Shown here one piece after another: positions 1 through 64,000 of a DNA stretch of 64,000 nucleotides. The notes under the pieces are model-generated. The model saw only the letters and a list, made by a program, of their open reading frames with translations. It ran no database searches and was not told the origin of the DNA. Where the stretch lies: the IMG/VR virus record IMGVR_UViG_3300043464_001630, positions 1 to 64,000 of that record; one strand, written 5' to 3'. The position numbers were made by a program, and so were the translations under genes. Numbering within the stretch: position 1 is the stretch's first letter; each line of letters starts with the position of its first letter.

Positions 1-830
1 ATATCAATTACAAAGGAGTACCATCGAAAGCTGCTCTAAATTACAAGGATGCTTTCGATAAACACGATCATGATCGTTATCAACAATATATTTCAGATGT
101 AAAAGCAGGAAAAACTACTATTAATTCAGGAACACTATACCCTTATGATCTTGTTGAAAAATGTTTTGCCGGTGATGATTCTACTACTCTCGATGTACTA
201 TGGAATAACCTTCCTGACTACACAAATGGTGATTCTAGTAACGGGATAGCGATTGTAGATAGCTCTGGTAGTATGGCTGGTCGTCCTATGGCAGTTGCTA
301 TCTCTTTAGGAATTTATATTTCGGAACGTAATAATGGTTTGTTTAAAGATCATTTCATTACATTTTCCGAAAGACCAACACTACAAAAAGTAATTGGTAA
401 TAATATCAGAGAAAAGGTCAGTCATCTACAACGAGCTGATTGGGGGATGTCTACTGATCTTGAGGCAGTGTTTAATTTGATTTTGGATACTGCACAGGAA
501 AACAATATTCCAGCTTCCGAAATGCCTACTAAGTTGTATATTACAACAGATATGAATTTCGATGTAGCTTGTAATCCAAGTTTGACCTTATTCCAAACAA
601 TTGAAGAAAAGTATAAAGAAGCAGGATATCAACGTCCTGATATTATTTTCTGGAATGTAAATGCTAGGAACACACAAAGTCCTGTTCGTTTTGACGACAA
701 GGGTACTTGCTTGGTGTCTGGTTGTTCACCCTCTATTCTAAAATCCTTGTTGAATGGAAACATTCTAACTGCGGAACAGGTCATGTTAGATACAATTAAT
801 GTGAGCCGTTACGATTCAGTAACGATCTAA
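1..830 (+). CDS. DUF2828-family protein (TROVE/Ro60-like architecture with C-terminal vWA domain), 5'-truncated by window edge
   Basis: Frame 3 is open from base 3 (INYKGVPSKAALNYK...SGTLYPYDLV); MIDAS-like AIVDSSGSM, WGMSTDL, TDMNFD, IIFWNV, LVSGCSP typical of DUF2828. Confidence 0.8.
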   Translation, partial: INYKGVPSKAALNYKDAFDKHDHDRYQQYISDVKAGKTTINSGTLYPYDLVEKCFAGDDSTTLDVLWNNLPDYTNGDSSNGIAIVDSSGSMAGRPMAVAISLGIYISERNNGLFKDHFITFSERPTLQKVIGNNIREKVSHLQRADWGMSTDLEAVFNLILDTAQENNIPASEMPTKLYITTDMNFDVACNPSLTLFQTIEEKYKEAGYQRPDIIFWNVNARNTQSPVRFDDKGTCLVSGCSPSILKSLLNGNILTAEQVMLDTINVSRYDSVTI

Positions 831-851
831 AATTAATAGAAGATAATTCTT

Positions 852-1322
852 GTGATTTTAGATAGACACACTTCTTTTGGAGAAGTATTAGATTCAAAAA
901 AAGTTACTGTGTATCATTCATGTTCTTTCAACGGAGATTTTTTCAAAAGAATTTCTTCCCGACCAGACAAAAACATTCATGCTGGTTCGTTATTTCAAGC
1001 AGTCTGGAGAGCAGACTACAAAGTAAATGACGAAGAAGCGTATCCAGTTTCTTATATTTACGAATTGGTTCTGAAACCAGAACGTATTTATAATCAGCTA
1101 ATTCACGATTCGGGTGAAAATGTAGATCAAGCAGACGAAGATAGTTACAAAGAAAACTATGATCTATTAGTTTATCATAATACAGGAGAAGGTCACGCGA
1201 ATGAATCTAATCTATCTGTAATTATTCTAGATCATGGTATCATCAAATCTGTGAGATTGTATGCATCTATGAACGGCGAAGAGATCGGGAAGTTTATGGA
1301 GGAAAATAGTTTGACATTCTAG
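852..1322 (+). CDS. Hypothetical protein, ADP-ribosyltransferase-like fold
   Basis: VYH...IHAGS..QA...YDLLVYHNTGEG...SVIILD pattern, shared with ORF 3059. Confidence 0.4.
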   Translation: MILDRHTSFGEVLDSKKVTVYHSCSFNGDFFKRISSRPDKNIHAGSLFQAVWRADYKVNDEEAYPVSYIYELVLKPERIYNQLIHDSGENVDQADEDSYKENYDLLVYHNTGEGHANESNLSVIILDHGIIKSVRLYASMNGEEIGKFMEENSLTF

Positions 1323-1338
1323 TAAGATGTGGTAAAAT
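1311..1338 (+). promoter_or_regulatory. sigma70-type promoter upstream of the CAGCAA hairpin array
   Basis: TTGACA (1311) N16 TAAAAT with upstream TG. Confidence 0.55.
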
Positions 1339-1353
1339 TCTGTTAAATAAGTT

Positions 1354-1656
1354 TAGGTGCTTGCAGCAAATATTTTCCCCTTGTAATGGAAAAAAGGCAT
1401 CTAGTAAGTTTTAGATACACACAGCAAATATATAATATAATATGCAATTATACATCGTATCTAGTTGTTCTTTGTAATTTCCTCTAGAGGAATGACGTAG
1501 CGGATGTCACCGCAATATATATCTTATCAAGGAGACGGTAGAATTCCGTGTAATGAACTTAGTATTAGTAATCTAATGAAAGATTGAATTCGTCTTGGTA
1601 AGATAAATTTTAGATGCTTACAGCAAATTTTTATACACATGGAAAAAAAGCATCTA
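1354..1656 (+). ncRNA. Three related hairpin RNA units TAGRTRC-N3-CAGCAAA...GYATCTA (1354-1403, 1412-1463, 1611-1656)
   Basis: 7-bp closing stems with a compensatory change and a G-U wobble; invariant CAGCAAAT; variable loops. Confidence 0.65.
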
Positions 1657-1754
1657 GTGATAAAAAGTAGTTGAAATGGAGTGGAAGGTGTGGTATAGTG
1701 AGAGAGTAAGGTTGGTTGAGATCAATCTTAAAAAGTTCTTTAACAGATTTTAAC

Positions 1755-2053
1755 GGGAGAGAAGCTTAAGCAGGTTATAAGCGTCGGACTTCAGCCCACG
1801 TAAGTGGAACAGGGTCGGCTATTTAGAAATGAATAGTTAGTAAGGTGTATATCGGTGAACGGTTTAAAATCCCAACGCCGAGAGAAACCTCAGTAATGAG
1901 GGACTCGTAGAGACTACCATCACCTACCTAAAGTAGAAATACCAAGGTAAAGGCATAGTCCAGAGCACAAATTTACATAACTTATGTAAAGTGATGAAAA
2001 TCATAGTGTTAGGCATAATCCGAAGACAGTGGATTCGAATTCCACCTCTCCTA
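1755..2053 (+). tRNA. tRNA with CAU anticodon (Met or Ile2) split by a group I intron; exons 1755-1790 and 2014-2053
   Basis: Joined exons give acceptor GGGAGAG/CTCTCCT, D arm GCTT/AAGC, anticodon arm TCGGA-CT^CATAA-TCCGA, T arm GTGGA-TTCGAAT-TCCAC; no encoded CCA. Confidence 0.9.
1791..2013 (+). ncRNA. Group I self-splicing intron (223 nt) after U33
   Basis: P1 GACU/GGUC with U.G at 5' splice site; ATCGGTGAAC, GTAGAGACTA (R), GGCATAGTCC (S); terminal G. Confidence 0.9.
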
Positions 2054-2061
2054 CCTATGTT

Positions 2062-2096
2062 AAGAGCAGCTAGCTTTTTTAGTTAGCTGCTCTTTT
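2062..2096 (+). terminator. Intrinsic terminator after the tRNA
   Basis: AAGAGCAGCTAGC / GTTAGCTGCTCTT hairpin followed by T-rich run. Confidence 0.7.
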
Positions 2097-2124
2097 ATTT
2101 TGAGCTTTAAGACTAAATACTTAC

Positions 2125-2901
2125 ATGGAAACAAACCATGTAAGACCGACTAAATTGTGTACTAAATGTAATTGTAAAATTTCAGATAATAATATAAAAA
2201 AACATTTTGAAAAATGTAATGGAAAACCATCTTATGCTGTACGTAAATCCAACAGAATTCCTATAAATTCAAATTATAATAATGATTTATATAAGTCTAA
2301 ATTAGAAAATTTAAATTGGGAGGAAATACAAGCATTTTATGATGATAATCATTCATTTAGAGATGTACAAAAAAAGTACAATTTGCCAAATAATAGATTA
2401 ACTAAATATATTAAAGAAGGGTTTTTAAAAACTAGATCTTCTCACGAAACGATGAAGCTACGCGGGACTCGCCAAGTTCCGACAATGACTTCAGAAATGA
2501 GAGAAAAAATTAGTAAAGGAATGCGTAAAGCAGTATTAGAAGGCAGACAGAAAACACCAAGACCTTACGGTACATACGGAACTACAATTCATCATACTTC
2601 TTGGTTAGGTAATGACGAAGTATTACACGGTGGATGGGAACTTAAAGTAGCAAAATATATGGATGAGCATAAAATCTATTGGTGTAAATCAAAAGAACAT
2701 TTCACTTATATATTTGAAGAACGCGAACATGAATATTTTCCAGACTTCTATCTAAAAGATTATGACTTATTCATAGAAGTAAAAGGACAAGTAATGCCTA
2801 AAGATCTAGAAAAATGGAAACAATTTCCTCGAAAGCTTTTAATCATTGATCAAAAGACTATTAAACGATTGGACGAGTTTTTCTCTGATATCCAACACTA
2901 A
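2125..2901 (+). CDS. Free-standing putative homing endonuclease (Zn finger, NUMOD3-like, PD-(D/E)XK TnsA-like)
   Basis: CxxC..H..C, SEMREKISKGM, WELKVAKYMD...YFPDFYL...FIEVKG. Confidence 0.75.
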   Translation: METNHVRPTKLCTKCNCKISDNNIKKHFEKCNGKPSYAVRKSNRIPINSNYNNDLYKSKLENLNWEEIQAFYDDNHSFRDVQKKYNLPNNRLTKYIKEGFLKTRSSHETMKLRGTRQVPTMTSEMREKISKGMRKAVLEGRQKTPRPYGTYGTTIHHTSWLGNDEVLHGGWELKVAKYMDEHKIYWCKSKEHFTYIFEEREHEYFPDFYLKDYDLFIEVKGQVMPKDLEKWKQFPRKLLIIDQKTIKRLDEFFSDIQH

Positions 2902-2909
2902 ATACTCAT

Positions 2910-3050
2910 ATGAACAAATTTGATAAATTAGTAGAAAAAATACTAGAAGAACAAAAAAATACTGTTACCGAAGCCTGCTGGAAAAACTACAAACAGGTAG
3001 GCATGAAGAAAAAAGGTAAGAAGAAAGTACCGAATTGCGTACCTAAATAA
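2910..3050 (+). CDS. 46-aa basic peptide MNKFDKLVEKILEE...EACWKNYKQVGMKKKGKKKVPNCVPK (not in ORF track)
   Basis: Translated by hand; TAAATA at 2899; CW..YK..GMK.K..K.VPNCVP motif recalled from T4-like phage proteins. Confidence 0.7.
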   Translation: MNKFDKLVEKILEEQKNTVTEACWKNYKQVGMKKKGKKKVPNCVPK

Positions 3051-3058
3051 ATAATCGT

Positions 3059-3958
3059 ATGAATGATTCTTTATTAATCTGGGAAGCTTATCAAAATAGT
3101 ATATCTAATATAGTATATCACGTATCTAGAAAGAAATTTGACGACATCTATGATTGGAGTCATTTTACAAAAAACATACATGCTGCAAAAGATATTATCA
3201 ATACTGATAAATCAGAAGGAAAATATGTCGAAGGCAGCACGTATTATGTTTATAAATATAAAATGAATCCAGATTTAAAACTCATGAGAAGTGTGGATAT
3301 TCATTCCGAACATGTTCCTCAATGGGGTAATTCTGGTAGATCAAATGATTGGAGTAAACATATTCAAGGTATGTTTTATCTTCAGCAAACAGAAGATACA
3401 CAATTTAGAACCTATGTAACAAACGCAGTTTTAAATGAATTAAAAAGTAGATACGACAATAATCCAGAGAGAAAAAAATTATTTGAATTAATTTTAAATT
3501 TTCTTAACAAGAATCCTAAATATATTAAAATCCCAGAAAGCCAAGGAATGGACTCTCATAAGGCTTGGAAACCAGTCCATAATTATTTCATTAAAATTTT
3601 AGATCCAAATAAGACTAAATCCACACGAGAACTCATGAATTTATATAGTACTATGGCGACGATAATAGATTCTCTACAAATGATTCTCATTCGAAACATC
3701 AGTCAAAATGATTATGATAATGTTAAGTTGTGGAAAGTTTGGATTTTTGAATCAGACGATGATAATATTCACGGAAATTTTTTTTACGAAAACCAAATTA
3801 ATAAAAAGTCGTTTATTAATAATCTAATAACGTCATATTATGATGGCGTTGTATATAATAATGAAGTTGAAGGTGGAGGAGATTCTTATATTTTATTTCA
3901 TCCTAAGAGGGATCTACAATTAATAAGCAGAGAGATTTTACAAAATTCAGAAAATTAA
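3059..3958 (+). CDS. MND-leader protein with ART-like cargo
   Basis: MNDSLLIWEAY leader; VYH...HF...YDGVVYNNEVEGGGDSYILF. Confidence 0.55.
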   Translation: MNDSLLIWEAYQNSISNIVYHVSRKKFDDIYDWSHFTKNIHAAKDIINTDKSEGKYVEGSTYYVYKYKMNPDLKLMRSVDIHSEHVPQWGNSGRSNDWSKHIQGMFYLQQTEDTQFRTYVTNAVLNELKSRYDNNPERKKLFELILNFLNKNPKYIKIPESQGMDSHKAWKPVHNYFIKILDPNKTKSTRELMNLYSTMATIIDSLQMILIRNISQNDYDNVKLWKVWIFESDDDNIHGNFFYENQINKKSFINNLITSYYDGVVYNNEVEGGGDSYILFHPKRDLQLISREILQNSEN

Positions 3959-3959
3959 T

Positions 3960-5054
3960 ATGATAAAGAGAGATAAACAGATTATATGGGAAAGATATTT
4001 AGAGATCCTAAAAGAATCTCGTGTGGAAAGGTATTTGAATATGTATAATAAATTATTCAAAATATTTCCAGATGCAAAAGCCCCAGATAGTGTATATAAT
4101 CCAGCTAATTGCGAATTAGATTCTAGTCATTATAACCATACAAGAACTAGAAATTTAATAGAATTTAATTTTTGTTTAAAAAATGTAATAGATAAACTTA
4201 GAAGAGATGATATTATTCAGTGGTATATTAAAAAAACAATAAATGAAACAATTTGTACAATAATTGATAAAAAAATTTTTAATATTCGTTTAAAAACTAG
4301 AGCAAGTGGTTCAAATATAGAATATTTTTTAAAAACCGAACACCCAGAAATTTATGAAGAGTTCATTAAATTACGTGATCTTAAAACGAGTTTTTTTGAT
4401 ATAGAGTATTACAGTGCAATAGAAGTTGGTACGGAAACTTTATTGGAAAAATTAGAACATTATATTGCGTTAAATATACAAGACATAAACAACTTCCGAT
4501 TTGTTAATCAATCTATCGAAGATGTTTTAGAAAAATTTCAAACAATTGAACGTGAATGGCTTAAATCTATTAATAGTGTAATGGATATTACGGATGATTT
4601 AAAAAGCAAAAGAGTTAAGACACTATTAAAAATTGACGAAAACAACGAATGGCAAATAATAGATAGTTCATTTTGTACAAAAGAAGGAAAAGCAATGGGT
4701 CATTGTGGGAATAATGTAACTGGTGGAATTGATGATAAAAACACGAAGTTACTCAGTTATCGAACTATAACTCATAAAGGAGGTAAAGTTATAGCTAAAC
4801 CACATTTAACTTTTATTTATCATTTAAATGATATGTCTTTGTCTGAAAGAAAAGGAGCACAAAACGATAAACCAGTTGAGAAATATCACGAAGCTATATT
4901 AAAATTGTTAATGTTAAAAAAAGATAATGATTTCTTTATTAAGAAACTTAAAAACGAAGGATATTTGCCGCAAAATAATTTCGAAATATCTGATTTATCC
5001 GAAAATAACAGAAAGATTCTTGAACAAAATAGACCGGATTTATTCGAGGAATAA
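3960..5054 (+). CDS. Variant MND-leader protein with PcfJ-like C-terminal domain
   Basis: DKQIIWERY leader; EGKAMGHCG...PHLT...ERKGAQNDKP. Confidence 0.45.
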   Translation: MIKRDKQIIWERYLEILKESRVERYLNMYNKLFKIFPDAKAPDSVYNPANCELDSSHYNHTRTRNLIEFNFCLKNVIDKLRRDDIIQWYIKKTINETICTIIDKKIFNIRLKTRASGSNIEYFLKTEHPEIYEEFIKLRDLKTSFFDIEYYSAIEVGTETLLEKLEHYIALNIQDINNFRFVNQSIEDVLEKFQTIEREWLKSINSVMDITDDLKSKRVKTLLKIDENNEWQIIDSSFCTKEGKAMGHCGNNVTGGIDDKNTKLLSYRTITHKGGKVIAKPHLTFIYHLNDMSLSERKGAQNDKPVEKYHEAILKLLMLKKDNDFFIKKLKNEGYLPQNNFEISDLSENNRKILEQNRPDLFEE

Positions 5055-5314
5055 AAATTATAAATAAATAATCGTATGAAGCAAGAATGGCTCGAATTTT
5101 TAAAAGAACAAGATCCCGAATTATATCTACAAGCAAAGAGTTATATCGAAAAACTAGAATCCGAATTAGAAGAAAAGAAGATTATAGTTGAAAGATACCA
5201 AAATCTCATAGCATGTAACGGATTTTTTGATGAGAAATAGTTGACAAATTAGGGATATGTGGTAAATTAGTTGTGTAAGTGAAAGCTTACTTGTTCTTTG
5301 AATAGATAAAAAAA

Positions 5315-5577
5315 TCTCCTTTAGCATAGCTGGAAATGCGCCGTCCTGTTTTTTTTTATAAATGGCAGCTTATAGAAGTAATTCTATTTGAAAAATTCCG
5401 CTAAGTCGGTGAACGCTGAAACGCCAACGCCGAGCTAGCAGATCGCAAGATCGGGCAAGTGTAGAGACTTTACACGGAACATCCTTATGGGATGAAGACA
5501 AAGTCCATTCCACAGGAAATAAAACTTGTGGCTTTAAAGTAAGACGAAAAAGCAAGGTTCAAATCCTTGAGGGAGAG
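5315..5577 (+). tRNA. tRNA-Asn(GUU) split by a group I intron between positions 35 and 36; exons 5315-5349 and 5540-5577
   Basis: Acceptor TCTCCTT/AGGGAGA, discriminator G, D arm GCAT/ATGC, anticodon arm CGTC-CTGT^TAA-GACG, T arm CAAGG-TTCAAAT-CCTTG. Confidence 0.88.
5350..5539 (+). ncRNA. Group I self-splicing intron (190 nt)
   Basis: P1 CUGU/GCAG with U.G; GTCGGTGAAC...GCCGAG, GTAGAGACTT (R), GACAAAGTCC (S); terminal G at 5539. Confidence 0.88.
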
Positions 5578-5595
5578 CTTCTATTTGATTATCAA

Positions 5596-6555
5596 CTACT
5601 TACATAAATTTCTTTCTTTTAGTATTTTCTTATAAATTAATTTTAGATCCGGTACGGTATCAAAATCTATCCATAAGCATTTGTAATTATTTTTATTACA
5701 ATATTCTTCTAATGCTTTCTTTTTATGTGGTATGTGTAAATTGTATTTATGATTAGACTTTGATGTCCATTTTTGTTTAATCTCTACTATATGTGTTTGG
5801 TTATTAATATAACATATAAAATCTGGGTTGTATGTTTTATTTTTAATTCCGTCATTGTAAATTAATATATTTTTAAATCTTTCTATTGATACTGCATTTA
5901 GTTTGTCTATTAAATAGATTAATCCTGCTTTCTCTAAATTAGAATCTACTTCTATTGAAGTATTTTTATATGTAAAATGTTCTCTAGGTGTGGAGAAATT
6001 TCCATTCTTTTCTAAATATTTTTGTCTTTGTATGGAAATACTTAAAAATTTACAAGCTTCGCTACAAGTTTTTCGCTTTTTTTCTTTTGTACTATAAAAT
6101 TGTTTAGAACATACGGAACATACGTATTCTTGATTTGTATATTTTGAATATGTTTTACCTATATTGTTTATCCTTAGATGCTTAGTTGATTCGTATTTCT
6201 TTAATAAAGATTCCGAAGTTTTCTTTTTTGTTTCTTCTGTTATTATTCTGTTGGAATTATTAAATTTAGCTGAACAAGAACTAGAACAAAAGTAATTGTA
6301 AGTTTTTCCTTCTTTTAATTTCATTCTTTTATCTGCTGACTTTTCCAAAAACTTATCATATCCGATAACAATATTACATTGTTTACAGTGTTCTGGAGAT
6401 TCTAGATATTTTAATGTATTCTCTTCCTTTTGTTTTTTCCCGCGTTCTTTTATAAGAATAATATCCAAACCACTTCTTTTTACATGATGTGCTTTGTGTC
6501 CCTGTAAAGCCATTTTTTTATCAAACTCTTTATTACATATTTCGCATTTATACAT
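5596..6555 (-). CDS. Free-standing putative homing endonuclease (C2H2/Zn ribbons, NUMOD3-like, TnsA-like PD-(D/E)XK)
   Basis: YKCEIC...H...H, several CxxC, TEETKKKTSESL, DSNLE...YNPDF...IVEIKQ. Confidence 0.75.
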   Translation of the reverse strand: MYKCEICNKEFDKKMALQGHKAHHVKRSGLDIILIKERGKKQKEENTLKYLESPEHCKQCNIVIGYDKFLEKSADKRMKLKEGKTYNYFCSSSCSAKFNNSNRIITEETKKKTSESLLKKYESTKHLRINNIGKTYSKYTNQEYVCSVCSKQFYSTKEKKRKTCSEACKFLSISIQRQKYLEKNGNFSTPREHFTYKNTSIEVDSNLEKAGLIYLIDKLNAVSIERFKNILIYNDGIKNKTYNPDFICYINNQTHIVEIKQKWTSKSNHKYNLHIPHKKKALEEYCNKNNYKCLWIDFDTVPDLKLIYKKILKERNLCK

Positions 6556-6652
6556 ACATTATTATTTAGCTTCAAAACTTATTTAAAGAGCCTTTTAATT
6601 TTTCTCCTTGACTTCTTCACCACATATGATAAATTATTGTAGTTAATTAAAT

Positions 6653-6740
6653 GCATCGGTATACTGCTAAATACGCAGCTTGGACTGTAAATCCAATATC
6701 CTCTAGGATTGGTTAGGAGAGTTACCTAAACGGTGCACCA
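6653..6740 (+). tRNA. tRNA-Tyr(GUA) with atypical D and T loops
   Basis: Anticodon arm TTGGA-CTGTAAA-TCCAA, long variable arm ATCC/GGAT, T stem TTAGG/CCTAA with loop AGAGTTA, ends ACCA. Confidence 0.75.
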
Positions 6741-6781
6741 TTAACTTCTTTATATTCAACAACTTACATACATTCGCCATA

Positions 6782-6994
6782 ATGTACCCAATCCACAGAA
6801 TCGACGAAGCACATCTCTACCGTGTTTTTAAAAATAACGGAATGCGTGTATTAGATTTTCTGGTATATTTCAGTCATCCAATCGTCCGCCGAAATTTCGG
6901 TCTCGAAAATGTTGACAGAGAAGACGGTCTTATTATTTTCGAAATAAACGATCAGAAGAAGTTCTTTTTAAAGTGTATAAAGTATGGATTCTAG
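6782..6994 (+). CDS. Small protein, C-terminal KYG family
   Basis: ends EINDQKKFFLKCIKYGF. Confidence 0.6.
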   Translation: MYPIHRIDEAHLYRVFKNNGMRVLDFLVYFSHPIVRRNFGLENVDREDGLIIFEINDQKKFFLKCIKYGF

Positions 6995-7123
6995 AAACTT
7001 TCAGTAACCACAACCCCACTGGTATATAGGTCTTGTTATGATTGGAATGTAATAACATAGAAATCCTGCTGAAAACTAGCCACACATATTAATTTATGTG
7101 TGGCTTTTCTGTTAAATAATAAC

Positions 7124-8395
7124 ATGAATCGTAGAGATTTCATTTACACTGGGCTTGTAGGTGGATTAGGATTATCAATGGGTGACATCCTAAAATTACA
7201 AGCAGAATCCTCCTTGACTCCTAAAGCTCAGTCTGTTATTCATATCTTTTTACCGGGGGGTGCGGCATCACATGAAACGTTTGATCCACATCCACTTGCT
7301 CCTTCTGAGTATAGAGGCCCATTAAAAGCTATTCCTACTTCAGTAGTAGGACTACAATTCTCTGAATACTTACAGAAAACGGCAAAAATTGCAGATAAGC
7401 TCACAGTAGTACATTCCATGACACACGGAGAAGCCGCACACGAACGTGGGGTTACTTCTATGTTCACTGGCTATCGTCCATCTCCAGCATTAGAATATCC
7501 ATCATTTGGTTCTGTAATATCTAATCAATTAGGAGATAGAAATAATCTACCAGCATATGTTTGTATTCCACAGAAGATTGGTAACAATGGTAACGATCCA
7601 GCAGATAGTGGGTACTTATCGAAAGCATACGGCCCTTTTAGTTTAGGTTCTGATCCCGCCAACCTTGGATTTAAGGTTCGTGATTTAAATGTAGAAGTAG
7701 GATCAGAACGATTCGAAAGACGTAAATCTATTTTAGACACAGTAGATAGTCATTTTCGTTATTTAGAATCTAGTGATAACTTAGCAGCAATGGATACTTT
7801 CTATCAAAAGGCATTTGATTTAATATCTTCGCCAAAAGCTAAAGAAGCGTTTGCCTTGGATAAAGAACCCCAAGTGATGCGTGAAGCATACGGAATGAAC
7901 CAAGCAGGTCAGAGATTGTTAATGGCTCGTAGATTAGTAGAAGCAGGTGTAAGATTTGTTTCCGTAACTTATGGTGGATGGGATATGCATTCGGGGATTG
8001 CCAACGGAATAGGTAAACAACTACCCTCATTTGATCAGGCTTATGCAACACTCATTAATGATTTAGATCAGAGAGGAATGTTAGATTCAACACTAGTTAT
8101 GATCTCTTCTGAATTTGGTAGAACTCCGAAGATTAACAAAGATGCAGGGCGTGATCATTGGCCTAGAGTATTCTCTGTAGTGTTTGCTGGTGGTGGTTTT
8201 AAACGTGGTTATGTTTACGGTTCTTCTGATGCCACAGGAAGTGATGTAGAAAGTAATCCATTAACAGTAGAAAACCTAGCGGCTACAATGTATAATCAAT
8301 TAGGTATTGATCCAGAAACAAAACTCATGGCGGCAGGTGGAAGACCATCAGCTATTGTAAAAGATGGTACTGTAGTTAAAGATTTGTTAGTATAA
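7124..8395 (+). CDS. DUF1501 family protein (Tat-exported, alkaline phosphatase/sulfatase-like)
   Basis: MNRRDFI Tat motif; IFLPGGAASHETFDP, ARRLVEAGVRFV, GWDMH, SEFGRTP, GRDHWP; likely start ATG 7124 after TAAATA. Confidence 0.9.
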   Translation: MNRRDFIYTGLVGGLGLSMGDILKLQAESSLTPKAQSVIHIFLPGGAASHETFDPHPLAPSEYRGPLKAIPTSVVGLQFSEYLQKTAKIADKLTVVHSMTHGEAAHERGVTSMFTGYRPSPALEYPSFGSVISNQLGDRNNLPAYVCIPQKIGNNGNDPADSGYLSKAYGPFSLGSDPANLGFKVRDLNVEVGSERFERRKSILDTVDSHFRYLESSDNLAAMDTFYQKAFDLISSPKAKEAFALDKEPQVMREAYGMNQAGQRLLMARRLVEAGVRFVSVTYGGWDMHSGIANGIGKQLPSFDQAYATLINDLDQRGMLDSTLVMISSEFGRTPKINKDAGRDHWPRVFSVVFAGGGFKRGYVYGSSDATGSDVESNPLTVENLAATMYNQLGIDPETKLMAAGGRPSAIVKDGTVVKDLLV

Positions 8396-8403
8396 ATATT
8401 CTA

Positions 8404-9162
8404 ATGAATGATGATGATTTAATATTTGAAGCTTATCAAAATATATACGAAAGTGTAACTTTCAGTGTAGATGGGGGTAATCTATTTAATGTCGATAACA
8501 TTAATAATATCAATGATCTTGGTACTGCATTGCTTTATGGAGACAGAGATATAAAGGGAAGTTCTATTACTGAATTTATTAAATCCAATTTATCCGAACA
8601 AGAGTTTGAAGAATGGAAAAATAATAAAATATATGAATTTATAACAATGGATGGTTCAGAATTTGAAGCAGCAGAAGGAAATATAAATTTTTATACAGTT
8701 GGATTTCCGGAAAAAATAATACCTAAAGTTATATCTTTTATTAAGTATTTTATAGGTGAATACAACTTCAAGCTAACTTCAGAACCATATAAGGAGAGAT
8801 CAAATTTACATGAATCTGATGTTATTAGATTCCCAGTTCAAATAGTAACAAACAAGGAATCCGAAAATATACCAGAAGTAAATTTATCTAATAGAAACGC
8901 ATCTATTATTTTAATTAATATATTAAAATATCCCGAATCTGTTTTAGAAGATCATCAAATAAATTCAAGAGAATTATTAATGAAAATAGAAAACATAGAA
9001 GACAACGAAAAAAAGTTAAAATCTTATGTAGTAAAAAACGTAAATGACCGATTTACGGTTCTTGGATTAAGTGAAGAAAGAATTAAACGAATTTTATTTG
9101 ATTTAAAAAAATTAGCTCAATACGCGGTTGATAATCATTTCACTTATATAAAATTCGGTTAA
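8404..9162 (+). CDS. MND-leader hypothetical protein
   Basis: MNDDDLIFEAYQNIYE; TAAATA upstream. Confidence 0.55.
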   Translation: MNDDDLIFEAYQNIYESVTFSVDGGNLFNVDNINNINDLGTALLYGDRDIKGSSITEFIKSNLSEQEFEEWKNNKIYEFITMDGSEFEAAEGNINFYTVGFPEKIIPKVISFIKYFIGEYNFKLTSEPYKERSNLHESDVIRFPVQIVTNKESENIPEVNLSNRNASIILINILKYPESVLEDHQINSRELLMKIENIEDNEKKLKSYVVKNVNDRFTVLGLSEERIKRILFDLKKLAQYAVDNHFTYIKFG

Positions 9163-9170
9163 ATAAAATA

Positions 9171-9695
9171 ATGCTCATCGAACCAACAGAAATTCCAGAT
9201 GTTCTTCTCGTTACTCCTAAGGTCTTTAAAGACTCTCGTGGATATTTTCTAGAATCCTTTAATAATAAGCATTTACCATTTAATTTCGTACAAGATAATC
9301 AATCTTTTTCTTTAAAGAATACTATTAGAGGATTACATTATCAAGTAGTAAAACCACAAGGAAAACTAGTAAGAGTAGTTAAAGGTACTATTTTAGATGT
9401 AGCAGTAGACATTCGTAAAGATTCTCCTACATTCGGAGAATACGTAGCAGTAGAACTGTCTAGTGATAATTTTAAACAATTGTACGTTCCTGAAGGTTTT
9501 GCACACGGATTTTCTGTCTTATCAGAAGAAGCAGAAGTTCTTTACAAAACAACCGACTACTGGTACAAAGAATATGAACGTAGTATTAACTACAGTGATC
9601 CAGAATTAAACATAGATTGGAAAATTGAAGGTGTTCCTATGTTATCTGATAAAGATAGAGATGCAGTGTTATTAAAAGATGCTGAATATTTTTAA
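9171..9695 (+). CDS. rmlC: dTDP-4-dehydrorhamnose 3,5-epimerase
   Basis: DSRGYFLESF, QDNQSFS, RGLHYQ, QGKLVRV, PEGFAHGF. Confidence 0.95.
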   Translation: MLIEPTEIPDVLLVTPKVFKDSRGYFLESFNNKHLPFNFVQDNQSFSLKNTIRGLHYQVVKPQGKLVRVVKGTILDVAVDIRKDSPTFGEYVAVELSSDNFKQLYVPEGFAHGFSVLSEEAEVLYKTTDYWYKEYERSINYSDPELNIDWKIEGVPMLSDKDRDAVLLKDAEYF

Positions 9696-10003
9696 TGAAC
9701 ATTTTCTTTTATTTCTATTATTTCTTTGTTTGTTTTGGTTTAGCTTTCGTGAATGTTCATATTCAACGGGGAAACATACCTACATGGTTTACGCTGTTTG
9801 GTAGTTTACTGATGATGTGTGGTGGATATTTTATGTTGCAACTTTCTACTCTTTCCTTGACCCAGCAGTCAGTTCTGATTACGATTTCCACTTCAATCGG
9901 TTATCAGCTTGGACTAAAATACATGGGCGATCAAATTTCAAATATTCAGTGGTTTGGTATTTTTCTGTCAGTAGTTGCAGCAATCTTAGTGAATCACAAA
10001 TGA
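9695..10003 (+). CDS. Small 4-TM membrane protein (SMR/EamA-like)
   Basis: Four hydrophobic helices; GDQISNIQWFGIFL. Confidence 0.5.
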   Translation: MNIFFYFYYFFVCFGLAFVNVHIQRGNIPTWFTLFGSLLMMCGGYFMLQLSTLSLTQQSVLITISTSIGYQLGLKYMGDQISNIQWFGIFLSVVAAILVNHK

Positions 10004-10098
10004 TTAAATTTTCAAAAGAGATTATGGAATTGGCATTAACAAAAATGCCACTTAACTGTACAAAAACAATTCTCTGTTCTGCTGGAGTTGATAGTATG
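10000..10098 (+). pseudogene. tilS: 5' fragment of a tilS paralog interrupted by IS607
   Basis: MIKFSKEIMELALTKMP...CSAGVDSM matches the N-terminus of ORF 12647. Confidence 0.8.
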
Positions 10099-10173
10099 AT
10101 ATTTAAATTTAATTTTAAATAAAAAAGTGTAAAATAATCATAAAAAATTTTACAATTTAGACTAAATAATTAT

Positions 10174-10776
10174 GTGAGACAAAATTATATTAAGATTTCT
10201 AAGCTAGCTAAAGATCTAGGAGTAACTAAACAAACTCTTTGGAACTGGAAATATGCTGGTGAAGTTGATTTTGTTAAAATAGGTGGGTTAAATTGTGTAA
10301 CTAAAGAAACATACAATAATCTATTAGGAATAGAAAACAAGAAAAAAGAATCTGTTGTGATTTATTGTAGGGTTTCTTCGACGGAAAATAAATCTAATAT
10401 AGAAACACAAAAACAAAGATTGTTAAATTATTGCAATGCAAAAGGTTACAAAGTATCTGATGTGATACAAGAGTTTGGTTCTGGTATCAACGATAAGAGA
10501 CCAAAACTCGAAAAATTATTAAAACAGCAAAATTTTACAAAACTAGTAGTAGAACATAAAGATCGTCTAACAAGAGTAGGATTTAATTATATCAATACAC
10601 TGCTAAACTTCAATCATATTGAGATTGAAGTAGTTAATTCTGTTGATGATGATAGAACTGATTTAATACAAGATTTCATATCAATTATTACATCTTATTG
10701 TGCTAGAATTTACGGCAACAGAAGATCAAAAAGAAAAACTGAACAATTAATAAAGGAGCTTGAATCCAATGAGTAG
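10174..10776 (+). CDS. tnpA: IS607 serine recombinase TnpA
   Basis: N-terminal HTH (LGVTKQTLWNW), IYCRVSS, GSGINDKR, VEHKDRLTR, DLIQDFISIITSYCARIYG. Confidence 0.93.
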   Translation: MRQNYIKISKLAKDLGVTKQTLWNWKYAGEVDFVKIGGLNCVTKETYNNLLGIENKKKESVVIYCRVSSTENKSNIETQKQRLLNYCNAKGYKVSDVIQEFGSGINDKRPKLEKLLKQQNFTKLVVEHKDRLTRVGFNYINTLLNFNHIEIEVVNSVDDDRTDLIQDFISIITSYCARIYGNRRSKRKTEQLIKELESNE

Positions 10777-12355
10777 ATGCACAAAGAGTTATTCTTTCTA
10801 CTCGAAAGATCTTAACATAGGCAAATTCAATCTCTTTTTGAAGAAAGCCGAAGCAGTCAGAGATTATAAGAATGCTTTATCTGTCGAAATTTCATCTAAT
10901 CTCTTGAAGTACACTGAAGTTTCTAAGTTTGATTTCCTTAAAATGTTTGGTACGAAAACTAATTATTTGAATCCTAGCTCATTAATGAGAGGAAACGAAA
11001 TACAAAAAGCTGTAGCGGATGTGTTTGAAGCTTATCAAAATAAAATAACACAAATTAAACAAAAAATGTCTTTCTTTGTTCAAAAAGGAAAAGAGGTAGA
11101 ATTTTACAAAAGAAACACAAAAAATAATAAAAAAGGTGATGTTAGAAGTTATGAAATAAAAACTAAAAATACTCCATTGACAAAAACAATCACATTTCTA
11201 TCTCGTTATGGTTCCGAAAACACACTAGATTATGTCAATAAAAGAGCGAATCAAAATGATGACAAACAAGATTTCTATAAGACACTAAAAATACATATTC
11301 AAAAGTTTGGCTTAGAAAGATTGTCGAAACTTGCTTACAGCAAAAGAACACAAGTTCTAAATAAGTATAATTATCCAATCACATTCACCTCTCTATCTTA
11401 TCGTTCTGCTCTTCAGACGAACGATCCTTTGATTCAAAATTCCAAGAACAAAACATTTTCAAATGGAACTATTTCAATACCAAGCTTTAATGGAAAACAT
11501 ATGTTTGTTCCGACTACATTCAATGTAAAACATCATGGTCATTTGAATCAATATAAATCAAAAGAGTATATAATTTGTATCGAACAAAAGCGAAAAAGAA
11601 TCAGACTGATTACTACAAAAGAAACAGAAGAAACTATTTCTCCAGAAGGAATAAATTATTTAGGTGTTGACACCAACGTCAAACATAATCTATTTGCTAC
11701 TTCAGATGGAATGAATATTGACATGGACAGAGATTTGTTTCATGGTTATATTGCTTTTCTAAAGAAATACCAAGACAAGAAAGAACATACTTCTGGAGAA
11801 GATCAACAATTTGAACTATGGCAAGAACGTGTTCAGTGTATGCTCAAAAAGAAAGCTAGAGAGTTAGTTGATGTGGCTATAGCTTCTGGTAAGAATCATA
11901 TCATCATGGAAGATCTTGGTAACTTTGGTAAATCTTACACTAAATCAGAAGAGTTCGAAGGATTCAAATATTCTAGATTAACACGATTACTCAATCTTTC
12001 TTCTCTAAACAAAATTGTTAAAGGCATTTGTAAGAAGCTTGGTGTTAGACTAACTCTCATTCCTTCTCATTATACATCTCAGTGGTGCTTTGACTGTGGA
12101 CACATAGACAAAGCTAACAGAACCACCCAAGAAATTTTCCAATGTGTTTGTTGCAATGTAACAGCAAATTCAGACTTTCATTCTTCACGAGCCATCCTTA
12201 GGATAGGTTCTTCAGACGTTCTGAAGAGCAATATGCTCGTGATGGATAAATCATTCGATTGGATTCCTAAGAAACTCTCAAAAGGTTTCATAAGAAAACA
12301 ATTGGAAGAAATAATTCCTAAAACAACTTTTCAGTTGAATTGTCAAACTTTATAG
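10760..12355 (+). CDS. tnpB: TnpB RNA-guided RuvC nuclease (long, 531 aa)
   Basis: LGVD (RuvC-I), IMEDL (RuvC-II), YTSQWCFDCGH...CVCC Zn ribbon, NSD (RuvC-III). Confidence 0.88.
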   Translation: MNPMSRCTKSYSFYSKDLNIGKFNLFLKKAEAVRDYKNALSVEISSNLLKYTEVSKFDFLKMFGTKTNYLNPSSLMRGNEIQKAVADVFEAYQNKITQIKQKMSFFVQKGKEVEFYKRNTKNNKKGDVRSYEIKTKNTPLTKTITFLSRYGSENTLDYVNKRANQNDDKQDFYKTLKIHIQKFGLERLSKLAYSKRTQVLNKYNYPITFTSLSYRSALQTNDPLIQNSKNKTFSNGTISIPSFNGKHMFVPTTFNVKHHGHLNQYKSKEYIICIEQKRKRIRLITTKETEETISPEGINYLGVDTNVKHNLFATSDGMNIDMDRDLFHGYIAFLKKYQDKKEHTSGEDQQFELWQERVQCMLKKKARELVDVAIASGKNHIIMEDLGNFGKSYTKSEEFEGFKYSRLTRLLNLSSLNKIVKGICKKLGVRLTLIPSHYTSQWCFDCGHIDKANRTTQEIFQCVCCNVTANSDFHSSRAILRIGSSDVLKSNMLVMDKSFDWIPKKLSKGFIRKQLEEIIPKTTFQLNCQTL

Positions 12356-12376
12356 TTTTTGATAGTTTTTAGTTAT

Positions 12377-12480
12377 TATGGCACTTGGAATATTTTTCAT
12401 TTCAATCACCAACAAAGATCACAAAATGATTTGATGGAACAACGTTATCTCGAATTTGGTTATGATCACAACATATCATT
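12377..12480 (+). pseudogene. tilS: Internal fragment of the disrupted tilS paralog
   Basis: YGTWNIFHFNHQQRSQNDLMEQRYLEFGY aligns with YGSWGIMHFNHEQRQQNYLMEESYCNFGY of ORF 12647. Confidence 0.8.
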
Positions 12481-12616
12481 CTATTTCTTGACTAGTGAGT
12501 ACTACACCTAGCACATCAATATACGCTCTTCTTATAATATAAGGATCATCGGAATCAGTTACCTCTTTTAAGTTTAAAAAAAAAATAGCCAGCAAGAAAC
12601 AAATTAATTTTCTCAC
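12476..12616 (-). pseudogene. Truncated copy of the DUF1549-like gene at 21742-22323
   Basis: Hand translation MRKLICFLLAIFF...DDPYIIRRAYIDVLGVVLTSQEIE* vs MRKFICFFLACSF...DESFYIKRAYLDTIEKIPTIEEIEW; same upstream GATAAATACTTA. Confidence 0.75.
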
Positions 12617-12646
12617 ATAAGTATTTATCCAAAAAGGCTTTGCATT

Positions 12647-13357
12647 ATGATTAAATTCTCAAAAGAGATTATGGAATTGGCATTATCAATGATGCCGCGT
12701 TGTGATCTCGTTAAGGTTATGTGCTCAATGGGAATAGACAGTCTTGCTGTTTCTCATTTCTTCGAAAAGAAAATTAAAGACAAATACGGTTCTTGGGGCA
12801 TAATGCACTTCAATCATGAACAGAGACAACAAAATTATTTGATGGAAGAAAGTTATTGTAATTTTGGTTATAACTATGGTATTCCTAGATATTCTCCGGT
12901 TCGTTTAAAATCCGGAGGCTATTATGGCAGTTCTCTAGAACCAACCGAAGATAACTTCAGGGAAGCTAGACTTAATTATATTAAAAGAAGTCAGCATATT
13001 AATACAATCTTCATTACTGCTCATCATTTAGACGATGCCGCAGAAAGCTATATGCTGAATGTTTTGCGGGGTAAAGAAGGATTCTTACCCATTCCATTCA
13101 TTACAGAAGTAGGACGTAACTTAATTGTTCATCCTTTTCTTTTTACGAAGAAGAAAGATTTCAGGGAATATGCAGAAAAGAACAATCTCATGAAATATGT
13201 CGTAGAGGATGAGACTAATAAGGTAACTAAAGGAAGCAGAAGAAACTTTATTAGAAACGAGATTATGCCTCTTATTCAAAGAGAGAAGATGGGACTCGAC
13301 ACAATCGTTAAAAAGAAAATGAAAGAACGATTGATGTTGGAAATTATAAAATCTTGA
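12647..13357 (+). CDS. tilS: tRNA(Ile)-lysidine synthetase
   Basis: PP-loop SMGIDS, HFNH, TAHHLDDAAES, EDETN, RNFIRNEIMP. Confidence 0.85.
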   Translation: MIKFSKEIMELALSMMPRCDLVKVMCSMGIDSLAVSHFFEKKIKDKYGSWGIMHFNHEQRQQNYLMEESYCNFGYNYGIPRYSPVRLKSGGYYGSSLEPTEDNFREARLNYIKRSQHINTIFITAHHLDDAAESYMLNVLRGKEGFLPIPFITEVGRNLIVHPFLFTKKKDFREYAEKNNLMKYVVEDETNKVTKGSRRNFIRNEIMPLIQREKMGLDTIVKKKMKERLMLEIIKS

Positions 13358-14033
13358 TTTTATCAGGCGGAATGTTTTGGAAAGTGAACAAAGCAGTGTA
13401 ATTAGGTTTATCATCAAAATTAGGATCAATATAAAATTCCAATTCAGTAGGATCTATTTCTAAAACAACCATATCGTTTATACTATATTTTTTATCTCTT
13501 GCTATTGTTTGTTTCAGCGCATTCATGATATTAGGACTATCGGATGCCATTAAATATATTCTATTTCCATCATGCGATAAGCTAGTTTGACTAGTTTTCG
13601 GAGTTAATCCAATTCTTTTTATTTTCTCTAAATGTTTAATATGTGTAGTATGGAAGAACCTTTTGTTCTTTAGATATTTTGGTTCTACTATGAACGGAAA
13701 CTTAGGTTCGATGAATAATAATTTTTGGGAATCTTTATCATCTACATAACTTATGAAGTAGCCATACACTAATAAGTCTTTCGATATCTGCTTTCTCAAT
13801 TCATCGTTGTAATTATTTTTATTAACGTATAAAAATATTCCGCTAGTTTTTGTTTTGCCTTTATCAGATTTAATAGGATAAACTTCTAATTTACTAATTA
13901 TACTTTTATGTTTTAAATTTAACATAGTTAACACATTAGTAAATGGATACGAAGTAATCAATCCTTCTGTTAAGATTTCATTTTCTTTTTCTATTTTTTC
14001 TAGAATTCTTCCGAACAAACCGAATTCGCTCAT
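13344..14033 (-). CDS. Protein with Tpt1/ART-like C-terminal domain; likely start 14033
   Basis: FFHTT....LEKIKRIGLTPK, RIYL, NIPP; TAAATA just upstream of ATG 14033; ILTE in N-terminus. Confidence 0.5.
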   Translation of the reverse strand: MSEFGLFGRILEKIEKENEILTEGLITSYPFTNVLTMLNLKHKSIISKLEVYPIKSDKGKTKTSGIFLYVNKNNYNDELRKQISKDLLVYGYFISYVDDKDSQKLLFIEPKFPFIVEPKYLKNKRFFHTTHIKHLEKIKRIGLTPKTSQTSLSHDGNRIYLMASDSPNIMNALKQTIARDKKYSINDMVVLEIDPTELEFYIDPNFDDKPNYTALFTFQNIPPDKIKIL

Positions 14034-14269
14034 AGAGATATTTAAGAATTTTCGGATAAATAACAACATGGCTTCTGAATTCTTAAATTTAATTGAATAT
14101 GTTTTAAACGAGCACAAAGGCGACGAGGCAATGGATCAGAAGCTAAAGAAAACTTTCAAAAAGATCGTCACCAAGAAAATAGACGACGATAAGAAAGTAG
14201 AAGAATTGTTTAAAGCCGTTCAGCGGCACTTAAAAGCTAGCGGGCAACAGTAATTCACTAAATAATGTA

Positions 14270-15502
14270 ATGAATGATTGTGAATTGATCTGGGAATCTT
14301 ATTTAAATAAGATTTTATTAGAGAATGACGGAATTACTGATTTAACCTCAGATTACGTTAATAAGTTAAAGCACGATTACGAAGTTTTAATTAAAAACAT
14401 TAATAATAAATTAACTCCAGAAAACGCTTCAAAACTAAAAAATGCGTTTGATATTTCAGCAGACGATTACGACAACAAAACCACATTAATTTATAAATGG
14501 GGCGATAAAAAACGCGAAGATACTGAATATGTAAGAATTCCTATGTGGAATTTACATATAAACTTAGGAAGAATGCAGAATATTTTAGGAGAATATAGCA
14601 AAAATAAAGACGAATCAAGTTTAAAGAAATTAATTAATTTAAAAAAATCTACCACAAAAATAGCTAATGATGTATGGAATAAATTAAATCTGTTTATTTC
14701 TAATAATCCAAACATGGATTTGAAATTAAATCCAGAACAATACGTTTTAAAATTAGAAGGAATTCCTTTCACATTTATAGGTTTAACTGAAAAAAACAAA
14801 TCAAGGTTACCCAGATTAAAATATTATGTAAACAAATACATAGAAAGAGCTAAAAAAGTAGCTCCTTTAATGATAAAATATAGCTTACCAGTAGAAATTC
14901 ATATGGAATTTGATACTCATGATAGTGGTGATGCTGCTGGTCTGTACTATTTCAATAAAATAATATTAACTGCATGGGCTTCTAAAAGAGAAGACGAACG
15001 TTCATTCGTCAAAACATTAGCACATGAAATGGGTCATCATATTTATAAATCTTTATCAGAAAATAGTAGGCAATTTTGGTACGATTTCATAATCAGCGAT
15101 AAAATAGAAATAGATGTAGAAGAAATCATTAATATGATGCATGAAAATGAACTTCCTCGTCATTTCGAAAATCGAATGAAAAATGAAAATCCAATGTTAT
15201 ACATTCAAGCAGAAACTTTATTCCATACAAATAATTCAATGAATGTGTATGATTTGCAATCATTGATTGATGCATACAAAGAAAATAGAATACCGAAAAG
15301 CGTAGTCGTTCCAAACACACCAATTACTGGATATGCTGCTAAAAATTCAGAAGAAGCATTTTGCGAGGCATTAGGAATGTATGTTGCTTACGGAAATAGA
15401 GCAGTACCCGAGAAAATAAAAAACATTCTGAATGTAATCCTAGCACCAAGTGAAAAATTCCGACTTGGAGAATCCACAATTCTCCACAAAAAAGTTGACT
15501 AG
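14270..15502 (+). CDS. MND-leader zincin metallopeptidase (anthrax lethal factor/MPTase-like)
   Basis: MNDCELIWESY...ILLE; LAHEMGH and ITGYAAKNSEEAFCEA. Confidence 0.65.
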   Translation: MNDCELIWESYLNKILLENDGITDLTSDYVNKLKHDYEVLIKNINNKLTPENASKLKNAFDISADDYDNKTTLIYKWGDKKREDTEYVRIPMWNLHINLGRMQNILGEYSKNKDESSLKKLINLKKSTTKIANDVWNKLNLFISNNPNMDLKLNPEQYVLKLEGIPFTFIGLTEKNKSRLPRLKYYVNKYIERAKKVAPLMIKYSLPVEIHMEFDTHDSGDAAGLYYFNKIILTAWASKREDERSFVKTLAHEMGHHIYKSLSENSRQFWYDFIISDKIEIDVEEIINMMHENELPRHFENRMKNENPMLYIQAETLFHTNNSMNVYDLQSLIDAYKENRIPKSVVVPNTPITGYAAKNSEEAFCEALGMYVAYGNRAVPEKIKNILNVILAPSEKFRLGESTILHKKVD

Positions 15503-15528
15503 TCTTAATTTCTGAGTAGAGTACCCAC

Positions 15529-16404
15529 ATGTTTAAGAACCGTTTGGGTGTTTGTTGTATTACTCTTGGAGAAAAGTCTAACTTCAAGACACTTCAGTTG
15601 AATCGCACAAAAGACTTGTCTAATAAACAAGACAAGATCTTTGATGTTTATCGGCATAATCTAGCTGAACTTTGTAAAGTTCTAAAGTATCTGACTAGTA
15701 AGAATATTCGTCACTATCGAATTTCTTCTAACATGTTTCCTTTGTCTGATCATCCAGACTTCGAACAGTATTGGAATCTGTTCTGTTCTAAAGAAGTGTT
15801 TTGGGTGTATGCCAAAAAAGTAGTCAAAGAATACCTAGACAACGGCGGACGACTGTCTACTCATCCTGATCAGTTCTGTATCATTTCTTCGTTTCGTCAT
15901 GATGTGAATATTAACGGTGTTCGTAATCTAGAGTATCATGCCAAGATGTTTGATATGCTTGGTATTCCCCAGTCACACTTCTGTCCTATTAACATTCATG
16001 TTAGTAATGGCAACAATCCAGAAATCGCCATCGAACAAACGAATCATAATCTGACCAGACTGTCGGACAGTGTCATGAAACGTTTGGTGTTCGAGACAGA
16101 AGACAAGTCATTCTGGAAGTATCAGAATCTCCATAAGCACTTTCCAAACATTCCTATCACACTTGATTATCATCATCGTTTGATTAATAACGATGGAGAA
16201 TCTGAAGAAACTGCACACGAAGTTTGTGCGAGTACATGGAAAGATGTAGTTCCTTTGTTTCATCATAGTGAAGGCAAGGAACATCGTTTGGATCGTGCTC
16301 ATTCTGATTATATCAATAATCTACCACAATGTGCGGTTGGTGTAGATATCGAGATCGAAGCAAAGCAAAAAGATCTTGCAGTTCTTAAACTGATGTTTTC
16401 GTGA
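15529..16404 (+). CDS. uvsE: UV damage endonuclease
   Basis: YRISSNMFP, STHPDQF, LVFETED, LDYHH, HHSEG, HSDY, EAKQKD. Confidence 0.92.
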   Translation: MFKNRLGVCCITLGEKSNFKTLQLNRTKDLSNKQDKIFDVYRHNLAELCKVLKYLTSKNIRHYRISSNMFPLSDHPDFEQYWNLFCSKEVFWVYAKKVVKEYLDNGGRLSTHPDQFCIISSFRHDVNINGVRNLEYHAKMFDMLGIPQSHFCPINIHVSNGNNPEIAIEQTNHNLTRLSDSVMKRLVFETEDKSFWKYQNLHKHFPNIPITLDYHHRLINNDGESEETAHEVCASTWKDVVPLFHHSEGKEHRLDRAHSDYINNLPQCAVGVDIEIEAKQKDLAVLKLMFS

Positions 16405-16579
16405 AAAATAAATAATTCCATGAAATTAAAAATAATTAGGTGGTTTTGTTTATTTCTTATTGATATCTGCCCGTTTCTTAGAGAAAAGGACTTTTAGTGC
16501 TGCATAAAAAATGCGGATTACTAGCCATAAAATTGATTCATAAATATAAAGTGCCTGTCTGGAACCAAATTGATTTTAA

Positions 16580-17054
16580 ATGAATGAAACAGAATTCGAA
16601 CTTCCTTATGACATAGCTGCAAAGTGGATAAATTTTGGAGTAACAGAAATAATTTTTAGATTCGATTTAAAACCACCAAAAGGATATCCGAATTATCCTT
16701 ATTATTGCTTCGTTAAGAAAAATAACAATCGATACTTTAGAAAACATTTGGGATTCTCTTTTGGAAGAATAAAAGGAAATTTTAAATGTCTTAGAATTAA
16801 AATAACAGATTATAAAAAATTAATGGTTTTCCGATTGAAATATGACATCTGATAATATCAAACCGCCAACTTTACACGAATTGTCTGAGATATTTCACGA
16901 AAAAAAGTTAGGAACACCTTACGGTGATTACTATATACCAGAAAAATGGCACAATTTTTTGGAAGAATGTGGAATCATTCATGCTACTATGGAAAGAGTT
17001 AAAATAGTAGATAAACAAAAATACTTCTTAGCCAAAATCAAATACGGTTTTTAA
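16580..17054 (+). CDS. Two tandem KYG-family small proteins (16580-16852, 16842-17054)
   Basis: end KITDYKKLMVFRLKYDI and KIVDKQKYFLAKIKYGF. Confidence 0.6.
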
Positions 17055-17068
17055 ACATAAATAGTTAA

Positions 17069-17998
17069 ATGAACTATTCATTTGGTTGTGAGCCAGACAG
17101 TCACGATGAACGTGATTATCGTTTAAAGTCTGTTTTAGATCCTGTCTTTAAAGATTCTGTGGATCTAACTCACGATCCACAAACCAGATGGTGGATTGGT
17201 GAAGCGCACGATCAAGGTACATTGGGATCATGTACAGCATTTGCCACAAATGACATGGTTCGTTATGTTCGTTATAAGACGAAACTATCTAGTTGGCCTA
17301 CTTCACAGTTGTTTACTTATTATGCAACTAGAAAATTACGCGGATCAACTGAGGAAGATTCTGGAGCTACTGCCAGAGAAGCACTAAAAGCTACTGTTGA
17401 TTATGGTGTTACTAAGAACGAATTATGGCCGTATGACATAGCTAAGTTCAAAGAAGAACCACCTAAAGAAGCATGGGTTGATGCAGAAAAGCATCAGTCT
17501 CTTTCTTATTTTCGTTTAGATCAAACTGAAGATGATATAATTGGATGTTTATCCGATGGATATCCATTTATCTTTGGAATGAAGATATATCAATCTTTCT
17601 TTAATTATAAAGAATCAGCTATGTTTGATGTAGTAATGCCATTTCCAAAACCCACAAAAGAAAAGTATTATGGTGGGCATTGTATGTTAGCAGTAGGTTA
17701 CTACAAACAAAACGGAAAATACATTATTATAATCAGAAATTCTTGGGGAGTTGAGTTTTGTAGCTCTGGATATATCCATGCTCCTCTGGATTTGTTATTA
17801 GATTCTAATTTCTGTTTTGATTTGTGGACGCTTCGTACTTCAGAAGACGAAAGACCAAAACAGGAACCGATCAAGCCAACAGTCTTTGTAGAACCACCAC
17901 TACCTCCAGAACCTGTTGTTCCGTTGTGGAAAAGTAAGAACTTCTATTTCTTGCTTGGATTTGGAGTTCTTGTGCTTCTCTTTTTGTTGTTGAAGTAA
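17069..17998 (+). CDS. Papain-like C1A cysteine protease with C-terminal membrane anchor
   Basis: QGTLGSCT, GGHCM, IRNSWG; Pro-rich linker then hydrophobic C-terminus. Confidence 0.88.
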   Translation: MNYSFGCEPDSHDERDYRLKSVLDPVFKDSVDLTHDPQTRWWIGEAHDQGTLGSCTAFATNDMVRYVRYKTKLSSWPTSQLFTYYATRKLRGSTEEDSGATAREALKATVDYGVTKNELWPYDIAKFKEEPPKEAWVDAEKHQSLSYFRLDQTEDDIIGCLSDGYPFIFGMKIYQSFFNYKESAMFDVVMPFPKPTKEKYYGGHCMLAVGYYKQNGKYIIIIRNSWGVEFCSSGYIHAPLDLLLDSNFCFDLWTLRTSEDERPKQEPIKPTVFVEPPLPPEPVVPLWKSKNFYFLLGFGVLVLLFLLLK

Positions 17999-18040
17999 AA
18001 AGTTCTTGATCATCTGTTGTGTGTGTTCTAGAGTCGTAGC

Positions 18041-18815
18041 ATGGAATCCATGCACAGAAACGAAGCTGTCATTGTCGAGAAAGATGGAAGGAAGTACGCA
18101 TTTTTGCCTCTTACCATATTTAACGACATGCCGATAAAGGACAGAGACGAGAAAATTTTAGAACAATTTGGTCTCAAAGATTTGATTTGTAGTAAATCTC
18201 TGTACGAAATCGTTGACGAAAAGAAGCTAATGTTAGCTAAAATCAAATATGAAATTTAATCACGAATGGTTTAGCGAAAGAACGGAAAATTTCTGCTTTT
18301 GGTTATTCGAACTTTTTGTGAATTTTCTTATTTTCTTTATGAAGATAACTGCTAAAATAATGCTCTTCATTTTAGCATGTCAAATGATTTACGTGTTTTT
18401 TAAATGGTGATGGAACTAGAAACAATACAAATTACAGATGAAACCTTAAAAAGATTACATCGCCTTGGCGTGGTAAATTGGTTTGAACTGGGTTTACGAT
18501 TTTCTGAAAAGAATACTTGGAAAGGTGAGTTTTGGATTTTGGATGTAACGAACAAAGAGAAATACTTTTTGGCAAAAATACATTATGGATTTTAAAATCA
18601 ACAAAAGACTTAGAATAAAGATTAACGTTAATAAGTTACTCGAACTGAAAAACGAAACAAATTACGAATATCTTTATCAGTTTTTATCGGAATTTTGTAA
18701 AAATTCGGGCTTGAAAAGAACTTCCGTTCAATTCAAAAACGGCAAGCGACTTTACTATTTCCAAATCCTAGACAAGCATAAATACTTTCTAGCTAAAATT
18801 AATTATGGAATCTGA
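18041..18815 (+). CDS. Three KYG-family small proteins (18041-18259, 18404-18595, 18585-18815)
   Basis: end LMLAKIKYEI, YFLAKIHYGF, YFLAKINYGI. Confidence 0.6.
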
Positions 18816-20743
18816 TCTCGAAGAGAATTATAAAAAGAATGCTTTCATTCATGCCATCAAAACTGGAAAAGTTCCCGCTCGTTCTGGTTTAGGTTCCAGA
18901 CTTTATTTGTTGGCTGGATTCAGTCATGATCGTGTTCCCTACTGTACACTAGAAAATTGTGATTTTCCCAAAGAATATCCAGATAAGACAAATTTAACAA
19001 AACGATTAGCTTATAATAGATATGTTTATAGCATAAAAGAATCATCATTTGATGATGCCATTTCTTCGAAAGACATGCGGAACGTATTTGATAAGTATCT
19101 GAAGGATTATGAAATAATTCATCACTGGAATTATATATTTGTTTATTTCGATCCGACGAATATGCCTTCGTGGGCGGTTCTGGATAATGATTTAAAACTT
19201 AAATATCCGAATAATCATAGAGTTGACAAACGTGGATTTGTGTATTATAAATAGGCGATGTCATATAATTTATCGTCCGCCACTAACAATTCAGCAGCAT
19301 TACAAAATGCATTGAATTCAATTTCTAATATTTCTAATGCTAGTGTTGGTAATGTACCTTTCATTACAAACAACACTTCTACGAATGCATCGTATTCATT
19401 TCCATCGAGTTTATCTCCTGTATTTAAAATGGAATTTTATAAATCAGAAAATGGCGGATTCGTTTTAAATCTTATCAAACCAAATGTAGATACATACTCA
19501 GAAAAAGCTAAATTATTCACTCTAAAGGATGTGGAGAACATCGGAAGAGATATACAGAATATCCTGTTAGTGGAAATTTTAAAACAGTAATTATGCCAAA
19601 ACTTCCTGATGAAACCATTTACATGAAGGTGGATGGTAAGTTCAAAGCAGTCGGAAAAATCTATGACCGTGACACCATCGGTTATGGTAATTATTTTGTA
19701 TATAGTAACAAATACTCAAAAGGTGTAAGAAAAATATCAGCATCACCTGATCCTGACTTTATCGGTTTAGAATCTGCCATAGAAGAATCTCGTGAGAATT
19801 TAGAAAAAGAAATTATAGACATATTCAATAAAACTCGAAATTCAGGAGAATACATTTTTTATTACAAAGTCTGCGATGACATCATTCAAGCAATCCGAAA
19901 AACTTTTCTTGACAAAAAGAAAGAAATGCTTAATATTATAAACAAATGAGAAAAAGTTACATTTGCAGTTGTTGCGGTGGAAAAGATTTAAGCTTCGATG
20001 CTTCTGGAAAGTGGAACGAAGCCAAGCAAGAATTCGAGTTTGAACTGAGTTCTTTTTATTTCATAGAAGAAAATCTCACTTATTGTAATGTTTGCGATAA
20101 CTGGACAGATTTTAAAGAAACAGAAGAGGAATAATTATATGATGCATCGAATCGAATTTCATGGTTACGGCGAAGAGATTATCGTTGGATCTTGTACAGA
20201 AAAAATGTACAAGCACTTCAAAGAAAACGGAATTGACGTTACTGATCACATGTGCGGAAACATGGAAGATGAACTTCCCGAAGAAATCCACGAAGGTTTG
20301 ACAGAAGAAACGAAATACGAGAATGACGAATTTTATCATATTTCGATGCCTCATTTTAATTCGGATGTAATCATGAAGGTTTTCGATGAAAACGAAGTAG
20401 AAGTCTATTCTTCCAGCATGGAGTACAAAACGGGAGATCTCTGGAATAGTGAGTGTATCGAAGAAACTGTTTTTAGTGATTTCGATTCACCCTATATCAT
20501 GGTAGGTCGTGAGTTTTGCAAAGGTTATCAAGCAGAATATATTTTAGAATTGAAAGAAGGAAAAAAATTTGATCCATCTAAACTTACGATTCTCTTCGAA
20601 GATGTGGATGAAATGATCGAAATCATTACAGGACTGAAATATGATGATGTTGAATTAGAATGTACTGGAGAACTTTCTACTATAGGAAAATCCGCCTGTT
20701 GGTTCATTCGTGACACAGAAACAAACGAAGAAACTTATTACTG

Positions 20744-21046
20744 ATGAGTAGCAGACAAGTGATTCTAAACAAAAGTGAAGTTGTGAATTTGTTTTCTAAA
20801 CTAGAAACTGATCACAAATTCAATAACATGGACGAATATATAAATCACATGAAAAATGTTCATGGTTTGTCTCCTTATAAAAAAGATATCAGAAAATGTG
20901 TATACACTTTTTATGGATTAGGAGAAGGCGAAAACAAAATGAATCATTATTCTATCAAGAAAGAAGGTTTATTCACAGAAAGATATCGCTATTATATTGT
21001 TAATAAACAAAAATGGTTTCTCACTAAAATTAATTACGGATTATGA
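20744..21046 (+). CDS. KYG-family small protein
   Basis: ends IVNKQKWFLTKINYGL. Confidence 0.6.
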   Translation: MSSRQVILNKSEVVNLFSKLETDHKFNNMDEYINHMKNVHGLSPYKKDIRKCVYTFYGLGEGENKMNHYSIKKEGLFTERYRYYIVNKQKWFLTKINYGL

Positions 21047-21423
21047 AAAGCGAAAAGACTTCCAATCTAGATATTGATCTGAGTTCTCTAGATAAAGAAC
21101 AGTTGATAACTCTCATTCTTTATGCTCACAAGCGAGATATTACATTCAATCAAGCATTCGTAGAAATCTTGGAGAAAATAGTAGAACACAACGAAAATCA
21201 AAATGGCTAAATTTATACAACTTCCAGTTTACGAGCATCCTTACAGAAAATACTGTCCAGTAGATAAACAATTAATTAATGTCAATTATATTATAAGAGT
21301 GTATAATTCAAACAATTACGAGTATGATAGCGACACGTTTATAGAAACAACTCGTCAATTTAATGTTAACGAGCCGTTAAGAATTGCTCTGAATTATGAT
21401 GAAGTTGTGAAAATCATCAACTC

Positions 21424-21741
21424 GTGAACTTGAAAGATCCAGAAAATACCACACTATTAGTAGTAGGTTGGAATATTGACAGAATTATTTTAAATCTAAA
21501 AACATCTCCGTATCCTGCTGTTTCTTTAAGAAAAATCGGATTAAAGAGTTTAAATTTTAGAAAAAGAAAGCCAAAATTCAAATCAGACATCGCAGTTTCT
21601 TATTTAAAACAAAGAAACGAGGTATTAGATCTTCGAGTAACTACTGATAAAAACGATCCGCTTTACGAATGGTGGTACACAGTCTATGAGATAACAGACA
21701 AACCTAAATTCTTCTTAGCAAGAATTAAACTTGGTTTTTAG
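21424..21741 (+). CDS. KYG-family small protein
   Basis: ends EITDKPKFFLARIKLGF. Confidence 0.6.
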   Translation: MNLKDPENTTLLVVGWNIDRIILNLKTSPYPAVSLRKIGLKSLNFRKRKPKFKSDIAVSYLKQRNEVLDLRVTTDKNDPLYEWWYTVYEITDKPKFFLARIKLGF

Positions 21742-22323
21742 TTATTTCGTCTTCACATCTTCAAATTCCAGAATAGCATTCAACACATCTAACCATGTGT
21801 CGTTTTCGTTTTTTCTGGATTCTTTGATGATTTTGGATAATATATTGTTCTCTTCTAGATTCGTGGATCGGCACATTAACGAATTTGCCATGTAATCCAT
21901 GATTTCGGTTTCGGTTCCGCCACATTCAATAGCCATTTTAATTAAACTTAACTTGGCTATTTCTACGTTTTCTATTGTTGGTTCTTGATCCATACCTACT
22001 ACATATAGTAGATTTTTTCTAACCTGTAATTTATCCAGTAACATTTTGGGTAAATTATGATAATCCTTAGAAAGTAATAAAATTTTGGCATATTCTTTCG
22101 GAATATTCCATTTATAATCTTTATTTTGCACTAGCCAGTCTACGGCTAATTTATAACCTTCTGTGTTATATACGAGATACCATTCTATTTCTTCTATGGT
22201 TGGTATCTTTTCTATTGTGTCAAGGTAAGCTCTTTTGATGTAAAAAGACTCATCTTCGTTTGCGTTTACCTTATTTGTTACTAAGAACGAACAAGCCAGA
22301 AAGAAACAGATAAACTTTCTCAC
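21742..22323 (-). CDS. Secreted DUF1549/DUF1553-like protein
   Basis: Signal peptide; DESFYIKRAYLDTIEKIPTIEEI resembles the DUF1549 motif D..F.RR.YLD..G..PT.EE; TAAATA upstream. Confidence 0.55.
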   Translation of the reverse strand: MRKFICFFLACSFLVTNKVNANEDESFYIKRAYLDTIEKIPTIEEIEWYLVYNTEGYKLAVDWLVQNKDYKWNIPKEYAKILLLSKDYHNLPKMLLDKLQVRKNLLYVVGMDQEPTIENVEIAKLSLIKMAIECGGTETEIMDYMANSLMCRSTNLEENNILSKIIKESRKNENDTWLDVLNAILEFEDVKTK

Positions 22324-23111
22324 CTAAGTATTTATCTTAAAACGGGTTACGGAACTTAAATTCTACCTTTTATCTCTGTGAAAGAAAAAAATTTCTAAAG
22401 AAATCCGAGGGATCTACCGATTACTTCTATGTACGAGTAAACCACCGAAATCACATGAAAAAAGACATCGAAAAAGAAATGACCCGACTTGCCTTCAAAC
22501 TGGCAGAATCTATCATCACACGGAACATTATTGATCACAAAGGTCTAGTTCATAAGAATACTCCATACGTTCAAGACATTGACGAAGAAGTTCTCGCAGA
22601 AGTACCAAAAATGTGGGGTCGTGATGCCGCACTTCATGACATTGAACTTTTCAACGACATTCTCTGTAATGTTATCGAAAAGCGACTGGATTGGTATCAT
22701 GCAGAAGGATTTACAGAAGAACTAGAAGATTGTTATCGTTTCTTCTCAAACGAAGAAATCAAAGAAAAAAACGACGAACTTTACGGAGACGACAACTACA
22801 GTCAGGACTAATATGCACAAAATTCTATTAGAATCTAAAAAGTTTGATAATTATTATGCGATTTTTATTAGCCGCGAATCTAGTTCTTTTTTTGGTGATT
22901 ATCTTTCAACTAAAGAGTGGCGCACCAATTATGGAATACGCATTATTGATGCCGAGTTTCAACAAGATTTGTCGTGCATTTTGATTCCAAATAAACTGGA
23001 TTATAAACTATTCGAAGCCGATCTTTTAAATTTTAAGAGAACACATAAAAATAAAGCGGTAAAGAATTCACAGTTTTGGGGGCAGAATAATGTCGGATAC
23101 GAAAATAAGCA

Positions 23112-23360
23112 TTGGACATTTTTCATATGACAAAAGAAAACACGGTAGTTATCAGAATGGAGAATTTCGATAAGGCTTATAGGAAGTTTTTGATCAACTA
23201 CAGAATCCACCGTTCTACGAAGCAAGTAACGCCTGTAGCGTTCGAGACATACCTTGGCATAGTCCATGTAGCGGATTGGAGAAATGAGGACGTTTTTCGT
23301 GAATATAGAATCGCCAATAAAGAACGGTTCGATTACGGCAAAGTTAAATTCGGATTGTGA
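23112..23360 (+). CDS. Divergent KYG-family small protein
   Basis: ends RIANKERFDYGKVKFGL. Confidence 0.5.
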   Translation: MDIFHMTKENTVVIRMENFDKAYRKFLINYRIHRSTKQVTPVAFETYLGIVHVADWRNEDVFREYRIANKERFDYGKVKFGL

Positions 23361-23437
23361 ATAAGAAACTTATCCAATAAAATCACGAGTTTATTAAATT
23401 TGCGATTTTCTGATAAACTTTTGTTTTTAAAATTTGC

Positions 23438-23466
23438 TTGACATAGTTATTTTAATAATGTATAAT
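23438..23466 (+). promoter_or_regulatory. Perfect consensus sigma70 promoter before very AT-rich ORF 23486
   Basis: TTGACA-N17-TATAAT with TG extension. Confidence 0.8.
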
Positions 23467-23752
23467 ACATTTATTAGTAATTAAAATGTTTAATTTAACT
23501 TTATTAAAAGATATTAATCTAACAAAAGAAGGTTTAATAGTAAATTATGGTACAGTAGAACAAACTAATATTAAAGTAGATATTATTATAAGTGACAATA
23601 CATTAAAGTTATCTTATTACGATATTAATGGTATTTACAATGTAAATAAAACATCATTACATAAATACACATTTTTACGTAAATTCGGCAGTGATGAAAT
23701 TATTGGAATATTACCACTTGACAGTGATTGGTACTTATGTTGGTGACATTAT

Positions 23753-24192
23753 ATGTTTGTAAGACTTACAGAAAAAAGTTTGCTGAAAATGATCGAAGTT
23801 TATTCTAGTGATGAAGCTTTAGGAATAAAATATGATTGCGGAGTTGAACATTATGAAATAATCGACGAGAAAGTGTTCTTTTTGGCAGTGATTACTCACG
23901 AACTAGAATTCAGCGAAATTTATTACGAATCTAGAAGATGGAAACCGATTAATTCTTAAAAATGTTTATTAAGCTCACCTACAGAGGGCTTTGGGCAATG
24001 GTGAAAACGAACAGAAGTCCAGCAGCATTTGGACTGGAGTATGACAATGAAATTTTACATTACAAAGTTGTTGACGAGCCGTTGTTTTTCTTATCTGTTC
24101 TTAAACTCGATATAGAGTTCGATGTAGTAACCAAAGAATCCAGAGCAGCAGTTCAGCGAGAAATTCTCGAACAATTTTATAGACAAACCTAA
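23753..24192 (+). CDS. Two KYG-family proteins, extended subtype (23753-23959, 23962-24192)
   Basis: MF(V/I)(R/K)LT...IIDEKVFFLAVITHELEF / VVDEPLFFLSVLKLDIEF. Confidence 0.6.
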
Positions 24193-24367
24193 AAAAGGTG
24201 TGCTACATTGCTAACACCTTCGAAGTTCTCCTCTGAACACAGAGACAGAAAGAAAAAGGGAAAAAAAACTAAAGTCGGTCAGAAAAAAGCCGATTAGTAT
24301 GTACGCCAGTGAAAACTGGTAGCAGCAAAACAAAAAACAAAAACAAAGAAAACAGAAAGACAACGAT

Positions 24368-25378
24368 ATGCACGGACTAACACAACGCGAAGACGGACGG
24401 ACTGAATTTTTCAGCGCAGTCACACGCGGATATCATCAACTGGGTCAGCTCAGTGATCGTCAGTTGACAGCAGAAGAGGCGATCAAGGAATCGCTTCTAA
24501 ACTGGGAAGTCGAGCAGGTTCCGGTCTATCACCGTAATCCAGTAGACGAAGAACTCATGGAAGTTCCTGATCAGTTCCTCGTTCGTAGGACTGACAACTA
24601 CAATCCGCTGAAAGTTATGAGTGCTCGCTACACGCCGATTCAGAATCTCGAAGCATTCACATTCTTCGACGAAATTATTGGTTCTGGTCGAGCATGTTGG
24701 GACACTGCTGGTTCTTTGAAAGGTGGTCGTATTGTTTTCATGCAGGCTGAGTTGGAAGGATCATTGTTTTTGAATTCCAATCCAGATGACAAGACAGTAA
24801 AGAAGATTTTGTTCTTTACAAGTCACGATGGATCGAAAGCTTTGACAGGGCTTCTAACTCCATACCGCACAATTTGCGAAAATTCGTTTAACGCGGCTTT
24901 GCGAAATAATACAAATTGTTTCAAGATTTATCATCGCAAGAACTTCGCAGAAAAGAAGCACGAAGCATCTAAGGTTCTTGGATTTGCAAATGCGTTTTAC
25001 GATGATCTCCAACACGTTATGAATCAGTTTGCTGAAGAAGAAGTATCCAAGTCTTATGTCGAAGGATTCATAAATACTCTAGTTCCCGCTGAGTTGAATC
25101 CAGAAACTGGTCGTATTTCGACTCGTACCAGTAATCGTCGAAATGACATTGCAACCTTGTTTACTTCTGGTAAGGGTAACAACGGACGCACCAAGTGGGA
25201 TCTGTTCAATGCAGTCACTGAATATGTTGATCATCATCAAGGTGGTCGTCTCACCGAATCCCGTAAGAACCGTTCAGAGGAAGGAGTTTCCATCGAAGCA
25301 GAAGCACGTTTCGAACGAGCGATCCTTGGATCAGGTGCTCGAATGAAGCAAGAAGCAATGAACCTCTTGCTCAACTAA
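24368..25378 (+). CDS. DUF932/DUF945 phage-plasmid protein
   Basis: LNWEV, YTPIQN, TAGSLKGG, SHDGS, RTICEN, TKWDLFNAVTEYVDH. Confidence 0.85.
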   Translation: MHGLTQREDGRTEFFSAVTRGYHQLGQLSDRQLTAEEAIKESLLNWEVEQVPVYHRNPVDEELMEVPDQFLVRRTDNYNPLKVMSARYTPIQNLEAFTFFDEIIGSGRACWDTAGSLKGGRIVFMQAELEGSLFLNSNPDDKTVKKILFFTSHDGSKALTGLLTPYRTICENSFNAALRNNTNCFKIYHRKNFAEKKHEASKVLGFANAFYDDLQHVMNQFAEEEVSKSYVEGFINTLVPAELNPETGRISTRTSNRRNDIATLFTSGKGNNGRTKWDLFNAVTEYVDHHQGGRLTESRKNRSEEGVSIEAEARFERAILGSGARMKQEAMNLLLN

Positions 25379-25387
25379 AAATCCCTT

Positions 25388-25422
25388 AAAGGAGGGATTC
25401 CGTAAAAAAGAATCCCTCCTTT
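25388..25422 (+). terminator. Intrinsic terminator
   Basis: AAAGGAGGGATTC / GAATCCCTCCTTT. Confidence 0.7.
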
Positions 25423-26230
25423 ATAAACACAAAAACAAACCCAACAAACAATTAAATTAGTCTAATTATGAACGCAAACATCAATACCGAAATCCAGCAG
25501 AATCCTCAGTACAAGATTGGTTATCATACAGCAATGGACGAAGTTCGTTATATTGTAGATAATCTTATGCGTGAACAAGAAAAAACAGAACTTGGAGTTG
25601 CGATTCGAGGTGTATTGAATAAGGTTTCTATTCGTGTCAAAGCTCTTGAAGTTGAACAAGGCTAAGAATGAAAGAAAAAGAAACCGAAAAAGAACCACCG
25701 TCAAAGATGACGCTCGAACAAGCAACTGTTTATCTTAAAAAGTTGGGTGAATGGGAAAATTCTTGGAAGTTTGATAGAGATACTATTATTAAGTGGGCAG
25801 AGTTTTTGAAGAGCAAGAACGCAAAGTGACATGACTAAGTATATTTTAATTGCTAGTTTAATTGGAGTTACTGCACTTTTAGCAGTACAAGAAAAAAGTG
25901 TAGTAAAGCAGAAACCAGAATATCCAAAAGTAATTCTAAATTCGCCTGATTCTTCACAAAGAATTATGACTGAATGTCCTAGGAATCTTCCTAAGAGTTA
26001 CGAATCCGTCTTCGCGGAAGATGGACAAACTCCAGAAATGGCAAAGCATTGTCCAAAATGTAGCATCGGAGTATATTCTCTACATGAGAATGAAGAGTTC
26101 GCAAGATGCACTTGGTGCGGTGACAAGGAAAAATAAAGAGTAATTTGGTGCAAAAAAGATCGGGAGAACCTAAAAAAAGACTAATGGTTCTCCCGATTTT
26201 GCCGATATATAGGTAGGTCAAAAAACTACC

Positions 26231-26707
26231 ATGCGTACTCAAGCCGCTTCTACCGTCGCAGAGATTGTCATTCGTAAAATGGCACATGAATTGATGGGTC
26301 ATTACAATCTATCACAAACTGGTTGGGAGTTTTATTTCAACGACAACCGCTCCAGACTGGGAGTTTGTAAAGATTATAATAAATCTATCGAGTTGAGCGT
26401 TTGGCATGTTAATAACAGTCCTTTTGAATCAGTAAAAAATACTTTACTGCATGAAATAGCACATGCTATCGTTGGTTGTGGTCATCAGCACAATCATGTT
26501 TGGCGTAGAAAAGCAATAGAAATCGGTTGTGACGGTGAACGGTGCGGTACAATGAATGCTCCGTACAAATATACTGCAATCTGTTCTAACTGCGAAACCA
26601 CATATCAAACCAACAGAGCATCAAATAAAGCTTGTGGTAGGTGCTGTAAAAAGTTTAACTCAGGCAGATATTCATCTGAATACAAATTTATCTTTAACAG
26701 AAACTAA
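26231..26707 (+). CDS. SprT-like zinc metalloprotease
   Basis: LLHEIAHA...HNHVW...IGC, C-terminal CxxC pairs. Confidence 0.85.
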   Translation: MRTQAASTVAEIVIRKMAHELMGHYNLSQTGWEFYFNDNRSRLGVCKDYNKSIELSVWHVNNSPFESVKNTLLHEIAHAIVGCGHQHNHVWRRKAIEIGCDGERCGTMNAPYKYTAICSNCETTYQTNRASNKACGRCCKKFNSGRYSSEYKFIFNRN

Positions 26708-26708
26708 A

Positions 26709-27458
26709 ATGAAATTTCAACACAAACTTCTTGTCATTCCAGACATTCATACTCATTATGAAAAAGCTGAACGTATTATTCAGAAGTTTAATAAAACCCA
26801 TAAGTTTATATTTCTGGGTGATTACTTCGATCAGTTTGGCGATACACCAGAAATTAATAGCGATACAGCTCATTGGCTTAAAGTGACAATGAATAGTTAT
26901 CCTGATTGGGTATACATACTTGGGAATCATGATTTGTCTTACATGCCGCAGTTTTCCTTAATGTGCAGTGGTTTTTCTACACAAAAGAAAACGGCTATTA
27001 ATGAAGTCTTGTTAATAGAAGATTGGAATAAACTAAAATATTTTCATTTCGAAAATGATCATTGGTTTTCACATGCTGGTATTACGAAGCATTGGTTTCA
27101 ACATCCGATGCGAGAAAAGATTTCGGTTGACAACGTACAAAGAATCATCGACGATGCGGTAATTAAGTTAAAAACTGGTGATGATGATAATGCGATCTGG
27201 GCGGCATCTTCAAGGAGAGGTGGAAGTAGTCCAGTCGGATCAATCGTTTGGCATGATTGGAGCGAACTTGAACTCATTCCCGAAATGTCTCAAGTAGTAG
27301 GACATAGTCCAGTTTCAAGAATTATTACGATTTCGGACGATAACACAAAATCTTCTATCACAAATGTTGACACAAGTGCATCAAGAGTGTACATGACCGA
27401 ACTATTAGAGATTGATGAGAACGGAAAGCGCAAAAAAATCGACACAAGTTTCATTTAA
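26709..27458 (+). CDS. Calcineurin-like metallophosphoesterase
   Basis: PDIH, GDYFD, GNHD, SHAG, VGHS; start ATG 26709. Confidence 0.9.
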   Translation: MKFQHKLLVIPDIHTHYEKAERIIQKFNKTHKFIFLGDYFDQFGDTPEINSDTAHWLKVTMNSYPDWVYILGNHDLSYMPQFSLMCSGFSTQKKTAINEVLLIEDWNKLKYFHFENDHWFSHAGITKHWFQHPMREKISVDNVQRIIDDAVIKLKTGDDDNAIWAASSRRGGSSPVGSIVWHDWSELELIPEMSQVVGHSPVSRIITISDDNTKSSITNVDTSASRVYMTELLEIDENGKRKKIDTSFI

Positions 27459-28235
27459 AGCTAAAGTGCCACACAGAATCTGCCGATTACTTAGTACCAT
27501 GAATAAAACCGAATGTCTTGATCTGCTGGAAAATGTTCTGAAGAACATCGAAAACCACAATTGGGAAGCACAAGTGGAAGACAGTAGTTTTCTTTTGGAT
27601 CACGAAGATTTGAAAGGTTATCTAGCTGACTTTGATCTACCAGAAGCAAAGATGAACAAGAATGTTTGTGTCGGTCTTCCGAAAGATTGGTTGCCTAATG
27701 TTTCTATTGAGTCGGAAGATTATGCAGAAGTATTAGAAAAGTACGAAGATGTTTATCATTTCCTTCGTACAGAAGCTTCAAGAGAAGTAGAAGCTCTTAA
27801 TTATATGGATGAATGTGACGAGAAAGATATGAACAATCAATTTTTTAGTGATTGCGGTGTGTACTAAAACAAACAAATAAACAACAAAATTATTAATATT
27901 ATGACAAAATATATCATTTCCAACGATCTAGATTCACGCGAAAAGTACACGTTTACTGCCGCAACGGAATTGGATAATCCATTCGAACTCGCTCTAGAAA
28001 CACTTGGTTATCATCTGAATCACAAAACCGATGACGGTAATGTACACGAATATGTATTGATCGAAAACGAAACTCGTAAGTCTTCATATCAATTCATGGA
28101 ATATATGTACTACCGTGCTTGTTTCGAGGCACTTAGCGAATTGGGATATTCTTGTGAGAAGGAGGAAGATTACTTTGAAATCGAAAAACAAAGATTTTTG
28201 AAAGCAAGTAATATTGTTCCGTTCGAATTGTAAGA

Positions 28236-28694
28236 ATGATAACGGAAAGTTATCTCCAGTTGTGCGATGATTTATTCAAAAAATATAAGTTGCACAACTG
28301 GAGTTGCTCGATAAACCGAGAGCATAACGAATGGTCTGCTATCTGTAGACATTCATCTAAAAGAATAGAACTGTCTCATTATCTTTTTCGTTGCAGTAAC
28401 GAATACATTATTGATACAATCTTACATGAAGTTGCTCATGCTATTGCTGGATATGATGCGAAACACGGATCAACTTGGCTAAAGATAGCAAAAGAAATCG
28501 GATGCTCTGGAGAAATTCATGGATATAATATTTTTGAAAAATATCTGGCAATTTGTGGATCATGTGGCTACCATCACACACGAAACGATCTGCCGAATCA
28601 TAAACTTTCTTGCGTTTTTTGTTGCGAAAAATTCTCGAATGGTTCGTATGATTCAAAATTTAGGTTAAACTACAAAACAAACACAAACAAATAA
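28236..28694 (+). CDS. SprT-like zinc metalloprotease (paralog of 26231)
   Basis: ILHEVAHA...HGSTW...IGC, CxxC. Confidence 0.85.
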   Translation: MITESYLQLCDDLFKKYKLHNWSCSINREHNEWSAICRHSSKRIELSHYLFRCSNEYIIDTILHEVAHAIAGYDAKHGSTWLKIAKEIGCSGEIHGYNIFEKYLAICGSCGYHHTRNDLPNHKLSCVFCCEKFSNGSYDSKFRLNYKTNTNK

Positions 28695-28695
28695 A

Positions 28696-29574
28696 ATGAA
28701 CAAAACCACTAATAAACCAAATAACTTCGATAACTTCTTCCAATCATTGCCGATGGATATTTTCAATCGAAATGATAATAACAACTGGCTAATTAGCAGT
28801 ACGCCAAAGAGCAGGTTAGTGACTATTACTCCTCAATTAGGCGAAGAACTTATTAGCAGAAATATCGGAAACCGTAATCTTAGTCTTGGTGAAGTTTCCA
28901 AGCTGAGAGAAGAAATTCGTAGAGGTAATTTCGTGACAACTGGTCAAGGGCTAAGTGTAAACACGCAAGGAATTCTTGTAGATGGACAGCATCGTCTATA
29001 TGCTCTAAAGGCTGAAGGTTGGCCGAATGTAAAGATGTTTGTGATGACTGGTATTGCTGATGAAGCAAAGATGTACTTTGATCAACATCGCATCAGGCGC
29101 GAAAAAGATATCTTTGACATCGAACATCCTTCTGCAAAGGTTAAGAGTCGGTTCTTTTCTGTACTAAATTATATTATTCAGTACAATAATAAGTGGAACC
29201 GCATAGGTAGGACGAAGCTTGTCAACTCAGAAAAGAAAGAAATGATTCCAATCTACAAAAATGAGATTGACAACGTAGTAGATATTGGCTCCCCGAAGGC
29301 ATTCTTTGCTTCTCCGCATTATGCTGGCTTTGTTGTAGTTGCACACGAAACTGGTCGGTTATCAGAAGTTTGTGATTTTGTCAAACAAGTAGCAGATGGA
29401 ATCAACCTTACGGACAAGATGCCAGCGTATCACCTTCGTAACTTCGTTTCAATGCAACGCGGAGGAAGCGGTTCGAATATTCATCAAGAACGAATGATGA
29501 AATCTATCGCAGCTACAAGAGCATTTCTTGACAAGAAGGAGATGAAGCTTTTGCGAGCTTCGTACAGTATTTAA
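28696..29574 (+). CDS. ParB/Srx-like N-terminal domain protein
   Basis: NRNL...LVDGQHRLYA. Confidence 0.65.
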   Translation: MNKTTNKPNNFDNFFQSLPMDIFNRNDNNNWLISSTPKSRLVTITPQLGEELISRNIGNRNLSLGEVSKLREEIRRGNFVTTGQGLSVNTQGILVDGQHRLYALKAEGWPNVKMFVMTGIADEAKMYFDQHRIRREKDIFDIEHPSAKVKSRFFSVLNYIIQYNNKWNRIGRTKLVNSEKKEMIPIYKNEIDNVVDIGSPKAFFASPHYAGFVVVAHETGRLSEVCDFVKQVADGINLTDKMPAYHLRNFVSMQRGGSGSNIHQERMMKSIAATRAFLDKKEMKLLRASYSI

Positions 29575-29671
29575 GTCTTTGATTTGCAGTAGTTTACTAG
29601 GAGAGTGATTTTATTTTCACTCTCCTAGTATTTTTTCCTAAAGTTCTTCTAGGAACTGCCGATTAACTCTT

Positions 29672-30010
29672 ATGAGAAAATTATTGTTCTTGTTCCTTCT
29701 CTTCCCTGTGGTTTCTGAAGCTTCTTATACACAGGTCGGAATTGCTTCTTGGTACGGAAAGGAAAACACAAAATCTTCTACTGGTAAGAAGCTATCGAAA
29801 CATCTTCCAGCGGTGGCTCATAAAACCCTTCCTATGGGCTCGAAGGTGAAAATCACCTCTCACCGCACCAAGAAGAGTGTAGTGGCCGTGGTGGAGGATA
29901 GAGGCCCTTACACAAAAGGACGCATCGTTGACTTGAACATCGTAGCAGCTAAAAAGCTAGGCATCACAAAATCTGGAATTGCAAAGGTGACTCTAGAAAA
30001 AATTAACTAA
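29672..30010 (+). CDS. rlpA: RlpA-like (DPBB) lytic transglycosylase
   Basis: Signal peptide; GIASWYG, AHKTLPMG, EDRGPY..GRIVDL. Confidence 0.9.
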   Translation: MRKLLFLFLLFPVVSEASYTQVGIASWYGKENTKSSTGKKLSKHLPAVAHKTLPMGSKVKITSHRTKKSVVAVVEDRGPYTKGRIVDLNIVAAKKLGITKSGIAKVTLEKIN

Positions 30011-30337
30011 AGTTCCGCAAAAAACTGCCGATATATAGTGTAGTCGGTCGAACCACTAAAAACCTAAAATTATGAGCGAAAAATATAAAGCTTCTTACTA
30101 CCGCACCTCCCAATATTCTTCCTATGAAGAGGCAGAGAAAAATGGTGGAGTGAACTACTGGTGCGAAACTTACGGATACGCTTCCACGATGGATAGTCTC
30201 ACGAATGTCAGGAATATTCTGGATTGTTGTGATCCAGAACTGAAGAAAGAGTTTCGCTTTATCTGGAATATCGACGGAGTGAATTATCCCGAATGTTCAT
30301 TCGCAGAATCTTATGATCTTTTGGATCGAAGCTGTAA

Positions 30338-31085
30338 CTAAATTTTATTAGTTTTAGAACGAACAGAAATGGTCGGACGCTTCTTCTTTCTATTAGAAGA
30401 AGCGTTCTTCTTTGAAGCTTTTACTTTTTCTGTAAACTGTTCGTATTGCCAGAGAGATAGCCAAAAGAATGTTATCGACATTCCGCAATTTAAAATAATT
30501 TCGGTTTTCGCTGGCGTGTTTAATGTGAGTACGTTACTTACTGCGCCGCAAATTATTACGGATAAACCAAACTTAGCTAACCAAGCTTGTAATTTGTTAT
30601 TCCAAATAAGGTTATCAGGATCACCGAAAATATGAATTAATAGTCCAATGGCGGACATTGCGATTGTACAATTTGAAATTGCATTGATTAGTGTAAGTAA
30701 GTTTATTTGTAGCATAATTCAATTATTTACGTTTACGTGTTCTAGTAACTTTAGGTTTAATTAAAGTTTCATCACTTAGATGATCTGGTATTATCTTTCT
30801 ACTAAAATAATCAATACCTTTTAATCCAGCATAACCTAAAATAAATGCTATAGAATAGTGATAGTGATTTTCATCTAATTTTGTTATACTTATGATCACA
30901 GGCGTGATGTAATTAGCAGATGCCGCTCCGCCTACTAAAGATGTTACGGTTCTAGTGAGATTTAGTGCTCCGTCTTTACTGGTTAAAAGAATCGCCCCGA
31001 AAAGCCCAGAAATTAATAGACCGATATCAATTCCATATTGTTTCAAATTTAATGGCGTTTGCGGTTCCACATAACTATTTAGCAT
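30338..31085 (-). CDS. Two small multi-TM proteins (30723-31085 holin-like; 30338-30715)
   Basis: Three hydrophobic segments each with basic C-tails. Confidence 0.45.
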
Positions 31086-33728
31086 AATTTACATAAACAA
31101 AGAAACTTACGAAAAATTAATTATCATTATATGAATTCGATTGACATGGAAGAGTACAGCAAAAAACTCAGTCAAGTACAAAATGGGATTATTTCCGAGG
31201 ATACTTGGATGGAATATTGCGCGGAATTGATGAAGCAAGTTCTGGAAGATGCTAAAGATGTAATGGTTCGAATGAAAGAAAGAGGCGATTAATTTAAAAA
31301 ATTCCTAAAGTTCCTCTTCTAAACTGCCGATTATTACGCATGAAAACGATTTCATTTGAAATTCAACCAGATGGTGATGTTTACTACATCAGTTGTGAAG
31401 CAATGAAGTTCTCTTCTTACACAAATGATCCCAAAAAACTCATAAAAGAGTTGTTTGAAGAATGGTTTGATGCCGATATGGGAGAAGCATTTCTTCCAGT
31501 TTAAAAAATCCCTAAAGTTCTTACCAAAACTACCGATTACTAAATATGAGCACAACAAAAAACGAAACAATCTTGATCGAGTGGAACGAAACACTTTTCA
31601 GCGAAAATATCTTCGCATGGTTCGAGAGTGGCATGGTTCCTGTATTTTCCAACAACCTCGAAGATTTAATGCTGCCAGATGATTATGTGCTGGAGAAGCA
31701 CGAGAGCGGTTCTTATGAACTTTTTGCTCACGATTCTGATTGTGATGAGTATCTTTATGTTGGAAGGCTTTTTACTCCGAAAGGAAAACCACTTGAAGAA
31801 TAAAAAAATTTCTAAAGTTCTTCCCAGATCTGCCGATATATAGGTACAGTAGAGAATCCCAAACAGAAAGAAATAAAATGAAAACTACCAAAATTAAAGG
31901 TTATAAAGTTGAATTCACAATCACCGACGATTCTTCGAACTGCTTCATCGAAAAAGGCAACTTTTTCTCAAGCCTTGCGGTTCTCAGTGATTTTGGATAT
32001 CTCGAAAGTCGTAGTGGCTCACAACATAAGGTGAATCCAGATACTATCGAAGAAATCTACGAGTGGGCAGTCGAACAAGGTTATTAAAAAAATATGCTAA
32101 AGTTCCTTCCAGAACTGCCGATTACTATTTATGACAAAACATCAGGCTGAGTACAACCGAGCAGTAACGATGAAGCTCGACGCATGGGTGCCCGCGTGCG
32201 GCGGAACTGAAGAGATTTTTGTTGCAAGAAATAAGAGGATTCTGTATGTCTATAATCCGAAAACTAAGAAACACGCATTTCTTGATGTTGACTCCGACAT
32301 GATAATGACGGACGAAGAATATTTCGCTCTTATTGCAAAATAATTCTAAAGAAATCCTAAAATCTGCCGATTACTAGACATGACAACGAAACGTACCGCT
32401 AACATCAACGGAACTTCACTTGTAGGAACCATCGAAACTACCTACAACAAGCTTGTAGAAGTGTTTGGTGAGCCTTGTTTGAATGATCCACCTTCAGAAC
32501 ATGAAAAGGTCACCACTGAATGGGATCTCGAATTTCCTTGCGGAACGGTCGCCACAATCTATAACTGGAAGAATTATGGAATTGATCCAGAACCGTATGA
32601 AAACTACTACTGGCATGTTGGTGGATATAATTTCACTGCGTTTGCTTTGGTGAGTGACGCACTAAAAAACTAAAAAAGTTCTAAAGTTCTCCCCAGAACT
32701 GCCGATATATAAGTACGATAGTTAATAACAACCAACCGAAAACCAAAATGAACACGATCATCCTCAACGCAGAAACCGCCGCCAATACTTATCTTACCGT
32801 TATGATGGATTTAATTAACGGTGATATGAAGTACAATACGGTTCTAGATACAGCAGAATCGCTCGCAGAGCTTGGAAAGGATCTCCAAGATTTGCTCTCT
32901 ACGACTCCTAGTGTGGCTTTTAATGCCTTTCGTAACCAGTTCCGCTCTGGTTCTACTATGTGCTTTGTTTCGGAAGAAATCAGCAAGAATCTAGAAATTT
33001 GGAACGATAGAAACGAAGAGTTTCAGATTGCAATCTTCCGCAATGACGGTCAGCCTGTGGGATTGTACGGCAAGGACGTTCTCTCTTGGTAGTTTGTAAA
33101 CAAAAAAATTGTTATGCAAATTTTGATCACTGCTACACTTTTGTTCATATTTTGGTTGTTTTTCGGATCGCACCTATATATGATTGGTATTGTTACCGCT
33201 GGAGTTGTTTTGGGAAACACTATCTATCATAAATTGATTCATTAAAATGAAAGAAATTGAACCAGAAATCACTTATCTTATTGGATACATAGTTGATGAA
33301 GAATTCTATGCTTCACACGAAGCAAAAACAAAACAAGATGCAATAGAAACTCGTGATGTGCTAGAAAAGAATCGTAAAGACACAAAGCCAAAAGTTAGTG
33401 ACGAACCATACACAATTTTTGTCAAAAAAGTAACATACACTGAACTTATCTAATATGAAAATCGACTACAAAAACGGAAGAATCGTAAGCAAGCAAGTAG
33501 ATTTTGACGGAGAAACGGAAGATGGTAGGACATTCACAATCGACGCCAACTGGAATGATTGGGAGCAGTGGAGCGTGGACGGAATCTCTTGGGATGATGC
33601 AGAAGGCACAGAAGAGGAAGAAGAAGAAATTAAAGAAAAGTTCTTGTCAGAGATGAACTGACACTACACAATGATTGAACGCTACACTGAGTGGGTGTAG
33701 CGTTCTAGTTTGGTGTATCTTCTCTTTT

Positions 33729-34145
33729 ATGAAATGTGACAATCTCAAACTCATTCTGATCCGTGGAATCTCTGGATCGGGCAAAACTACATATGCCAAG
33801 AATCTACAAGCAGAATGCCCCGTCCTGTCGCATTACGAAGCTGATATGTTCTTCGAAAAGAACGGAGAATATAAGTTTGATCCGACGAAACTCAAAGATG
33901 CTCACAAGTGGTGCAAAGCTCAAACTGAGATTGACTTGATGTTTGGTAGATCGGTAATTGTTTCAAACACTTTCACCCAGAAATGGGAAATTGAGCCATA
34001 CATCGAACTAGGTAAAAAATACGGTGCTGAAGTGATTATCAAAAAAGCAACTGGAAACTACCAAAATGTTCACGGAGTTCCTCAGGAAGCACTAGAACGA
34101 ATGCTCTCACGTTGGGAAGAACTCGAAGGCGAAGAGAATATTTAG
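33729..34145 (+). CDS. AAA_33/P-loop kinase
   Basis: RGISGSGKT, EADMFF, AHKWC, VSNT, NVHGVP. Confidence 0.85.
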   Translation: MKCDNLKLILIRGISGSGKTTYAKNLQAECPVLSHYEADMFFEKNGEYKFDPTKLKDAHKWCKAQTEIDLMFGRSVIVSNTFTQKWEIEPYIELGKKYGAEVIIKKATGNYQNVHGVPQEALERMLSRWEELEGEENI

Positions 34146-34447
34146 AAAGTTCTAAAGTTCTGCTGGAATTAGCCGATATATAAGGTACACCTCAGTAACC
34201 AGAAAACATATTATGAGCGGATACTACGACGACAACTTCGGACGGTGGGAGGACATGAACGATCCAGAAATGGTAGACTTCTATCACCAAGTTCAGAAAG
34301 AATCTGAATGGAAAACTTGCAAACAGTGCGAAGAACGTGTATTCTTGCGGCGGAATTATGTCATTTGTAATTCTTGTGCCGATCAAAACGAAAGGTTCTA
34401 AATAGAATTAATTAATTATGTTTAGATGTGTTTAAATAAATATCCTC

Positions 34448-34819
34448 ATGAACGACGAACAATTGATTTGGGAGGCATATGAAAACAATAATCAGTTTTT
34501 ATATCATGCCACATACAAGCCACATTTGAAGAAGATAATGCAGTATGGCTTGGGAGGATCGCCAAAGATTAGAAAGAATTGGGAGGATTCTAAACAAGGC
34601 GTGGTGTATTTAGCTTATGATGCAAATGTAGCAGAATCTTATGCTGAAAGTTCTGATGATGTACCAGAATCCTATTTAGATAATATCATCATATTAAGAA
34701 TTGATACTTCTAAACTAGATAGAAATAATCTAAAGAGAGATCAGAATGTAATTGACGGAGAAGATACATTAGAGTATCACGGGATTATACCACCGGACGC
34801 AATAGAAAGAATTAAATAA
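34448..34819 (+). CDS. MND-leader Tpt1/ART-like protein
   Basis: MNDEQLIWEAY; LYHAT...IMQYGL, VYLA, IIPP. Confidence 0.6.
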   Translation: MNDEQLIWEAYENNNQFLYHATYKPHLKKIMQYGLGGSPKIRKNWEDSKQGVVYLAYDANVAESYAESSDDVPESYLDNIIILRIDTSKLDRNNLKRDQNVIDGEDTLEYHGIIPPDAIERIK

Positions 34820-35243
34820 TCCCGAAAGTATTAAAACTAATTATTAAGTTATGGCAAATGAAGTCGTTCTCAAACCGAATTCAAATAATGGAGTATCACA
34901 AATAAGTCAGAATATTCCAGCATCACCAGTAGCATCACCAGCACCAACAGCACCTCCTCCTGCTACGCCGCCGAATCCTCCCAAGTCCACGAAATTTCCG
35001 AATAAGATACCAAAAACGGCATGTGCTACTCCTTATCCTTCTCTTATTCGAGAATTGGTATTTACTTATTTACAGCGGGAATATTCCAGCACGGCTCAAA
35101 TGGCTAGGATCATGCATCATGCCAAGAAAAAAGGATTGATTAAAAATCCAAAAGAGTTTAGAAAATGGATGTTAAAAGAAATCTGTAAATCTATTAATGC
35201 TATTGATAAATGGATACAAATGTAGTGAATTGGCGAGAAATAT

Positions 35244-36633
35244 ATGAAATGTAAAATATCTACAAATATTGTTAGAGAAAGATTGATGCCTTGGTACAAG
35301 CAACAAGTAGATGCGTGTAATATGACATGGGAGGCACTAGAACCTCTTACTAATAAATTAGGATTGAGTTATATTAATTGTGTGATAGTGGACGGAAAAT
35401 ATAATGATGAATATTTTTTGTTTAGAATTATAGACAAAGAACTATTCTTTCTTGCGGCAATTAGCCATGGCATTGCATTCGTGGAGGCATGACAAAAAAA
35501 TTTCATGTAGATAGAAAAAGTTCTAAAGAACCCGCAGGTTTTGTCCGATTATAGTATACGCCAGTTAAAAATTGATAAAGAATTGCACAAAAAAATCAAG
35601 TGTAATCATGACAACTACAAAAACTACTTACAAAGTAAAGAACCTTGTTGATGGTTGGACTTCCCTGCCTCATACTACTCTGGAAGAAGCTCAGACTGAT
35701 CTTGTGCGTTTGCGGGATCGTGTTGGCATGATGGAATGGAAGACCAGACCACCACACAATTATGTAGTGGTGATGGAAGTTGTCACAACCAAACAAACCA
35801 TAATCGAGTAGGTCTGAGTGACAAGTGATTGAATAGATGTATAAAAACATGTTTATTAGAATTACTGATTGGGGTAATGGTTCTCATTCGCTCTTTAGTT
35901 CTCAACTTGGTTTAAGAATGATCGAGCCTATTTGTTTAGATAATGCTCATAATTATATTATAATAAATAAACCTCTATTCATGCTATCAGTGATCAAATA
36001 TGGTATAAGGTTTGATGAAGTATGAGAATATTGATTGATTCTACACATTACTATGCTAGAGCAGGATCATGTTATGGTGTACAGTACGATGATAAAACAG
36101 GCGCATTTTACCATGTTACGAATGGACCAATTTTAGAAGAAAACACTGACATTCCCAGTACACTTGGATTAAAGCATCTCGAAACAGATGCAAGGCTTAA
36201 TTATATATTTGAAGTAATTAATAAAAAGCTATTCTTTCTATCTGTGTTTAAATATGGTTTAGAGTTCGAATTAATAAATGAAGAAAGAGATGATTGTTGA
36301 TATACGAAAATGGGGTTCAGCAGAACTGCTCGATATTCCCTCATGGGAGTTTGGGCTTGTCGTCCCTAAGTTTAAAACATCAGTTTATGTATGGGAAGTA
36401 TTTGATAAAAAGTTATTCTTTTTAATGGTAATCAAATATGGTATACAATTCGAGGAAGTATGAAGATACACATAACCGATTTCGGAGATTGTCTTTTATG
36501 GATTATTGATGCGGAAGAAATTGGATTGAATTCGCCTCCATATATAGATGCAAAGTTTGAGGTAATAGATGAGAAAAAGTTCTTCCTATCAGTAATCAAA
36601 TATGGTATAAAATACGAGGAAGCATTAAATTAA
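35244..36633 (+). CDS. Cluster of KYG-family proteins: 35244-35492, 35837-36025, 36022-36300, 36278-36463, 36460-36633 (last not in ORF track)
   Basis: All end (I/V)x(D/N)xxxF(F/M)Lxx(I/F)(K/S)(Y/H)G(I/L)x(F/Y); 36460 translates MKIHITD...EVIDEKKFFLSVIKYGIKYEEALN. Confidence 0.65.
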
Positions 36634-36636
36634 AAA

Positions 36637-36766
36637 CTTCCCAGAGAGAGTGGGCGAAACTACCCTGTAATGTAGTGATTACACATTACTTGTTTACGCG
36701 AGTCCTGCTTGGGGTAGTGCTGTTGGGGCTCCTCACTAAGGAGTGAACCACTCTCTCTCTGGGAAG
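36637..36766. ncRNA. Multi-stem structured intergenic element
   Basis: 17-bp outer stem CTTCCCAGAGAGAGTGG/CCACTCTCTCTCTGGGAAG enclosing ACTACCC/GGGTAGT, GTAATGT/ACATTAC, CTCCT/AGGAG. Confidence 0.55.
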
Positions 36767-37977
36767 GTTTTAAAATTCTCTATATAAAGAGAAAAAAAAT
36801 TACACAATCAACAACAATTAAGTAATATTAAAAAATATGAGTAACAAAATATATGTAGAAATCGGTCAAGATTCCAAAGAACTATACTTGATGTATAAAA
36901 ATTTCTGCGAATCCAATCAAATTAAAATCAAGACTCAAAAACATTTCGATTCTGAAGACGAAGAAATGGAAAAGAAATTCTGCGAGAAATTTGGAAGTAC
37001 TGAAGAAGCAGACGAGAAGATGTTTGAAATGCACGGGGTGAAATATGGAACATCATATAATCATCCTCTCGATGAATATAGATGGATCACTGCATTTGAA
37101 GTAGTGAACAAGGAAGCCTTTGAAAAGACTCCTTGTTATGAATACTTGAAGAAGAAACAATATGATGGCGATGATGTCTATATTACGGAGAAAAGAGTAC
37201 AGAACAGAAAGCACTCTTTCAAACAACGAGTAGATGCTTTTTTCGGAGATGACTAAAGAATGAATAAATGCTCCATGTAAGGAGAAAAAGATGTTGACAG
37301 CACAAAGCCAGTGTCCTATCATAAACACATGAAAACAAAAAAGCGTTACGTTGATTCGGGAAGAATATTCGAATACAAATCAAAGTATATGAATGATGAT
37401 CCTAATCATATTCTGTCTGTATTCAAAAACTTCCTTGAAGAAATGAAGGAATTTAAAAAGATTAAGAACCTTGTTTATGGTATAAAGTATCAATCAAACT
37501 ATACTCGCGTATTAGAATCTGATGAGGTATACGAAAAAAGAGTAGCCGAATATAAAGAAGAATTGGCTAAAAAGCGGATTGTTCTAGAAGAACAGGCAAA
37601 AGAAATGGGCTTGAAGCTCAAGCCAGTAAAGGATGTTGTTCCTAGAAGAGAATATGTTGTGGTGCGCTATCCAGATCTGCCAAGTGATGTTCCTTTCAAG
37701 ACATTCTGCGAAAACATAATCAATCATTTAGAAAAGCACTGGGACATTGATACAGAAGAACATTATCTTACGATGAACTTCTTTATTGAATTCAACGGTC
37801 AGAGACTAGAAAATGATTATGAATTCAACAGACGGGTGTATCACGAACGACTCGAAAATACCAAGCTCAAGCGCACAGAAAAGGAAAACAAGCTCAGAGA
37901 ACTCAAATCTCTGGCAAGACAGATGGGCGTGGAATTGGTTAAGGCATAAACAAAAATGTTCGATGTAGGGAGAAAAG

Positions 37978-38250
37978 ATGAACATTGCATTGTATAAACT
38001 AGGAGATTATATGTGGTCTTCTCCTCGTCTTTCTGAAGATTTGGGAGTAATCATGGAACACATCGTACCAGAAGATACACGATCTCCTTGTTATTCTCGT
38101 GTTTGTGATAAACAAAAATTCTTTCTTGCCGTGGTAAAGTATGGAATAGTCTTTAAAGAGTTATCTGATGATGATATGGAAAGAATGAAAGCGGATTATC
38201 TACAAGAATCTGCGAGAAGGCGTAATTTCTTTTATGCTTCGTGGATATAA
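37978..38250 (+). CDS. KYG-family small protein
   Basis: RVCDKQKFFLAVVKYGIVF. Confidence 0.6.
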   Translation: MNIALYKLGDYMWSSPRLSEDLGVIMEHIVPEDTRSPCYSRVCDKQKFFLAVVKYGIVFKELSDDDMERMKADYLQESARRRNFFYASWI

Positions 38251-38290
38251 AAGCTAGATGTAGATATCGGAAGATGATTAAATAAGTATC

Positions 38291-38725
38291 ATGAATGACG
38301 AAGAACTGATATGGGAAGCTTATAAAGCACAGGAAGATATAGAACTAGGTATTGATGACCTTGTGCTTCGTAAACGTAAGCTCAGAGGAGAAGGAATCAG
38401 TTACGTCATTTACGATAAAAAACAAACACCTACGAAGATGCTAGGACATCTCAGTGGCTTTGAGGATAAGTTTGGTAAGCACGATGGAATGTTCCATCTA
38501 TACAAGACTGAACTGACCGAAGCGACTCGTAATGATCCACAGTACCAGAACCGTGGAATATACAGAATTGCTGTACAAAAGGTAGCTAACCTTTATCCGA
38601 ATGGATTATATGTGAGTCAATTCGAAGCATCGCCACAATTAAGGAATTCATTAAAACGAATGAGTACATATGAGTTCTTAAATGATGATCGTTATATAGA
38701 TGTGTTACATATCAAGCCAGAATAA
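38291..38725 (+). CDS. MND-leader GNAT-like protein
   Basis: MNDEELIWEAY; PQYQNRGIY motif A-like. Confidence 0.5.
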   Translation: MNDEELIWEAYKAQEDIELGIDDLVLRKRKLRGEGISYVIYDKKQTPTKMLGHLSGFEDKFGKHDGMFHLYKTELTEATRNDPQYQNRGIYRIAVQKVANLYPNGLYVSQFEASPQLRNSLKRMSTYEFLNDDRYIDVLHIKPE

Positions 38726-38734
38726 ATAATCGTT

Positions 38735-39301
38735 ATGAACGACGAAGAATTGATATGGGATAATTATTACAAATCTATTTTAACCGAGGGATTTGATAGC
38801 GATAACATAAAAGTTTTGGATAGATTTTTAAGAACTTATTATTCCGAAAGCCGCGTTGTTCTCACAGGAGAAGAAGAAATAATAAATTTTAATATAAAAC
38901 AAGTCGAAAGACATCCAAACTTTAATCCAAAGCCACAAGGATTATGGTACAGCAAAGGAAACGAATGGGCTGATTTTCTAAAATACGATCCAGCTAATTG
39001 GGCAGACACATATAACAATGTATTTCTTTTAGATATTGATCTCAAGAAGATACTAAAAATAGATTCTTATGAAAAGCTTCTTTCGTTTAGCAGGAAGTAT
39101 TCAGACGGCAAGGAATATGTCGATTGGGAAGCAGTTGAGAATTTAGGATATCATGGAGTAGAAATTATACCGTACCAAGGAGAAGCCAGACATAACATAC
39201 CTTGGTATTACAGATGGGATGTTGCTTCTGGTTGCATATGGAATACCGATTGTATTTTAAAATCTACGAAGGTTTATCCAAGAACAAAGAACAAAAGGTA
39301 A
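38735..39301 (+). CDS. MND-leader hypothetical protein (possible ART-like)
   Basis: MNDEELIWDNYYKSILTE; KPQGLWYS...GYHGVEI...WDVASGCIWN. Confidence 0.5.
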   Translation: MNDEELIWDNYYKSILTEGFDSDNIKVLDRFLRTYYSESRVVLTGEEEIINFNIKQVERHPNFNPKPQGLWYSKGNEWADFLKYDPANWADTYNNVFLLDIDLKKILKIDSYEKLLSFSRKYSDGKEYVDWEAVENLGYHGVEIIPYQGEARHNIPWYYRWDVASGCIWNTDCILKSTKVYPRTKNKR

Positions 39302-39509
39302 TTGATATATAATAGAGGATCTACTATTATACTTAAATACGATTAATAACTACTAATAGACAATCCTCTATTAATAAACTAGCTACAATAAGTCTGATTC
39401 TTGTATAATCACTCTTAATAAATACAGAAAACCGCTCCACTTTTAGACAAAAAGTCCGGACTAGAGACAACGGATTGTCTAGTATCGTGATAAGTATTAA
39501 ATAGTAATC

Positions 39510-39971
39510 ATGAATGACGAAGAATTGATTTGGGAGGCATACAATAATATTGGAATCCATATTAAGGACAAGGTTAAGGGTAAGGTGTATGACTTCACTG
39601 GAAAGATTCTCAGGGGGGAGAAGACCATAGAAACTCGTCCAGCCCCAACCCTGAGTCCGTATATCGGTCAACGAGTGGGAATCATCAGCACTGGCACCAG
39701 CAAGGGCACACCCGCGAAATCTTACCTTGTGGGGTCTGCGATCATTGGCGAACCAATAGTCTACCACAACGAGGAAGAGTTCGACAGGGACTACGACAAG
39801 CACCTAGTGGGCAAGGATGATAAAGATTTCTATATTAAGACAGGGAAGGTAAAGTACGGCTATCCTATGCTCGATGTCAGACGCATGGAACCCGTGGAAC
39901 TGACAGCACCTACTGACCGGAAAGCGGCAGGCTTTAGCATAATTAGAAGACGAATAGATTACGAATTGTAA
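39510..39971 (+). CDS. MND-leader ASCH/PUA domain protein
   Basis: MNDEELIWEAY; ILRGEKTIETR. Confidence 0.7.
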   Translation: MNDEELIWEAYNNIGIHIKDKVKGKVYDFTGKILRGEKTIETRPAPTLSPYIGQRVGIISTGTSKGTPAKSYLVGSAIIGEPIVYHNEEEFDRDYDKHLVGKDDKDFYIKTGKVKYGYPMLDVRRMEPVELTAPTDRKAAGFSIIRRRIDYEL

Positions 39972-40124
39972 ATCTCTAAATGATTATTAGTTTATTATGT
40001 GCTGAGTGGTCGTATCCAAATCCTAAACCTTATGTTTTAGGCATTAAATACAGAAACGATATCGAAAGAAATTATGCACCGTATGGAGAATGTTAATTGT
40101 ATAAGGCATACGGTTTAAAATGCT

Positions 40125-40319
40125 ATGAATATAGTCTTATGGAAAGCTGAATGGAAAAGCCCGCATGTTACAAGTTTGGAAATAGGAATTAGATATAATT
40201 CTGAAATTACTAAAAGATTTAAATTAAAAAATGTCTCGATTTATGAAATAATTGATGAGCAACTATTCATGTTAGCAGTCATCAAGCACAATATAGACTT
40301 TGAGAAGGTAGAGTTATAG
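40125..40319 (+). CDS. KYG-family small protein
   Basis: EIIDEQLFMLAVIKHNIDF. Confidence 0.6.
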   Translation: MNIVLWKAEWKSPHVTSLEIGIRYNSEITKRFKLKNVSIYEIIDEQLFMLAVIKHNIDFEKVEL

Positions 40320-40667
40320 ATGTAGGGAGAAAGATGTAGTAATAAAGAATACTATTAACTTTTATGTCCTAGACACATGCCTGTTATCTGTTATCTGATT
40401 AATAACAGAAGATCTAAAGAGGAATAAACTAATAGAAGATCCTCTATTACTTAAATATCTACTAATATCTACTAATAAACAATCCTCTATTAATTATTAG
40501 TATCCATCTATTGTGTTATTCCTTTAAACTAACACATAATACTAGATAATAGTATTAAAAACTACGAATAATTAGGGATAGCGCCCCACTTTGCCCCACT
40601 TTGAGACAAAAAGGCTGGACTAGAGACAACGAACTGTCTAGTATCGGCGTAAGTATTAAATAATCGT

Positions 40668-41090
40668 ATGAACGACGAGCGGTTGATATGGGAAGCCTAC
40701 AAAAGTAGAGAGGTAGAAACTATGGAATTTCCTATGTTATCTAAACCTAATGGAGTGTCGTATCGAGGCAAACCAGATTGGAAAAAATTTAAAGTAAATG
40801 GCTATTACAGGGATGGTGATGTATTAAGATACATATATTCACAACACAAAGAATTCGAAGACGACCACCGAGTAAAAAGAATTTATAAATTAATATCAAT
40901 AGATCCAAATAAATTAGAACCCAGCGAATGGGAAATAGATGATTATAAAGTAGAAGATTTGTCTAAGTCTAATGAACCATATCCTCCAATCGTAATCAAT
41001 AAAAACAAATCTATCGTAGATGGCGGACACAGATTAGAAGCAGCAAAAGTTAGAGGAGATAAAGAAATTCTAGTATTCTTACAACAATAA
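40668..41090 (+). CDS. MND-leader ParB/Srx domain protein
   Basis: MNDERLIWEAY; YPPIVI...IVDGGHRLEAA. Confidence 0.7.
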   Translation: MNDERLIWEAYKSREVETMEFPMLSKPNGVSYRGKPDWKKFKVNGYYRDGDVLRYIYSQHKEFEDDHRVKRIYKLISIDPNKLEPSEWEIDDYKVEDLSKSNEPYPPIVINKNKSIVDGGHRLEAAKVRGDKEILVFLQQ

Positions 41091-42163
41091 GAATTCGGTA
41101 GTGTATAAACTAATAGAGGATTCTTTATTATTTAAATAACAAGAAATATCTACTAATAAACTATACCTAAAATAATAGACAATCCTCTATTAGTACTAAA
41201 CAGACTAATGATATACTTATCAACTAGGCAAAATTTGCCTAGTAAGATACAAAAATAGTCGTTATTATTCATTTTTTTGTAGTAAACCAGAAAAAAATTC
41301 CTGTTTTTGTTACGAATGTTTGTATATTGTATACAATACATAACGAAATAACATCGTGAAGGTACACGGTGTTTACTCTGTTGGAGGGATAAATATCGAG
41401 TCTTTTTATTTACAAACGATAAAAACTTGTAAAAAGAATAAAAGTGTCGACACTCTATAAAGTTGAACTCGTCCAAAATTATTTTTTATCAAAAGTCAAG
41501 TAAATTTTTAAAGTCCTCCTTCTAGGCGATTTTAGGTTGTGTACAGAGAGAACAGATATTTCTTTACTATTTTACTAGAAGATCCTCTATTCCTTTGATC
41601 CCAAAAAACGACAGATCCTTATATGTCAATAAAAAAATGCTAGCTCTAGCATCAAAAAGATGTTTTACAGAGAGAACAGAAAGTCAACACAAAAATTTCC
41701 CCAATAAAAAAACTAAAGAATCCTCTACAACTCACCGATATATTCTTATGACCGAAACATTATTTGAACTTTGGGTAGAGCGGCAGATCGACAGAATCGA
41801 CCGTGAATACATGAACGACCAGTTATCAGAAGAAGAGTACACTAATAAAATGAAAGAATTGAATAAGATGGAAGAAGAGTTCATCAATAATCTCGTACTA
41901 GAAAAATGCACTCTCTAGTAACAAAAACATGTACGCTTGTTATATTCATTTGTATATTAGAACGGTTACTATAAACTCGTGAATATAATAAACTCGTGAC
42001 TCTATGAGAAAAGTTTCGTTCTCGGGCAGAAGTCTCGCTCCCCCACACAAACGCTACGCTTCCACTCCAGAGTCCAGCACCAAATAGTAGTTGACACCTT
42101 CTATCTACAGTATATTATACAGTAGTAATAAAAGATCCTCTATAACTCACAGAATTAACAAAT

Positions 42164-42430
42164 ATGAATAACCTTATTGATCCTCTCAAAATTATCAAAT
42201 CCACGAATGGCAAGTTCTTCAGTATCTCTTATACTAATAAGAAGGGAGAGACGAAAGATTACATTTGTCGTATAGGCGTAAAGAAGCACCTGCGTGGAGG
42301 CGAAAAGTACTTTGTGCCCGATAGTGTTACTGTTTATTCTGTTACTAATAGTAATAAAGGATACAAGACATTTGTAAGAGAACAAATAAACAGTATTAAA
42401 GTGGGTACTACCCTGTGGAGTGGAGTGTAA
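42164..42430 (+). CDS. Small SH3/WYL-like phage protein
   Basis: GKFFSISYTNKKGE...RIGVKKHLRGG. Confidence 0.45.
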   Translation: MNNLIDPLKIIKSTNGKFFSISYTNKKGETKDYICRIGVKKHLRGGEKYFVPDSVTVYSVTNSNKGYKTFVREQINSIKVGTTLWSGV

Positions 42431-42465
42431 AGGTAATTTGTCAGGGTCACCTCTCTTCTCTCCTT

Positions 42466-45400
42466 TGTTCCATGTGGAACATTCTCCAACGGAGAGAAGA
42501 GAGGATTCTGGGGAGAGTATAGTGGTTATGTTTAGAATGAATATGTTCTTATGCACATAATGCATAATGATTATTAGATATGCTTATAATGCATAAGAAC
42601 TATTAGATATGCACATAATACATGTGTGTTATTAGGTATGCTTAAATTGCATATTAGTTTCGCTTATCTGGGGTTTTCTCGTGGTTTAGGTCAGACCCTC
42701 CCCCCACCTCAAGGTTAATAAGAATCCTCTACTAATGGAAGGTTTATTTTCACTTTTTTTGGGTTTGTTTAGAAAAGGTCAGACCCTCCCCCCGTACCTC
42801 TAGGTTAGTATGCGATCCAGTATTTTAGCAAGAAAAAAGAAAAATAAAAATAGTGCTAAAGAAAAAAGATTTTCAGTTTTTCCTAAAGAGTTTTTTTCAA
42901 ATGCCTATTAAAAGGAGCCATGCAATTTACAAATTCCATTTGCTTAGAGTTAGCTACCCTTGCCTCTCTCAATCAGTTAGAGAAGCTCGCCGAGCGCCTG
43001 ACTGAATTGCAGCCCTTAGTTAAACAGGGACGCGGAACATGGGGGGAGAATATTGAAAAGATGTTGGCTTTTCTCTCTGACCGAAAGCCCCGCTTCTCCA
43101 TCTTTGCCAAGGGAAACGGAAAACTGCCGTTTGCTGCGTTTTCTGTGCTTCCGCTTGTTTCCTGCCCCGGTTCTGGTGCTTGTAAAAACTGGTGCTATTC
43201 TCTGAAAGCATGGCGATATCCAGCGGCTTTCTTTCGCCAGTTGCAGAACCTAATTCTTTTGATGTCCCCAGAGGGGCGGAAAACTGTCGCAGAGGCATGG
43301 AACAAGCTCCGCAAGGGGGCGCATGTTCGGTTGTACGTTGATGGGGACATTCACTCTCTTGAGATTCTAGAATATTGGCAGAACCTTTGTCGCCAGCGTT
43401 CAGATTTGCAGGTTTATGGGTATTCTAAAAGCTGGGGAATATTCTTGCGTTTCGATGGAGAATGGGCGTCGAACTATACTCTCAACCTTTCAAGCGGTTC
43501 GAAGTTTGTAAACAGCCCTAAAGTAAAAGAACAAATTTCCGCCCTTCCGATTGTGCGGGGTGAGTTTGTGGCTGTTCCCGTGGCTTCGAAGGCTCCAAAG
43601 CGCAACCTTAAAACGGGTCAGCCTCTGAACCCCGCAGCATGGCAGTCTCATAGGTTAGAGGTTCTAGCCGCTGCAAAGAAGCTAGGAATGGGTAAAGTGT
43701 TTGTTTGTCCGGGTTTGTGTGGATTCTGTGCAAACGGAAAACACGCTTGTGGCAATCGTGCATTTAACGGAATTCCGATTGTGATTGGAATCCATTAAAA
43801 TAGTTCTAAAGAATCCTCTATTCTTTGCCGATTAGTATATACCGGAAGGTTCGATCCCTTCCGGTTCACTCAGAAACCCAAAAAACAGCCATGATGCTCA
43901 AAGCCAAAAAATCGAAAAAGTCACAAAAAATTGTAATTGCATTCCCGATTGCAAACACTAATGGTCAAATGGTTTCGATTCATACAACCGTTGGAAAGTA
44001 TTCTTTTATTCTTGATTACTGGGCTGGTGATGCCGTCGAAAACGCTCTCAAGAGAATCGAGGAAGAGAATGTCACCGGAATCGGTTTTACGACAGCAAAC
44101 GGAACACCGATTCAAGTAAGGTTGCTAGATTAGCAGGTTTTAGAGAATCCCCTACTCTTTACGAAGGGCGGGGGATTCTCCGTTGTTCCACATGGAACAT
44201 TATAGGAACAGATAATAGGTTAAACCCTCCCGTCCTTCCTCTAGGTTAATAAGGATTCTCTATTACTACAACAGAAAAGAAAAAAAAGTTTCTGCTAAAG
44301 TTTTCTAGAAACCTGTTACTGATTCTTTGTTCCACATGGAACATTCCAGAATCTAGTGAGTATACAAACCCTCCCGTCACACCTATAGGTTAATAGAGAA
44401 TCCTCTATTCTTACAACCTTTTTCTTTTTTATTTTTCTGCTAAAGTCTTTCACCTTTCTTGCCTATTAGTAGTTATGCCGAAACATTCCTCTGACATTGC
44501 TTACGAGTTGACAAACCTCTTGAAGTTTGAAAGCATGAAAAGCGTTGGCGAATTTAGTGAAGCCTACGTCATCGGATACTTGAGCAGTATCTTGAAGAAT
44601 CTTGCAAAGTATCCTGAGGTTCAGCGTGAACTGGAAAAAGAAGTAGAAAGAATAAAAAAGTACTAAAGACGCTCTGCTGAAAAACCGACTACTCTGTATG
44701 ACTGTAAAACTGATCAACGCCGCAATCAAACACCTCAACCTCGAAATCATCAAAGGAAGCGGATACGTTTATTTTCTTGACTTGACTACTGGATATCAGG
44801 TGGGCGACTCTGTGCATATTGCATACCTCAATCATGTCAGCTTGGATCGGTGGATCGAAGAAGCCGAAGGTGCAAGAAAAGACGAAGAAGTAAAAAAGTT
44901 CTAAAGAATCCTCTACAAATACCGACTACTATATACCAGAAGGTCCAATCCCTTCTGGTTCACTCAGAAACCTTAGTACATTATGGAAAAACTCACCTTG
45001 GAAGAAATCACCCGCATTGCTGAAAAACTGGGAGTCAAGTTGGACGGGAATCCAACGCCAGCGCAGAAAGCCGAAATCGCAAACATACTTGTCACCCTTT
45101 TGGAAGTTGAAGCGAAACTGAAAAAGAACTAAAGTCTCTCCGAGAAAAACCGATTACTATATACCGGAAGGTTCCAGTCCTTCCGGTTCTCAACCCAAAA
45201 ACCAAACTACATTCTATGATCACCAAAAACGAAAACGGCACACTCTCAATCGGCGACATTCAAATCGTTTCTTCTTATAACAAAGAAACAAAGCAGCATA
45301 CCTTCAATCTGCTTAAAGCGGGTTGTGTTCCCGTTCAGCATATCGGGAATCACCTGACGCTCCGAAACAATATCACGAAACTGGTGGAACAAGTAGAAGC

Positions 45401-46291
45401 TACCTACGTTGAGGAAGTGGCCTCAGAAGTGGCCTCAGAATCGTTCAGCGAGACTATTCTGGACATTACAGAATTCGTTCAGATTCCAGTCGACGACAAC
45501 GCCCCCACTTCTGAGTCAGAAGATTATAACCTCTTCAAGGATTATCTAAAGAAATTCTCCGAAGCTACCGGAGAGGAACGGGAGAAATTTGCGGAGATTG
45601 CCAGTCAGATTCTCCTTGGCATGAACATTCAAGCGGTGTAAAGAATCCCCCCGCCACACTCACTAGAGACTCCCCCCTATCTAGTGAGTGTGGTATCTTT
45701 TTCACTTCTCTATTAAAAATGAATTTATAGCATATTCGTTTTTATATCATCGAGTCGTGAGTCAACCAAAAAAATCCCGCTCTCCCCTAAAAACGCTAGG
45801 CTCCTACACACAAGCGTAGGACTCCCACAAAAATAATACGGGGGCGCAAATAGTTCTAAAGAATCCTCTACAGTTGCCGATAGATATAGTGTCAGCGTAG
45901 TAAACCTTAAATTCACTTCTTATGTTCCAAGCAAACCTTGTCAAAGCTGTCTCTCACTACCCGCTCTCCAAGTTGATCCCTGATTCTATCGGAAACGAAA
46001 AAGACGAAGGTCTCTATGACTATTTTATCGACAGTCTTTCCGAAGGACGTATTGTGGGAGCAGGAGCTACTTTTATGCTTCTCGAACCCAAACTGTTCAG
46101 GAAGCACCTAATGAGTGCTCTAGAATTCGGCGAATTCAATCTCGCCGCTCTTGAGATTGAAGATATCCTAAGAACAACTGACACTCTGATTCTCCGCGAC
46201 ATTCACGTTTCATTGGCAGAGTAAAGAAGAAAGAAGTAGTCCCCTATGCTCTACGGAGTGTAGGGGATTCTCTATTGTTCCACATGGAACA
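42466..46291. repeat. Four parS-like 16-bp palindromes TGTTCCAYRTGGAACA (42466, 44184, 44328, 46276)
   Basis: Read directly; one mismatch from the parS palindrome TGTTCCACGTGGAACA. Confidence 0.7.
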
Positions 46292-46670
46292 TTCGGGAAT
46301 AGTAAGATACACTATAAGCATATCTTATATGCATTATGATGTATAAGCATAACTTCTAATAATAATATATAAGAACCTCCGCCCTCCCCCCTCCCTTTCA
46401 GTATATCACACTTGTCAAGCCCCAGTTTTGAGAGACTGGAATAGGCCAAACCCTCCCCCCGCCTCTAGGTTAATAAAGAAACAAGTGGTTTGTGAAGGTT
46501 TATTTTCACTTTTTTTCTGAGCTTTTACAATTCCAGACAGACCCTCCCTTCCGCCTCTAGGTTAGTTTGAAAATAATAGTTCTGTCAATCCCTTTTTTTG
46601 CAGAAAAAAAGAAAAGGTCATACCCTCCCGTCACGCCGATAGGTTAGTCCGCAAAACAGGGGGCAGTCAA
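42695..46670 (-). promoter_or_regulatory. Seven minus-strand units: A-tract, TTGACA-like, N17-18, TAACCT, AGAGG-like, N3-5, GGGAGGGT
   Basis: + strand ACCCTCCC...AGGTTA at 42695, 42783, 44224, 44368, 46450, 46541, 46622. Confidence 0.7.
42920..43798 (+). CDS. Gp88-like Cys-rich protein
   Basis: GNGKL, SCPGSGACKNWCY, RLYVDGDI, YGYSK, CPG.CG.C. Confidence 0.7.
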   Translation: MQFTNSICLELATLASLNQLEKLAERLTELQPLVKQGRGTWGENIEKMLAFLSDRKPRFSIFAKGNGKLPFAAFSVLPLVSCPGSGACKNWCYSLKAWRYPAAFFRQLQNLILLMSPEGRKTVAEAWNKLRKGAHVRLYVDGDIHSLEILEYWQNLCRQRSDLQVYGYSKSWGIFLRFDGEWASNYTLNLSSGSKFVNSPKVKEQISALPIVRGEFVAVPVASKAPKRNLKTGQPLNPAAWQSHRLEVLAAAKKLGMGKVFVCPGLCGFCANGKHACGNRAFNGIPIVIGIH

Positions 46671-47740
46671 ATTTATTTTCATTTATTTTTAACCTGTGTA
46701 AATCGTTGAGAATCATTAACTTACGAAGTTTTCGCGTTTAAAGGCGATTCTAGGGGGGTTTCTACCGTGTCAGCTATGATCACCCTACCGGCAATAGAAA
46801 GGGGATCAGAACGGGATTCTTGGCGATTCCAGAGTGGGTTCCTGTATTAGGTTCCGGTGAGCTTTTTCCCTACCGGCGAACCCTACCGACGAACCGTTGA
46901 AAACTTTTTTGCTAGTGTAACTTTCGGAAATATAGGGACTTATAAAATTATTTAAAAAAAGAGCTTAAGGGATTTGCCATTTCGTTCGAATACTAGGGTA
47001 GGTCAGCGAGATTCCGCTGGCTTGGCCGCGAGAGGCAAGGGAAGTCTCCGCTAGGGCTGGAACCTATGGTTACCAGAGTTGATGGTGCTCTCTGAAGAGG
47101 CTCGCAGAGGAATGTCCGATAGAATACGGGACGGTTCCGGTTGCTCAGGCTAGTACCCTGAGTGGCTACCAGCGAAGGTACACAGTATTTGTGGGGTTTG
47201 TCGCCAGCGTTTTACGGTTACCGAGATAGGGAATCCGAGAATAGAGCGTTGGCAATCAAACACTAATTAAGATTATGAAAATAACAAATGCCGTTTCCGC
47301 CGCTAATTCTAGTGATTTTGTTTATTCGGAAAATGTTAGGTACGTTTTTATCTGTAAAATGATCGAATCCCGAATCTCTTCACGACTTTTTCTGATTGAT
47401 GATTCGAAAGAACAAAAGTTACAGGATATAATTAATGGCGATTGGCGCAAAACCTTGGGATGTATTGATGAGCAGATTAAAAATCTAGAAAAAGAGCGGA
47501 TTCCTTTGGAGAAATGGCTCCGCGACAACGGAGCAAACGACGACGATTTAGACCATAGTTTGTGGTGCGACGACACAGATTGGAGAGCATGGGTAAATGA
47601 GGATTAGGTATTGTGTTCAGCCCCTTACACAATTCGGTGTAGGGGGCGCGGTTATAAGTGTTTTGCTTTCAGCCTTTTGTCAGTCCCGCTGTAGGGCACT
47701 GAGTTCACAAAGGGTTGAATAACAGTACACTAATTAAATT

Positions 47741-49273
47741 ATGACCCCATCAAAGTATCAAACCGCTGCAATCAACTGGATGACAAGCGGAAGCGGAAAC
47801 GCAGTTATTAGCGCAGTAGCAGGAAGCGGAAAGACGACTCTTTTGCTCATGATGCTGAAAGAGTTGTTCAAAGAAGGAAAGTGTCCCTCAGTGGCTTGCC
47901 TAGTGTTTGCGAAGAAAAACCAAGTGGAAATGGACTATAAGCTCAAAAGGGAAGGGATTCCCGCCGAGTCTTATACGGTTCACTCGCTTTGCCTCAGGGC
48001 ATATAGGAAGTTTGTTCCTAACTTCAAACTCGAAGGAAGGAAAGTGAGACTAATCCTCGAAGAAAACCTATCGTCTGAGGACTTTAGTCTCTATGCAACC
48101 GCTTGCGAAAAACTGGTTAAGTTCGCAAAGGACGACGGGGCCGGAATTTTTTGGCCCATTGCGGATGCTGCTCAATGGCAGCGCCTTATGGCGCATCATG
48201 ATGTCGAACTAGAGAACGATGCCACGATGGATCGGGCGATTGAGATTTGTCAGAAAACCTTAGAAGCGAACAATAAAGAGAAAATCTTTATAGATTTCTC
48301 TGATATGATTTATCTTACTCTGTTGAACGGGTACACTTTACCGAAGTTTGACTGGGTACTGGTGGACGAAGCGCAGGATTTAAGTCCCCTTAGACAAGCG
48401 GTTTGCTTTGCTTTGAAGGGAGAAAACACTCGCTTCGTTTTCCCCGGCGATAGAATCCAAGCAGTGTTTGGGTTCACTGGCGCGGATGCGGAGTCTCTGG
48501 ACAATATCAAATCCGCTTACAACGCTACAGAGCTACCGTTGTCAGTGTGTTACCGCTGTTCAAGCTCAGTGGTGAACCACGCAAAGCAATGGAATCCCGT
48601 AATTGAATCAGCACCAAACGCTGAAACGGGAAGCGTTACCGAAATGCCCTACACCGCGCTGACGGAAAAGCCTGAGTCTCTTAACCTTTCGTACAAAGAC
48701 GCGATCCTTTGCCGGACTAATGCGCCTTTGATGCGCACCGCGTTTTCTCTGATCAAAAAGGGAATCCCGTGCAGAATTGAGGGGCGGGACATCGCTCAGG
48801 GGCTCATTAACGTAATCGGAAAATGGAAAGTTAAGACACTGGACGCTCTCGAAAACCGCCTTTCCGATTACTTGGATCGCGAAACGCAAAAGGCTCAGAC
48901 TAAGGGTAATGAGGCTTTGGTAGGCGTCATAACCGATAAGGTGGATTGCATTAGGGCTTGCATGGAAAAGTGCTACCTCGAAGGCAAGACCCGCGTTGAC
49001 GACCTCAAAGCATTGATTGATAGCATGTTCTCGAACGCGGACGATAAGACAACCCGCCGCGACTTGCTCACCCTTTGCTCTGTCCACAAATCAAAGGGGC
49101 TGGAATGGGAACGAGTCTTTCTACTTGGGCGTCAAGACTTTATGCCTTCCAAGTGGGCAAAGAAAGACTGGATGAAGGTTCAGGAAACTAACCTTATCTA
49201 TGTAGCTATCACCCGCGCCAAGAGAGACTTAGTCGAAGTCACCGGAGTGTCTGAGTACCTCAAAGGCAAGTAG
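47741..49273 (+). CDS. UvrD/Rep-like superfamily 1 helicase
   Basis: AVAGSGKT, VDEAQD, GDRIQAVFGFTGA, YRC, ILCRTN, VHKSKGLEW, YVAITRAK. Confidence 0.92.
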   Translation: MTPSKYQTAAINWMTSGSGNAVISAVAGSGKTTLLLMMLKELFKEGKCPSVACLVFAKKNQVEMDYKLKREGIPAESYTVHSLCLRAYRKFVPNFKLEGRKVRLILEENLSSEDFSLYATACEKLVKFAKDDGAGIFWPIADAAQWQRLMAHHDVELENDATMDRAIEICQKTLEANNKEKIFIDFSDMIYLTLLNGYTLPKFDWVLVDEAQDLSPLRQAVCFALKGENTRFVFPGDRIQAVFGFTGADAESLDNIKSAYNATELPLSVCYRCSSSVVNHAKQWNPVIESAPNAETGSVTEMPYTALTEKPESLNLSYKDAILCRTNAPLMRTAFSLIKKGIPCRIEGRDIAQGLINVIGKWKVKTLDALENRLSDYLDRETQKAQTKGNEALVGVITDKVDCIRACMEKCYLEGKTRVDDLKALIDSMFSNADDKTTRRDLLTLCSVHKSKGLEWERVFLLGRQDFMPSKWAKKDWMKVQETNLIYVAITRAKRDLVEVTGVSEYLKGK

Positions 49274-50160
49274 CCTTCAGAGTTGCGGCTCAGGGGAGTT
49301 CAATCCTCTCCTGAGCCCTTCGCGTTTAAATGCCCTTTAAAAGGCTCCACCCCCTTCGTCAGTATCTCCACCGCCCCCCGCCCCCTATAGGCCATTAGAA
49401 ACCCCCGTAGCGTTCCGCCATTAGGGGATCATGATTGTCCCCTCAGTTCCGTTCACACAATAAACTCACGTTGGTAATAGATTCGCGTTCACATTACACA
49501 CTCAACCCACTCTAATAAACTCATGAGAGACACACACTTCCCTAACTTTGTTCACCTTATCCTTTCCAATAATCCTTCAGCCTATGCCAAGCAAGTGCTT
49601 ATTAGAGAGTCTAGTCTGTACTACAGAGACTTCTATTCCTCTTGCTACGTCCTGACTCTGGACGAAAAAGACTTCGCCATTAACAGAGCGGTGGAAAGGT
49701 TCTCTGAGTATGTAAACCTTTCGAAATCAACGCTAGACTCACTGGACGCGGTTAAGACTGCTGTCGCTCAGGTGCTTCAAGAATCTTATACTGAGTCTAT
49801 TCAAAGAACTTTCAAAGCTAAGGGGTTGGCTATGGTATAGGCGACCTCTCCTAATACGGGGCTCCCTTTTTCGGAAGGGGGTTCCCGTTTCAGGAAGCGT
49901 GCCACCTAGCGAAAAAGAAAGTTTTATTTTCTACTAAAGTTTTTGGGAGAACGGGGCTCTTCTATGCAGGTCGAGCATTTTAATTTGCGGCTTGCGTAAG
50001 TTGCATGACTGGTCGGGTGAGGGGGCATTGCCAAAATTTTTTTTGCAAATTTCTGGAAATTTTACTAAAGGCGATTTTTTAATATACAATCCTCTATTAT
50101 TTCCAGATCTTTTTTTGATATTTTAATTTTATATTTTTGTTGAGTAAAATATACGAAATT

Positions 50161-50541
50161 CTAATTTTCCATTCTACTACTCCATCCGTCTACGTCGTCG
50201 GTTAATCTTGGGATATATCCGCCTATGCTTTGTGCGAACTGTTCTCCTTCGTATGATCGTCTGGAAGAATGTTCTGGTACTGGTTGATCGTTTTGTTCTG
50301 CCCATTCTGTGGCAGTTTCCCATATATGCGTAGCTACTCCTTGTCTCCTATACGGTTCGCCTACATATAACCTTTCTACTTCTCCATCATCTTTAGACCA
50401 TTCAATAAATCCCACGGCTCCCTTCTTATTAAAGAAATCTATTCTGTTATTATATTCGGTTTCTGAATGTTTAAATCTTAACGTATCCCAGTCTAATGCT
50501 ATTTTTTTATAACTCTCCCATATCATTTGTTCGTCATTCAT
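50161..50541 (-). CDS. MND-leader GNAT acetyltransferase
   Basis: MNDEQMIWESY; LYVGEPYRRQGVAT. Confidence 0.75.
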   Translation of the reverse strand: MNDEQMIWESYKKIALDWDTLRFKHSETEYNNRIDFFNKKGAVGFIEWSKDDGEVERLYVGEPYRRQGVATHIWETATEWAEQNDQPVPEHSSRRSYEGEQFAQSIGGYIPRLTDDVDGWSSRMEN

Positions 50542-50583
50542 AATTTTATTTAACCTTTAAACTATAATAATTTTATTTAACCT

Positions 50584-51561
50584 TTAAACTATATCGTATA
50601 GTATATCACCTATGCAATTTTCTATGGCCGTGTCGATTTGATCAGCTATATATTCTTCGATGTTTATTAGATTTTTTATATTAAAATCAGCGAACCAAGA
50701 TTCCATCTTTTTAAACATCTTTTCGTCTATCATTTGGTTAAAGGTTATTTTTCCGGTTTGCATTAACTGAGCTACTAATTCTTCTTTCATGTCAGATACT
50801 ATTAATTGTTTATTTCTTGCCGAGCCGAATGTAAAAAAGTCCATGTAAAAATTTTCTGGATCTCTATAGTATTTTCCAGCATGTATGTTATTTGTTGTTA
50901 TATTTTTTAAAATTGGATAATCGTATAGGTTTATCGAAGGATCGCCATATATTGATAAGGATTCTTTAAACATGGTATGATAATCTTTGAGTACCTTTCT
51001 TATATTATTATCGATATCTACGTTTTCCCTATGTGCTAGAATAGCATGTCCGCATTTGTGTGATCGTATCCAAGAAGAAAAAGCCATAATACCCGATCTT
51101 TCTTCTTGACCAGAAGGTGTCATTATTACGGTAATTCCGTTTGGACTCGATAATCTCTTTTTTATTGATGGATCTCCTTCTACTAAATTTTGAATATCAG
51201 ATTTGTTTATGATATGTTTGATACCAGAATCGTACTTAGATTCTTTTTCTAAATTAGCATCTATCAGTCTCCATAATAAAGGAGGTTTTCCTTGGGTTTG
51301 TCTTCTGCGGTCTAAGCCTTTTGCCGTTCCGGTTTGTACCGTGGATTTCATCAGTTCTCTGGCTTTTTCGCTGCTCCATGCATTTATATCAGTTTTTCTT
51401 GATTTAGGCTCGTTAATTATTTTTCTTGAATTTTTTTGTACAGGTTTATATTCGGATTTTAATTTATCAGTTATTTCTGGATCGTCGCCCATGAATTCCA
51501 GAGTAGCGGGAACTTCAGATATTAACTTATATCTTTCCCAGATCATTTGTTCGTCATTCAT
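50584..51561 (-). CDS. MND-leader protein with HxxGH zincin-like motif
   Basis: MNDEQMIWERY..ISE; WIRSHKCGHAI...EELVAQ; TATAAATA upstream. Confidence 0.55.
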   Translation of the reverse strand: MNDEQMIWERYKLISEVPATLEFMGDDPEITDKLKSEYKPVQKNSRKIINEPKSRKTDINAWSSEKARELMKSTVQTGTAKGLDRRRQTQGKPPLLWRLIDANLEKESKYDSGIKHIINKSDIQNLVEGDPSIKKRLSSPNGITVIMTPSGQEERSGIMAFSSWIRSHKCGHAILAHRENVDIDNNIRKVLKDYHTMFKESLSIYGDPSINLYDYPILKNITTNNIHAGKYYRDPENFYMDFFTFGSARNKQLIVSDMKEELVAQLMQTGKITFNQMIDEKMFKKMESWFADFNIKNLINIEEYIADQIDTAIENCIGDILYDIV

Positions 51562-51623
51562 AGGATTATTTATATAAACAGAAAATTCTTGACGTTTCTG
51601 AAAAAAGAAATTATAATAAATCT

Positions 51624-52112
51624 GTGATTAAAATAGATATAGATAATAAAGTAATTTACGATTCTATATTAAAATCAAAAAGTATGGGAGAGTTGAAAGA
51701 TTCCATACGTAATGGAAAAGGTAACCTAATAGGATTTATAGGTGAATACTCTGTACAGTCTATATTAAAAGATTCAATAATATCCAACACATACGATTAT
51801 GATTTAATTTACAATGATAAAAAGTATGATATCAAATCAAAACAAACATCAGTAATTCCTTCTATGGATTATGAATGTAGTGTAGCTGATTATAATACGA
51901 GACAAAAATGCGATTATTATGTTTTTACTCGTGTTTTATGGAAAAAAGGAAGTATTCGCCCAGAATGTGTGTACATCATGGGATATTACGAAAAAGAAAA
52001 ATACTTCAAAGATGCAAGATTCTTGAAGAAAGGAGATATCGACGGTTCTAATGGATTTGTAGTGCGAGCCGATTGTTGGAATATGAAATATTCCGAATTA
52101 AACTCCTTTTAA
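51624..52112 (+). CDS. Putative PD-(D/E)XK nuclease-like phage protein
   Basis: GFIGE...YDYDL...YDIKSK. Confidence 0.4.
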   Translation: MIKIDIDNKVIYDSILKSKSMGELKDSIRNGKGNLIGFIGEYSVQSILKDSIISNTYDYDLIYNDKKYDIKSKQTSVIPSMDYECSVADYNTRQKCDYYVFTRVLWKKGSIRPECVYIMGYYEKEKYFKDARFLKKGDIDGSNGFVVRADCWNMKYSELNSF

Positions 52113-53275
52113 ATACCCGGAGTTGTACCGTAATACTGTGTACGGAAATAAACCACACCCCCATTAGTACCATTTGCACTAAGTTCTGATATATTTGTTA
52201 ATCCACGAAATGTCATTTCTTCTCCACTGAGCATCCCAAATCCAACACTTGGATTCATGGGATCAAAAATTTCTACGTTAGTTCTTGATCTTGCAACTAC
52301 TTCTGTGCATTCTTGAGATCCTAATACTGACGATAAATTTTGCATAGAACCATTACAAGTTAATTTAAAAGTTTTGCAAATGTTTCTATTGTAGAATGGC
52401 ATAACATTATTTATTAAATATAAAAATTTTTAATAAAACACTTTTTATTAATTTCTGTAATATTTGATAAATATGATTATATGAGTACTTCTAAACAAAG
52501 TCAAGGAAAAATTAAATATACTATGTGTTCTAATAAAACATGCTGTCCTGTGTTGTCTGAGACAGATGATAGTAATTTCACAATTACAGATGATTACAAC
52601 GGTAAAGTAATTTTAACAAAAGAAGAACTATTACTATTAAAGAACTTTCTTAAAGATAACTTAGAATAATAATTATTAAAAATGAATAAGAAAGATTTAT
52701 CAAATTTATCCAAGATTTATATTGAACAGGTAATAGAAGAAATCAATATAAATCCCGAAAGCGATTTCGGAGACAGAGAAGACGGTAAATTTGGTAGATA
52801 CAAAGGTAGACACTTTAAAAAGCCTCCGATTCCACAGTCTAGAAAAGATTACGTAGGATCTTCAGAAAGCGAAACTGATCTTTTTTCTGGCTCAGAGTAT
52901 CCAGAGATTTATGGAAACGAAGAGGAAGAAGACGAAGGAGTAGGTTTAAATACTTTATCTTCTATAGATTTAAATAAATTACAGAAAGACGAAAGAAGAG
53001 AATATATAACAAGATTAGCAATTTTGAGATCTGAAATAGATGAACTCAAAAACGAAAGCCAACAAATAGCGGCATTATCTGTTAATAGAAGTTTAATGGA
53101 TGAAATATTATTTAAATTAGTTTCTAATTTCGGAAAGGGTAATATGAGTCTAAAATACGTTGCTAATAACGGAGATCCTATTTTCTCCACAGACTCTGAG
53201 CATATTCAAGTTTCTATTCCTCTTGGTTCACGAACGAATCCAGAAGATGTGACCATTAAAAAAGTAAATATTTAA

Positions 53276-53587
53276 ATGATGGTATTTTATTGGATAAGCA
53301 GTATCGGATTTTGTTTAGTAGTTAAACACGGAAGTATATTAGAAAGTTTCCGTGAAAAGACTTCTGAGCTTTTTCCTTTTCTAAAAAAACTATACAAGTG
53401 TTGTTTATGTATGGGATTCTGGGTAGGAATGAGTATGATACCCTTTCTTTACGTTATCGAAGGATTTGGTATTGAACTCGTATGGTATCCTTTCTCCACT
53501 TCTGCTCTGTGTTGGATAGCCGATAGCGTGTTAAGTTTAATTCATTCCTTAACTATTTTAGTAGATAAGAAAATCGACGAAGAATAG
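53276..53587 (+). CDS. DUF1360-like membrane protein
   Basis: TM segments and LYKCCLCMGFWVG. Confidence 0.5.
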   Translation: MMVFYWISSIGFCLVVKHGSILESFREKTSELFPFLKKLYKCCLCMGFWVGMSMIPFLYVIEGFGIELVWYPFSTSALCWIADSVLSLIHSLTILVDKKIDEE

Positions 53588-54243
53588 AGAATTACTTTTT
53601 CTTCTTTTTCTCGACTTCTTCTGCGGAATTTGTTGACAAAAGATGATCAAGTAATTCTCCGAATTTATTTTTTGTTTCTTGATTGAACTTTCCGTTATCA
53701 ATTTCGTCTCTGAGAAACTCTATGAGTAAATTTTTCTTATCTTCGTTAGAAATTTCTTGATCTTTCGGAAACATTACTTTACTATCAAAGTTGTTGGGGC
53801 TGGTGTCGGTGGCACCTGTGGTTTTTCCGTGTCCCGGACCACTAAAAGAACCAGAAAATTGTGAAGAATTTTTAATATCTTCTACTGGGCTGTTATACTC
53901 TCTGAGTAATACTTTATCTCGATAAACATCTCCCAGATGATAGTTACTAATATTCATACGATTATTTAGCTAAATATCTCTATGAAGTTTGACGATATAG
54001 TAAAACAGATATTAGAAGATTATAATTATTCTTACAACTCTGGAAATTACCAAACAGGAACAGTACAAGCAAGTAGTAAAGAAGGTATCTTAAATACACT
54101 ACGACCATTTGATGGCTCGATGGGTGGAGCTAATCAACCAATTGGCCGTGGTATGTTTCCCCAGAAGAAAGATTACACGACCAAGAACAAGAACAAACTC
54201 AAGAAACTCGAAAGAAAACTAAAAAACAAAAATAAATAAGATT

Positions 54244-55608
54244 ATGGCTGACTGTGGAAATCATAACAACGAATACAGAACCCGTAGAGATTTCCTGAAT
54301 AATTTCGGATGGGGTATAGGAGGATTATCTTTAGCATCTATCTTGGGTGTAGATCCCGTAACTGCTGAAGCAGTTTCTCCTCTTGCCGCTAAAGCTTCAC
54401 ACTTTCCAGTTAAAGCAAAAGCAGTTATTCAACTATTTGCTTCTGGTGCTCCGTCTCATGTAGATACTTTTGATTATAAACCAGAACTTCAAAAGCGTGA
54501 TGGACAAAAAGGAGATTATGGTAATCTTCTCGCTTCTCCGTTCAACTTTCCCCAGTTTGGAAAATCTGGTTTACATATATCTGAAGTTTGGTCGAAATTA
54601 GGCCAACATGCGGATAATATGGCAATCATAAATTCCATGCAAACAGACGTTCCTGATCATGGAATTGCTGCAAAAATGTTTAATACAGGTTCTACACAAC
54701 TTCCAAAACCAAGTCTGGGTAGTTGGTTAACCTATGGTTTAGGTTCCTTGAACCAAAACATGCCAGCTTTTATATCTTTAAACGGTGCGCCAGAATGGAG
54801 ACAGTGTGCATTCTTGCCGGGGATGTTTCAAGGCTGTAATGTGCAATACAGAACTGGTATGAGAGCAGAAGAGATTCTTTCTAATATCCGAAGTGAATTC
54901 TCTTCTTTAGATCGCCAAAGACGCCAAATTGACTTTTCTAAGTTTTTGAATTATGATCACATGAGTAAGTTGCAAAAAGATACGCAACTAGAAGCCAGAA
55001 TTGAATCTTTCGAAACCGCATTTAAAATGCAAACCGAAGCAACAGATGCTTTTGATGTCTCTAAAGAACCAGAGAACATTAAAGATCTATATGGTCGTAA
55101 CGAAGAAGGTAATAAAATGATAGTGGCTCGTCGTTTGGTTGAGCGTGGAGTACGTTTTGTACAGGTTAATGTGGGTGGCTATGATCATCATAGTGATATC
55201 AAAACCGCCATGACGAATACCACAATGCGTTACGACACAGCTTTTAGTGGATTACTAACTGATCTTAAACAACGAGGGTTGTTAGATTCTACACTAGTTA
55301 TTTGGGGTGGTGAATTTGGACGTACTGTGACCGCTGGAGGAGGTGCTGGTGCTCCGGGTCGTGATCATAATGGTAAAGCATTTTCAGTATGGATGGCAGG
55401 AGGAAACATTAAAGGCGGACAGCGTTACGGAGAAACCGACGAAACCGGCGGAAGATCGGTTAAAGATATTGTACATATTCATGATTTACATGCGACGATT
55501 CTTCATTTAATGGGATTTGATCACACGAAATTAACTTACAATTACAACGGAAGAGAGTTCCGTCTCACTGATAACTTCGGAAACGTTATAAAAGAACTTA
55601 TTAGTTAA
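54244..55608 (+). CDS. DUF1501 family protein (second copy, Tat-exported)
   Basis: TRRDFL; GAPSHVDTFDYKP, ARRLVERGVRFVQ, GEFGRT, GRDHN, DLHATILHLMGFDH. Confidence 0.92.
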   Translation: MADCGNHNNEYRTRRDFLNNFGWGIGGLSLASILGVDPVTAEAVSPLAAKASHFPVKAKAVIQLFASGAPSHVDTFDYKPELQKRDGQKGDYGNLLASPFNFPQFGKSGLHISEVWSKLGQHADNMAIINSMQTDVPDHGIAAKMFNTGSTQLPKPSLGSWLTYGLGSLNQNMPAFISLNGAPEWRQCAFLPGMFQGCNVQYRTGMRAEEILSNIRSEFSSLDRQRRQIDFSKFLNYDHMSKLQKDTQLEARIESFETAFKMQTEATDAFDVSKEPENIKDLYGRNEEGNKMIVARRLVERGVRFVQVNVGGYDHHSDIKTAMTNTTMRYDTAFSGLLTDLKQRGLLDSTLVIWGGEFGRTVTAGGGAGAPGRDHNGKAFSVWMAGGNIKGGQRYGETDETGGRSVKDIVHIHDLHATILHLMGFDHTKLTYNYNGREFRLTDNFGNVIKELIS

Positions 55609-56561
55609 GAGACAGATTCTTCTTGAACAGAGAGGAAACTGTGGTAGTATAGAGAAATGTCTCATAAACTTACCTGTGTAATTACAGGAAAAACAATAAC
55701 TGTAGGAAACGAATACTACGATAAAAAAGTAGCACAGTTTGGAACAGAGGATAAGTTCAACTCTTTGTATGTTTCTCGTCAAGTAAAAAGTCTACTTAAA
55801 CGTGGTTACAAGGTTAAAGAAATTAAGGATCTCCTAAAAGTAGACAGAGAAGATCTACCCGAAATTACTGATAAAACAGTAAAAGAGATTCTTAAAATTA
55901 ATGACGACGATGGATTTAATCCCGAATATATCAGTGTAAAAAAGTCAGATCCAGAAGTAGCTGAATATATTAGAAATATACGAGAGACGTTTTTAATATA
56001 AACATGCTAAACTCTTATTATGGATTTTTCGAAATTAATTCAAAAGATGTTAAAATCTAGATCTTATAAAGATTTAATATCCTCGTCATATTTAGAAGAT
56101 GTAATTCGTTCATTGAAAGAATACAGATTAGATGTAAATTTAAAAGATCCTATAATAGATGTCGATTACGAAGATCATCATTATAATTCAGTTTCTTACG
56201 AAAAGATAGTAAACACTTTTGAATATATTAATCAAGTGAATATAAATTCACAAGATTTAAATCTGTTTAAAAAAGAAAAAGACAACATTACTTATGACGT
56301 ATACGGGAACGATTCTTTAGTAAGAATGTATGTTATCTACGATAAAAATGGAATTATAGATTACTGGGAACCTATAACGGACGATGTTCTATTTTTAGAA
56401 TATCTTAAAGATACTGATTCCTTCAGAAAGAAGTTTAAGTCCGTAATTCCTGCTTATATAAAAGATCTCTATAACTGATCAAAAACTGTAACTATTTATC
56501 TTGCGGATTCATTTAAAAGGTGCTACATTGGCAACTCATTTTTATTATAAATATATAGGCT

Positions 56562-57533
56562 ATGATATTTGACGAACAAATTTCCCGTAAACCAAACCAT
56601 TATCCTTGGACAGATAAATTTATCGAAGCCATGCATAATGGTTTCTGGACAGACAAAGAATTTAATTTCAGTTCGGATATTCAAGACTTTAAGGTCAATC
56701 TTTCTGAAAAAGAAAAGGAGATTATTATTAGAACTCTTTCTGCTATCGGTCAAATAGAGATAGCAGTAAAGACATTCTGGGCTAAATTAGGCGAGAATTT
56801 ACCCCATCCTAGCCTCTCTGATCTAGGGTATGTAATGGCTAATGTTGAAGTTATACATAATAATGCCTACGAACGATTAATTTCTGTATTAGGATTAGAG
56901 AATGTATTCGAAGAGAATCTTAAATTAAGCTGGATTGAAGGAAGAGTTAAGTATCTTCGTAAATACACTCACCGCTTCTATAAAGATAGTAAGAAACAAT
57001 ATCTATATGCATTAATTCTTTTCACTTTGTTTGTAGAAAATGTGTCTCTTTTTAGCCAATTCTATATTATTAATTGGTTTGCAAGATACAAAAATGTATT
57101 AAAAGATACCGATCAACAAGTACGTTATACTCGTAATGAAGAAAATATTCATGCTTTAGTAGGTATTAGGATCGTTAATACTATTCGTGAAGAGTATCCA
57201 GAATTGTTTGATGAAGAACTTACGGATAAAATTGTAAAAGAAGCAAAAGAAGCATTTGAATCAGAATCAGCAATTATTGATTGGATGATTAATGGCATTC
57301 AAGAAGAAGGCTTAAATGCAATTACATTGAAGGAATTTGTTAAAGATAGAATTAATAATTCTATGGAACAAATAGGATTTCCTCAAGTCTTTGTTGTAGA
57401 CAAAAATATTTTATCTGCTACTATGTGGTTTCAGGAAGAATTATTGGGCAATAATATGACTGATTTTTTCAAGTCAAAACCAACGGAATACTCTAAAAAA
57501 TCACAATCATTCGACGAAGACGATTTATTTTAA
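56562..57533 (+). CDS. nrdB: Ribonucleotide reductase class I beta subunit
   Basis: EVIHNNAY, VENVSLFSQF, NEENIH, DFF. Confidence 0.93.
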   Translation: MIFDEQISRKPNHYPWTDKFIEAMHNGFWTDKEFNFSSDIQDFKVNLSEKEKEIIIRTLSAIGQIEIAVKTFWAKLGENLPHPSLSDLGYVMANVEVIHNNAYERLISVLGLENVFEENLKLSWIEGRVKYLRKYTHRFYKDSKKQYLYALILFTLFVENVSLFSQFYIINWFARYKNVLKDTDQQVRYTRNEENIHALVGIRIVNTIREEYPELFDEELTDKIVKEAKEAFESESAIIDWMINGIQEEGLNAITLKEFVKDRINNSMEQIGFPQVFVVDKNILSATMWFQEELLGNNMTDFFKSKPTEYSKKSQSFDEDDLF

Positions 57534-57536
57534 ATT

Positions 57537-59180
57537 ATGAGCAATATATATTGGCTAAACAAAGACTCTAGAACTTTCCTAGAGAGAGGGTATCTTCTTA
57601 AAGATGAAACTCCGGAACAACGCATTTTAGATATTGCTAATGCCGCTAAACAATATTTAGGCGAAGATTATTATAATAAATTTATTGAGTATATTTCTAA
57701 AGGCTATTACTCGTTAAGTAGTCCTCTGTGGAGTAATTACGGAAGAGAAAGAGGATTGCCTATTAGTTGTTTTGGATCATATATTCCAGATACTATGGAA
57801 GGTATTCTAGAAAAAGCTGCCGAAGTTGGAATGATGACTAAAGGTGGCGGTGGAACATCTGGATATTTTGGGGATGTTCGTGGAAGAGGAACTGCTATTT
57901 CTTCTGGAGGAGTTTCTACTGGAGCGGTCCATTTCATGGAAATTTACGATACCTTAATGAAGGTAGTTTCTCAGGGAAATGTACGTCGGGGATCGTTTGC
58001 TGCGTATCTTCCAATAGATCATACTGATATCGAAGAATTCTTGAAAATTAAATCAGAAGGAAATCCAATTCAGGATATTTCTATCGGAGTGACTGTATCT
58101 GATGAGTGGATGAAATCGATGTTAGAAGGAGACAAACAGAAAAGAAAAGTATGGGGTGATGTTATCAAAAAACGCTTTGAAAGTGGATATCCATATGTGT
58201 TCTTTTCTGATAATGCAAATAATAATGCTCCTCAAGTTTATAAAGATAAAGGAATGAAAATTCTACACAGTAACTTGTGTTCTGAAATCTTTCTTCCTAA
58301 CAAACAAGACGAATCTTTTGTTTGTAATTTAGCTTCTATGAATCTCGAACAATGGGATGAATGGAAGAATACCGATGCTGTTCAAGTAATGATACATTTT
58401 CTTGATGCTGTCATGACTGAATTTATCGATAAAACCGAAAATGATAAGTACATGCAAGCTCCTAGAAACTTTGCTATTAATCATAGAGCACTAGGATTGG
58501 GTGTATTAGGATGGCATTCTCTTCTTCAAAAGAAGAATATCGCATTCGAAAGTATGAATGCCAAATTTCTAAACGTAGAAGTATGGAAATTTATCAGATC
58601 CGAATCGGATAAGGCTACATGTGATTTGGCTGAAAAATTTGGCGAAGCTCCTTTATTAAAAGGATATGGACGTAGAAATACTACAACATTAGCCGTGGCT
58701 CCTACTACTTCTAGCTCATTTATTCTAGGACAAGTATCTCCTAGTATAGAACCACTTAATAGTAATTATTATGTTCGTGATTTGGCTAAAGGCAAATTTA
58801 CATACAGAAATCCTTATTTAAAATCTTTACTTAGTAGTAAAGATATGGATACTGAAGAAGTATGGAAAAGTATATTAATTCGCGGTGGGTCGGTTCAGCA
58901 CTTAGAATTCTTATCACAAGAAGAAAAGGATGTTTATAAGACTTTTAGTGAAATTAGTCAGAAAGAAATTGTCATTCAAGCCTCACAAAGGCAGAAATAC
59001 ATCGATCAAGGACAAAGTTTAAATTTCATGATTCCGCCGACTACAAAGCCAAAAGAAGTAAACGAACTTATGATTTTTGCTTGGGAAATGGGAATTAAGA
59101 GTTTATACTACCAACGTAGCGCAAACCCAGCCCAAGAGCTTGCCCGAAGTATTCTAAATTGTACAAATTGCGAAGCCTAA
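57537..59180 (+). CDS. nrdA: Ribonucleotide reductase class I alpha subunit (no ATP cone)
   Basis: PISCF, RRGS, SNLCSEI, APTTSSS, DQGQSLN, KSLYY, C-terminal CxxC. Confidence 0.95.
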   Translation: MSNIYWLNKDSRTFLERGYLLKDETPEQRILDIANAAKQYLGEDYYNKFIEYISKGYYSLSSPLWSNYGRERGLPISCFGSYIPDTMEGILEKAAEVGMMTKGGGGTSGYFGDVRGRGTAISSGGVSTGAVHFMEIYDTLMKVVSQGNVRRGSFAAYLPIDHTDIEEFLKIKSEGNPIQDISIGVTVSDEWMKSMLEGDKQKRKVWGDVIKKRFESGYPYVFFSDNANNNAPQVYKDKGMKILHSNLCSEIFLPNKQDESFVCNLASMNLEQWDEWKNTDAVQVMIHFLDAVMTEFIDKTENDKYMQAPRNFAINHRALGLGVLGWHSLLQKKNIAFESMNAKFLNVEVWKFIRSESDKATCDLAEKFGEAPLLKGYGRRNTTTLAVAPTTSSSFILGQVSPSIEPLNSNYYVRDLAKGKFTYRNPYLKSLLSSKDMDTEEVWKSILIRGGSVQHLEFLSQEEKDVYKTFSEISQKEIVIQASQRQKYIDQGQSLNFMIPPTTKPKEVNELMIFAWEMGIKSLYYQRSANPAQELARSILNCTNCEA

Positions 59181-59637
59181 TATGATCCATACACACAAAC
59201 TAAAACGATTATCCGACGAAGAAATTGATATTCTTTTATTTTGCGTAAATGATGGGAATATCGAAACACCCAAGATAGATAGAACAAGTCTATCTTGGGT
59301 TAGGATAGAATACGCATTTCGTATGTTAAACGAGTATGCGGCGAAAGTAGAAGGAGACAAACGCAATCATTTACAACAAATTGCTGATAAAATTACAAAT
59401 CCATGAGTAATATTTGGAAAATATGGTGCAGAACCATGGGAGGAAAGATATCAGAAGACGAAACAGAAGCTGATATCGCCGCCTATATACGAACGTTTTG
59501 GTGGTTCATGCATATAATTACTTGTTTCTTTATTATTGCCGGTGTCATAAGACACTGGTAACTATAAAGTCTCTCTAGAGAAGAGTTTAGGAAACCCCTA
59601 AACTCTTTTTTTGTATCCATTTTGGATAAATAATAAT

Positions 59638-59874
59638 ATGGGAAAATACAATTTATATTTCAGAATGGGTGCGTATGTATTTGTTACTACTGTAATAACA
59701 TTCGTAACTCTACTAGATACTATAGAGGGACGTAATTTTTCCGATATATCTAACTTAGAATGGGTAAAATTATGCTTAAAATCATTATTGCCCGGCTTTG
59801 TTTCTCTGAAAGCATTCTTAGATACCACTATTAATAGCGATAAAAAATCAGAATCTGAAGTATTACAAGGATAG
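59638..59874 (+). CDS. Small 2-TM membrane protein (holin-like)
   Basis: Two hydrophobic segments; TAAATA before ATG 59638. Confidence 0.4.
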   Translation: MGKYNLYFRMGAYVFVTTVITFVTLLDTIEGRNFSDISNLEWVKLCLKSLLPGFVSLKAFLDTTINSDKKSESEVLQG

Positions 59875-59879
59875 CGGAT

Positions 59880-60443
59880 ATGAAAATAAATTTGGAATTT
59901 TTAGAATCCCATTTGGGTACTGTGTATACCATTTTAGCTATTATTGGTATATTGTATGGTTTTTATAGATTTGTCGTAAAAACATTCAAAAAAACTGATT
60001 CTTATAATTTAATCAAATTATTAAACGAAACCCCCGGAATGATACTTGAAATCAAAGAGGGACAGAAAGAAATTTACAACGAAATCAAACTTCAAGGAAA
60101 AGTAGTCAATACCATACTAGACACATTAGAATTAGCACAATTTGTTTGTGATTCGGAAGGTAAATGTATAAAAGTTAATAGCAAATGGATATCCCTCACT
60201 GGATTATCCGAAGAAGAAGCACATGGGCATAATTGGTTATTATCTGTACACATAGAAGATCGTCAAGAAGTACAGAAGAAATGGCATAATATGATTGCAT
60301 ACAATACTCCATTTGAGGAAATATTTCGTTATCATCATCGTGTTACTGGTTTAATAACAAATGTTAAGTGTACTGCTACTGATGTAACAGATGAAAATGA
60401 AAACCGAATTTTCATACTTGGACTTTCTCGTGTTTTGATCTAA
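59880..60443 (+). CDS. Membrane-anchored PAS domain protein
   Basis: N-terminal TM; CDSEGKCIKVNSKWISLTG....AHGHNWLLSVHIEDR. Confidence 0.8.
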   Translation: MKINLEFLESHLGTVYTILAIIGILYGFYRFVVKTFKKTDSYNLIKLLNETPGMILEIKEGQKEIYNEIKLQGKVVNTILDTLELAQFVCDSEGKCIKVNSKWISLTGLSEEEAHGHNWLLSVHIEDRQEVQKKWHNMIAYNTPFEEIFRYHHRVTGLITNVKCTATDVTDENENRIFILGLSRVLI

Positions 60444-60451
60444 ATAATTAC

Positions 60452-61084
60452 ATGAGAAAATACTGGGGGTCGGAGGAAAACGAGGAAGAATCTTTAAGAG
60501 AATTACCACAATCGTTACCGACTTCGGATCTATTGCTTCCTGCTGGATCTATCAAAGTATTAGATAATAGTATACAATTCTATGCAGAAATCTCTGGTTC
60601 TACTTGTAGCGAACTGAATCGTTTACTCAGAGAACTAGATACCCGAATGCAACATGCTAAGATCACTATGAACGACAGTTCTTTTGATCCAGTAATTCAT
60701 TTAAGAATGCACAGTTACGGAGGAGATGTATTGGCTGGATTAGCATCAGTAGATACAATCAGAAGCCTCAAGACAAAAGTATATACATACGTAGAGGGTG
60801 CTGCTGCAAGTGCCGCTACAATCATCAGTATTGCTGGTAAAAAGCGTCACATAGGAAAGAATAGCTTTATGCTTATTCATCAATTAAGTTCAGTCTGTGC
60901 TGGAACTTTTGAACGTTTAGAAGACGAACAAGAAAACAATCGTAGAATGATGAATACTATCAAATCTTTGTATAAAGAATACACAAAGATTCCTATGAAA
61001 GAATTAGATAATATTCTAAAGCGTGATATCTGGTTTGATGCCGCTACTTGCTTAAAGTACGGATTAGTGGATGAAGTGTTGTAA
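60452..61084 (+). CDS. ClpP-like protease
   Basis: SYGGDV, AASAAT, MLIHQ, DIWFDA...YGLVDEV. Confidence 0.85.
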   Translation: MRKYWGSEENEEESLRELPQSLPTSDLLLPAGSIKVLDNSIQFYAEISGSTCSELNRLLRELDTRMQHAKITMNDSSFDPVIHLRMHSYGGDVLAGLASVDTIRSLKTKVYTYVEGAAASAATIISIAGKKRHIGKNSFMLIHQLSSVCAGTFERLEDEQENNRRMMNTIKSLYKEYTKIPMKELDNILKRDIWFDAATCLKYGLVDEVL

Positions 61085-61123
61085 TTTTCTTTACAAATAT
61101 ATCGTAGCTGATATCATGTAAAA

Positions 61124-61948
61124 ATGATCTCAGCTAAAATCATTGCCGATTCAGTTTGTTCCGAAAGTACATCAAAGCGTATTACTTCTTTCGTATTAAC
61201 ATATCCACGATTCATTCATGCGGAACTGCTTACGCATCGAGCACTTACAAGGAATGCGGCGAGTTCCAGAGCAATCCCCGTCTCTAAATTCATTGAAGAT
61301 GTATTAACCGATCCAGCAATGCCTGTACATTGGGGAGCTAACCAAAAAGGAATGCAAGCCGATAATGAAGTAAGCGAAGAAGCCAAAACCAAAGCAATGA
61401 TGATTTGGAACTCCGCTAGAGACGCAGCAGTCGAACATGCAAAACAATTAAACGAACTTGGTTTACATAAACAAGTAGTTAATCGTATTATGGAACCGTT
61501 CTTTCATATTACTACTTTGTTAACTGCTACTGAATTCAAGAACTTCTTTAAGCTACGAGCACATAAAGCTGCTCAACCAGAAATTAGAGAATTAGCATAT
61601 AAAATGTTAGAGTTATACGAATCTAACAAACCAGTAGAGAAAGGAATTGGTGAATGGCATATTCCATTTGGAGACAAATATCTAGATGGTCTGAGTACTC
61701 GACAAAAGTTAAAGATCGCAACAGCAAGAGCAGCTAGAGTTTCTTATAAGAATTTTGATGGAGTAGTAGATTATGATAAAGATTACAGTCTACATGATGA
61801 TTTAGTAAAAGAAGGACATTGGAGTCCATTCGAACATTCTGCAATTTGTGATTTTGGTGTTCATGATAATTTTGATGGATGGCGTTCTTATAGAAATATT
61901 CTTTCTAAACAAAACTGGAGTGAAGAAGCATGGCAACAAATAAAGTAG
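61124..61948 (+). CDS. thyX: Flavin-dependent thymidylate synthase
   Basis: RFIHAELLTHR, NAASSRAIP, NFFKLR...AQPEIR, ARVSY, HWSPFEH. Confidence 0.88.
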   Translation: MISAKIIADSVCSESTSKRITSFVLTYPRFIHAELLTHRALTRNAASSRAIPVSKFIEDVLTDPAMPVHWGANQKGMQADNEVSEEAKTKAMMIWNSARDAAVEHAKQLNELGLHKQVVNRIMEPFFHITTLLTATEFKNFFKLRAHKAAQPEIRELAYKMLELYESNKPVEKGIGEWHIPFGDKYLDGLSTRQKLKIATARAARVSYKNFDGVVDYDKDYSLHDDLVKEGHWSPFEHSAICDFGVHDNFDGWRSYRNILSKQNWSEEAWQQIK

Positions 61949-62148
61949 TTCTTTCGTTCTATAAACAATACGAACCCGCAATGGTTCAAAGTTTGGGTAA
62001 TTCTTCACCTAAATTAGAATATTCATTTAATGAAGAATTAGGATTAAAAGTAATAAATGTACATGAAATGGGTCATGACGATTATTGCGAGTTCGAAATT
62101 GTTGATGAAAAGCTTTGGATGTTAGCAGTTGTTAAATATGGCTTCTAA
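61930..62148 (+). CDS. KYG-family small protein
   Basis: ends EIVDEKLWMLAVVKYGF. Confidence 0.6.
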   Translation: MATNKVVLSFYKQYEPAMVQSLGNSSPKLEYSFNEELGLKVINVHEMGHDDYCEFEIVDEKLWMLAVVKYGF

Positions 62149-63197
62149 GCCGTAGGAGTTTTGTATCCGTGCTGAATTGGGGCTGCTGTACCTATATTGC
62201 CAGAATTCAGTACGGATGCTCTAGCTCTCATTTGTTCATTACCCGTAGTGAATGAAAGTGGTATATTATTGAACGGATGTTGATGAGGAAGAACAAATAC
62301 CGAATATTCTGGATTTTTATGACTTCCTCCGTTACCAGCACTAGATGCTACGCTAGTTCCTCCGTCTGATAAAACCAAAACAGGAACCTTGTCGGGGCCT
62401 GTCCAAGGAGATTTTGGAGCACCGATACTATTATACAAATTTTTAATATAACTTACATCAGCATATGCAATAATAGCAGTTCCTCCTCCACCTTTTCCGT
62501 CTCCGTTTATTCCACTAGAAGACATTAACTGTCCAAAACTACCAATACCTCCTCCTGTGTATTGAACTTCTGCTGGACAAGTGATATGGTTTACATAAAC
62601 TTCTCCATCAATAAATGCACATCCATTGATAATTGCATTTTTAGCCACTCCTAAATTAGAATTAACTACAACCTGATTTGGAGTTTCGAGATTCATAGAA
62701 TCTGATTTCAATGATATATTATTACCAGATCTAATATTAACATTTCCTTCCGAAGCTACGTTCATTTCTTCCGAAGCAGAAATGATACTTCTTCCGCCAG
62801 AACCTAATCGCATGTTTCCAGCAGTTGCTATACTAGCACCTCCTGCTCCTACAGAAACATCATACTTATTTCCAATATTTAAAGAATAAGTTCCGCAAGG
62901 AAATTTACTATTTTCTACTTCTTCTGTATAAGGAACTGGTTCGTTTTTTACGAAAGATCCTTTTCCTTCGATATCTACAGACTTGGGTCTGAATTCTCCT
63001 TTAACATCTTTTCTAATATGAGGAAAAGTATTTGTGGCTGCACCTATGTGTTCTTGTTTATCTTTTTCGTAAGAAATTATTTGATTTCCTCCTGCCTTGA
63101 TATTGCTTTCAATTGGAATCAAATTTTCACAAACTTTTGCTAAAACTTCACCTTGATTTGATTTATCAAATTTTTGTGTATTCGTTACGTCTGGCAT
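62145..63197 (-). CDS. Putative baseplate spike/hub-associated protein
   Basis: Gly/Asn-rich beta-repeat segments, C-terminal HxH, adjacent to gp5-like gene. Confidence 0.5.
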   Translation of the reverse strand: MPDVTNTQKFDKSNQGEVLAKVCENLIPIESNIKAGGNQIISYEKDKQEHIGAATNTFPHIRKDVKGEFRPKSVDIEGKGSFVKNEPVPYTEEVENSKFPCGTYSLNIGNKYDVSVGAGGASIATAGNMRLGSGGRSIISASEEMNVASEGNVNIRSGNNISLKSDSMNLETPNQVVVNSNLGVAKNAIINGCAFIDGEVYVNHITCPAEVQYTGGGIGSFGQLMSSSGINGDGKGGGGTAIIAYADVSYIKNLYNSIGAPKSPWTGPDKVPVLVLSDGGTSVASSAGNGGSHKNPEYSVFVLPHQHPFNNIPLSFTTGNEQMRARASVLNSGNIGTAAPIQHGYKTPTA

Positions 63198-63209
63198 ATT
63201 ATTTTATAT

Positions 63210-64000
63210 TTAAGCAGGTTTTACTCCTAATTCAACATGCTGAACCTTTTTCATATATTTACTAGGATTCATACCCTTTAACAGATTTGTCCAATTTGTA
63301 GACAATGTTAATTGATTTGATGGATGAGAAAAGGTATTGTTTGCGTTTCCCTTAGATGCGCCACTCTTTGTGGGGTCTGTTATTTTTCTTTCTTTTTGTG
63401 AAAATTGTGCAGATTGAGCAAATGCAGGTGCTGCGGTTTCTACCCATTCGTCGTAGTACGTTTTGTTATCAGGATCTCCGTATGTTAAATAATGATCTCC
63501 TTCGTACCTTTCGTGATTATCTCCCATCACACGAATTGCGCGATCACCTTTTACTGTGTGGGTTTCTTGCTGATTAACAACAGAGATTTTATTTTCTACT
63601 GCAACTTCTGCGGTTACGTGATTTGAAATTTCATAAAAAGAACCGCTATAATGTGATATTTTTATTTTTTCAAAATCATCAGTTTCAATAAATTCTAATG
63701 ATCCTGCTTTTGAATTGAAAACTGTTTTTCCTGTAAAGAAAAAAGGTTCGCCATCTTGCATGTTTTCGCTTCCTGCTGGATAATGTAAGTCTGGATTACT
63801 TCCTTGTGTATTCATTACACTATTCCAATCTGACTTGTCGAATACATATCCGATATATACAGGATAATCTAAACTACCATTTTCGAAAAATACCCAAACT
63901 TGCGATCCAACACGAGGAACCGAAAACATTCCTTTTGTTGCATTGTTAATTGGTGATGGTGCTAATGTTTGATTATAAACATCACATATTCCAGTTTTAT
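63210..64000 (-). CDS. gp5/Vgr-like baseplate hub protein (OB-fold plus beta-helix), 5'-truncated
   Basis: FSVPRVGSQVWVFFENGSLDYPVYIG; HYSGSFYEI; TVKGD..VMGD repeats; frame open to window edge. Confidence 0.8.
   Translation of the reverse strand, partial: KTGICDVYNQTLAPSPINNATKGMFSVPRVGSQVWVFFENGSLDYPVYIGYVFDKSDWNSVMNTQGSNPDLHYPAGSENMQDGEPFFFTGKTVFNSKAGSLEFIETDDFEKIKISHYSGSFYEISNHVTAEVAVENKISVVNQQETHTVKGDRAIRVMGDNHERYEGDHYLTYGDPDNKTYYDEWVETAAPAFAQSAQFSQKERKITDPTKSGASKGNANNTFSHPSNQLTLSTNWTNLLKGMNPSKYMKKVQHVELGVKPA

What the first reader, a model, noticed from the sequence alone, without database searches (positions are those of the whole stretch)
1..1656. DUF2828 (Ro60/TROVE-like) gene followed by an array of CAGCAA hairpin RNAs: candidate phage RNP with Y-RNA-like partners
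Seen: three units (1354-1403, 1412-1463, 1611-1656) behind a sigma70 promoter. Each has a 7-bp stem with covariation (TAGGTGC/GCATCTA, TAGATAC/GTATCTA, TAGATGC/GCATCTA), an invariant unpaired CAGCAAAT 3 nt after the 5' strand, and a variable loop. Known: TROVE/vWA Ro60 proteins bind short stem-closed Y RNAs encoded nearby and act in RNA/tRNA quality control. Inference: these are the cognate RNAs of the DUF2828 protein, placed at the head of the tRNA cluster.
Basis: partly seen in the sequence, partly recalled or inferred. Interest (0 to 1): 0.75.

Follow-up and report, generated by a model that had tools for sequence, protein, structure and literature searches.

The report
Phage Ro60-like protein's partner hairpin RNAs
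Three small hairpin RNA genes beside a phage gene for a Ro60-like ring protein belong to a conserved RNA class found next to that gene family in many unrelated phages, and they closely resemble the enigmatic "Class I" RNAs of social amoebae, so they are probably this protein family's long-missing RNA partners.

Summary
Three units lie at 1354-1403, 1412-1463 and 1611-1656. Each has a 7-bp stem, a 3-nt spacer, an unpaired CAGCAA(AU), a variable loop and an invariant G after the stem. They follow a strong sigma70-like promoter.

The adjacent DUF2828/DUF7788 protein folds as a full-length Ro60 (TROVE ring plus vWA).

A covariance model of the hairpin finds same-strand copies beside the DUF2828 gene, or inside tRNA arrays. 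This holds in about 26 of 46 uncultured phage loci and in all 10 DUF2828-positive genomes scanned whole, including Felix O1, a Listeria P100-like phage, Staphylococcus 6ec and Mycobacterium Lumos. It finds none in T4, T5, Bxz1 or Bacillus phage G, which lack the family.

The stems covary. Some relatives carry tRNA-like (YrlA-like) inserts. RNA-seq contigs of a Listeria phage show the hairpin array about 50-300 times deeper than its flanks.

The class is not in Rfam. Its nearest family, below threshold, is the Dictyostelium Class I RNA, which shares the 12-mer CUUACAGCAAAU and the same architecture.

Binding to the protein is inferred, not shown. The "tRNA cluster" here is a single intron-bearing tRNA(CAU).

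The parts
1..830 (+). C-terminal 275 codons of the DUF2828/DUF7788 (Ro60-like, TROVE-ring plus vWA) gene. The gene starts at genome position 235642 and runs across the contig junction.
   Evidence: Pfam DUF7788 5e-50 and DUF2828 1e-13. Full 477-aa ORF across a 146-nt end overlap. AF2 model of the 77%-identical L001 protein, pLDDT 89.9. Foldseek top 13 PDB hits are all Ro60/TROVE. PHROG 850 'RNA-binding protein'.
852..1322 (+). 156-aa ORF of unknown function between the Ro60-like gene and the hairpin array. It is conserved in the same position in L001.
   Evidence: ORF list. Homologous 152-aa ORF at L001 4828-5286. No Pfam or PHROG hit.
1311..1338 (+). sigma70-like promoter for the hairpin array
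   Evidence: TTGACA-16-TAAAAT, 11 of 12, with TG extension. Equivalent promoters sit directly before the first hairpin in L001, L002, L042 and L031.
1351..1406 (+). Hairpin unit 1: stem 1354-1360/1397-1403 (one G-U pair), spacer TTG, CAGCAA 1364-1369, invariant G at 1404
   Evidence: R1 score 39.9 bits, E 8e-6
1409..1466 (+). Hairpin unit 2: stem 1412-1418/1457-1463, spacer ACA, CAGCAA 1422-1427, G at 1464
   Evidence: R1 41.8 bits. An orthologous 'TAGATAC' unit is present in L001 6194-6247.
1464..1610 (+). 147-nt spacer between units 2 and 3. It is predicted to be structured, its role is unknown, and it is not conserved in L001.
   Evidence: MFE -36.2 kcal/mol, z -2.96; absent from L001
1608..1659 (+). 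Hairpin unit 3: stem 1611-1617/1650-1656 (extendable to 10 bp), spacer TTA, CAGCAA 1621-1626, G at 1657. It contains the 12-mer CTTACAGCAAAT, which is identical to the Dictyostelium Class I motif.
   Evidence: R1 50.2 bits, E 3e-8; DdR sequences
1671..1753 (+). Second sigma70-like promoter (1671-1699) and a conserved leader ahead of the tRNA-like gene
   Evidence: TTGAAA-17-TATAGT with TG. Promoter and leader are nearly identical in L001.
1755..2055 (+). tRNA(CAU)-like gene interrupted between U33 and C34 by a 223-nt insert (1791-2013) that carries group-I-like core elements. It is the only 'tRNA' next to the array.
   Evidence: In-silico spliced form folds as a cloverleaf (-24.5 kcal/mol) and is called tRNA-Met(cat) by ARAGORN at 90% thresholds. 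L001 has an uninterrupted tRNA-Met at the same place. AGACTA and AAGGCATAGTCC elements. No Rfam hit.
2062..2094 (+). Intrinsic terminator closing the RNA gene block
   Evidence: 14-bp stem followed by a T run

Best explanation
The three units are genes for small non-coding RNAs of about 50-60 nt. I conclude they are the Y-RNA-like partners of the Ro60-like DUF2828/DUF7788 protein encoded next to them.

Shown:
- They are a strand-specific, structurally constrained RNA motif: a 7-bp terminal helix with compensatory changes, an unpaired (U)WA-CAGCAA platform on the 5' side, a variable loop, and an invariant G after the helix.
- The motif travels with this protein family across phages of Firmicutes, Actinobacteria and Proteobacteria.
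- In one relative the homologous array is much deeper in RNA-seq contigs than its flanks.

Inferred:
- The array is transcribed from its own sigma70-type promoter, or within tRNA arrays in relatives, and is cut into single hairpins whose 5' and 3' ends are held together by the helix.
- The helix base, the 3' G and the CAGCAA platform are the site recognised by the TROVE-ring/vWA protein.
- The variable loop is plain here. In relatives it is a YrlA-like tRNA mimic or a whole tRNA scaffold. By analogy with Ro60/Rsr and Y RNA, it would gate the ring or tether other factors such as exoribonucleases or tRNA enzymes.
- The likely role during infection is surveillance or protection of tRNAs and other structured RNAs, or counter-defence.
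For: Protein:
- Foldseek places the AF2 model (pLDDT 89.9) on Ro60/TROVE structures over its full length. The top 13 PDB hits have TM 0.53-0.62 and include Thermus phage phiLo Ro60. In Swiss-Prot models the top hits are Ro60 of vertebrates, C. elegans and Deinococcus, then telomerase p80.
- The MIDAS motif DxSxS is invariant.
- An ESM Atlas cluster mixes DUF2828 and TROVE Pfam labels.

RNA:
- The 7 stem pairs are 97.6-99.5% paired, and all 7 show changes on both sides. Sliding the partner strand drops pairing to 31-46%.
- C-A-G-C-A-A is 94-100% conserved and the 3' G is 100% conserved in 54 instances.

Association:
- A strict motif count gives 0.54 per kb near the gene on its strand, against 0.013 per kb on the opposite strand. 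The motif occurs 48 times, against a mean of 2.0 for permuted cores.
- All 64 model hits are on the gene's strand.
- In whole-genome scans of 10 DUF2828-positive phages, hits at E<0.01 lie at the gene or in tRNA arrays, except two weaker hits (G000 212321-212372, E 0.0099; L058 6424-6481, E 0.0023) whose neighbourhood I did not check.
- There are 0 hits at E<0.2 in T4, T5, Bxz1 and phage G, 944 kb in total, which lack the family.

Y-RNA likeness:
- Relatives carry a T-arm, an acceptor-like hairpin and a D-arm in the loop. Rfam YrlA scores them at 32.1 and 27.6 bits.
- Circularly permuted versions sit in tRNA scaffolds.

Expression:
- In the Listeria-phage locus L031 the array has its own promoter and terminator. 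Its RNA-seq contig depth is about 7e5-1e6, against about 2.5e3-1.4e4 in the immediately flanking bins: upstream 2859-3009 and the first gene bin 3312-3462. Bins further into the gene reach 1.7e4 in X27 and 2.7e5 in X28.

Precedent:
- Ro60 orthologues, including phage ones, have Y RNAs encoded within a few kb on the same strand (PMC4201824, PMC12135203).
- A preprint (10.1101/2024.10.10.617714) describes Bas63 gp130 as Ro60-like, located just upstream of the phage's tRNA genes, and as a counter to the Ppl defence. It guessed that nearby 'tRNA genes' are Y RNAs. I did not align gp130 to this family.
Against: - No binding data exist. The one complex-prediction job was not folded.
- The mature ends of the RNAs are not mapped. 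The RNA-seq evidence is assembler word depth from contigs of a related phage, not reads on this genome.
- Single-sequence folding energies of units 1 and 2 are no better than shuffles.
- The recognition motif differs from the Ro60-binding helix of animal Y RNAs and from YrlA or the phiLo 'CGAA' Yrls, so the analogy rests on architecture and linkage.
- About a third of DUF2828 loci show no hit with the present model. Some have CAGCA, CUGCAA or CAGCAC variants; a few show nothing within 400 nt.
- The seed instances were chosen for having a stem, so the pairing statistics on the seed are partly circular. The non-seed hits and the strand and position statistics are not.
Confidence: 0.7

Rival explanations
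1. The hairpins are stable small RNAs tied to phage tRNA biology but not ligands of the DUF2828 protein. They could be decoys or sponges for a host factor (an RRM protein, a nuclease or a tRNA enzyme), or punctuation and processing modules of tRNA-type transcripts. Under this view the linkage to DUF2828 reflects a shared 'RNA-maintenance' gene neighbourhood.
For: In Felix O1 and in the 425-kb phage G004 the hairpins lie between tRNA genes at tRNA-like spacing. Some are built on tRNA scaffolds. The look-alike Dictyostelium Class I RNA DdR-21 binds an RRM protein, Rnp1A/CIBP, directly.
Against: tRNA-rich phages without DUF2828 (T4, T5, Bxz1, phage G) have no copies. In this genome, and in 6ec, Lumos and the Listeria phage, the copies abut the DUF2828 gene rather than tRNA genes. 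Every hit is on the gene's strand.
Confidence: 0.15
2. The hairpins are cis-regulatory elements of the DUF2828 mRNA, for example leader or trailer structures for autoregulation, stability or attenuation, rather than independent RNAs.
For: In many loci they lie in the 5' leader immediately before the start codon. In this genome the last upstream unit ends 6 nt before the ATG, with no evident Shine-Dalgarno sequence. L001 and L035 are similar.
Against: The window's three units lie 520 nt downstream, behind another ORF, with their own promoter. In the Listeria phage the array has its own promoter and a terminator before the gene, and is about 50-300 times deeper than the immediately adjacent gene bin. 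Copies occur 190 kb from the gene inside a tRNA array. The tRNA-like inserts make no sense for a leader.
Confidence: 0.08
3. The units act at the DNA level, as inverted repeats (protein operator sites, recombination sites or a miniature mobile element), and the RNA structure is incidental.
For: Each unit is a 7-10-bp inverted repeat, and several units are tandem. Homing-endonuclease-like ORFs are nearby.
Against: The asymmetric CAGCAA and the 3' G are strictly strand-specific relative to the gene: 64 of 64 hits. The arms covary while differing between copies, with G-U pairs tolerated. Circular permutation within tRNA scaffolds preserves the RNA topology, not a DNA palindrome. There is a strong local excess in RNA-seq depth.
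Confidence: 0.03

Closest known systems
Bacterial and phage Y RNAs with Ro60/Rsr: YrlA (Rfam RF02553) and YrlB; Yrl1/Yrl2 of Thermus phage phiLo
   Same: Small RNAs encoded within a few kb of a Ro60-fold protein gene and on the same strand. The 5' and 3' ends are closed by a helix, next to an internal-loop recognition motif. The distal module is variable and in some relatives is a tRNA mimic in the YrlA order (T-arm, acceptor-like hairpin, D-arm). Several copies occur per locus (PMC4201824, PMC12135203).
   Different: The protein belongs to the DUF2828/DUF7788 family and does not match Pfam TROVE. The PDB sequence profile reaches Ro60 only at E 0.31. The RNA motif (stem, UWA-CAGCAA, 3' G) is unrelated in sequence to the YrlA helices or the phiLo CGAA bulge. 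The window's units are minimal, at about 50 nt with no tRNA-like domain. Rfam YrlA gives no hit here, and only 27-32 bits against a gathering score of 69 in relatives.
Class I RNAs of dictyostelid social amoebae (Rfam RF01414; DdR-21 and others)
   Same: The same size (42-65 nt) and the same design: a short covarying stem joining the ends; a conserved unpaired motif directly 3' of the 5' strand, CCUUACAGCAA(AU) in Dictyostelium and GCUUACAGCAAAU in unit 3; a variable A-rich loop; and a conserved G just after the 3' strand...CUG(U). RF01414 is the best Rfam match for three relatives' hairpins, aligned full-length and in register (PMC7919456).
   Different: Scores are below Rfam's gathering score (22-27 bits against 41.5), and the window's own units give no hit at E<=10. 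The stem is 7 bp plus a 3-nt spacer, against 6 bp plus 4 nt. Promoters differ (sigma70-like against DUSE). Class I RNAs were reported as unique to Dictyostelia, and their known direct binder is an RRM protein. I could not establish whether dictyostelids encode a DUF2828 protein.
DUF2828 family proteins annotated 'Ro-like RNA-binding protein' (PHROG 850; Felix O1 ORF86)
   Same: The same protein family at 34-46% identity; 711 phage records carry it. The gene often lies beside tRNA genes, and an RtcB-type ligase gene lies about 1.2 kb downstream in the Listeria phage. A preprint (10.1101/2024.10.10.617714) reports that Bas63 gp130, described there as Ro60-like and located just upstream of that phage's tRNA genes, counters the Ppl defence. 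I infer that gp130 belongs to this family but did not align it.
   Different: I could find no RNA partner defined for this family. The preprint only guessed that some annotated tRNAs might be Y RNAs.

Membership tests
Y RNA / YrlA (RF02553) | Encoded within a few kb of a Ro60 orthologue, on the same strand | tested here: met
   Units lie 520-830 nt downstream and 5-140 nt upstream of the Ro60-fold gene, on the same strand. The same arrangement holds in relatives.
Y RNA / YrlA (RF02553) | A helix formed by the 5' and 3' ends next to a conserved internal-loop or bulge binding site | tested here: inconclusive
   A covarying 7-bp helix with an adjacent conserved unpaired motif is present. The RNA ends are not mapped, and the motif sequence differs from known Ro60 sites.
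Y RNA / YrlA (RF02553) | tRNA-like domain (T-arm, acceptor-like hairpin, D-arm) | tested here: not met
   The window units have plain loops of 23-29 nt. The domain is present only in some relatives: L037 3075-3181 and 3240-3300.
Y RNA / YrlA (RF02553) | Score at or above the Rfam gathering threshold (69 bits) | tested here: not met
   No hit on the units. Relatives score 32.1 and 27.6 bits.
Y RNA / YrlA (RF02553) | Physical binding to the Ro60 protein | not testable with these tools
   The complex-prediction job was not folded for a protein-RNA pair.
Dictyostelid Class I RNA (RF01414) | Length 42-65 nt, with a short stem joining the 5' and 3' ends in which structure, not sequence, is conserved | tested here: met
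   Stem-to-stem lengths are 50, 52 and 46 nt. The stem is 7 bp and all pairs covary across 54 instances. Definition from PMC7919456.
Dictyostelid Class I RNA (RF01414) | Conserved 11-nt motif (CCUUACAGCAA) adjacent to the 5' strand of the stem | tested here: met
   The corresponding positions read GCTTACAGCAA in unit 3 (10 of 11), GCTTGCAGCAA in unit 1 (9 of 11) and ACACACAGCAA in unit 2 (7 of 11). The family consensus is C-U-W-A-CAGCAA.
Dictyostelid Class I RNA (RF01414) | Conserved termini: AAG at the start, CUGU at the end | tested here: inconclusive
   The phage consensus is wAAG/uAG...CU(U/A)G(U), with an invariant G. The register differs by 1-2 nt and the true ends are unknown.
Dictyostelid Class I RNA (RF01414) | Score at or above the Rfam gathering threshold (41.5 bits) | tested here: not met
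   Window units: no hit at E<=10. Relatives: 26.8, 22.4 and 22.4 bits, which is the top family in each search.
Dictyostelid Class I RNA (RF01414) | DUSE promoter about 60 nt upstream | tested here: not met
   A bacterial sigma70-like promoter is present instead. DUSE is a Dictyostelium-specific element.
Ro60 / TROVE proteins | HEAT-repeat ring followed by a vWA domain with a MIDAS motif | tested here: met
   Full-length structural matches to Ro60. DxSxS (D288, S290, S292) is invariant.
Ro60 / TROVE proteins | Sequence match to Pfam TROVE (PF05731) | tested here: not met
   Pfam reports only DUF2828 and DUF7788. The profile against PDB reaches Ro60 only at E 0.31. 16% of one Atlas cluster carries TROVE.
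Type III toxin-antitoxin RNA arrays (ToxI-like) | Tandem near-identical direct repeats upstream of an endoribonuclease toxin gene | tested here: not met
   The units differ in stem and loop sequence, and the neighbouring protein has a Ro60 fold, not a ToxN-like fold.

The most novel reading that the evidence does not exclude
The phage CAGCAA hairpins and the dictyostelid Class I RNAs are one ancient RNA family whose conserved stem-plus-CUUACAGCAA module is the docking site for DUF2828-type Ro60 paralogues. These proteins occur in viruses and widely in eukaryotes. If this is right, Class I RNAs are not a Dictyostelia-specific invention for multicellularity. They would be the amoebal version of a Y-RNA-like RNP, possibly exchanged with viruses. 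The uncharacterised DdR-21 pull-down protein DDB_G0281243, or another amoebal protein, would then be a DUF2828 homologue.
Probability: 0.35. Interest if true: 0.92.

Novelty: new variant of a known kind. Interest (0 to 1): 0.85.

Why it matters
Ro60 and Y RNA particles are a classic but still poorly understood RNA-surveillance system. The DUF2828 branch of the fold is very common: at least 7245 non-redundant proteins in metagenomes and 711 deposited phage genomes, including Felix O1, the Listeria P100/A511 group and mycobacteriophages. A preprint reports that the Ro60-like gp130 of Bas63 counters a bacterial defence system. I infer, but did not check, that gp130 belongs to this family. No RNA partner is described for the family in Rfam or in the literature I could search.

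A defined 50-60-nt ligand with an invariant CAGCAA platform makes the biochemistry directly testable by EMSA, RIP, cryo-EM and phage genetics.

The close likeness to Dictyostelium Class I RNAs offers a concrete hypothesis for their partner and mechanism. These RNAs are abundant, developmentally important, of unknown mechanism, and thought to be unique to dictyostelids. The likeness also questions their claimed taxonomic restriction.

Tried and rejected
- Rfam at gathering thresholds on the window and on 12 loci found nothing for the hairpins. E-value scans of the window units found nothing relevant.
- A weak YrlA hit at 2060-2165 on the minus strand (E 0.51) overlaps two terminators, and I dismissed it as chance.
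- ARAGORN found no tRNA or tmRNA in the window. My first guess that 1755-2055 is a tmRNA was dropped in favour of an interrupted tRNA.
- Complex prediction for protein plus hairpin was not folded, so it is not evidence either way.
- I tried several routes to learn whether Dictyostelium encodes a DUF2828 protein. None could answer. Swiss-Prot models show only canonical Ro60. AFDB cluster organisms are masked. Atlas taxa list only viruses, bacteria and haptophytes. The 5.8-billion-protein search listed only the top 120 phage-like hits. The literature has nothing on DDB_G0281243 beyond one preprint. The partial proteomes in the paper's supplement gave nothing.
- No RNA run holds this freshwater phage, so I used a related Listeria-phage locus for expression evidence instead.
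- The own genome has no RtcB, so an rsr-rtcB-type operon is not a feature here.
- I did not build a model from typed Dictyostelium sequences, to avoid pasting many sequences.
Full report
**The observation**

The window is the first 64 kb of a 236,391-bp single-contig phage genome from lake water. Its GC content is 33.7%, and its ends overlap by 146 nt, so it is circular or circularly permuted.

- Unit 1: TAGGTGC-ttg-CAGCAAAT-...-GCATCTA, at 1354-1403.
- Unit 2: TAGATAC-aca-CAGCAAAT-...-GTATCTA, at 1412-1463.
- Unit 3: TAGATGC-tta-CAGCAAAT-...-GCATCTA, at 1611-1656.

The degenerate pattern occurs 3 times against 0.47 expected and nowhere else in the genome. A near-consensus sigma70-like promoter at 1311-1338 precedes unit 1. 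A G follows every 3' strand.

Folding energies of the single sequences are not exceptional. The structure cannot be argued from this window alone.

**The protein**

ORF 3-830 is the C-terminal part of a DUF2828 plus DUF7788 protein. The gene starts at genome position 235642 and crosses the contig junction; it encodes 477 aa.

I modelled the 77%-identical full-length homologue from a related 243-kb phage (L001) with a 35-sequence alignment. The model has pLDDT 89.9.

- Foldseek against the PDB returned only Ro60/TROVE structures in the top 13. They align over the whole length with TM 0.53-0.62 and include the recently solved Ro60 of Thermus phage phiLo.
- Against Swiss-Prot models the top hits are Ro60 of frog, human, mouse, Deinococcus and worm, then telomerase p80.
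- The MIDAS DxSxS motif is invariant.
- By sequence the link is barely visible. Pfam gives no TROVE match, and the profile reaches PDB Ro60 only at E 0.31.

'Ro60/TROVE-like' is therefore correct at the fold level. The family is already labelled 'RNA-binding protein' or 'Ro-like RNA binding protein' in PHROGs and in phage annotations.

**Comparative test**

The search for related loci gave 46 viral loci with DUF2828 homologues at 32-77% identity. A simple scan showed the same design in many of them. The design is a 7-nt strand, a 3-4-nt spacer, CAGCAA, a variable loop and the complementary strand. It is always on the gene's strand and lies within about 1 kb upstream or a few hundred nt downstream of the gene.

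In a count that does not depend on my choice of instances:
- The strict motif occurs at 0.54 per kb near the gene on its strand, 0.042 per kb elsewhere on that strand, and 0.013 per kb on the other strand.
- CAGCAA gives 48 near-gene instances, against a mean of 2.0 for the 59 other permutations of the same letters.

A covariance model (R1) built from 28 instances found 64 hits at E<=1 in the window plus the 46 loci. All 64 are on the gene's strand, and about 26 loci have a hit at E<0.01.

In the 54-instance alignment:
- The seven pairs are 97.6% paired, and every pair shows changes on both sides.
- Sliding the partner strand by 1-3 columns drops pairing to 33-46%.
- C-A-G-C-A-A is 94-100% conserved, and the G after the stem is 100% conserved.

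The seed was selected for a stem, so its statistics are partly circular. The 26 non-seed hits and the strand and position statistics are not.

Loci without a hit often have variants such as UCAGCA, CUGCAA or CAGCAC. A few have nothing within 400 nt.

**Whole-genome specificity**

- In the own genome the best hits are the three units. Next is 235566-235637, directly upstream of the gene's ATG. Beside it lies a CUGCAA variant unit behind another promoter-like site.
- In five other jumbo-phage genomes (226-465 kb), every hit at E<0.01 lies at the DUF2828 locus, except in one 425-kb phage.
- That 425-kb phage has a single DUF2828 gene. Three of its four extra copies sit between tRNA genes of a 36-tRNA array, on the tRNA strand and at tRNA-like spacing.
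- Two weaker hits were not followed up: G000 212321-212372 (E 0.0099) and L058 6424-6481 (E 0.0023).
- The family is in 711 deposited phage genomes.
- In Felix O1, Listeria phage AG20 (P100-like), Mycobacterium phage Lumos and Staphylococcus phage 6ec, whole-record searches hit only next to the gene. In Felix O1 the hits are interleaved with the tRNA genes that follow ORF86.
- Four tRNA-rich phages without the family have no hit at E<0.2 in 944 kb. They are T4, T5, Bxz1 (which has a canonical Ro60) and Bacillus phage G (reported in the literature to have a canonical Ro60 homologue and Y-like RNA).

The RNA therefore tracks DUF2828. It does not track tRNA clusters as such, and it does not track canonical Ro60.

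**Y-RNA likeness and variants**

In locus L037 six units precede the gene. Two of them carry a T-arm, an acceptor-like hairpin and a D-arm in the loop, in the order used by YrlA. Rfam's YrlA model aligns one of them full-length and the core of the other, at 32.1 and 27.6 bits, below the gathering score of 69.

In L005, L011 and L042 the module is circularly permuted. An ordinary tRNA body carries the capped stem plus CAGCAA in place of the anticodon arm, and Rfam calls one of them a tRNA with an insert.

The same RNA topology with different positions of the ends argues for function at the RNA level.

**Expression**

No RNA run holds this freshwater phage. For the Listeria-phage locus L031, the three hairpins (3014-3284) have their own TTGACA/TATCAT promoter and a terminator hairpin ahead of the gene's ribosome-binding site.

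Contigs from two RNA-seq runs of one study give a summed word depth of about 7e5-1e6 over 3010-3311. The bin just upstream (2859-3009) gives about 5e3-1.4e4, and the first gene bin (3312-3462) gives about 2.5e3-1.4e4. Bins further into the gene reach 1.7e4 in X27 and 2.7e5 in X28.

This is assembler depth, not read counts, and the ends are not mapped. Even so, a local contrast of about 50-300-fold against the immediate flanks cannot come from contaminating DNA.

**An unexpected relative**

The best Rfam family for plain hairpins of two relatives is RF01414, the Dictyostelium Class I RNA. It aligns full-length and in register at 26.8, 22.4 and 22.4 bits, below the gathering score of 41.5. It does not hit the window's own units.

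Class I RNAs are 42-65 nt. They have a short covarying stem joining the ends, an 11-nt motif next to the 5' strand, conserved termini (AAG...CUGU) and a variable loop. They are abundant, matter for development, have no known mechanism, and were reported to be unique to Dictyostelia (PMC7919456).

The curated D. discoideum sequences read GTTGAC-CTTACAGCAAAT-...-GTCAAC-TG. Window unit 3 reads TAGATG-CTTACAGCAAAT-...-GCATCTA-G, so the same 12-mer sits in the same place.

Pfam places DUF2828 in eukaryotes and viruses. That statement rests on my own knowledge of Pfam. The AlphaFold and Atlas searches do show eukaryotic members, for example 'Plant/T31B5-30 protein' and a haptophyte-rich cluster.

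A pull-down with DdR-21 recovered GuaB, NdkC, the RRM protein CIBP/Rnp1A and an uncharacterised protein, DDB_G0281243. I could not determine whether any dictyostelid protein is a DUF2828 homologue. This link stays a hypothesis.

**Mechanism and rivals**

The best-supported reading is an RNP of the Ro60 and Y RNA kind. The protein would recognise the helix base, the 3' G and the CAGCAA platform. The variable loop would act as the adaptor or gate. The role would lie in tRNA or structured-RNA surveillance, or in counter-defence.

Supporting context:
- The gene sits among tRNA genes in Felix O1 and in the Listeria phage. An RtcB-type ligase gene lies about 1.2 kb downstream of it in the Listeria phage.
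- A preprint reports that the Ro60-like gp130 of Bas63 counters the Ppl defence. I infer that gp130 belongs to this family but did not align it.

Binding, processing and function are inferred. Linkage, covariation, strand specificity and local RNA excess are shown.

The rivals all explain less of the distribution (see the rival entries):
- a partner other than DUF2828;
- cis-regulation of the DUF2828 mRNA;
- DNA-level inverted repeats.

**Novelty**

The kind of system, a Ro60-fold protein with adjacent Y-like RNAs, is known, including in phages (PMC4201824, PMC12135203). What I could not find in Rfam 15 or in the searchable literature is:
- this RNA class;
- its assignment to the DUF2828 branch;
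- its near-identity of design with Class I RNAs.

I rate it a new variant of a known kind, of high interest.

Noticed in passing
window 1755-2055: A tRNA(CAU)-like gene is split between U33 and C34 by a 223-nt insert (1791-2013). The insert carries group-I-intron-like core elements (AGACTA at 1911, AAGGCATAGTCC at 1950) and a possible P1 with a GNRA-capped hairpin. The spliced form folds as a cloverleaf, and ARAGORN calls it tRNA-Met only at lowered thresholds. Rfam's group I model does not hit. Positions 1852-1971 are 73% identical to a 735-kb uncultured phage (LR756501).
   Followed up: partly
window 2125-2901: A 258-aa ORF lies right after the intron-bearing tRNA, with weak endonuclease I / Holliday-junction-resolvase-like matches (Pfam PF05367, PHROG 15137). 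It could be a free-standing homing endonuclease associated with the intron.
   Followed up: no
window 1671-1753; L001 6455-6550: The promoter and a roughly 50-nt leader (GAGTAAGGTTGGTTGAGAT...CTTAAAAGTTCTTTAA) ahead of the tRNA(CAU) gene are almost identical between this phage and L001, although the tRNA bodies differ. This is an unexplained conserved leader.
   Followed up: no
window 1464-1610: The 147-nt spacer between units 2 and 3 folds better than shuffles (z -2.96) and contains the palindrome TTCCTCTAGAGGAA. It is absent from L001 and its function is unknown.
   Followed up: no
own genome about 235500-235637 (outside the window; locus L050): Two further hairpin units lie in the leader of the Ro60-like gene, behind a TTGACT/TATAGC promoter-like site. 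The first has CUGCAA instead of CAGCAA. The second ends 6 nt before the ATG, with no obvious Shine-Dalgarno sequence.
   Followed up: partly
L031 1777-2370 (Listeria P100/A511-like phage; an unannotated gap in NC_020871): A roughly 560-nt region with its own sigma70-like promoter and terminator shows the highest RNA-seq contig depth of the locus (up to 1.5-2 million). It appears to be an abundant unannotated phage RNA.
   Followed up: no
L058 (G004:C1:57000-73000): A 425-kb phage carries hairpin copies wedged between tRNA genes of a 36-tRNA array, 190 kb away from its only DUF2828 gene.
   Followed up: yes
L005 3243, L011 3157, L042 1762 and 1888; L037 3075-3300: Circularly permuted forms occur, in which a tRNA body carries the stem plus CAGCAA module in place of the anticodon arm. 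YrlA-like forms with the tRNA-like domain inside the loop also occur.
   Followed up: partly
window 852-1322; L001 4828-5286: A conserved 152-156-aa ORF with no family match lies directly downstream of the Ro60-like gene in both phages and overlaps its stop codon in L001. It may be an operon partner.
   Followed up: no
window 1-2200: Many freshwater and lake metagenome runs hold 6-9% of the sampled words of this stretch. This suggests that a short piece, possibly the intron core or the leader, is widespread among related phages.
   Followed up: no
L009 1343-1731: A tmRNA gene (Rfam RF00023, 68.6 bits) lies about 1.7 kb upstream of the DUF2828 gene in another phage locus. This is one more RNA-maintenance gene in the neighbourhood.
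   Followed up: no

What the first reader, a model, noticed from the sequence alone, without database searches (positions are those of the whole stretch)
1755..6555. Each ORF-less tRNA intron is paired with an adjacent free-standing endonuclease (possible collaborative homing at tRNA anticodons)
Seen: PD-(D/E)XK/NUMOD3-like nuclease genes lie about 70 bp after the CAU tRNA (2125) and about 20 bp after tRNA-Asn (5596-6555), and both introns lack ORFs. Known: free-standing homing endonucleases can cut intron-less alleles, with the intron protecting self. Inference: each nuclease targets the intact anticodon arm of the matching tRNA gene in competing phages, or even the host.
Basis: inference. 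Interest (0 to 1): 0.6.

Follow-up and report, generated by a model that had tools for sequence, protein, structure and literature searches.

The report
tRNA-linked phage homing nucleases and introns
In a 236-kb uncultured phage, the only two clear tRNA genes each carry a small self-splicing intron and sit beside a selfish DNA-cutting enzyme gene. Relatives show that each enzyme family tracks one particular tRNA gene rather than the intron.

Summary
tRNA(CAU) (1755-2055) carries a 223-nt intron and tRNA-Asn (5315-5578) a 190-nt intron. Both are ORF-less group I introns of one family, common in phage and bacterial tRNA anticodon loops. A model built from 29 other phage introns hits both (E 2.5e-27 and 1.9e-19).

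ORF A (2125-2901, +) is a Zn-finger plus T7-endonuclease-I-like PD-(D/E)XK nuclease. ORF B (5596-6555) is a C2H2/Zn-ribbon plus TnsA/Hjc-like PD-(D/E)XK nuclease. ORF B lies on the minus strand, convergent with tRNA-Asn.

- **Family A and tRNA(CAU):** it is the nearest tRNA in 69 of 130 loci (24/55 against 5.9 expected, p=5e-10). Almost all of these tRNAs lack an intron, including the one in the closest relative.
- **Family B and tRNA(GUU):** they are adjacent in 8 of 10 contexts. Four carry the intron and four have an extra-long variable arm. None is a plain tRNA-Asn (p about 1e-4, post hoc).
- **Independent assortment:** the intron occurs without the nuclease and the nuclease without the intron.

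These look like free-standing homing nucleases aimed at specific tRNA genes. The introns appear to be separate passengers that may be co-converted. An intron-as-shield role is plausible for B, unnecessary for A, and untested. I found no evidence of host targeting.

The parts
1671..1699 (+). promoter-like site (TTGAAA-17-TG-TATAGT) ahead of tRNA(CAU)
   Evidence: the leader 1664-1753 is conserved in relatives (83%)
1755..1790 (+). tRNA(CAU) exon 1, ending at U33
   Evidence: the same exon end (GGACT) is seen in intron-bearing tRNA(CAU) genes of Verrucomicrobia
1791..2013 (+). ORF-less group I intron 1 (223 nt) between nt 33 and 34 of the anticodon loop
   Evidence: model R1 scores 121 bits, E 2.5e-27; core motifs are shared with intron 2; no Rfam hit
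2014..2055 (+). tRNA(CAU) exon 2 (anticodon CAT onward; 3' end ...ACC)
2062..2094 (+). terminator-like hairpin between tRNA(CAU) and ORF A
   Evidence: 14 pairs plus a T run
2125..2901 (+). ORF A, 258 aa: N-terminal CxxC..HxxxC finger, NUMOD3-like stretch, C-terminal T7-endonuclease-I-like PD-(D/E)XK domain (E172, D207, E218, K220)
5241..5268 (+). promoter-like site (TTGACA-16-TG-TAAATT) ahead of tRNA-Asn
5315..5349 (+). tRNA-Asn(GUU) exon 1, ending at U35
   Evidence: intron-less allele L052:6476-6551
5350..5539 (+). ORF-less group I intron 2 (190 nt) between nt 35 and 36
   Evidence: 93% identical copy in G001
5540..5578 (+). tRNA-Asn exon 2
5596..6555 (-). ORF B, 319 aa, convergent with tRNA-Asn: C2H2 finger, two CxxC..C..C modules, C-terminal PD-(D/E)XK domain (E208, D245, E258, K260)
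6608..6635 (+). promoter-like site ahead of the tRNA-Tyr-like gene
6652..6740 (+). divergent tRNA-Tyr(GUA)-like gene; ORF B is an insertion in the spacer between tRNA-Asn and this gene
   Evidence: colinear with tRNA-Tyr of L050, L053 and G001; not called by ARAGORN or Rfam

Best explanation
The phage's small tRNA cluster (CAU, Asn, Tyr-like) has been colonised by two kinds of selfish element that are separate but physically linked.

(1) Two ORF-less self-splicing group I introns sit in the anticodon loops. They belong to the Azoarcus/cyanobacterial-type tRNA-intron family.

(2) Two free-standing homing-type endonuclease genes flank them. Each comes from a family that keeps to one tRNA isoacceptor gene: A beside tRNA(CAU), B beside tRNA-Asn.

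The likely mechanism is as follows. In a mixed infection, each nuclease cuts the cognate tRNA locus of a phage that lacks it. Recombinational repair then copies the nuclease gene and its neighbouring DNA into the cut genome, including the tRNA allele and its intron when one is present. On this reading the introns are passengers that can be co-converted (trans-homing). They are not obligatory partners.

Shown here: intron identity, nuclease folds and motifs, tRNA-specific linkage, and presence/absence polymorphism. Inferred: DNA cleavage, the position of the cut, gene conversion, and any shielding by the intron.
For: **Introns.**. The same core occurs in 45 IMG/VR contigs and 97 bacterial contigs, mostly in anticodon loops.

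**Nuclease folds.** ORF A matches T7 endonuclease I (1m0d, E 9e-7) with an invariant E/D/E/K set. ORF B matches TnsA at Z 8.3, with Hjc, XisH and I-Bth0305I lower in the list, and also has an invariant E/D/E/K set.

**Family A linkage.**
- 105 of 130 distinct loci have a tRNA within 400 bp, and tRNA(CAU) is the nearest in 69.
- In clusters of 5 or more tRNAs, CAU is nearest in 24 of 55 against 5.9 expected (p=5e-10).
- In cultured phage PhaxI the homologue overlaps the start of tRNA-Met.

**Family B linkage.** 8 of 10 independent contexts abut tRNA(GUU).

**Sporadic presence.**
- ORF B is a clean insertion in the Asn-Tyr spacer. It is absent from G001 and L053.
- ORF A is absent beside tRNA(CAU) in L050 and L231.

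**Allele swapping.** The tRNA(CAU) body beside ORF A differs completely between relatives, while its leader and ORF A are conserved.
Against:
- Most family-A genes sit beside an intact tRNA(CAU). If the tRNA itself is the target, self-immunity has to come from something unseen, such as site polymorphism or disruption of a flanking site.
- Linkage could partly reflect tRNA clusters being permissive insertion zones.
- The loci were retrieved through one conserved peptide pattern and are not phylogenetically independent.
- ORFs flanking intron-bearing tRNAs are not significantly richer in Pfam nuclease domains than those flanking intron-less tRNAs (about 7/39 against 4/51, p=0.2).
Confidence: 0.55

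Rival explanations
1. Strict collaborative homing. Each nuclease cuts the uninterrupted anticodon arm at the intron insertion site, the intron makes the carrier immune, and nuclease and intron spread as a pair.
For: - The adjacency in the window is real.
- In the ORF A clade (40% identity or more), 4 of about 8 neighbouring tRNA(CAU) genes carry the intron: window, L052, L133 and L137.
- In family B, 4 of 8 adjacent tRNA-Asn genes carry the intron, against 0 of 36 in unrelated phage clusters (p=5e-4).
- The other 4 have an 82-91-nt long-variable-arm form, so none is a plain tRNA-Asn (8/8 against 10/39, p=1.4e-4).
Against: - G001 has ORF A with an intron-less tRNA(CAU), and the Asn intron with no ORF B. 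L053 is similar for ORF A.
- About 66 of 69 family-A neighbours are intron-less.
- L231 has the CAU intron without an adjacent ORF A.
- L052 keeps a plain intron-less tRNA-Asn next to a nuclease that shares ORF B's N-terminal fingers.
- The family B statistics are post hoc and the carriers are related to each other.
Confidence: 0.2
2. The nucleases are not homing enzymes. They serve the phage, for example as junction resolvases or in degrading host DNA, and merely reside in the tRNA region, which tolerates insertions.
For: - T7 endonuclease I, Hjc and TnsA are not homing enzymes.
- tRNA clusters hold many unrelated small genes and nucleases.
- ORF A is retained beside tRNA(CAU) in most of the close relatives examined.
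Against: - The linkage is specific to one isoacceptor (p=5e-10 for A; 8 of 10 contexts for B).
- The added Zn-finger and NUMOD-like DNA-binding modules are typical of site-specific homing enzymes.
- Presence and absence vary at the same locus.
- Relatives of ORF B keep its finger domain but carry a different nuclease domain.
Confidence: 0.15
3. The nucleases attack the host's own tRNA genes or host DNA, and the phage copies are shielded by their introns.
For: No direct evidence. The closest matches to the CAU intron are in Verrucomicrobia, whose chromosomal tRNA(CAU) genes carry an intron at the same site. Host and phage therefore appear to share this intron lineage.
Against: - If the host gene is also interrupted at that site, it would be as immune as the phage gene.
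- None of the 97 bacterial loci has these nucleases.
- The host is unknown.
Confidence: 0.05

Closest known systems
Collaborative homing / trans-homing: F-CphI with the ORF-less psbA intron of cyanophage S-PM2, and T4 mobE with the td intron (PMC3984707, PMC6083498, PMC2790892)
   Same: [quoted passage not shown]
   Different: - The targets here are tRNA genes, not protein genes.
- The nucleases are PD-(D/E)XK, not EndoVII-like or HNH.
- Among relatives, the nuclease follows the tRNA gene whether or not the intron is there.
- Cleavage at the insertion site is not shown.
I-Ssp6803I, the PD-(D/E)XK endonuclease encoded in the tRNA-fMet intron of Synechocystis (cited in PMC3984707, ref. 105; the enzyme's details are from my own knowledge)
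   Same: A PD-(D/E)XK nuclease is tied to a CAU-anticodon tRNA gene that carries a group I intron in its anticodon loop.
   Different: - ORF A is free-standing, not intron-encoded.
- It is longer and has a T7-endonuclease-I-type core.
- No sequence match to that protein turned up in the PDB profile search.
T4 SegB, a GIY-YIG homing endonuclease inside the tRNA gene cluster (PMC2330249, PMC13096335)
   Same: A free-standing homing nuclease lives among phage tRNA genes and drives preferential inheritance of that region.
   Different: - The catalytic family differs.
- No introns are involved.
- No linkage to a single isoacceptor across many phage groups has been described.
Azoarcus tRNA-Ile and cyanobacterial tRNA-Leu/fMet group I introns (PMC13168695, PMC3984707)
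   Same: Compact (about 200 nt), ORF-less introns in the anticodon loop. The P3-P8 core sequence resembles the Azoarcus intron as I recall it from memory; this was not aligned here.
   Different: Here they are in phage genomes. The 2014 review states that all phage introns known then lay in protein-coding genes.
T7 endonuclease I (PDB 1m0d, 1fzr)
   Same: ORF A's C-terminal 60-70 residues align to it with the catalytic E, D, E and K.
   Different: ORF A has about 160 extra N-terminal residues with a zinc finger and a NUMOD3-like stretch. Its genomic context is a tRNA gene, not a recombination module.

Membership tests
Group I intron (tRNA anticodon-loop family) | Conserved P3-P8 core with covarying helices | tested here: met
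   An alignment of 29 other phage tRNA introns has 18 of 28 pairs with compensatory changes. The model built from it hits both window introns at E 2.5e-27 and 1.9e-19.
Group I intron (tRNA anticodon-loop family) | U before the 5' splice site, paired with G in P1; terminal G at the 3' end | tested here: met
   By inspection. CAU...GGACU|UCAG...GUUAGG|CAUAA, with GACU pairing to GGUC. Asn...CCUGU|UUUU...UUAAAG|UAAGA, with CUGU pairing to GCAG.
Group I intron (tRNA anticodon-loop family) | Rfam RF00028 gathering score (50 bits) | tested here: not met
   Intron 2 scores 35.3 bits (E 2e-6). Intron 1 gives no hit at E<=10.
Group I intron (tRNA anticodon-loop family) | Existence of a precise intron-less allele | tested here: met
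   Asn: L052:6476-6551 matches the two exons at 97% and 92%. CAU: the intron-less alleles found (G001, L053) are too diverged to fix the junction. Bacterial tRNA(CAU) genes have an intron at the identical site.
Group I intron (tRNA anticodon-loop family) | Self-splicing | not testable with these tools
PD-(D/E)XK nuclease, T7 endonuclease I type (ORF A) | Sequence or profile match and a catalytic E...PD...ExK set | tested here: met
   Profile A2 against 1m0d gives E 9.3e-7. E172, D207, E218 and K220 are invariant in 27 sequences. The Pfam Phage_endo_I hit is only E 9.5e-4, below its cut-off.
PD-(D/E)XK nuclease (ORF B) | Fold match and catalytic residues | tested here: met
   The model has pLDDT 84. 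Residues 186-319 match TnsA at Z 8.3 (127 aligned residues), then XisH, Hjc, FAN1 and I-Bth0305I. E208, D245, E258 and K260 are invariant in 20 sequences. The Z score is moderate and there is no sequence hit in the PDB.
NUMOD3 DNA-binding motif | Pfam PF07460 match | tested here: inconclusive
   There is no hit in ORF A or ORF B at E<=0.1. Distant family-A members carry PF07460, and a family-B member gives a weak hit at E 0.0065.
Free-standing homing endonuclease | Sporadic presence or absence at the same intergenic site among close relatives | tested here: met
   ORF B is present in the window, L050, L218 and L231, and absent in G001 and L053, which have an intact Asn-Tyr spacer. ORF A is absent beside tRNA(CAU) in L050 and L231.
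Free-standing homing endonuclease | Site-specific cleavage of the nuclease-less allele and gene conversion | not testable with these tools
   This needs enzyme assays or mixed infections.
Collaborative homing | Nuclease and ORF-less intron co-occur across relatives | tested here: not met
   For A: the nuclease sits beside intron-less tRNA(CAU) in G001, L053 and about 66 other loci, and L231 has the intron without the nuclease. For B: enriched (4/8 against 0/36) but not obligatory, since G001 has the intron without B.
Collaborative homing | The cleavage site equals the intron insertion site, and the intron-plus allele is immune | not testable with these tools
   No biochemical data.

The most novel reading that the evidence does not exclude
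Phages may carry whole families of PD-(D/E)XK homing nucleases, each specialised on the gene of one tRNA isoacceptor. Carriers of the Asn-specific family would always hold a 'disarmed' tRNA-Asn gene, interrupted either by a group I intron in the anticodon loop or by an extra variable arm. Introns and odd extra arms in phage tRNAs would then act as immunity devices against nucleases that target tRNA genes. This would be a DNA-level arms race fought over tRNA genes, with intron-plus-nuclease pairs as intermediates on the path to mobile introns.
Probability: 0.2. Interest if true: 0.8.

Novelty: new variant of a known kind. Interest (0 to 1): 0.6.

Why it matters
- A 2014 review states that phage group I introns were known only in protein-coding genes. 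Here one intron family turns up in dozens of phage tRNA genes. I found no paper in the held library that describes this.
- Nuclease families that each track a single tRNA gene would be a new kind of homing-site specialisation. They would also be a source of compact, sequence-specific PD-(D/E)XK enzymes.
- The system offers natural intron-plus and intron-minus alleles, and nuclease-plus and nuclease-minus alleles. These could test the proposed route by which free-standing nucleases and ORF-less introns become mobile introns.

Tried and rejected
- **Default detectors.** Default ARAGORN and Rfam at gathering scores find no tRNA or intron in the window. Intron-aware ARAGORN and a custom model were needed.
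- **Alternative anticodon.** ARAGORN at -ps85 offers an alternative reading, tRNA-SeC(UCA) with the intron shifted by 3 nt. I rejected it because that placement has neither U at -1 nor a terminal G.
- **Paralogy of A and B.** BLASTP and hhalign find no homology between the two nuclease domains. They are not paralogues.
- **Nuclease inside an intron.** ARAGORN suggested this for L064, L074, L086 and L192. I rejected them as group I introns: there is no ribozyme core, no Rfam hit, and the ORF fills the gap.
- **General pairing of intron-bearing tRNAs with nucleases.** The Pfam scan of flanking ORFs was not significant (p=0.2).
- **Motif AACTTACA after tRNAs.** It is not enriched.
- **Single-sequence searches of viral contigs.** These found only one close relative.
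- **Joined exons.** They were examined only inside the script box with ARAGORN.


Full report
**Setting.** The window is bases 1-64000 of a 236,391-bp IMG/VR virus record, estimated complete, with 35% G+C. Neither Rfam's tRNA model nor default ARAGORN finds any tRNA in the whole genome.

**The two interrupted tRNA genes**

tRNA-Asn: intron-aware ARAGORN calls tRNA-Asn(GTT) at 5315-5578 with a 190-nt intron at 5350-5539, between anticodon nt 35 and 36. Rfam's group I model matches 5346-5522 at 35.3 bits (E 2e-6), below its gathering score. A relative carries the exact intron-less allele (L052:6476-6551), which fixes the junction.

tRNA(CAU): the gene is 1755-2055, read by hand with exons 1755-1790 and 2014-2055 around a 223-nt intron at 1791-2013. 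I joined the two exons only inside a script. ARAGORN calls the joined form tRNA-Met(cat) just under its default threshold.

Rfam misses intron 1. I therefore aligned 29 other phage tRNA introns, none of them from this genome or from the matching introns of its close relatives. The consensus has P3, P4, P5, P6, P8 and P9, with compensatory changes in 18 of 28 pairs. The model built from this alignment hits 1831-2013 (121 bits, E 2.5e-27) and 5383-5546 (88 bits, E 1.9e-19), with no other significant hit in the window. Both splice sites follow group I rules by inspection. Both introns are too short to encode a protein.

**How common these introns are**

The shared core motif occurs in 45 IMG/VR contigs, mostly inside anticodon loops of tRNA-Leu(UAA), Lys, Met, Asn, Ser, Arg and suppressor tRNAs. 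It also occurs in 97 bacterial contigs from many phyla.

Verrucomicrobial chromosomal tRNA(CAU) genes carry an intron at exactly the same site as the window's. The best DNA matches to intron 1 are in Verrucomicrobia.

In an independent sample of 718 distinct phage tRNAs, 13 (1.8%) carry such an intron: 2 of 101 tRNA(CAU) and 0 of 36 tRNA-Asn.

A 2014 review says all phage introns known then were in protein-coding genes. My searches of the held library found no later report of phage tRNA introns.

**The two nucleases**

ORF A (2125-2901, +, 258 aa) has three parts: an N-terminal CxxC..HxxxC finger, a NUMOD3-like stretch, and a C-terminal domain.
- The family profile matches T7 endonuclease I (1m0d, E 9.3e-7).
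- E172, D207, E218 and K220 are invariant.
- The Pfam and PHROG hits are weak but point the same way.

ORF B (5596-6555, minus strand, 319 aa) has a C2H2 finger, two further Cys4-type modules and a C-terminal domain.
- E208, D245, E258 and K260 are invariant.
- The predicted fold (pLDDT 84) is most like TnsA (Z 8.3), followed by XisH, Hjc, FAN1 and the I-Bth0305I catalytic domain.

The two nuclease domains are not detectably related to each other. Both genes are single-copy in the genome.

A group of shorter relatives of about 222 aa keeps ORF B's N-terminal fingers (60-70% identity) but carries a different, Vsr-like nuclease domain. Such domain shuffling is typical of homing enzymes.

**Close relatives: intron and nuclease assort independently**

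| Genome | tRNA(CAU) | ORF A | tRNA-Asn | ORF B |
|---|---|---|---|---|
| Window | intron | adjacent | intron | adjacent, convergent |
| G001 (242,607 bp, syntenic) | intron-less, very different body | 71% homologue adjacent | same intron, 93% identical | absent from the whole genome |
| L052 | intron | 75% homologue adjacent | plain, intron-less | absent; a short domain-swapped nuclease sits there |
| L053 | intron-less | 60% homologue adjacent | intron-less | absent |
| L050 | intron-less | none adjacent | intron-less, 90 nt, odd | 87% homologue between it and tRNA-Tyr |
| L231 | intron | none adjacent | intron | 62% homologue, convergent |

Comparing the window with L053 shows that ORF B is a clean insertion in the roughly 100-bp spacer between the tRNA-Asn trailer and the tRNA-Tyr promoter.

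Between the window and G001, the tRNA(CAU) body is replaced outright, while its leader (83%) and ORF A (77%) are conserved.

**Family-wide context**

Family A: a profile search returned 159 loci, of which 130 are non-identical.
- 105 have a tRNA within 400 bp.
- In 69, the nearest tRNA is tRNA(CAU). It lies just downstream on the same strand in 41, upstream in 21 and on the opposite strand in 6. In one (L064) ARAGORN placed the nuclease ORF between two tRNA halves; I rejected that as a group I intron.
- Only two of these tRNA(CAU) genes carry a real intron (L133, L137).
- In clusters of 5 or more tRNAs, CAU is nearest in 24 of 55 against 5.9 expected (p=5e-10).
- In cultured Escherichia phage PhaxI, the homologue overlaps the start of tRNA-Met. 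In Acinetobacter phage Apostate, it lies between tRNA genes.

Family B: there are ten independent contexts.
- Four abut a tRNA-Asn with the intron: window, L218, L231 and L213.
- Four abut an intron-less tRNA(GUU) of 82-91 nt with a long variable arm: L050, L222, L227 and L229.
- One lies between tRNA-Met and tRNA-Val, and one has no tRNA nearby.
- None abuts a plain tRNA-Asn of 73-78 nt.

In background phage clusters, 0 of 36 tRNA-Asn genes have the intron and 10 of 39 are long. This gives p=5e-4 for the intron and p=1.4e-4 for 'not plain'. I noticed this pattern after looking at the data, and the carriers are partly related. It is a lead, not a result.

None of the 97 bacterial intron loci has a member of either nuclease family.

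**Reading**

Three features fit free-standing homing endonucleases that use particular tRNA genes as homing sites: the modular DNA-binding plus nuclease build, the insertion-type polymorphism, and the isoacceptor-specific linkage. T4 SegB does something similar in its tRNA cluster (PMC2330249).

The introns belong to an old, widespread tRNA-intron family and assort independently of the nucleases. Where the two are linked, a cut near the tRNA would co-convert the intron. That is the trans-homing half of the collaborative model (PMC2790892, PMC3984707).

The other half of that model, cleavage at the insertion site with the intron as shield, is not needed for family A, because most carriers hold an intact tRNA(CAU). 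For family B it remains an open and attractive possibility. Nothing here bears on host targeting.

**Limits**

- There are no splicing, cleavage or expression data.
- Loci were retrieved through short conserved peptide patterns.
- The statistics treat loci as independent.

Noticed in passing
window 6652-6740 (+): A third tRNA-like gene: a Tyr(GUA) anticodon arm, a hairpin variable arm, a non-canonical T-loop (AGAGTTA), an encoded CCA and its own promoter at 6608-6635. It is colinear with the tRNA-Tyr of relatives but is missed by ARAGORN and Rfam.
   Followed up: partly
whole genome G000: This 236-kb phage has no tRNA that standard tools can find. Its only clear tRNAs are the two intron-bearing ones.
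   Followed up: yes
window 1311-1660 (+): The best promoter match in the region (1311-1338, 11 of 12) is followed by two similar hairpin-forming repeats (about 1345-1400 and 1603-1658) and no ORF. This may be a small RNA locus. It is partly conserved in G001.
   Followed up: no
window 12647-13357 (+): A PP-loop ATPase of the TilS family (PF01171, E 2e-22), also present beside the tRNA cluster in relatives. It hints that the CAU tRNA is an AUA-reading tRNA-Ile2 rather than tRNA-Met.
   Followed up: partly
window 10174-12355 (+): A serine resolvase followed by a TnpB/Cas12f-like protein, which looks like an IS607-type element inside the phage. Relatives carry TnpB genes in the same region.
   Followed up: no
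window 7100-8395 (+): A DUF1501 protein with a twin-arginine-like leader. Relatives also carry a PSCyt2-like gene. Together with the Verrucomicrobial intron matches, this suggests a host in the Planctomycetes-Verrucomicrobia group.
   Followed up: partly
L064:246-1055, L074:4681-5465, L086:4822-5588, L192:522-1389: In four unrelated contigs, a family-A nuclease ORF lies between a good tRNA 5' half and a matching 3' half, with the break at the anticodon loop. There is no ribozyme core, and in L064 the tRNA 5' end is partly duplicated. These could be scars of nuclease insertion into tRNA genes.
   Followed up: partly
L050:5962-6051, L222:3880-3961, L227:2874-2956, L229:2806-2989 and 10 of 39 background tRNA-Asn genes: About a quarter of phage tRNA(GUU) genes are 80-92 nt long, with an extra variable-arm hairpin often capped by a GNRA loop. 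That is unusual for tRNA-Asn.
   Followed up: partly
L052:6553-7224, L007:2480-3241, L019:2-616, L033:4245-4943: Short nucleases with ORF B-type fingers and a Vsr-like catalytic domain sit convergent with, and often overlap, the 3' end of tRNA genes. Twice the neighbour is an intron-bearing tRNA-Leu(UAA).
   Followed up: partly
L051:3356-3780: A relative of this phage encodes a tmRNA (Rfam RF00023, 89 bits). None was found in the window.
   Followed up: no

Follow-up and report, generated by a model that had tools for sequence, protein, structure and literature searches.

A short N-terminal leader shared by unrelated proteins of an uncultivated T4-like phage: a candidate capsid-targeting propeptide

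The closest described counterparts of the proteins considered here are the internal proteins IPI, IPII and IPIII of phage T4, which carry a capsid targeting sequence (Mullaney & Black 1996; reviewed in PMC3012670, PMC9026906 and PMC9958956). The upstream hydrophobic positions of this sequence are responsible for targeting, and Ile at P3 and Glu at P1 direct processing; Asp at P1 stops processing but not targeting (PMC9026906). T4 Alt, an ADP-ribosyltransferase (ART) that modifies host proteins, is packaged in the head, undergoes trimming by gp21 and enters the cell together with the DNA (PMC5512222, PMC9958956). The giant phages phiKZ, 201phi2-1 and SPN3US have a prohead protease that is related to T4's and cleaves after Glu, and many head-internal proteins, the N-terminal propeptides of which are thought to target them; some paralogues share identical N-termini (PMC5694885). 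MuF-fused effectors, Dar of phage P1 and polyvalent proteins are capsid-carried early effectors, either joined to a structural domain or strung together in a single giant polypeptide (PMC5512222).

The DNA analysed here (the window) is a 64-kb stretch of a 236-kb IMG/VR contig of an uncultivated T4-like phage from lake water. A head module of the T4 type lies on the same contig outside the window; it includes a gp23 capsid protein (Pfam E = 6e-87), a gp20 portal and a gp21-type prohead protease (Peptidase_S77, E = 3e-28). The protease shares 34% identity with T4 gp21, and the LNH and SSR motifs of the two align; it starts MSLRLIVE8 and has no MND leader. Within the window, an earlier note had described a leader common to about 11 ORFs. 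The consensus MND..(L/M)I(W/F)(E/D).Y opens all ten of the listed ORFs, named by start position (3059, 8404, 14270, 34448, 38291, 38735, 39510 and 40668 on the plus strand, 50541 and 51561 on the minus strand), and ORF 3960 carries a decayed copy (Table 1). A degenerate DNA pattern for the leader peptide occurs ten times in the window, with 0.00 occurrences in 100 shuffles, and a six-frame scan confines the core motif to the ten N-termini and one chance match outside any ORF start. Stop codons lie 3–7 codons upstream, so these are true N-termini. The canonical ten score 27–33 bits with a leader HMM, ORF 3960 scores 17.5 bits and noise remains below that value. ORF 3960 starts with MIKRDKQIIWERY; it is a real decayed member, since its orthologue in a sister genome (L018:1984-3078, minus strand) starts MNDKHIIWERY. 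There are 11 canonical and three decayed members per genome, and the commonest leader is MNDEQLIWE↓AY (the arrow marks the cut, here a proposed one). In 185,579 species genomes, the leader pattern is found at chance level.

Table 1. Positions of leader genes, members of a second leader class and the prohead protease gene.
Feature	Position	Strand	Leader HMM score
Second leader class: TAAATA box, MNKFDKLVEKILEE, 46-aa basic protein (pI 9.8)	2899..3050	+	
Predicted late start box TAAATA (3048-3053), leader MNDSLLIWEAY (3059-3091), 299-aa cargo	3048..3958	+	
Decayed leader MIKRDKQIIWERYLEILKE, 364-aa cargo, weakly PcfJ-like, no TAAATA box	3960..5054	+	17.5 bits
TAAATA box, leader MNDDDLIFEAY (F variant), second site IYE16, 252-aa cargo, no fold assigned	8393..9162	+	
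TAAATA box, leader MNDCELIWESY..ILLE18, 410-aa cargo with HEMGH zincin motif	14259..15502	+	
TAAATA box, leader MNDEQLIWEAY, 123-aa Tpt1/ART-superfamily domain from about residue 16	34437..34819	+	
TAAATA box (N6), leader MNDEELIWEAY, 144-aa GNAT-like cargo	38279..38725	+	
TAAATA box (N6), leader MNDEELIWDNY (Asp at position 9), second site ILTE18, 188-aa cargo (phrog_8582)	38723..39301	+	
TAAATA box (N6), leader MNDEELIWEAY, 153-aa cargo, possibly ASCH-like	39498..39971	+	
TAAATA box, leader MNDERLIWEAY, 140-aa cargo with ParB/Srx-type DGGHR motif	40657..41090	+	
TAAATA box (upstream segment tandemly duplicated), leader MNDEQMIWESY, 126-aa GNAT acetyltransferase	50161..50552	-	
TAAATA box, leader MNDEQMIWERY, second site ISE16, 325-aa cargo, no fold assigned	50584..51572	-	
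Second leader class: TAAATA box, MKFDDIVKQILED, 85-aa basic protein (pI 9.9)	53971..54239	+	
Peptidase_S77 prohead protease gene	L005:3282-3950		

As the earlier note had stated, TAAATA precedes the ATG of every leader gene except 3960; the spacing is 5 nt in seven of the ten and 6 nt in three. No Shine-Dalgarno sequence is present at the leader gene starts. The arrangement TAAATA-N5-ATG occurs 23 times in the window (1.87 expected), and about 15 of these sites belong to non-leader genes, so the box does not mark leader genes alone. In three genomes it is common to leader genes and to portal, protease and other head genes, and it is predicted to mark the start of late genes in this phage generally. 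A gp55-type late sigma factor was not found in the DNA examined. Between 33 and 42 kb, a box of this type stands at five leader genes only. The promoter half of the portable promoter-plus-leader module that had been proposed is shared with the genes named above.

The cargos were said to diverge completely after the leader, and no BLASTP match (E ≤ 1e-3) was found among the window cargos after residue 13. ORF 38291 is indicated as a GNAT acetyltransferase by both Atlas features and structure, and ORF 50541 by Pfam Acetyltransf_1 (E = 1.7e-8). The Tpt1/ART-like assignment of ORF 34448 agrees with a profile match to an RNA 2'-phosphotransferase in the PDB (E = 6e-4) and an Atlas fold match to PTS_2-RNA (TM 0.61). 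In ORF 14270, the HEMGH motif and a sub-threshold match to DUF5700 (Pfam E = 1.7e-4) support the HEXXH zinc-peptidase part of the label 'lethal-factor-like HEXXH peptidase'; an orthologue (L003:2370, minus strand) is 65% identical. Several other cargo names are leads only. For the ART-like ORF 3059, the Atlas leads are RES, ART-PolyVal and AcrIF11-type ADP-ribosyltransferases, but its mediocre AF2 model gave no significant Foldseek match; homologues at 42–45% identity retain the leader. The PcfJ-like character of ORF 3960 comes from a weak match to the PcfJ region of a 529-aa protein in L005, the ASCH label of ORF 39510 from a Pfam match at E = 0.1 only, and the ParB/Srx label of ORF 40668 from its DGGHR motif and a PHROG ParB-like match at E of about 1e-3. 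The AF2 model of the 39510 cargo is poor; its family is the most widespread, with 10 members. ORFs 39510 and 40668 have a common 70-nt upstream repeat that extends beyond the leader. Orthologues of ORF 51561 are present in L007 (2453, plus strand), L016 and L037.

Related contigs encode 94 distinct leader proteins in 46 BLAST-unrelated cargo clusters, about 38 of which have no Pfam match; for most cargos, a function is at best a lead. Five cargos are common to the sister genomes and the remainder differ. The genes stand in arrays flanked by repeated intergenic elements. Outside the clade, homologues of the 34448 and 38735 domains lack the leader, and the alignments begin right after it; the 34448 domain occurs in this form in 626 cluster representatives, alone or within proteins of up to 1662 aa. 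Close homologues of ORF 38735 retain the leader and distant ones have none. Three further leader-type proteins are encoded within the head module itself: the 529-aa protein, which adjoins the portal gene in L005; p718 (MLMNDENSIFDIYYNRILLE), located between the portal and protease genes; and the p341 family, encoded beside the protease gene in divergent orientation in three genomes. In L019, p341 has the canonical start MNDENLIFEKYLNILAE↓A, and its 18 homologues, with identity down to 54%, keep [IM][FY]E.Y..SL.E↓A.

The MND..LIWE.Y leader is probably a capsid-targeting propeptide of the T4 type, judging from its sequence and context. As with the T4 internal proteins, a short N-terminal tag ending in (L/I)-x-E↓A is placed on otherwise unrelated proteins of a phage with a gp20/gp21/gp22/gp23-type prohead, and the cargo set differs between related phages while only the tag is conserved. 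The leader shares the core E-(F/L)-I-x-E↓A with MKTYQEFIAE↓A of IPII and IPIII, beyond which the two are not alignable. The T4 propeptides of gp21 (MNEPQLLIE↓TW) and gp24 (MAKINELLRE↓S), 9–10 residues long, have the same length and register as the leader (nine residues to L-I-W-E↓A); against the gp21-like pattern M-N-acidic-x-Q-L-(L/I)-x-E9, with an aromatic residue two positions on, MNDEQLIWE↓AY matches at five of nine positions plus two conservative ones, a match too short to prove homology. The capsid protein points in the same direction: the cleavage site L63-x-E65↓A66 of T4 gp23 falls in invariant alignment columns and reads C-L-R-E↓A in this phage. In T4, gp23 loses exactly its first 65 residues at this site (PMC9958956). 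In the protein at the scaffold position, 16 [LI]xE motifs occur (6.3 expected).

The likeliest cleavage site is predicted to lie within the leader, at I-W-E9↓A; in about 60% of families, a downstream ILxE would provide another. The ILLE/ILTE-type sites pointed out earlier generalise: a second [LIV]xE ends at residues 14–24 in 28 of the 46 cluster representatives, against 16% of control windows. Three leaders have Asp at position 9, and in all three (I/L)LxE follows just downstream. Depletion of [LI]xE in the mature cargos was not found (z = -0.4; controls +0.2). Tyr11 is the most conserved leader residue, though it lies C-terminal of the proposed cut; either recognition spans the cut site or cleavage occurs elsewhere than at the first site.

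We infer that the leader proteins are packaged, cleaved and injected. The genes would be transcribed late from the TAAATA box, and the 11-residue leader, probably helical, would dock the new protein on the scaffolding core of the assembling prohead. The gp21-type protease would then cut after Glu9 and/or the second (I/L)-x-E at about residue 17, freeing the cargo inside the head. At infection, the cargo enzymes (ART/Tpt1-like, GNAT, ParB/Srx-like, PcfJ-like, Zn-peptidase-like and many without an assigned fold) would exit with the DNA and act ahead of any phage gene expression. As a short tag would suffice, new cargos could be recruited by placing the late box and leader before any gene, which would give rise to leader-gene islands differing between sister phages. 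If so, the phage would inject a swappable enzyme kit with its DNA. The earlier proposal of an interchangeable enzyme set loaded into the head is partly supported, at the level of sequence (T4 machinery, conserved capsid cleavage site, leader format, head-module location, a start signal shared with portal and protease genes, and cargo turnover under a constant leader); several of its enzymes are named from leads.

The described systems differ from this one in several respects. There are three T4 internal proteins, small and basic, whereas the phage cargos are 120–530 aa long and several are enzyme-like; the predicted second cleavage-type site and the tight coupling of the tag to a putative late box also set the phage apart. 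The gp21 and gp24 propeptides belong to single structural proteins, while the leader is reused on many cargos. ORF 34448 is likened to Alt by superfamily only, being a minimal 123-aa protein on the H-Y-E (Tpt1/PARP/DarT-like) side of the ART superfamily. The giant phages, also jumbo phages with a T4-related prohead protease, have the motif (A/S/G)-x-E and propeptides mostly longer than 100 residues, and a single short tag on dozens of unrelated cargos is not described in them. The MuF, Dar and polyvalent effectors overlap with the leader proteins in domain types (ART, ParB-like, Zn-peptidase, methyltransferase, acetyltransferase); here, the kit is unbundled by comparison, each cargo being a small protein by itself that has a tag and a promoter of its own, and no MuF domain was seen. 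Encapsulin cargo-loading peptides are short terminal peptides that suffice to load diverse enzymes into an HK97-fold shell. They are usually C-terminal and uncleaved, and the shell is a bacterial nanocompartment without DNA or injection.

Other explanations of the leader can be considered. It could be a shared docking or sorting tag for a target other than the head interior, such as a different part of the virion, a membrane or compartment, or a common partner protein from phage or host; its likeness to T4 propeptides would then be coincidental. The shortness of the leader, the limited match to the T4 propeptide (about five of nine residues) and the strict retention of Tyr11 past the supposed cut would fit such a tag, but it is unlikely, since the leader ends in a motif that is kept by the capsid protein and cut by proteases of the family encoded in this genome; in three genomes, leader-type proteins are encoded among the portal, protease and capsid genes; leader genes and head genes have the same start signal; and Sec and Tat signals do not resemble this acidic, non-hydrophobic leader. 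Less probable still is a mainly inhibitory or regulatory propeptide that holds toxic enzymes inactive or unstable in the producing cell until its removal by the protease, with no targeting. Several cargos do resemble potentially harmful enzymes (ART-like, peptidase, nuclease-like), and the leader contains a protease motif; an identical 11-residue helix, however, is unlikely to inhibit each of 46 unrelated folds, and non-enzymatic head-module proteins bear the leader too. Moreover, the T4 protease works inside proheads (PMC9958956), so leader cleavage would still imply entry into the head.

It is quite improbable that conservation acts on the nucleic acid and the peptide is a by-product, the first 33 nt being either a handle for recombination that shuffles gene cassettes or an element that starts translation of late mRNAs with hardly any 5' untranslated region. 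The close spacing of TAAATA and ATG without a Shine-Dalgarno sequence, the flanking repeats of the arrays and the repeats at 39510 and 40668 that run past the leader favour this explanation. Against it, the box also opens the other genes and head genes mentioned above, which have no leader; the amino acids are fixed and third codon positions close to free (AAT/AAC 58:42, GAT/GAC 55:45, ATA/ATC/ATT, GAA/GAG); and decayed copies retain I(W/F)E.Y despite DNA divergence. Recombination may well spread the module, but this leaves selection on the peptide unexplained. The least credible alternative, a single old paralogous family with C-terminal parts diverged past recognition, draws on the lack of a recognisable family for most cargos; the recognisable ones have different folds (GNAT, Tpt1/ART, ParB_N, PcfJ and zincin), the 34448 and 38735 domains are widespread without the leader and one 38735 orthologue bears an MKFD-type leader instead.

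That leader belongs to a second class, MKFDxLVxxILE, of which Table 1 lists two members from the window.

Ten ORFs of the window, eight on the plus strand (3059, 8404, 14270, 34448, 38291, 38735, 39510 and 40668, each named by its start position) and two on the minus strand (50541 and 51561), begin with the same short leader: MND, two variable residues, then (L/M)-I-(W/F)-(E/D)-x-Y. A degenerate DNA pattern for this peptide occurs 10 times in the window, against 0.00 in shuffles, which confirms the ten ORFs listed in the earlier note; the core motif is confined to ORF starts. ORF 3960, listed there as a variant, is indeed a decayed copy: its sister-genome orthologue begins MNDKHIIWERY, and a leader HMM gives it 17.5 bits and the canonical ten 27–33 bits, both apart from noise. 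On the whole contig (IMGVR_UViG_3300043464_001630, 236,391 bp), a pattern scan found 11 canonical leader genes, ten in the window and one in L005, the head-module locus of the same contig; the tagged proteins of the genome comprise eleven canonical and three decayed members. Residues 3–12 are helical in the AF2 models of 3059 and of the 39510 family, both models being too poor to rely on (pLDDT 63 and 49).

A search of viral and metagenomic contigs with the pattern yielded 94 different leader proteins; their cargos (a cargo being the rest of the same protein) form 46 BLAST-unrelated clusters. This wider collection was gathered with a pattern requiring the leader residues, and part of their invariance in it is a product of that requirement; what does inform on leader conservation is the freedom of the synonymous sites, together with the decayed copies. 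Leader genes often stand in arrays of three to five neighbours, each with its own TAAATA box, and two sister genomes have five cargos in common, the remainder being different.

The best explanation, and a fairly probable one, is that the leader is a T4-style capsid-targeting propeptide. The leader genes would be expressed late, the leader would dock the protein to the prohead core, cleavage would occur after Glu9 and/or about Glu17, and the cargo would be delivered with the DNA. Among known systems, the targeting sequence of the T4 internal proteins comes closest, a classic element described for a handful of small internal coliphage proteins. Reviews describe the internal proteins as diverse defence proteins in which the targeting sequence alone is conserved (PMC3012670), and the leader is thus a variant of a known principle. 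What is notable in comparison is the scale, the enzyme-like cargos and the distance from the coliphage model.

The head of this phage is of the T4 type. L005 encodes a capsid protein of the gp23 family (PF07068, Pfam E=6e-87), a T4-type gp20 portal (PF07230, Pfam E=7e-94) and a prohead protease (L005:3282-3950; Peptidase_S77, PF03420, E=3e-28) with 34% identity to T4 gp21. The scaffold candidates of the locus lie at L005:1706-2590 and 2635-3270. Residues L63, E65 and A66 of T4 gp23 are invariant alignment columns; the site here is C-L-R-E/A-N-V (the slash marks a known or proposed cut), and in T4 precisely those 65 residues are removed (PMC9958956). The protein in the scaffold position, directly upstream of the capsid gene, contains 16 [LI]xE motifs against 6.3 expected; as the capsid site is conserved and this protein is rich in the motif, the T4 protease cutting rule seems to be kept. 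Leader-type proteins are also found in this module: a 529-aa PcfJ-like leader protein adjoins the portal gene, p718 (MLMNDENSIFDIYYNRILLE) is encoded between portal and protease, and p341 (MTTDSVEIFENYLKSLNE/A) is the divergent neighbour of the protease gene. The p341 family occupies the same position in three genomes, with a canonical member, MNDENLIFEKYLNILAE/A, in L019, a locus of a related contig; all 18 homologues, down to 54% identity, carry [IM][FY]E.Y..SL.E/A. As a separate feature, the L005 portal bears an intein splicing domain (see the table), and its Portal_T4 match is split in two stretches (best residues 93–363); the match of the L019 portal (603 aa) is in one stretch.

The leader fits the cutting rule of the T4 prohead protease. 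In 36 of the 46 families, the residue after L6-I7-W8-E9 is Ala or Ser, and a second (L/I)-x-E-type site, ending at residues 14–24, is present in 28 of the 46, against 16% of control windows, in agreement with the ILLE/ILTE-type stretches noticed before in several of the ORFs soon after the leader. Position 9 is Asp in three leaders (38735, p718 and L062, a related locus), each with a second (I/L)LxE a few residues downstream. In T4, targeting is governed by hydrophobic residues further upstream and processing by Ile(P3) and Glu(P1), and Asp at P1 stops processing with targeting unaffected; the first ten residues of IPIII are enough to load foreign proteins (PMC9026906). According to the T4 record, the short N-terminal propeptides are MNEPQLLIE/TW in gp21, MAKINELLRE/S in gp24 and MKTYQEFIAE/A in IPII and IPIII. 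The commonest leader, MNDEQLIWE/AY, has the length and register of the gp21 propeptide, with 5 of 9 positions identical. The leader is closer to that propeptide than to MKTYQEFIAE, with which it has only E-hydrophobic-I-x-E/A in common, a match too short for statistics.

Several other, less probable readings of the leader can be set against capsid targeting. It might be an RNA- or DNA-level element, standing as it does next to a TAAATA box; third codon positions are near-free to vary beneath the fixed leader amino acids, and selection therefore acts on the peptide. The leader proteins might also be an old paralogous family; past residue 13, those of the window have no mutual similarity by BLASTP. 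Homologues of 3059 at 42–45% identity retain a near-identical leader. The cargo of 38735 carries the leader in its close homologues, lacks it in those at 30–43% identity, and in a homologue at 50% identity carries the other leader type, MKFDKLIDRLIKE. The domain of 34448 is present in 626 cluster representatives, standalone or within proteins of up to 1662 aa, and its alignments begin at about residue 16, directly past the leader.

The leader might, finally, be a tag for another destination or an inhibitory propeptide of the enzyme-like cargos. The best-kept leader residue, Tyr11, lies beyond the proposed cut, and a depletion of [LI]xE in mature cargos, sought as a footprint of protease exposure, gave no signal; neither point fits the capsid-targeting reading quite cleanly. 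On the other side stand the leader proteins beside the portal and protease genes, the T4-like site of the leader and its occurrence before unrelated cargos, and a capsid-targeting propeptide is still the reading preferred here.

TAAATA precedes the ATG of every canonical leader gene in the window, by 5 nt in seven genes and by 6 nt in three. The earlier note was right in this respect; the box is, however, not private to these genes, since TAAATA-N5-ATG occurs 23 times in the window (1.87 expected) and about 15 of the 23 precede non-leader genes. At 33–42 kb, it is carried by the five leader genes only. The same arrangement lies ahead of head genes, those of portal and protease among them, in each of three genomes and is therefore read as a late-gene start signal; genes bearing it would be expressed late. 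The box is related to the gp55-dependent T4 late promoter TATAAATA but abuts the start codon here, and the base preceding it is not conserved. T4 gp55 had no tblastn match in the approximately 100 kb of the genome searched. Shine–Dalgarno sequences are absent before genes across the window, where upstream regions are A-rich, and the spacing from TAAATA to ATG leaves no space for one. Ahead of the GNAT leader gene 50541, the sequence TAGTTTAAAGGTTAAATAAAATT, with the late box, is tandemly duplicated. A further repeat, (T)TCTAAAG(T)TC followed after about 10 nt by CTGCCGATTA, lies close upstream of the small genes 29672, 31340, 31546, 32131, 32380 and 42920 and probably represents a different promoter class, early or middle. 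At 43.8–45.2 kb, a G+C-rich hairpin, CCGGAAGGTTCGATCCCTTCCGG, comes after this motif, and its loop is similar to the T-loop of tRNAs; neither ARAGORN nor Rfam gave a match there, and tRNA and Rfam scans of the window were also empty.

The leader proteins of the window have 123–410 aa and at most one recognisable domain each. Some of the enzyme names given to the cargos in the earlier note fared better than others: GNAT for 50541 stands, those for 14270, 40668, 39510 and 3960 are weak, and that for 3059 is a lead only (see the table). The cargo of 34448 is predicted to be a member of the ADP-ribosyltransferase superfamily; in its family, H20 is invariant and Y54 and E67 nearly so. Searches of 14270, 40668 and 39510 against the PDB by phmmer gave nothing useful, and about 38 of the 46 cargo representatives had no Pfam match. 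The recognisable cargo domains partly coincide with those of polyvalent proteins delivered from the capsid (PMC5512222), but are here separate small proteins. Effectors of the MuF-linked or polyvalent kind are fused to MuF, portal or other effectors, unlike the leader proteins of the window, and the 46 representatives gave no MuF match.

Features of the window and of locus L005, with the basis of each assignment
Feature	Position	Strand	Description
Cargo of 50541	start 50541	-	GNAT, secure; Pfam E=1.7e-8
Cargo of 38291	start 38291	+	GNAT; Atlas features and fold
Cargo of 34448	start 34448	+	Tpt1/ART superfamily; profile (42 homologues) against PDB, Tpt1/KptA E=6e-4, DarT 0.4; Atlas fold match to PTS_2-RNA, TM 0.61
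Cargo of L005 529-aa protein			PcfJ; Pfam E=4e-7
Cargo of 14270	start 14270	+	Zincin, weak; HEMGH motif, DUF5700 sub-threshold
Cargo of 40668	start 40668	+	ParB/Srx, weak; DGGHR motif, PHROG E about 1e-3
Cargo of 39510	start 39510	+	ASCH, weak; Pfam E=0.1
Cargo of 3960	start 3960		PcfJ-like, weak
Cargo of 3059	start 3059	+	ART/RES, lead only; Atlas feature leads RES, ART-PolyVal and AcrIF11 (score 0.88-0.92); no support from fold search (no Foldseek match below E=0.1), no Pfam match
MKFD-type leader gene	2899-3050	+	ORF 2910, small basic protein, pI about 9.9
MKFD-type leader gene	53971-54239	+	ORF 53982, small basic protein, pI about 9.9
Looser MKFD-type version	14057-14253	+	ORF 14068, MASEFLNLIEYVLNE
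Looser MKFD-type version	13344-14044	-	ORF 14033(-), MSEFGLFGRILEKIEKE
DUF1501 protein	7100-8395	+	Sulfatase-like; Pfam E=3e-114
DUF1501 protein	54244-55608	+	Sulfatase-like; Pfam E=8e-132
TnpB/Cas12f-like protein	10760-12355	+	PHROG transposase E=8e-19; Cas12f1-like TNB domain E=3e-9
Papain-family (C1) cysteine peptidase	17069-17998	+	After late box
Epimerase-like N-terminus	9171-9695	+	Like dTDP-sugar epimerase, by eye only
319-aa protein	5596-6555	-	Weak C2H2 zinc-finger match
Duplicated start region	50542-50600	-	Ahead of 50541
(T)TCTAAAG(T)TC repeat	29640-32380, 42890-42920, 43794-45190		
~42-nt element	39340-39390, 40425-40510, 41106-41210, 41568-41609		Six copies
70-nt repeat, palindromic	39434-39503, 40593-40662		10-bp palindrome
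70-nt repeat, second kind	35424-36628, 40245-40314		Six copies, 61-74% identity to reference copy
46-nt AT-rich repeat	42550-42653		Three overlapping copies, 29-nt period
L005 portal	L005:9971-12205	-	T4-type, 745 aa; intein splicing domain PF14890 (E=1.5e-7, residues 372-479)

A second leader class, M(N)KFDx(L/I)Vxx(I/L)L(x)E (MKFD type), also directly follows TAAATA-N5-ATG. Beyond the window, it begins unrelated proteins of 59–600 aa in 43 stretches (loci L077–L116), spread over about 40 low-GC viral contigs, the largest of about 210 kb, and in one orthologue of the 38735 cargo it replaces the MND leader. It is closer than the MND leader to T4 MKTYQEFIAE and MKTFKEF. A tentative and somewhat less probable extension of capsid targeting is that the leader marks the injected protein set of the phage with an address that can be read from sequence, the two classes perhaps marking separate loading routes, copy-number classes or release timings in one head; to our knowledge, none of these is described in T4 biology. 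If this is true, at least 46 protein families that enter the host with the DNA can already be listed by pattern searches of metagenomes, about 38 of the families having no Pfam match, and these would be a rich and unbiased supply of new functions in host takeover and anti-defence. T4 logic seems to operate here, in an uncultivated freshwater jumbo phage, at a far larger scale. A working tag would allow the effectors injected by an entire phage clade to be read from sequence alone, mark dozens of uncharacterised proteins as likely active in the first seconds of infection, offer a short peptide with which phages that infect non-model hosts could be loaded with foreign proteins, and connect tagged effectors of one domain with the giant polyvalent proteins known from other phages.

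The DNA runs holding the window are lake-water metagenomes, with no RNA run listed, and a sister contig of 242,607 bp has 76–85% identity where alignable. No cultured phage is closely related: megablast of 10 kb against cultured phages gave no match, tblastn of the helicase gave distant matches only (<=39% identity), and tblastn of a 21-aa leader stretch found nothing at E<=10, a weak test for so short a query. No mention of the leader strings of either class was found in the literature. Across 185,579 species genomes, the leader pattern is as frequent as expected by chance; its single true copy lies on L076, a 4.4-kb contig assigned to the bin of a Saprospiraceae genome. This copy and the absence of Shine–Dalgarno sequences together point weakly to a Bacteroidota host. 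A giant eukaryotic virus was considered in view of TAAATA beside ATG, the C2H2 finger and the papain-like peptidase, and was rejected because of the T4-type head module and phage gene content.

Other genes of the window include the TnpB/Cas12f-like transposon-associated protein, located among late-type genes, and two DUF1501 proteins, auxiliary genes that are unusual in phages. Both of the latter follow TAAATA-N5-ATG, and the protein encoded nearer the start of the window begins MNRRDFIYTGLVGGLGL, resembling a putative twin-arginine export signal.

Intergenic repeats are also present. The ~42-nt element, with a weak 7-bp hairpin (AATAGAG...CTCTATT), lies 3′ of genes in the leader-gene island; such repeats near leader genes are not called terminators since only weak hairpins form. 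The palindromic 70-nt repeat (ACTAGAGACA...TGTCTAGT) extends into the late box of 39510 and 40668, and both elements may be cassette borders or regulatory sites. The 46-nt repeat (TATGCACATAATGCATAA...) is intergenic, upstream of the divergent gene 42565 (-). Five copies of the second 70-nt repeat are 164–533 nt apart, at small-ORF junctions, an arrangement suggestive of small paralogous genes that form a tandem family.

What the first reader, a model, noticed from the sequence alone, without database searches (positions are those of the whole stretch)
5315..5577. tRNA-Asn with a compact 190-nt group I intron inside the anticodon (35/36)
Seen: the splice sites fixed by the P1 U.G pair and terminal G place the intron between U35 and U36 of GUU. 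This differs from the classical cyanobacterial/proteobacterial positions. From memory, 35/36 introns were reported for Patescibacteria tRNA-Asn/Asp (unverified). The two introns in this window share P4 (TCGGTGAAC..CAACGCCGAG) and P7 motifs, suggesting one intron lineage colonising several phage tRNAs.
Basis: partly seen in the sequence, partly recalled or inferred. Interest (0 to 1): 0.65.

Follow-up and report, generated by a model that had tools for sequence, protein, structure and literature searches.

The report
Self-splicing intron in phage tRNA-Asn
A 236-kb phage carries a tRNA-Asn gene split inside its anticodon by a small, well-conserved group I intron of a type already catalogued in bacteria, and comparison with other phages suggests that this intron jumps between phage tRNA-Asn genes.

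Summary
Window 5315-5578 (+) is a tRNA-Asn(GUU) gene interrupted by a 190-nt ORF-less group I intron (5350-5539) between U35 and U36. ARAGORN in intron mode, the Rfam group I model (35.3 bits, below the family cut-off) and strong covariation across 14 homologous introns all agree. The window is the start of a 236-kb jumbo phage. I found only two tRNA genes in it, and both are intron-split.

The 35/36 site in tRNA-Asn is not new. A 2020 preprint catalogues "Asn.4Ug" introns in bacteria, and I found one in a Candidatus Gottesmanbacteria genome. The phage setting looks unreported: a 2014 review says all known phage introns lie in protein genes. Even so, at least 17 IMG/VR contigs carry the same kind of split tRNA-Asn.

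The two introns are among the least alike in a set of 42, and the shared motifs are the general core of bacterial tRNA group I introns.

The near-identical intron sits in nine different tRNA-Asn exon backgrounds (introns about 87% identical, exons about 69%), which argues for lateral spread. A zinc-finger/PD-(D/E)xK nuclease gene repeatedly abuts the tRNA's 3' end, so collaborative homing is a testable idea. No RNA evidence was available.

The parts
5241..5268 (+). sigma-70-like promoter candidate (TTGACA, 16 nt, TAAATT, with TG before the -10 hexamer) 46 nt upstream of the tRNA
   Evidence: Consensus scan. The total count of such sites in the region is not above chance, so this part is inferred. 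A similar promoter and leader precede the second split tRNA at 1671-1699.
5315..5349 (+). tRNA-Asn 5' exon: acceptor 5' strand, D arm, anticodon stem 5' strand, C32 U33 G34 U35
   Evidence: ARAGORN -i. It is identical in the related phage G001.
5350..5539 (+). 190-nt ORF-less group I intron with the core shared by bacterial tRNA (IC3-class) introns
   Evidence: RF00028 at 35.3 bits; nhmmer with profiles of viral tRNA introns (the profiles include this sequence); covariation; 92.6% identical to the orthologue in G001, with compensatory changes in P6.
5346..5368 (+). P1: exon C32-U35 plus intron nt 1 (5346-5350) paired with the internal guide GGCAG (5364-5368); U35(5349).G(5365) wobble at the 5' splice site
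   Evidence: Read from the sequence and recovered by the MFE fold. CUGU/GCAG is invariant in 14 homologues, so it carries no covariation signal.
5372..5387 (+). P2 hairpin, 6 bp with a GUAA tetraloop
   Evidence: All 6 pairs show changes on both sides; 100% of cells paired.
5396..5400 (+). P3 5' strand (UUCCG), pairs with 5475-5479
   Evidence: All 5 pairs change on both sides; 100% of cells paired.
5406..5433 (+). P4 (5406-5411 with 5428-5433) enclosing a minimal P5 (5415-5416 with 5423-5424)
   Evidence: P5 pair G-C changes to A-U or U-A in three homologues.
5441..5452 (+). P6a hairpin, 4 bp with a GCAA tetraloop
   Evidence: Two adjacent pairs are swapped G-C/A-U to A-U/G-C in G001 and L158, and the loop changes GCAA to GAAA.
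5464..5469 (+). P7 5' strand (G, bulged A, GACU), pairs with 5502-5506; site of the guanosine-binding pocket by analogy with the Azoarcus intron
   Evidence: Invariant in all 14 homologues. It matches the P7 consensus of RF00028. The role in G binding is inferred.
5475..5479 (+). P3 3' strand (CGGAA); forms a pseudoknot with P7
5480..5494 (+). P8 hairpin, 5 bp
   Evidence: 4 of 5 pairs change on both sides.
5495..5506 (+). J8/7 (AAGACAA) and P7 3' strand (AGUCC)
5510..5531 (+). P9 hairpin, 7 bp
   Evidence: MFE fold. G.U changes to A-U in G001. Several compensatory changes appear in L172 and L179-L182.
5539..5539 (+). terminal (omega) G before the 3' splice site
   Evidence: The G|TAA junction is invariant in all homologues.
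5540..5578 (+). tRNA-Asn 3' exon: U36 A37 A38, anticodon stem 3' strand, variable loop, T arm, acceptor 3' strand, discriminator G73; no encoded CCA
   Evidence: ARAGORN; sequence.
5596..6555 (-). 319-aa zinc-finger plus PD-(D/E)xK nuclease gene, convergent with the tRNA and 18 nt from its 3' end; candidate free-standing homing endonuclease
   Evidence: Invariant D245 and nearly invariant E258 and K260 in 28 homologues. AF2 model at pLDDT 85. Best structural match TnsA, Z 8.1, with all top matches of the PD-(D/E)xK superfamily. Homologues abut tRNA(GUU) genes in L171, L172 and L179, with a remnant in L177; the gene is absent at the orthologous site in G001.

Best explanation
Window 5315-5578 is a phage-encoded tRNA-Asn(GUU) gene whose anticodon is split between U35 and U36 by a 190-nt self-splicing group I intron. 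The intron has no reading frame and has the core typical of bacterial tRNA introns.

Proposed mechanism (inferred from established group I chemistry):
1. The precursor is transcribed, probably from the promoter-like site at 5241-5268.
2. The intron folds into P1 to P9. The internal guide GGCAG pairs with the exon end CUGU, which puts the U35.G wobble at the 5' splice site.
3. A free guanosine bound in P7 attacks that site.
4. The terminal G (5539) replaces it, and the freed U35 3'-OH attacks the 3' splice site. This joins the exons into the loop CUGUUAA.
5. The anticodon stem holds the two exons together, because P10 is weak.
6. Host enzymes then trim the ends and add CCA.

The intron belongs to a lineage specific to the 35/36 site of tRNA-Asn. 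That lineage occurs in many large phages and in at least one CPR bacterium. It has moved laterally between unrelated tRNA-Asn genes.

Shown here: the gene and intron anatomy, conservation, covariation, and intron/exon discordance. Inferred: catalysis, expression, and the means of mobility.
For: - Detection: ARAGORN score 108.5 with 35/36 placement. RF00028 at 35.3 bits, E 5e-7.
- Anatomy: full P1-P9, the U.G pair and the terminal G are readable from the sequence. MFE z -3.9.
- Covariation over 14 Asn introns: 98.5% of cells paired, 17 of 34 pairs changed on both sides, 0 of 500 shuffles as good, slid controls 26-43%.
- Orthologue in the related 243-kb phage G001 (about 80% nucleotide identity genome-wide): exons 73/74 identical, intron 92.6% identical, with compensatory swaps in P6 and a G.U to A-U change in P9.
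- Phage setting: the locus lies in the middle of the G001 contig, and both records are CheckV-complete with a T4-like large terminase.
- Same splice junction CTGT|...G|TAA in at least 17 IMG/VR contigs and one Gottesmanbacteria genome.
- Lateral spread: introns sharing an exact 24-mer with this one lie in nine tRNA-Asn backgrounds. Mean intron identity is 86.6% against 68.6% for exons, and the intron is the more conserved in 34 of 36 pairs.
- In L158 the intron is the only strong nucleotide match to this genome: 93% over 173 nt.
Against:
- The Rfam score is below the family's gathering score (35.3 against 50).
- P1 and P7 never vary, so they carry no covariation signal.
- P10 is weak.
- The tRNA has a C27xA43 mismatch and no encoded CCA.
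- The 24-mer selection enriches for similar introns, so the intron identities are biased upward, although the low exon identities are not.
- Host and habitat are unknown.
Confidence: 0.82

Rival explanations
1. Collaborative homing. The ORF-less intron spreads because the abutting free-standing zinc-finger/PD-(D/E)xK nuclease (5596-6555, minus strand) cuts intron-less tRNA-Asn genes at or near the anticodon region. Repair from the intron-bearing phage during co-infection then copies the intron, and sometimes the nuclease gene, into the recipient. This adds a mobility mechanism to the main explanation rather than replacing it.
For: - The nuclease fold and catalytic D...ExK are conserved.
- Homologues sit convergent and within 0-18 nt of the 3' end of tRNA(GUU) genes in G000, L172, L179 and L171. 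L177 keeps only a 62-aa remnant.
- Presence/absence polymorphism: G001, L158 and L182 have the intron but not the gene.
- Another family member lies in an unrelated context, in L173 and L174, as mobile genes do.
- Precedents are F-CphI with the psbA intron and mobE with I-TevIII (PMC6083498 and PMC2790892, listed). The tRNA-fMet intron endonuclease I-Ssp6803I is a PD-(D/E)xK enzyme (own knowledge).
Against: - No cleavage data exist.
- In L171 the homologue abuts an intron-less tRNA(GUU) with the same loop sequence, which a loop-specific enzyme should cut unless the stems matter.
- Foldseek E-values are all above 0.001, and Z of about 8 is borderline by the tool's own note.
- Most intron-bearing loci lack the gene.
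- The adjacency could reflect some other tRNA-linked role.
Confidence: 0.35
2. The intron is a decayed, non-splicing insertion and the tRNA-Asn is a pseudogene.
For: - The Rfam score is below the gathering cut-off.
- P5 is minimal and P10 is weak.
- There is no expression evidence.
- Standard tRNA finders see no tRNA in this genome.
Against: - Every core element is intact.
- Exons are 73/74 identical and the intron 92.6% identical between phages that are only about 80% identical overall, and substitutions in the helices are compensatory.
- The family covaries strongly.
- Short P5 and P6 also occur in the other compact tRNA introns in the Williams seed alignment.
Confidence: 0.07
3. The split tRNA is bacterial DNA, either a prophage flank or a mis-binned host fragment, and not a phage gene.
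For: - The locus lies only 5.3 kb from the start of the contig.
- tRNA genes are common prophage attachment sites.
- The same intron type occurs in a CPR bacterium.
- IMG/VR classes the record's ends as linear.
Against: - In G001 the orthologous locus is at 134 kb of 242.6 kb, flanked by genes shared with G000.
- Both records are CheckV 100% complete.
- Flanking genes have phage-family matches.
- The same kind of split tRNA-Asn sits inside tRNA clusters of many large viral contigs.
Confidence: 0.04
4. The two split tRNAs of this phage carry copies of one intron that spread within the genome.
For: Both introns share TCGGTGAAC...CAACGCCGAG and GTAGAGACT, both are ORF-less, and both lie within 4 kb of each other.
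Against: - Core identity is 50.9%, the lowest or near-lowest of 41 comparisons for each intron.
- The shared strings occur in 104 viral stretches across Leu, Met, Lys, Thr, suppressor and other tRNAs, and in the published Azoarcus-type seed sequences.
- The nearest relatives of the CAU intron are Leu and CAU introns of other contigs. The nearest relatives of the Asn intron are Asn introns.
Confidence: 0.05

Closest known systems
Asn.4Ug class of bacterial tRNA group I introns (Williams 2020, bioRxiv 10.1101/2020.01.27.920355; seed Pam37.Asn.4Ug, with sister classes Asp.4Ug, Tyr.4Ug and Lys.4Ug)
   Same: Same tRNA isotype. Same insertion after the fourth anticodon-loop nucleotide (35/36). U at -1 and G at omega, with the same core motifs. 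A Gottesmanbacteria example found here shares the guide sequence, the GUAA-capped P2 and the P3-P4 region.
   Different: That catalogue covers bacterial (and nominally archaeal) genome assemblies only, whereas this intron is in a jumbo phage. The published seed intron is longer and has extra P2 and P7 insertions, judged by eye and not aligned with tools.
Azoarcus tRNA-Ile(CAU) IC3 intron (205 nt)
   Same: Compact and ORF-less, in an anticodon loop. The P4 3' strand, J6/7-P7 (GUAGAGACU) and J8/7-P7' (A.AGUCC) strings are nearly identical. GNRA-capped peripheral hairpins.
   Different: Azoarcus is inserted at 36/37 after CAU, is bacterial, and has longer P5, P6a and P9. Self-splicing is demonstrated there and not here.
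Cyanobacterial and plastid tRNA-Leu(UAA) intron, and the cyanobacterial tRNA-fMet intron with its endonuclease I-Ssp6803I
   Same: Group I introns in anticodon loops. The second intron of this window sits at the fMet-type 33/34 site. I-Ssp6803I is a PD-(D/E)xK homing endonuclease specific for a tRNA anticodon region (Bonocora and Shub 2001, cited; enzyme family from own knowledge).
   Different: Different tRNAs and positions (34/35, 33/34). I-Ssp6803I is encoded inside its intron, whereas the candidate nuclease here is free-standing and outside the intron.
Collaborative (trans) homing in phages: F-CphI with the cyanophage psbA intron; T4 mobE with the I-TevIII intron; T4 SegB in the tRNA cluster
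   Same: An ORF-less or defunct intron sits next to a free-standing nuclease gene, with presence/absence polymorphism of the nuclease gene among related phages (PMC6083498, PMC2790892, PMC13096335).
   Different: Those introns are in protein genes, and SegB acts without any intron. The nucleases there are of Endo VII, HNH or GIY-YIG type, not zinc-finger/PD-(D/E)xK. Cleavage is shown there and untested here.

Membership tests
Group I intron (Rfam RF00028) | P1 helix with a U.G wobble pair at the 5' splice site | tested here: met
   U35(5349).G(5365) lies within CUGU+U paired to GGCAG. It is invariant in 14 homologues.
Group I intron (Rfam RF00028) | Terminal guanosine (omega G) immediately before the 3' splice site | tested here: met
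   G5539. The G|UAA junction is present in every homologue.
Group I intron (Rfam RF00028) | Conserved core P3-P8 with the P3/P7 pseudoknot and the P4-P6 domain, supported by covariation | tested here: met
   P2, P3 and P8 covary fully. P4 and P5 covary partly. P7 is invariant.
Group I intron (Rfam RF00028) | Score at or above the family's gathering threshold | tested here: not met
   35.3 bits against 50. The Rfam seed has no bacterial members, and Williams accepted hits of 18-20 bits or more when they lay inside split tRNAs. A relative in G002 scores 66 bits.
Group I intron (Rfam RF00028) | Guanosine-dependent self-splicing | not testable with these tools
   This needs an in-vitro splicing assay or RNA reads.
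Bacterial tRNA group I introns, type Asn.4Ug (Williams 2020) | Lies in the anticodon loop of tRNA-Asn after the fourth loop nucleotide, with U at -1 and G at omega, and yields a 7-nt loop with GUU | tested here: met
   The only other U/G-compatible register (+4) destroys the anticodon stem.
Bacterial tRNA group I introns, type Asn.4Ug (Williams 2020) | Match to the gpI_bact_tRNA covariance model | not tested
   The model is held only as supplementary text and could not be run. The nhmmer profiles I built from viral tRNA introns match at E 1.6e-18 (core profile) and 3e-40 (Asn profile), but both profiles include this sequence.
Subgroup IC3 | Subgroup-specific peripheral architecture and core sequence, as in the Azoarcus and Anabaena introns | tested here: inconclusive
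   The core strings match the Azoarcus-type seed by eye, and the helices P2, P5, P6a, P8 and P9 are present. No subgroup-specific model was available.
tRNA-Asn | Cloverleaf, GUU anticodon, discriminator G73 | tested here: met
   ARAGORN cloverleaf and G73 at 5578. One C27xA43 mismatch is conserved in G001. That G73 is an Asn identity element is from own knowledge.
PD-(D/E)xK homing endonuclease (for the flanking ORF 5596-6555) | Restriction-endonuclease-like fold with a conserved D...(D/E)xK | tested here: met
   D245 invariant, E258 and K260 nearly invariant. TnsA at Z 8.1, with all top matches from this superfamily. The Pfam hits are below threshold.
PD-(D/E)xK homing endonuclease (for the flanking ORF 5596-6555) | Site-specific cleavage of the intron-less or endonuclease-less allele, and biased inheritance | not testable with these tools
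   Only the gene's recurrent position next to tRNA(GUU) genes and its patchy presence are shown.

The most novel reading that the evidence does not exclude
Group I introns in phage tRNA genes are a widespread but overlooked class of mobile element. This Asn 35/36 lineage spreads among jumbo-phage tRNA-Asn genes by collaborative homing with a new family of free-standing zinc-finger/PD-(D/E)xK endonucleases that park at the 3' end of the tRNA gene. If so, standard phage tRNA counts, made without intron-aware tools, are systematically too low. This 236-kb phage would be scored as having no tRNA at all.
Probability: 0.3. Interest if true: 0.7.

Novelty: new member of a known kind. Interest (0 to 1): 0.5.

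Why it matters
- **Phage introns.** Phage group I introns have been described in protein genes. A 2014 review states that none was known in phage tRNA genes, and four full-text searches found no later report. This locus and at least 17 similar IMG/VR contigs, several of 170-420 kb, show that phage tRNA genes do carry them.
- **Annotation.** Default tRNA finders report no tRNA for this phage although it has two. tRNA inventories of large phages, and codon-usage or anti-defence arguments built on them, may therefore miss genes.
- **Mobility.** Very similar introns in very different tRNA-Asn exons, together with a recurrently adjacent nuclease gene, offer a compact natural system for studying how ORF-less introns move.
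- **Ribozyme work.** At 190 nt, with rich natural covariation, the intron is also a convenient small ribozyme candidate.

Tried and rejected
- **Default ARAGORN and Rfam at gathering thresholds:** nothing in the window. The split tRNA is seen only in intron mode.
- **The genome search with RF00005 and RF00028:** lossy. It missed two plain tRNAs and the Asn intron in G001 that ARAGORN finds (against 45, 51). I therefore do not rely for 'no other tRNA'; that rests on ARAGORN and nhmmer.
- **ARAGORN at lowered thresholds:** gives dozens of noise calls scoring 85-96. The CAU tRNA (89.1) is accepted only because an intron core lies exactly between its halves.
- **blastn of the locus against GenBank phages:** no match.
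- **The look-up of sequencing runs:** I did not try to get the same information another way.
- **The downstream ORF against IMG/VR by peptide patterns:** no relatives.
- **Exon 1 searched on its own in IMG/VR and JGI metagenomes:** only G001. No intron-less allele of this particular tRNA-Asn was found.
- Exons were concatenated only inside scripts for pairwise identities, and the in-silico splice is ARAGORN's own.
- **L064:** called Asn by ARAGORN but rejected. By the U/G rule and its A73 it is tRNA-Lys(UUU) split at 34/35.
- **G002 'Leu(CAG)' split call:** looks like a false join.
- **Foldseek of the nuclease model against PDB:** no hit at E 0.001 or better. The fold assignment rests on the consistency of the hits, the VIA Z-scores and the motif.
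- **Host:** not determined. The terminase is under 37% identical to that of any isolate.

Full report
**What is there**

The window is the first 64 kb of a 236,391-bp IMG/VR virus record rated 100% complete by CheckV. It encodes a T4-type large terminase that is under 37% identical to that of any isolated phage.

Default ARAGORN finds no tRNA in the window or in the whole genome, and Rfam at gathering thresholds finds nothing. With introns allowed, ARAGORN calls one gene: tRNA-Asn(GTT) at 5315-5578, score 108.5, with a 190-nt intron at 35/36.

The exact parts are:
- 5' exon 5315-5349
- intron 5350-5539
- 3' exon 5540-5578, ending in discriminator G73

No CCA is encoded.

**Is it a group I intron?**

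The Rfam group I model matches 5346-5522 at 35.3 bits, with E 5e-7 in a 1.3-kb search and 2e-8 for the genome. This is below the family's gathering score of 50. The Rfam seed holds no bacterial introns, and the published tRNA-intron survey accepted hits from 18-20 bits when they lay inside a split tRNA.

Every helix can be read from the sequence:

| Element | Window coordinates |
|---|---|
| P1 (CUGU+U with GGCAG; U35.G wobble) | 5346-5350 / 5364-5368 |
| P2 (GUAA loop) | 5372-5377 / 5382-5387 |
| P3 | 5396-5400 / 5475-5479 |
| P4 | 5406-5411 / 5428-5433 |
| P5 (two pairs) | 5415-5416 / 5423-5424 |
| P6a (GCAA loop) | 5441-5444 / 5449-5452 |
| P7 (bulged A at 5465) | 5464, 5466-5469 / 5502-5506 |
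| P8 | 5480-5484 / 5490-5494 |
| P9 | 5510-5516 / 5525-5531 |
| terminal G | 5539 |

The minimum-energy fold recovers all the nested helices and the anticodon stem, with z -3.9. P3 and P7 cross each other, so that program cannot predict them together.

**Comparative support**

A related 242,607-bp phage, G001, is about 80% identical at the nucleotide level across the genome. It carries the orthologous gene in the middle of its contig. The exons are 73/74 identical and its 187-nt intron is 92.6% identical to this one. The few differences respect the structure:
- two adjacent P6a pairs are swapped, G-C/A-U to A-U/G-C;
- the P6a loop changes from GCAA to GAAA;
- a P9 G.U pair becomes A-U.

A scan of IMG/VR for the guide sequence plus P7 found 29 stretches. 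At least 17 of them are tRNA-Asn(GUU) genes split at exactly CTGT|...G|TAA. A scan of GTDB genomes found the same arrangement in a Candidatus Gottesmanbacteria genome.

On an alignment of 14 distinct Asn introns, my P1-P8 structure gave these results:
- 98.5% of cells paired, against 26-43% when the partners are slid;
- 17 of 34 pairs changed on both sides;
- 0 of 500 shuffles reached any of the five measures;
- P2, P3 and P8 covary throughout, while P1 and P7 never vary and so say nothing either way.

In most relatives the intron does not start with U. The 35/36 register is therefore not an artefact of the U run in this copy.

**How new is the position?**

The classical bacterial sites are Leu 34/35, fMet 33/34, and Arg and Ile2 36/37. 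Williams (bioRxiv 2020) extended these to 21 types. The seed alignment of that preprint contains Asn.4Ug, Asp.4Ug, Tyr.4Ug and Lys.4Ug, all of which are 35/36.

The phage host appears not to be described:
- The 2014 review of bacterial group I introns says that all phage introns then known are in protein genes despite many phage tRNA genes.
- Four full-text searches found no later report.
- The huge-phage survey does not mention introns at all.
- The jumbo gut-phage paper describes introns of about 206 nt in protein genes only.

A single narrow motif scan nevertheless put 48 IMG/VR stretches inside split tRNAs of many isotypes. Some of those short 'viral' contigs may be host flanks, so that count is an upper bound for true phage genes.

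**The second intron and the 'one lineage' idea**

At 1755-2055 there is a second split tRNA. Its exons are 1755-1790 and 2014-2055, with a 223-nt intron at 1791-2013. ARAGORN sees it only at lowered thresholds and mis-places the junction. The U/G rule gives a CAU anticodon with the intron at the classical 33/34 site. A profile of viral tRNA-intron cores (the alignment includes this sequence) matches the interval at E 2e-17.

Motif and profile scans find no third intron of this type in the genome. Both tRNA genes found in this phage are therefore split.

The two introns are only 50.9% identical over the core. Each ranks last or third from last for the other among 41 comparisons. The shared P4 and P7 strings are the common core of bacterial tRNA introns.

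**Evidence that the Asn intron moves**

Scans with an exact 24-mer from P7-P3'-P8 of this intron found it in nine different tRNA-Asn genes, always at 35/36.
- Pairwise intron identity averages 86.6% (minimum 80%).
- The exons average 68.6%.
- The intron is the better conserved in 34 of 36 pairs.
- In L158, a contig related to this phage only at the protein level, the intron is the one strong nucleotide match: 93% over 173 nt.

Selecting by an intron word inflates the intron identities. It does not explain why slowly evolving tRNA exons should differ so much more than an intron. I read this as lateral transfer between tRNA-Asn genes.

**A candidate helper**

The intron has no reading frame. Eighteen bases beyond the tRNA, on the other strand, lies a 319-aa gene (5596-6555). 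It has a family of 46 uncharacterised relatives.
- The family keeps four cysteines and D245 invariant, and E258 and K260 nearly invariant.
- The model is confident, at pLDDT 85.
- The C-terminal 130 residues match PD-(D/E)xK nucleases only. TnsA is best at Z 8.1 with rmsd 3.8 A over 128 residues, followed by XisH, Hjc, FAN1 and the catalytic domain of a homing endonuclease.
- No Foldseek hit passes E 0.001, and the Pfam hits are below threshold.

Homologues occupy the same convergent position against the 3' end of a tRNA(GUU) gene in L172 and L179, both with the intron, and in L171, which has an intron-less long-arm tRNA. L177 keeps a 62-aa remnant. G001, L158 and L182 lack the gene, and another family member lies elsewhere, in L173 and L174.

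This patchy, site-linked distribution is what free-standing homing endonucleases show. It recalls collaborative homing (PMC6083498, PMC2790892). I give it a probability of about one in three. The L171 case argues against a simple loop-specific enzyme.

A different nuclease (2125-2901; PHROG 'endonuclease', E 4e-12) follows the CAU tRNA. Its homologues sit beside split tRNAs in four other contigs, and beside the uninterrupted tRNA-Met at the syntenic G001 locus.

**Limits**

- No RNA data could be obtained, so splicing is inferred from intact anatomy, conservation and covariation.
- The host is unknown.
- No database search was run with a joined exon sequence. Exon 1 was searched alone, and concatenated exons were used only inside scripts for identities.

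**Verdict**

This is a real group I intron and very probably functional. It sits in a phage tRNA-Asn, at a site already known from bacteria. It is a new member of a known kind, made more interesting by its phage setting, its apparent mobility and its recurrent nuclease neighbour.

Noticed in passing
window 1755-2055 (+): Second split tRNA with anticodon CAU. A 223-nt group I intron (1791-2013) sits at the classical 33/34 site, and position 8 is an unusual A. A promoter-like site lies at 1671-1699 and a terminator at 2062-2094. The syntenic locus in G001 has the same leader but a different, uninterrupted tRNA-Met (exons 70.5% identical).
   Followed up: partly
window 2125-2901 (+): 258-aa zinc-ribbon plus endonuclease I-like nuclease directly after the CAU tRNA. 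Homologues lie within about 0.6 kb of split tRNA genes in L049, G002, L153 and L163.
   Followed up: partly
window 6997-7108 (+): Conserved structured element of about 90 nt (fold z -3.3) followed by an intrinsic terminator at 7079-7108. It is 80% identical to a segment next to tRNA-Met in L158, with compensatory changes in its hairpin. It is possibly an unknown small RNA of phage tRNA clusters.
   Followed up: partly
window 5241-5314 and 1671-1754: Both split tRNAs are preceded by a similar promoter and leader: TGTGGTAnAnT, then a hairpin, then GTTCTTT(A/G)A. The leader is conserved in G001.
   Followed up: no
L164:7423-7700, L168, L171:3962-4051: tRNAs with a GUU (Asn) anticodon on a long-variable-arm (type II-like) body, in large viral contigs. 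Two carry the 35/36 intron and one is uninterrupted.
   Followed up: no
G002 (IMGVR_UViG_3300011115_000967) 24.1-29.6 kb: tRNA cluster in which at least two genes are split by group I introns: Asn at 35/36 and a likely Ile(UAU) at 34/35. The latter intron scores 66 bits on RF00028.
   Followed up: partly
window 10760-12355 (+): 531-aa ORF with a Cas12f1/TnpB-like TNB domain (Pfam E 3e-9), pointing to a transposon-associated RNA-guided nuclease in the phage.
   Followed up: no
window 7100-9695 (+): Host-like genes in the phage: DUF1501 (383 bits) and dTDP-4-dehydrorhamnose 3,5-epimerase. They are conserved in relatives L171 and L172.
   Followed up: no
tool behaviour, G001: the genome search with RF00005 and RF00028 returned no match in G001, although ARAGORN finds two plain tRNAs and the split tRNA-Asn there. 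Negative results from that route are unreliable for short RNAs.
   Followed up: yes
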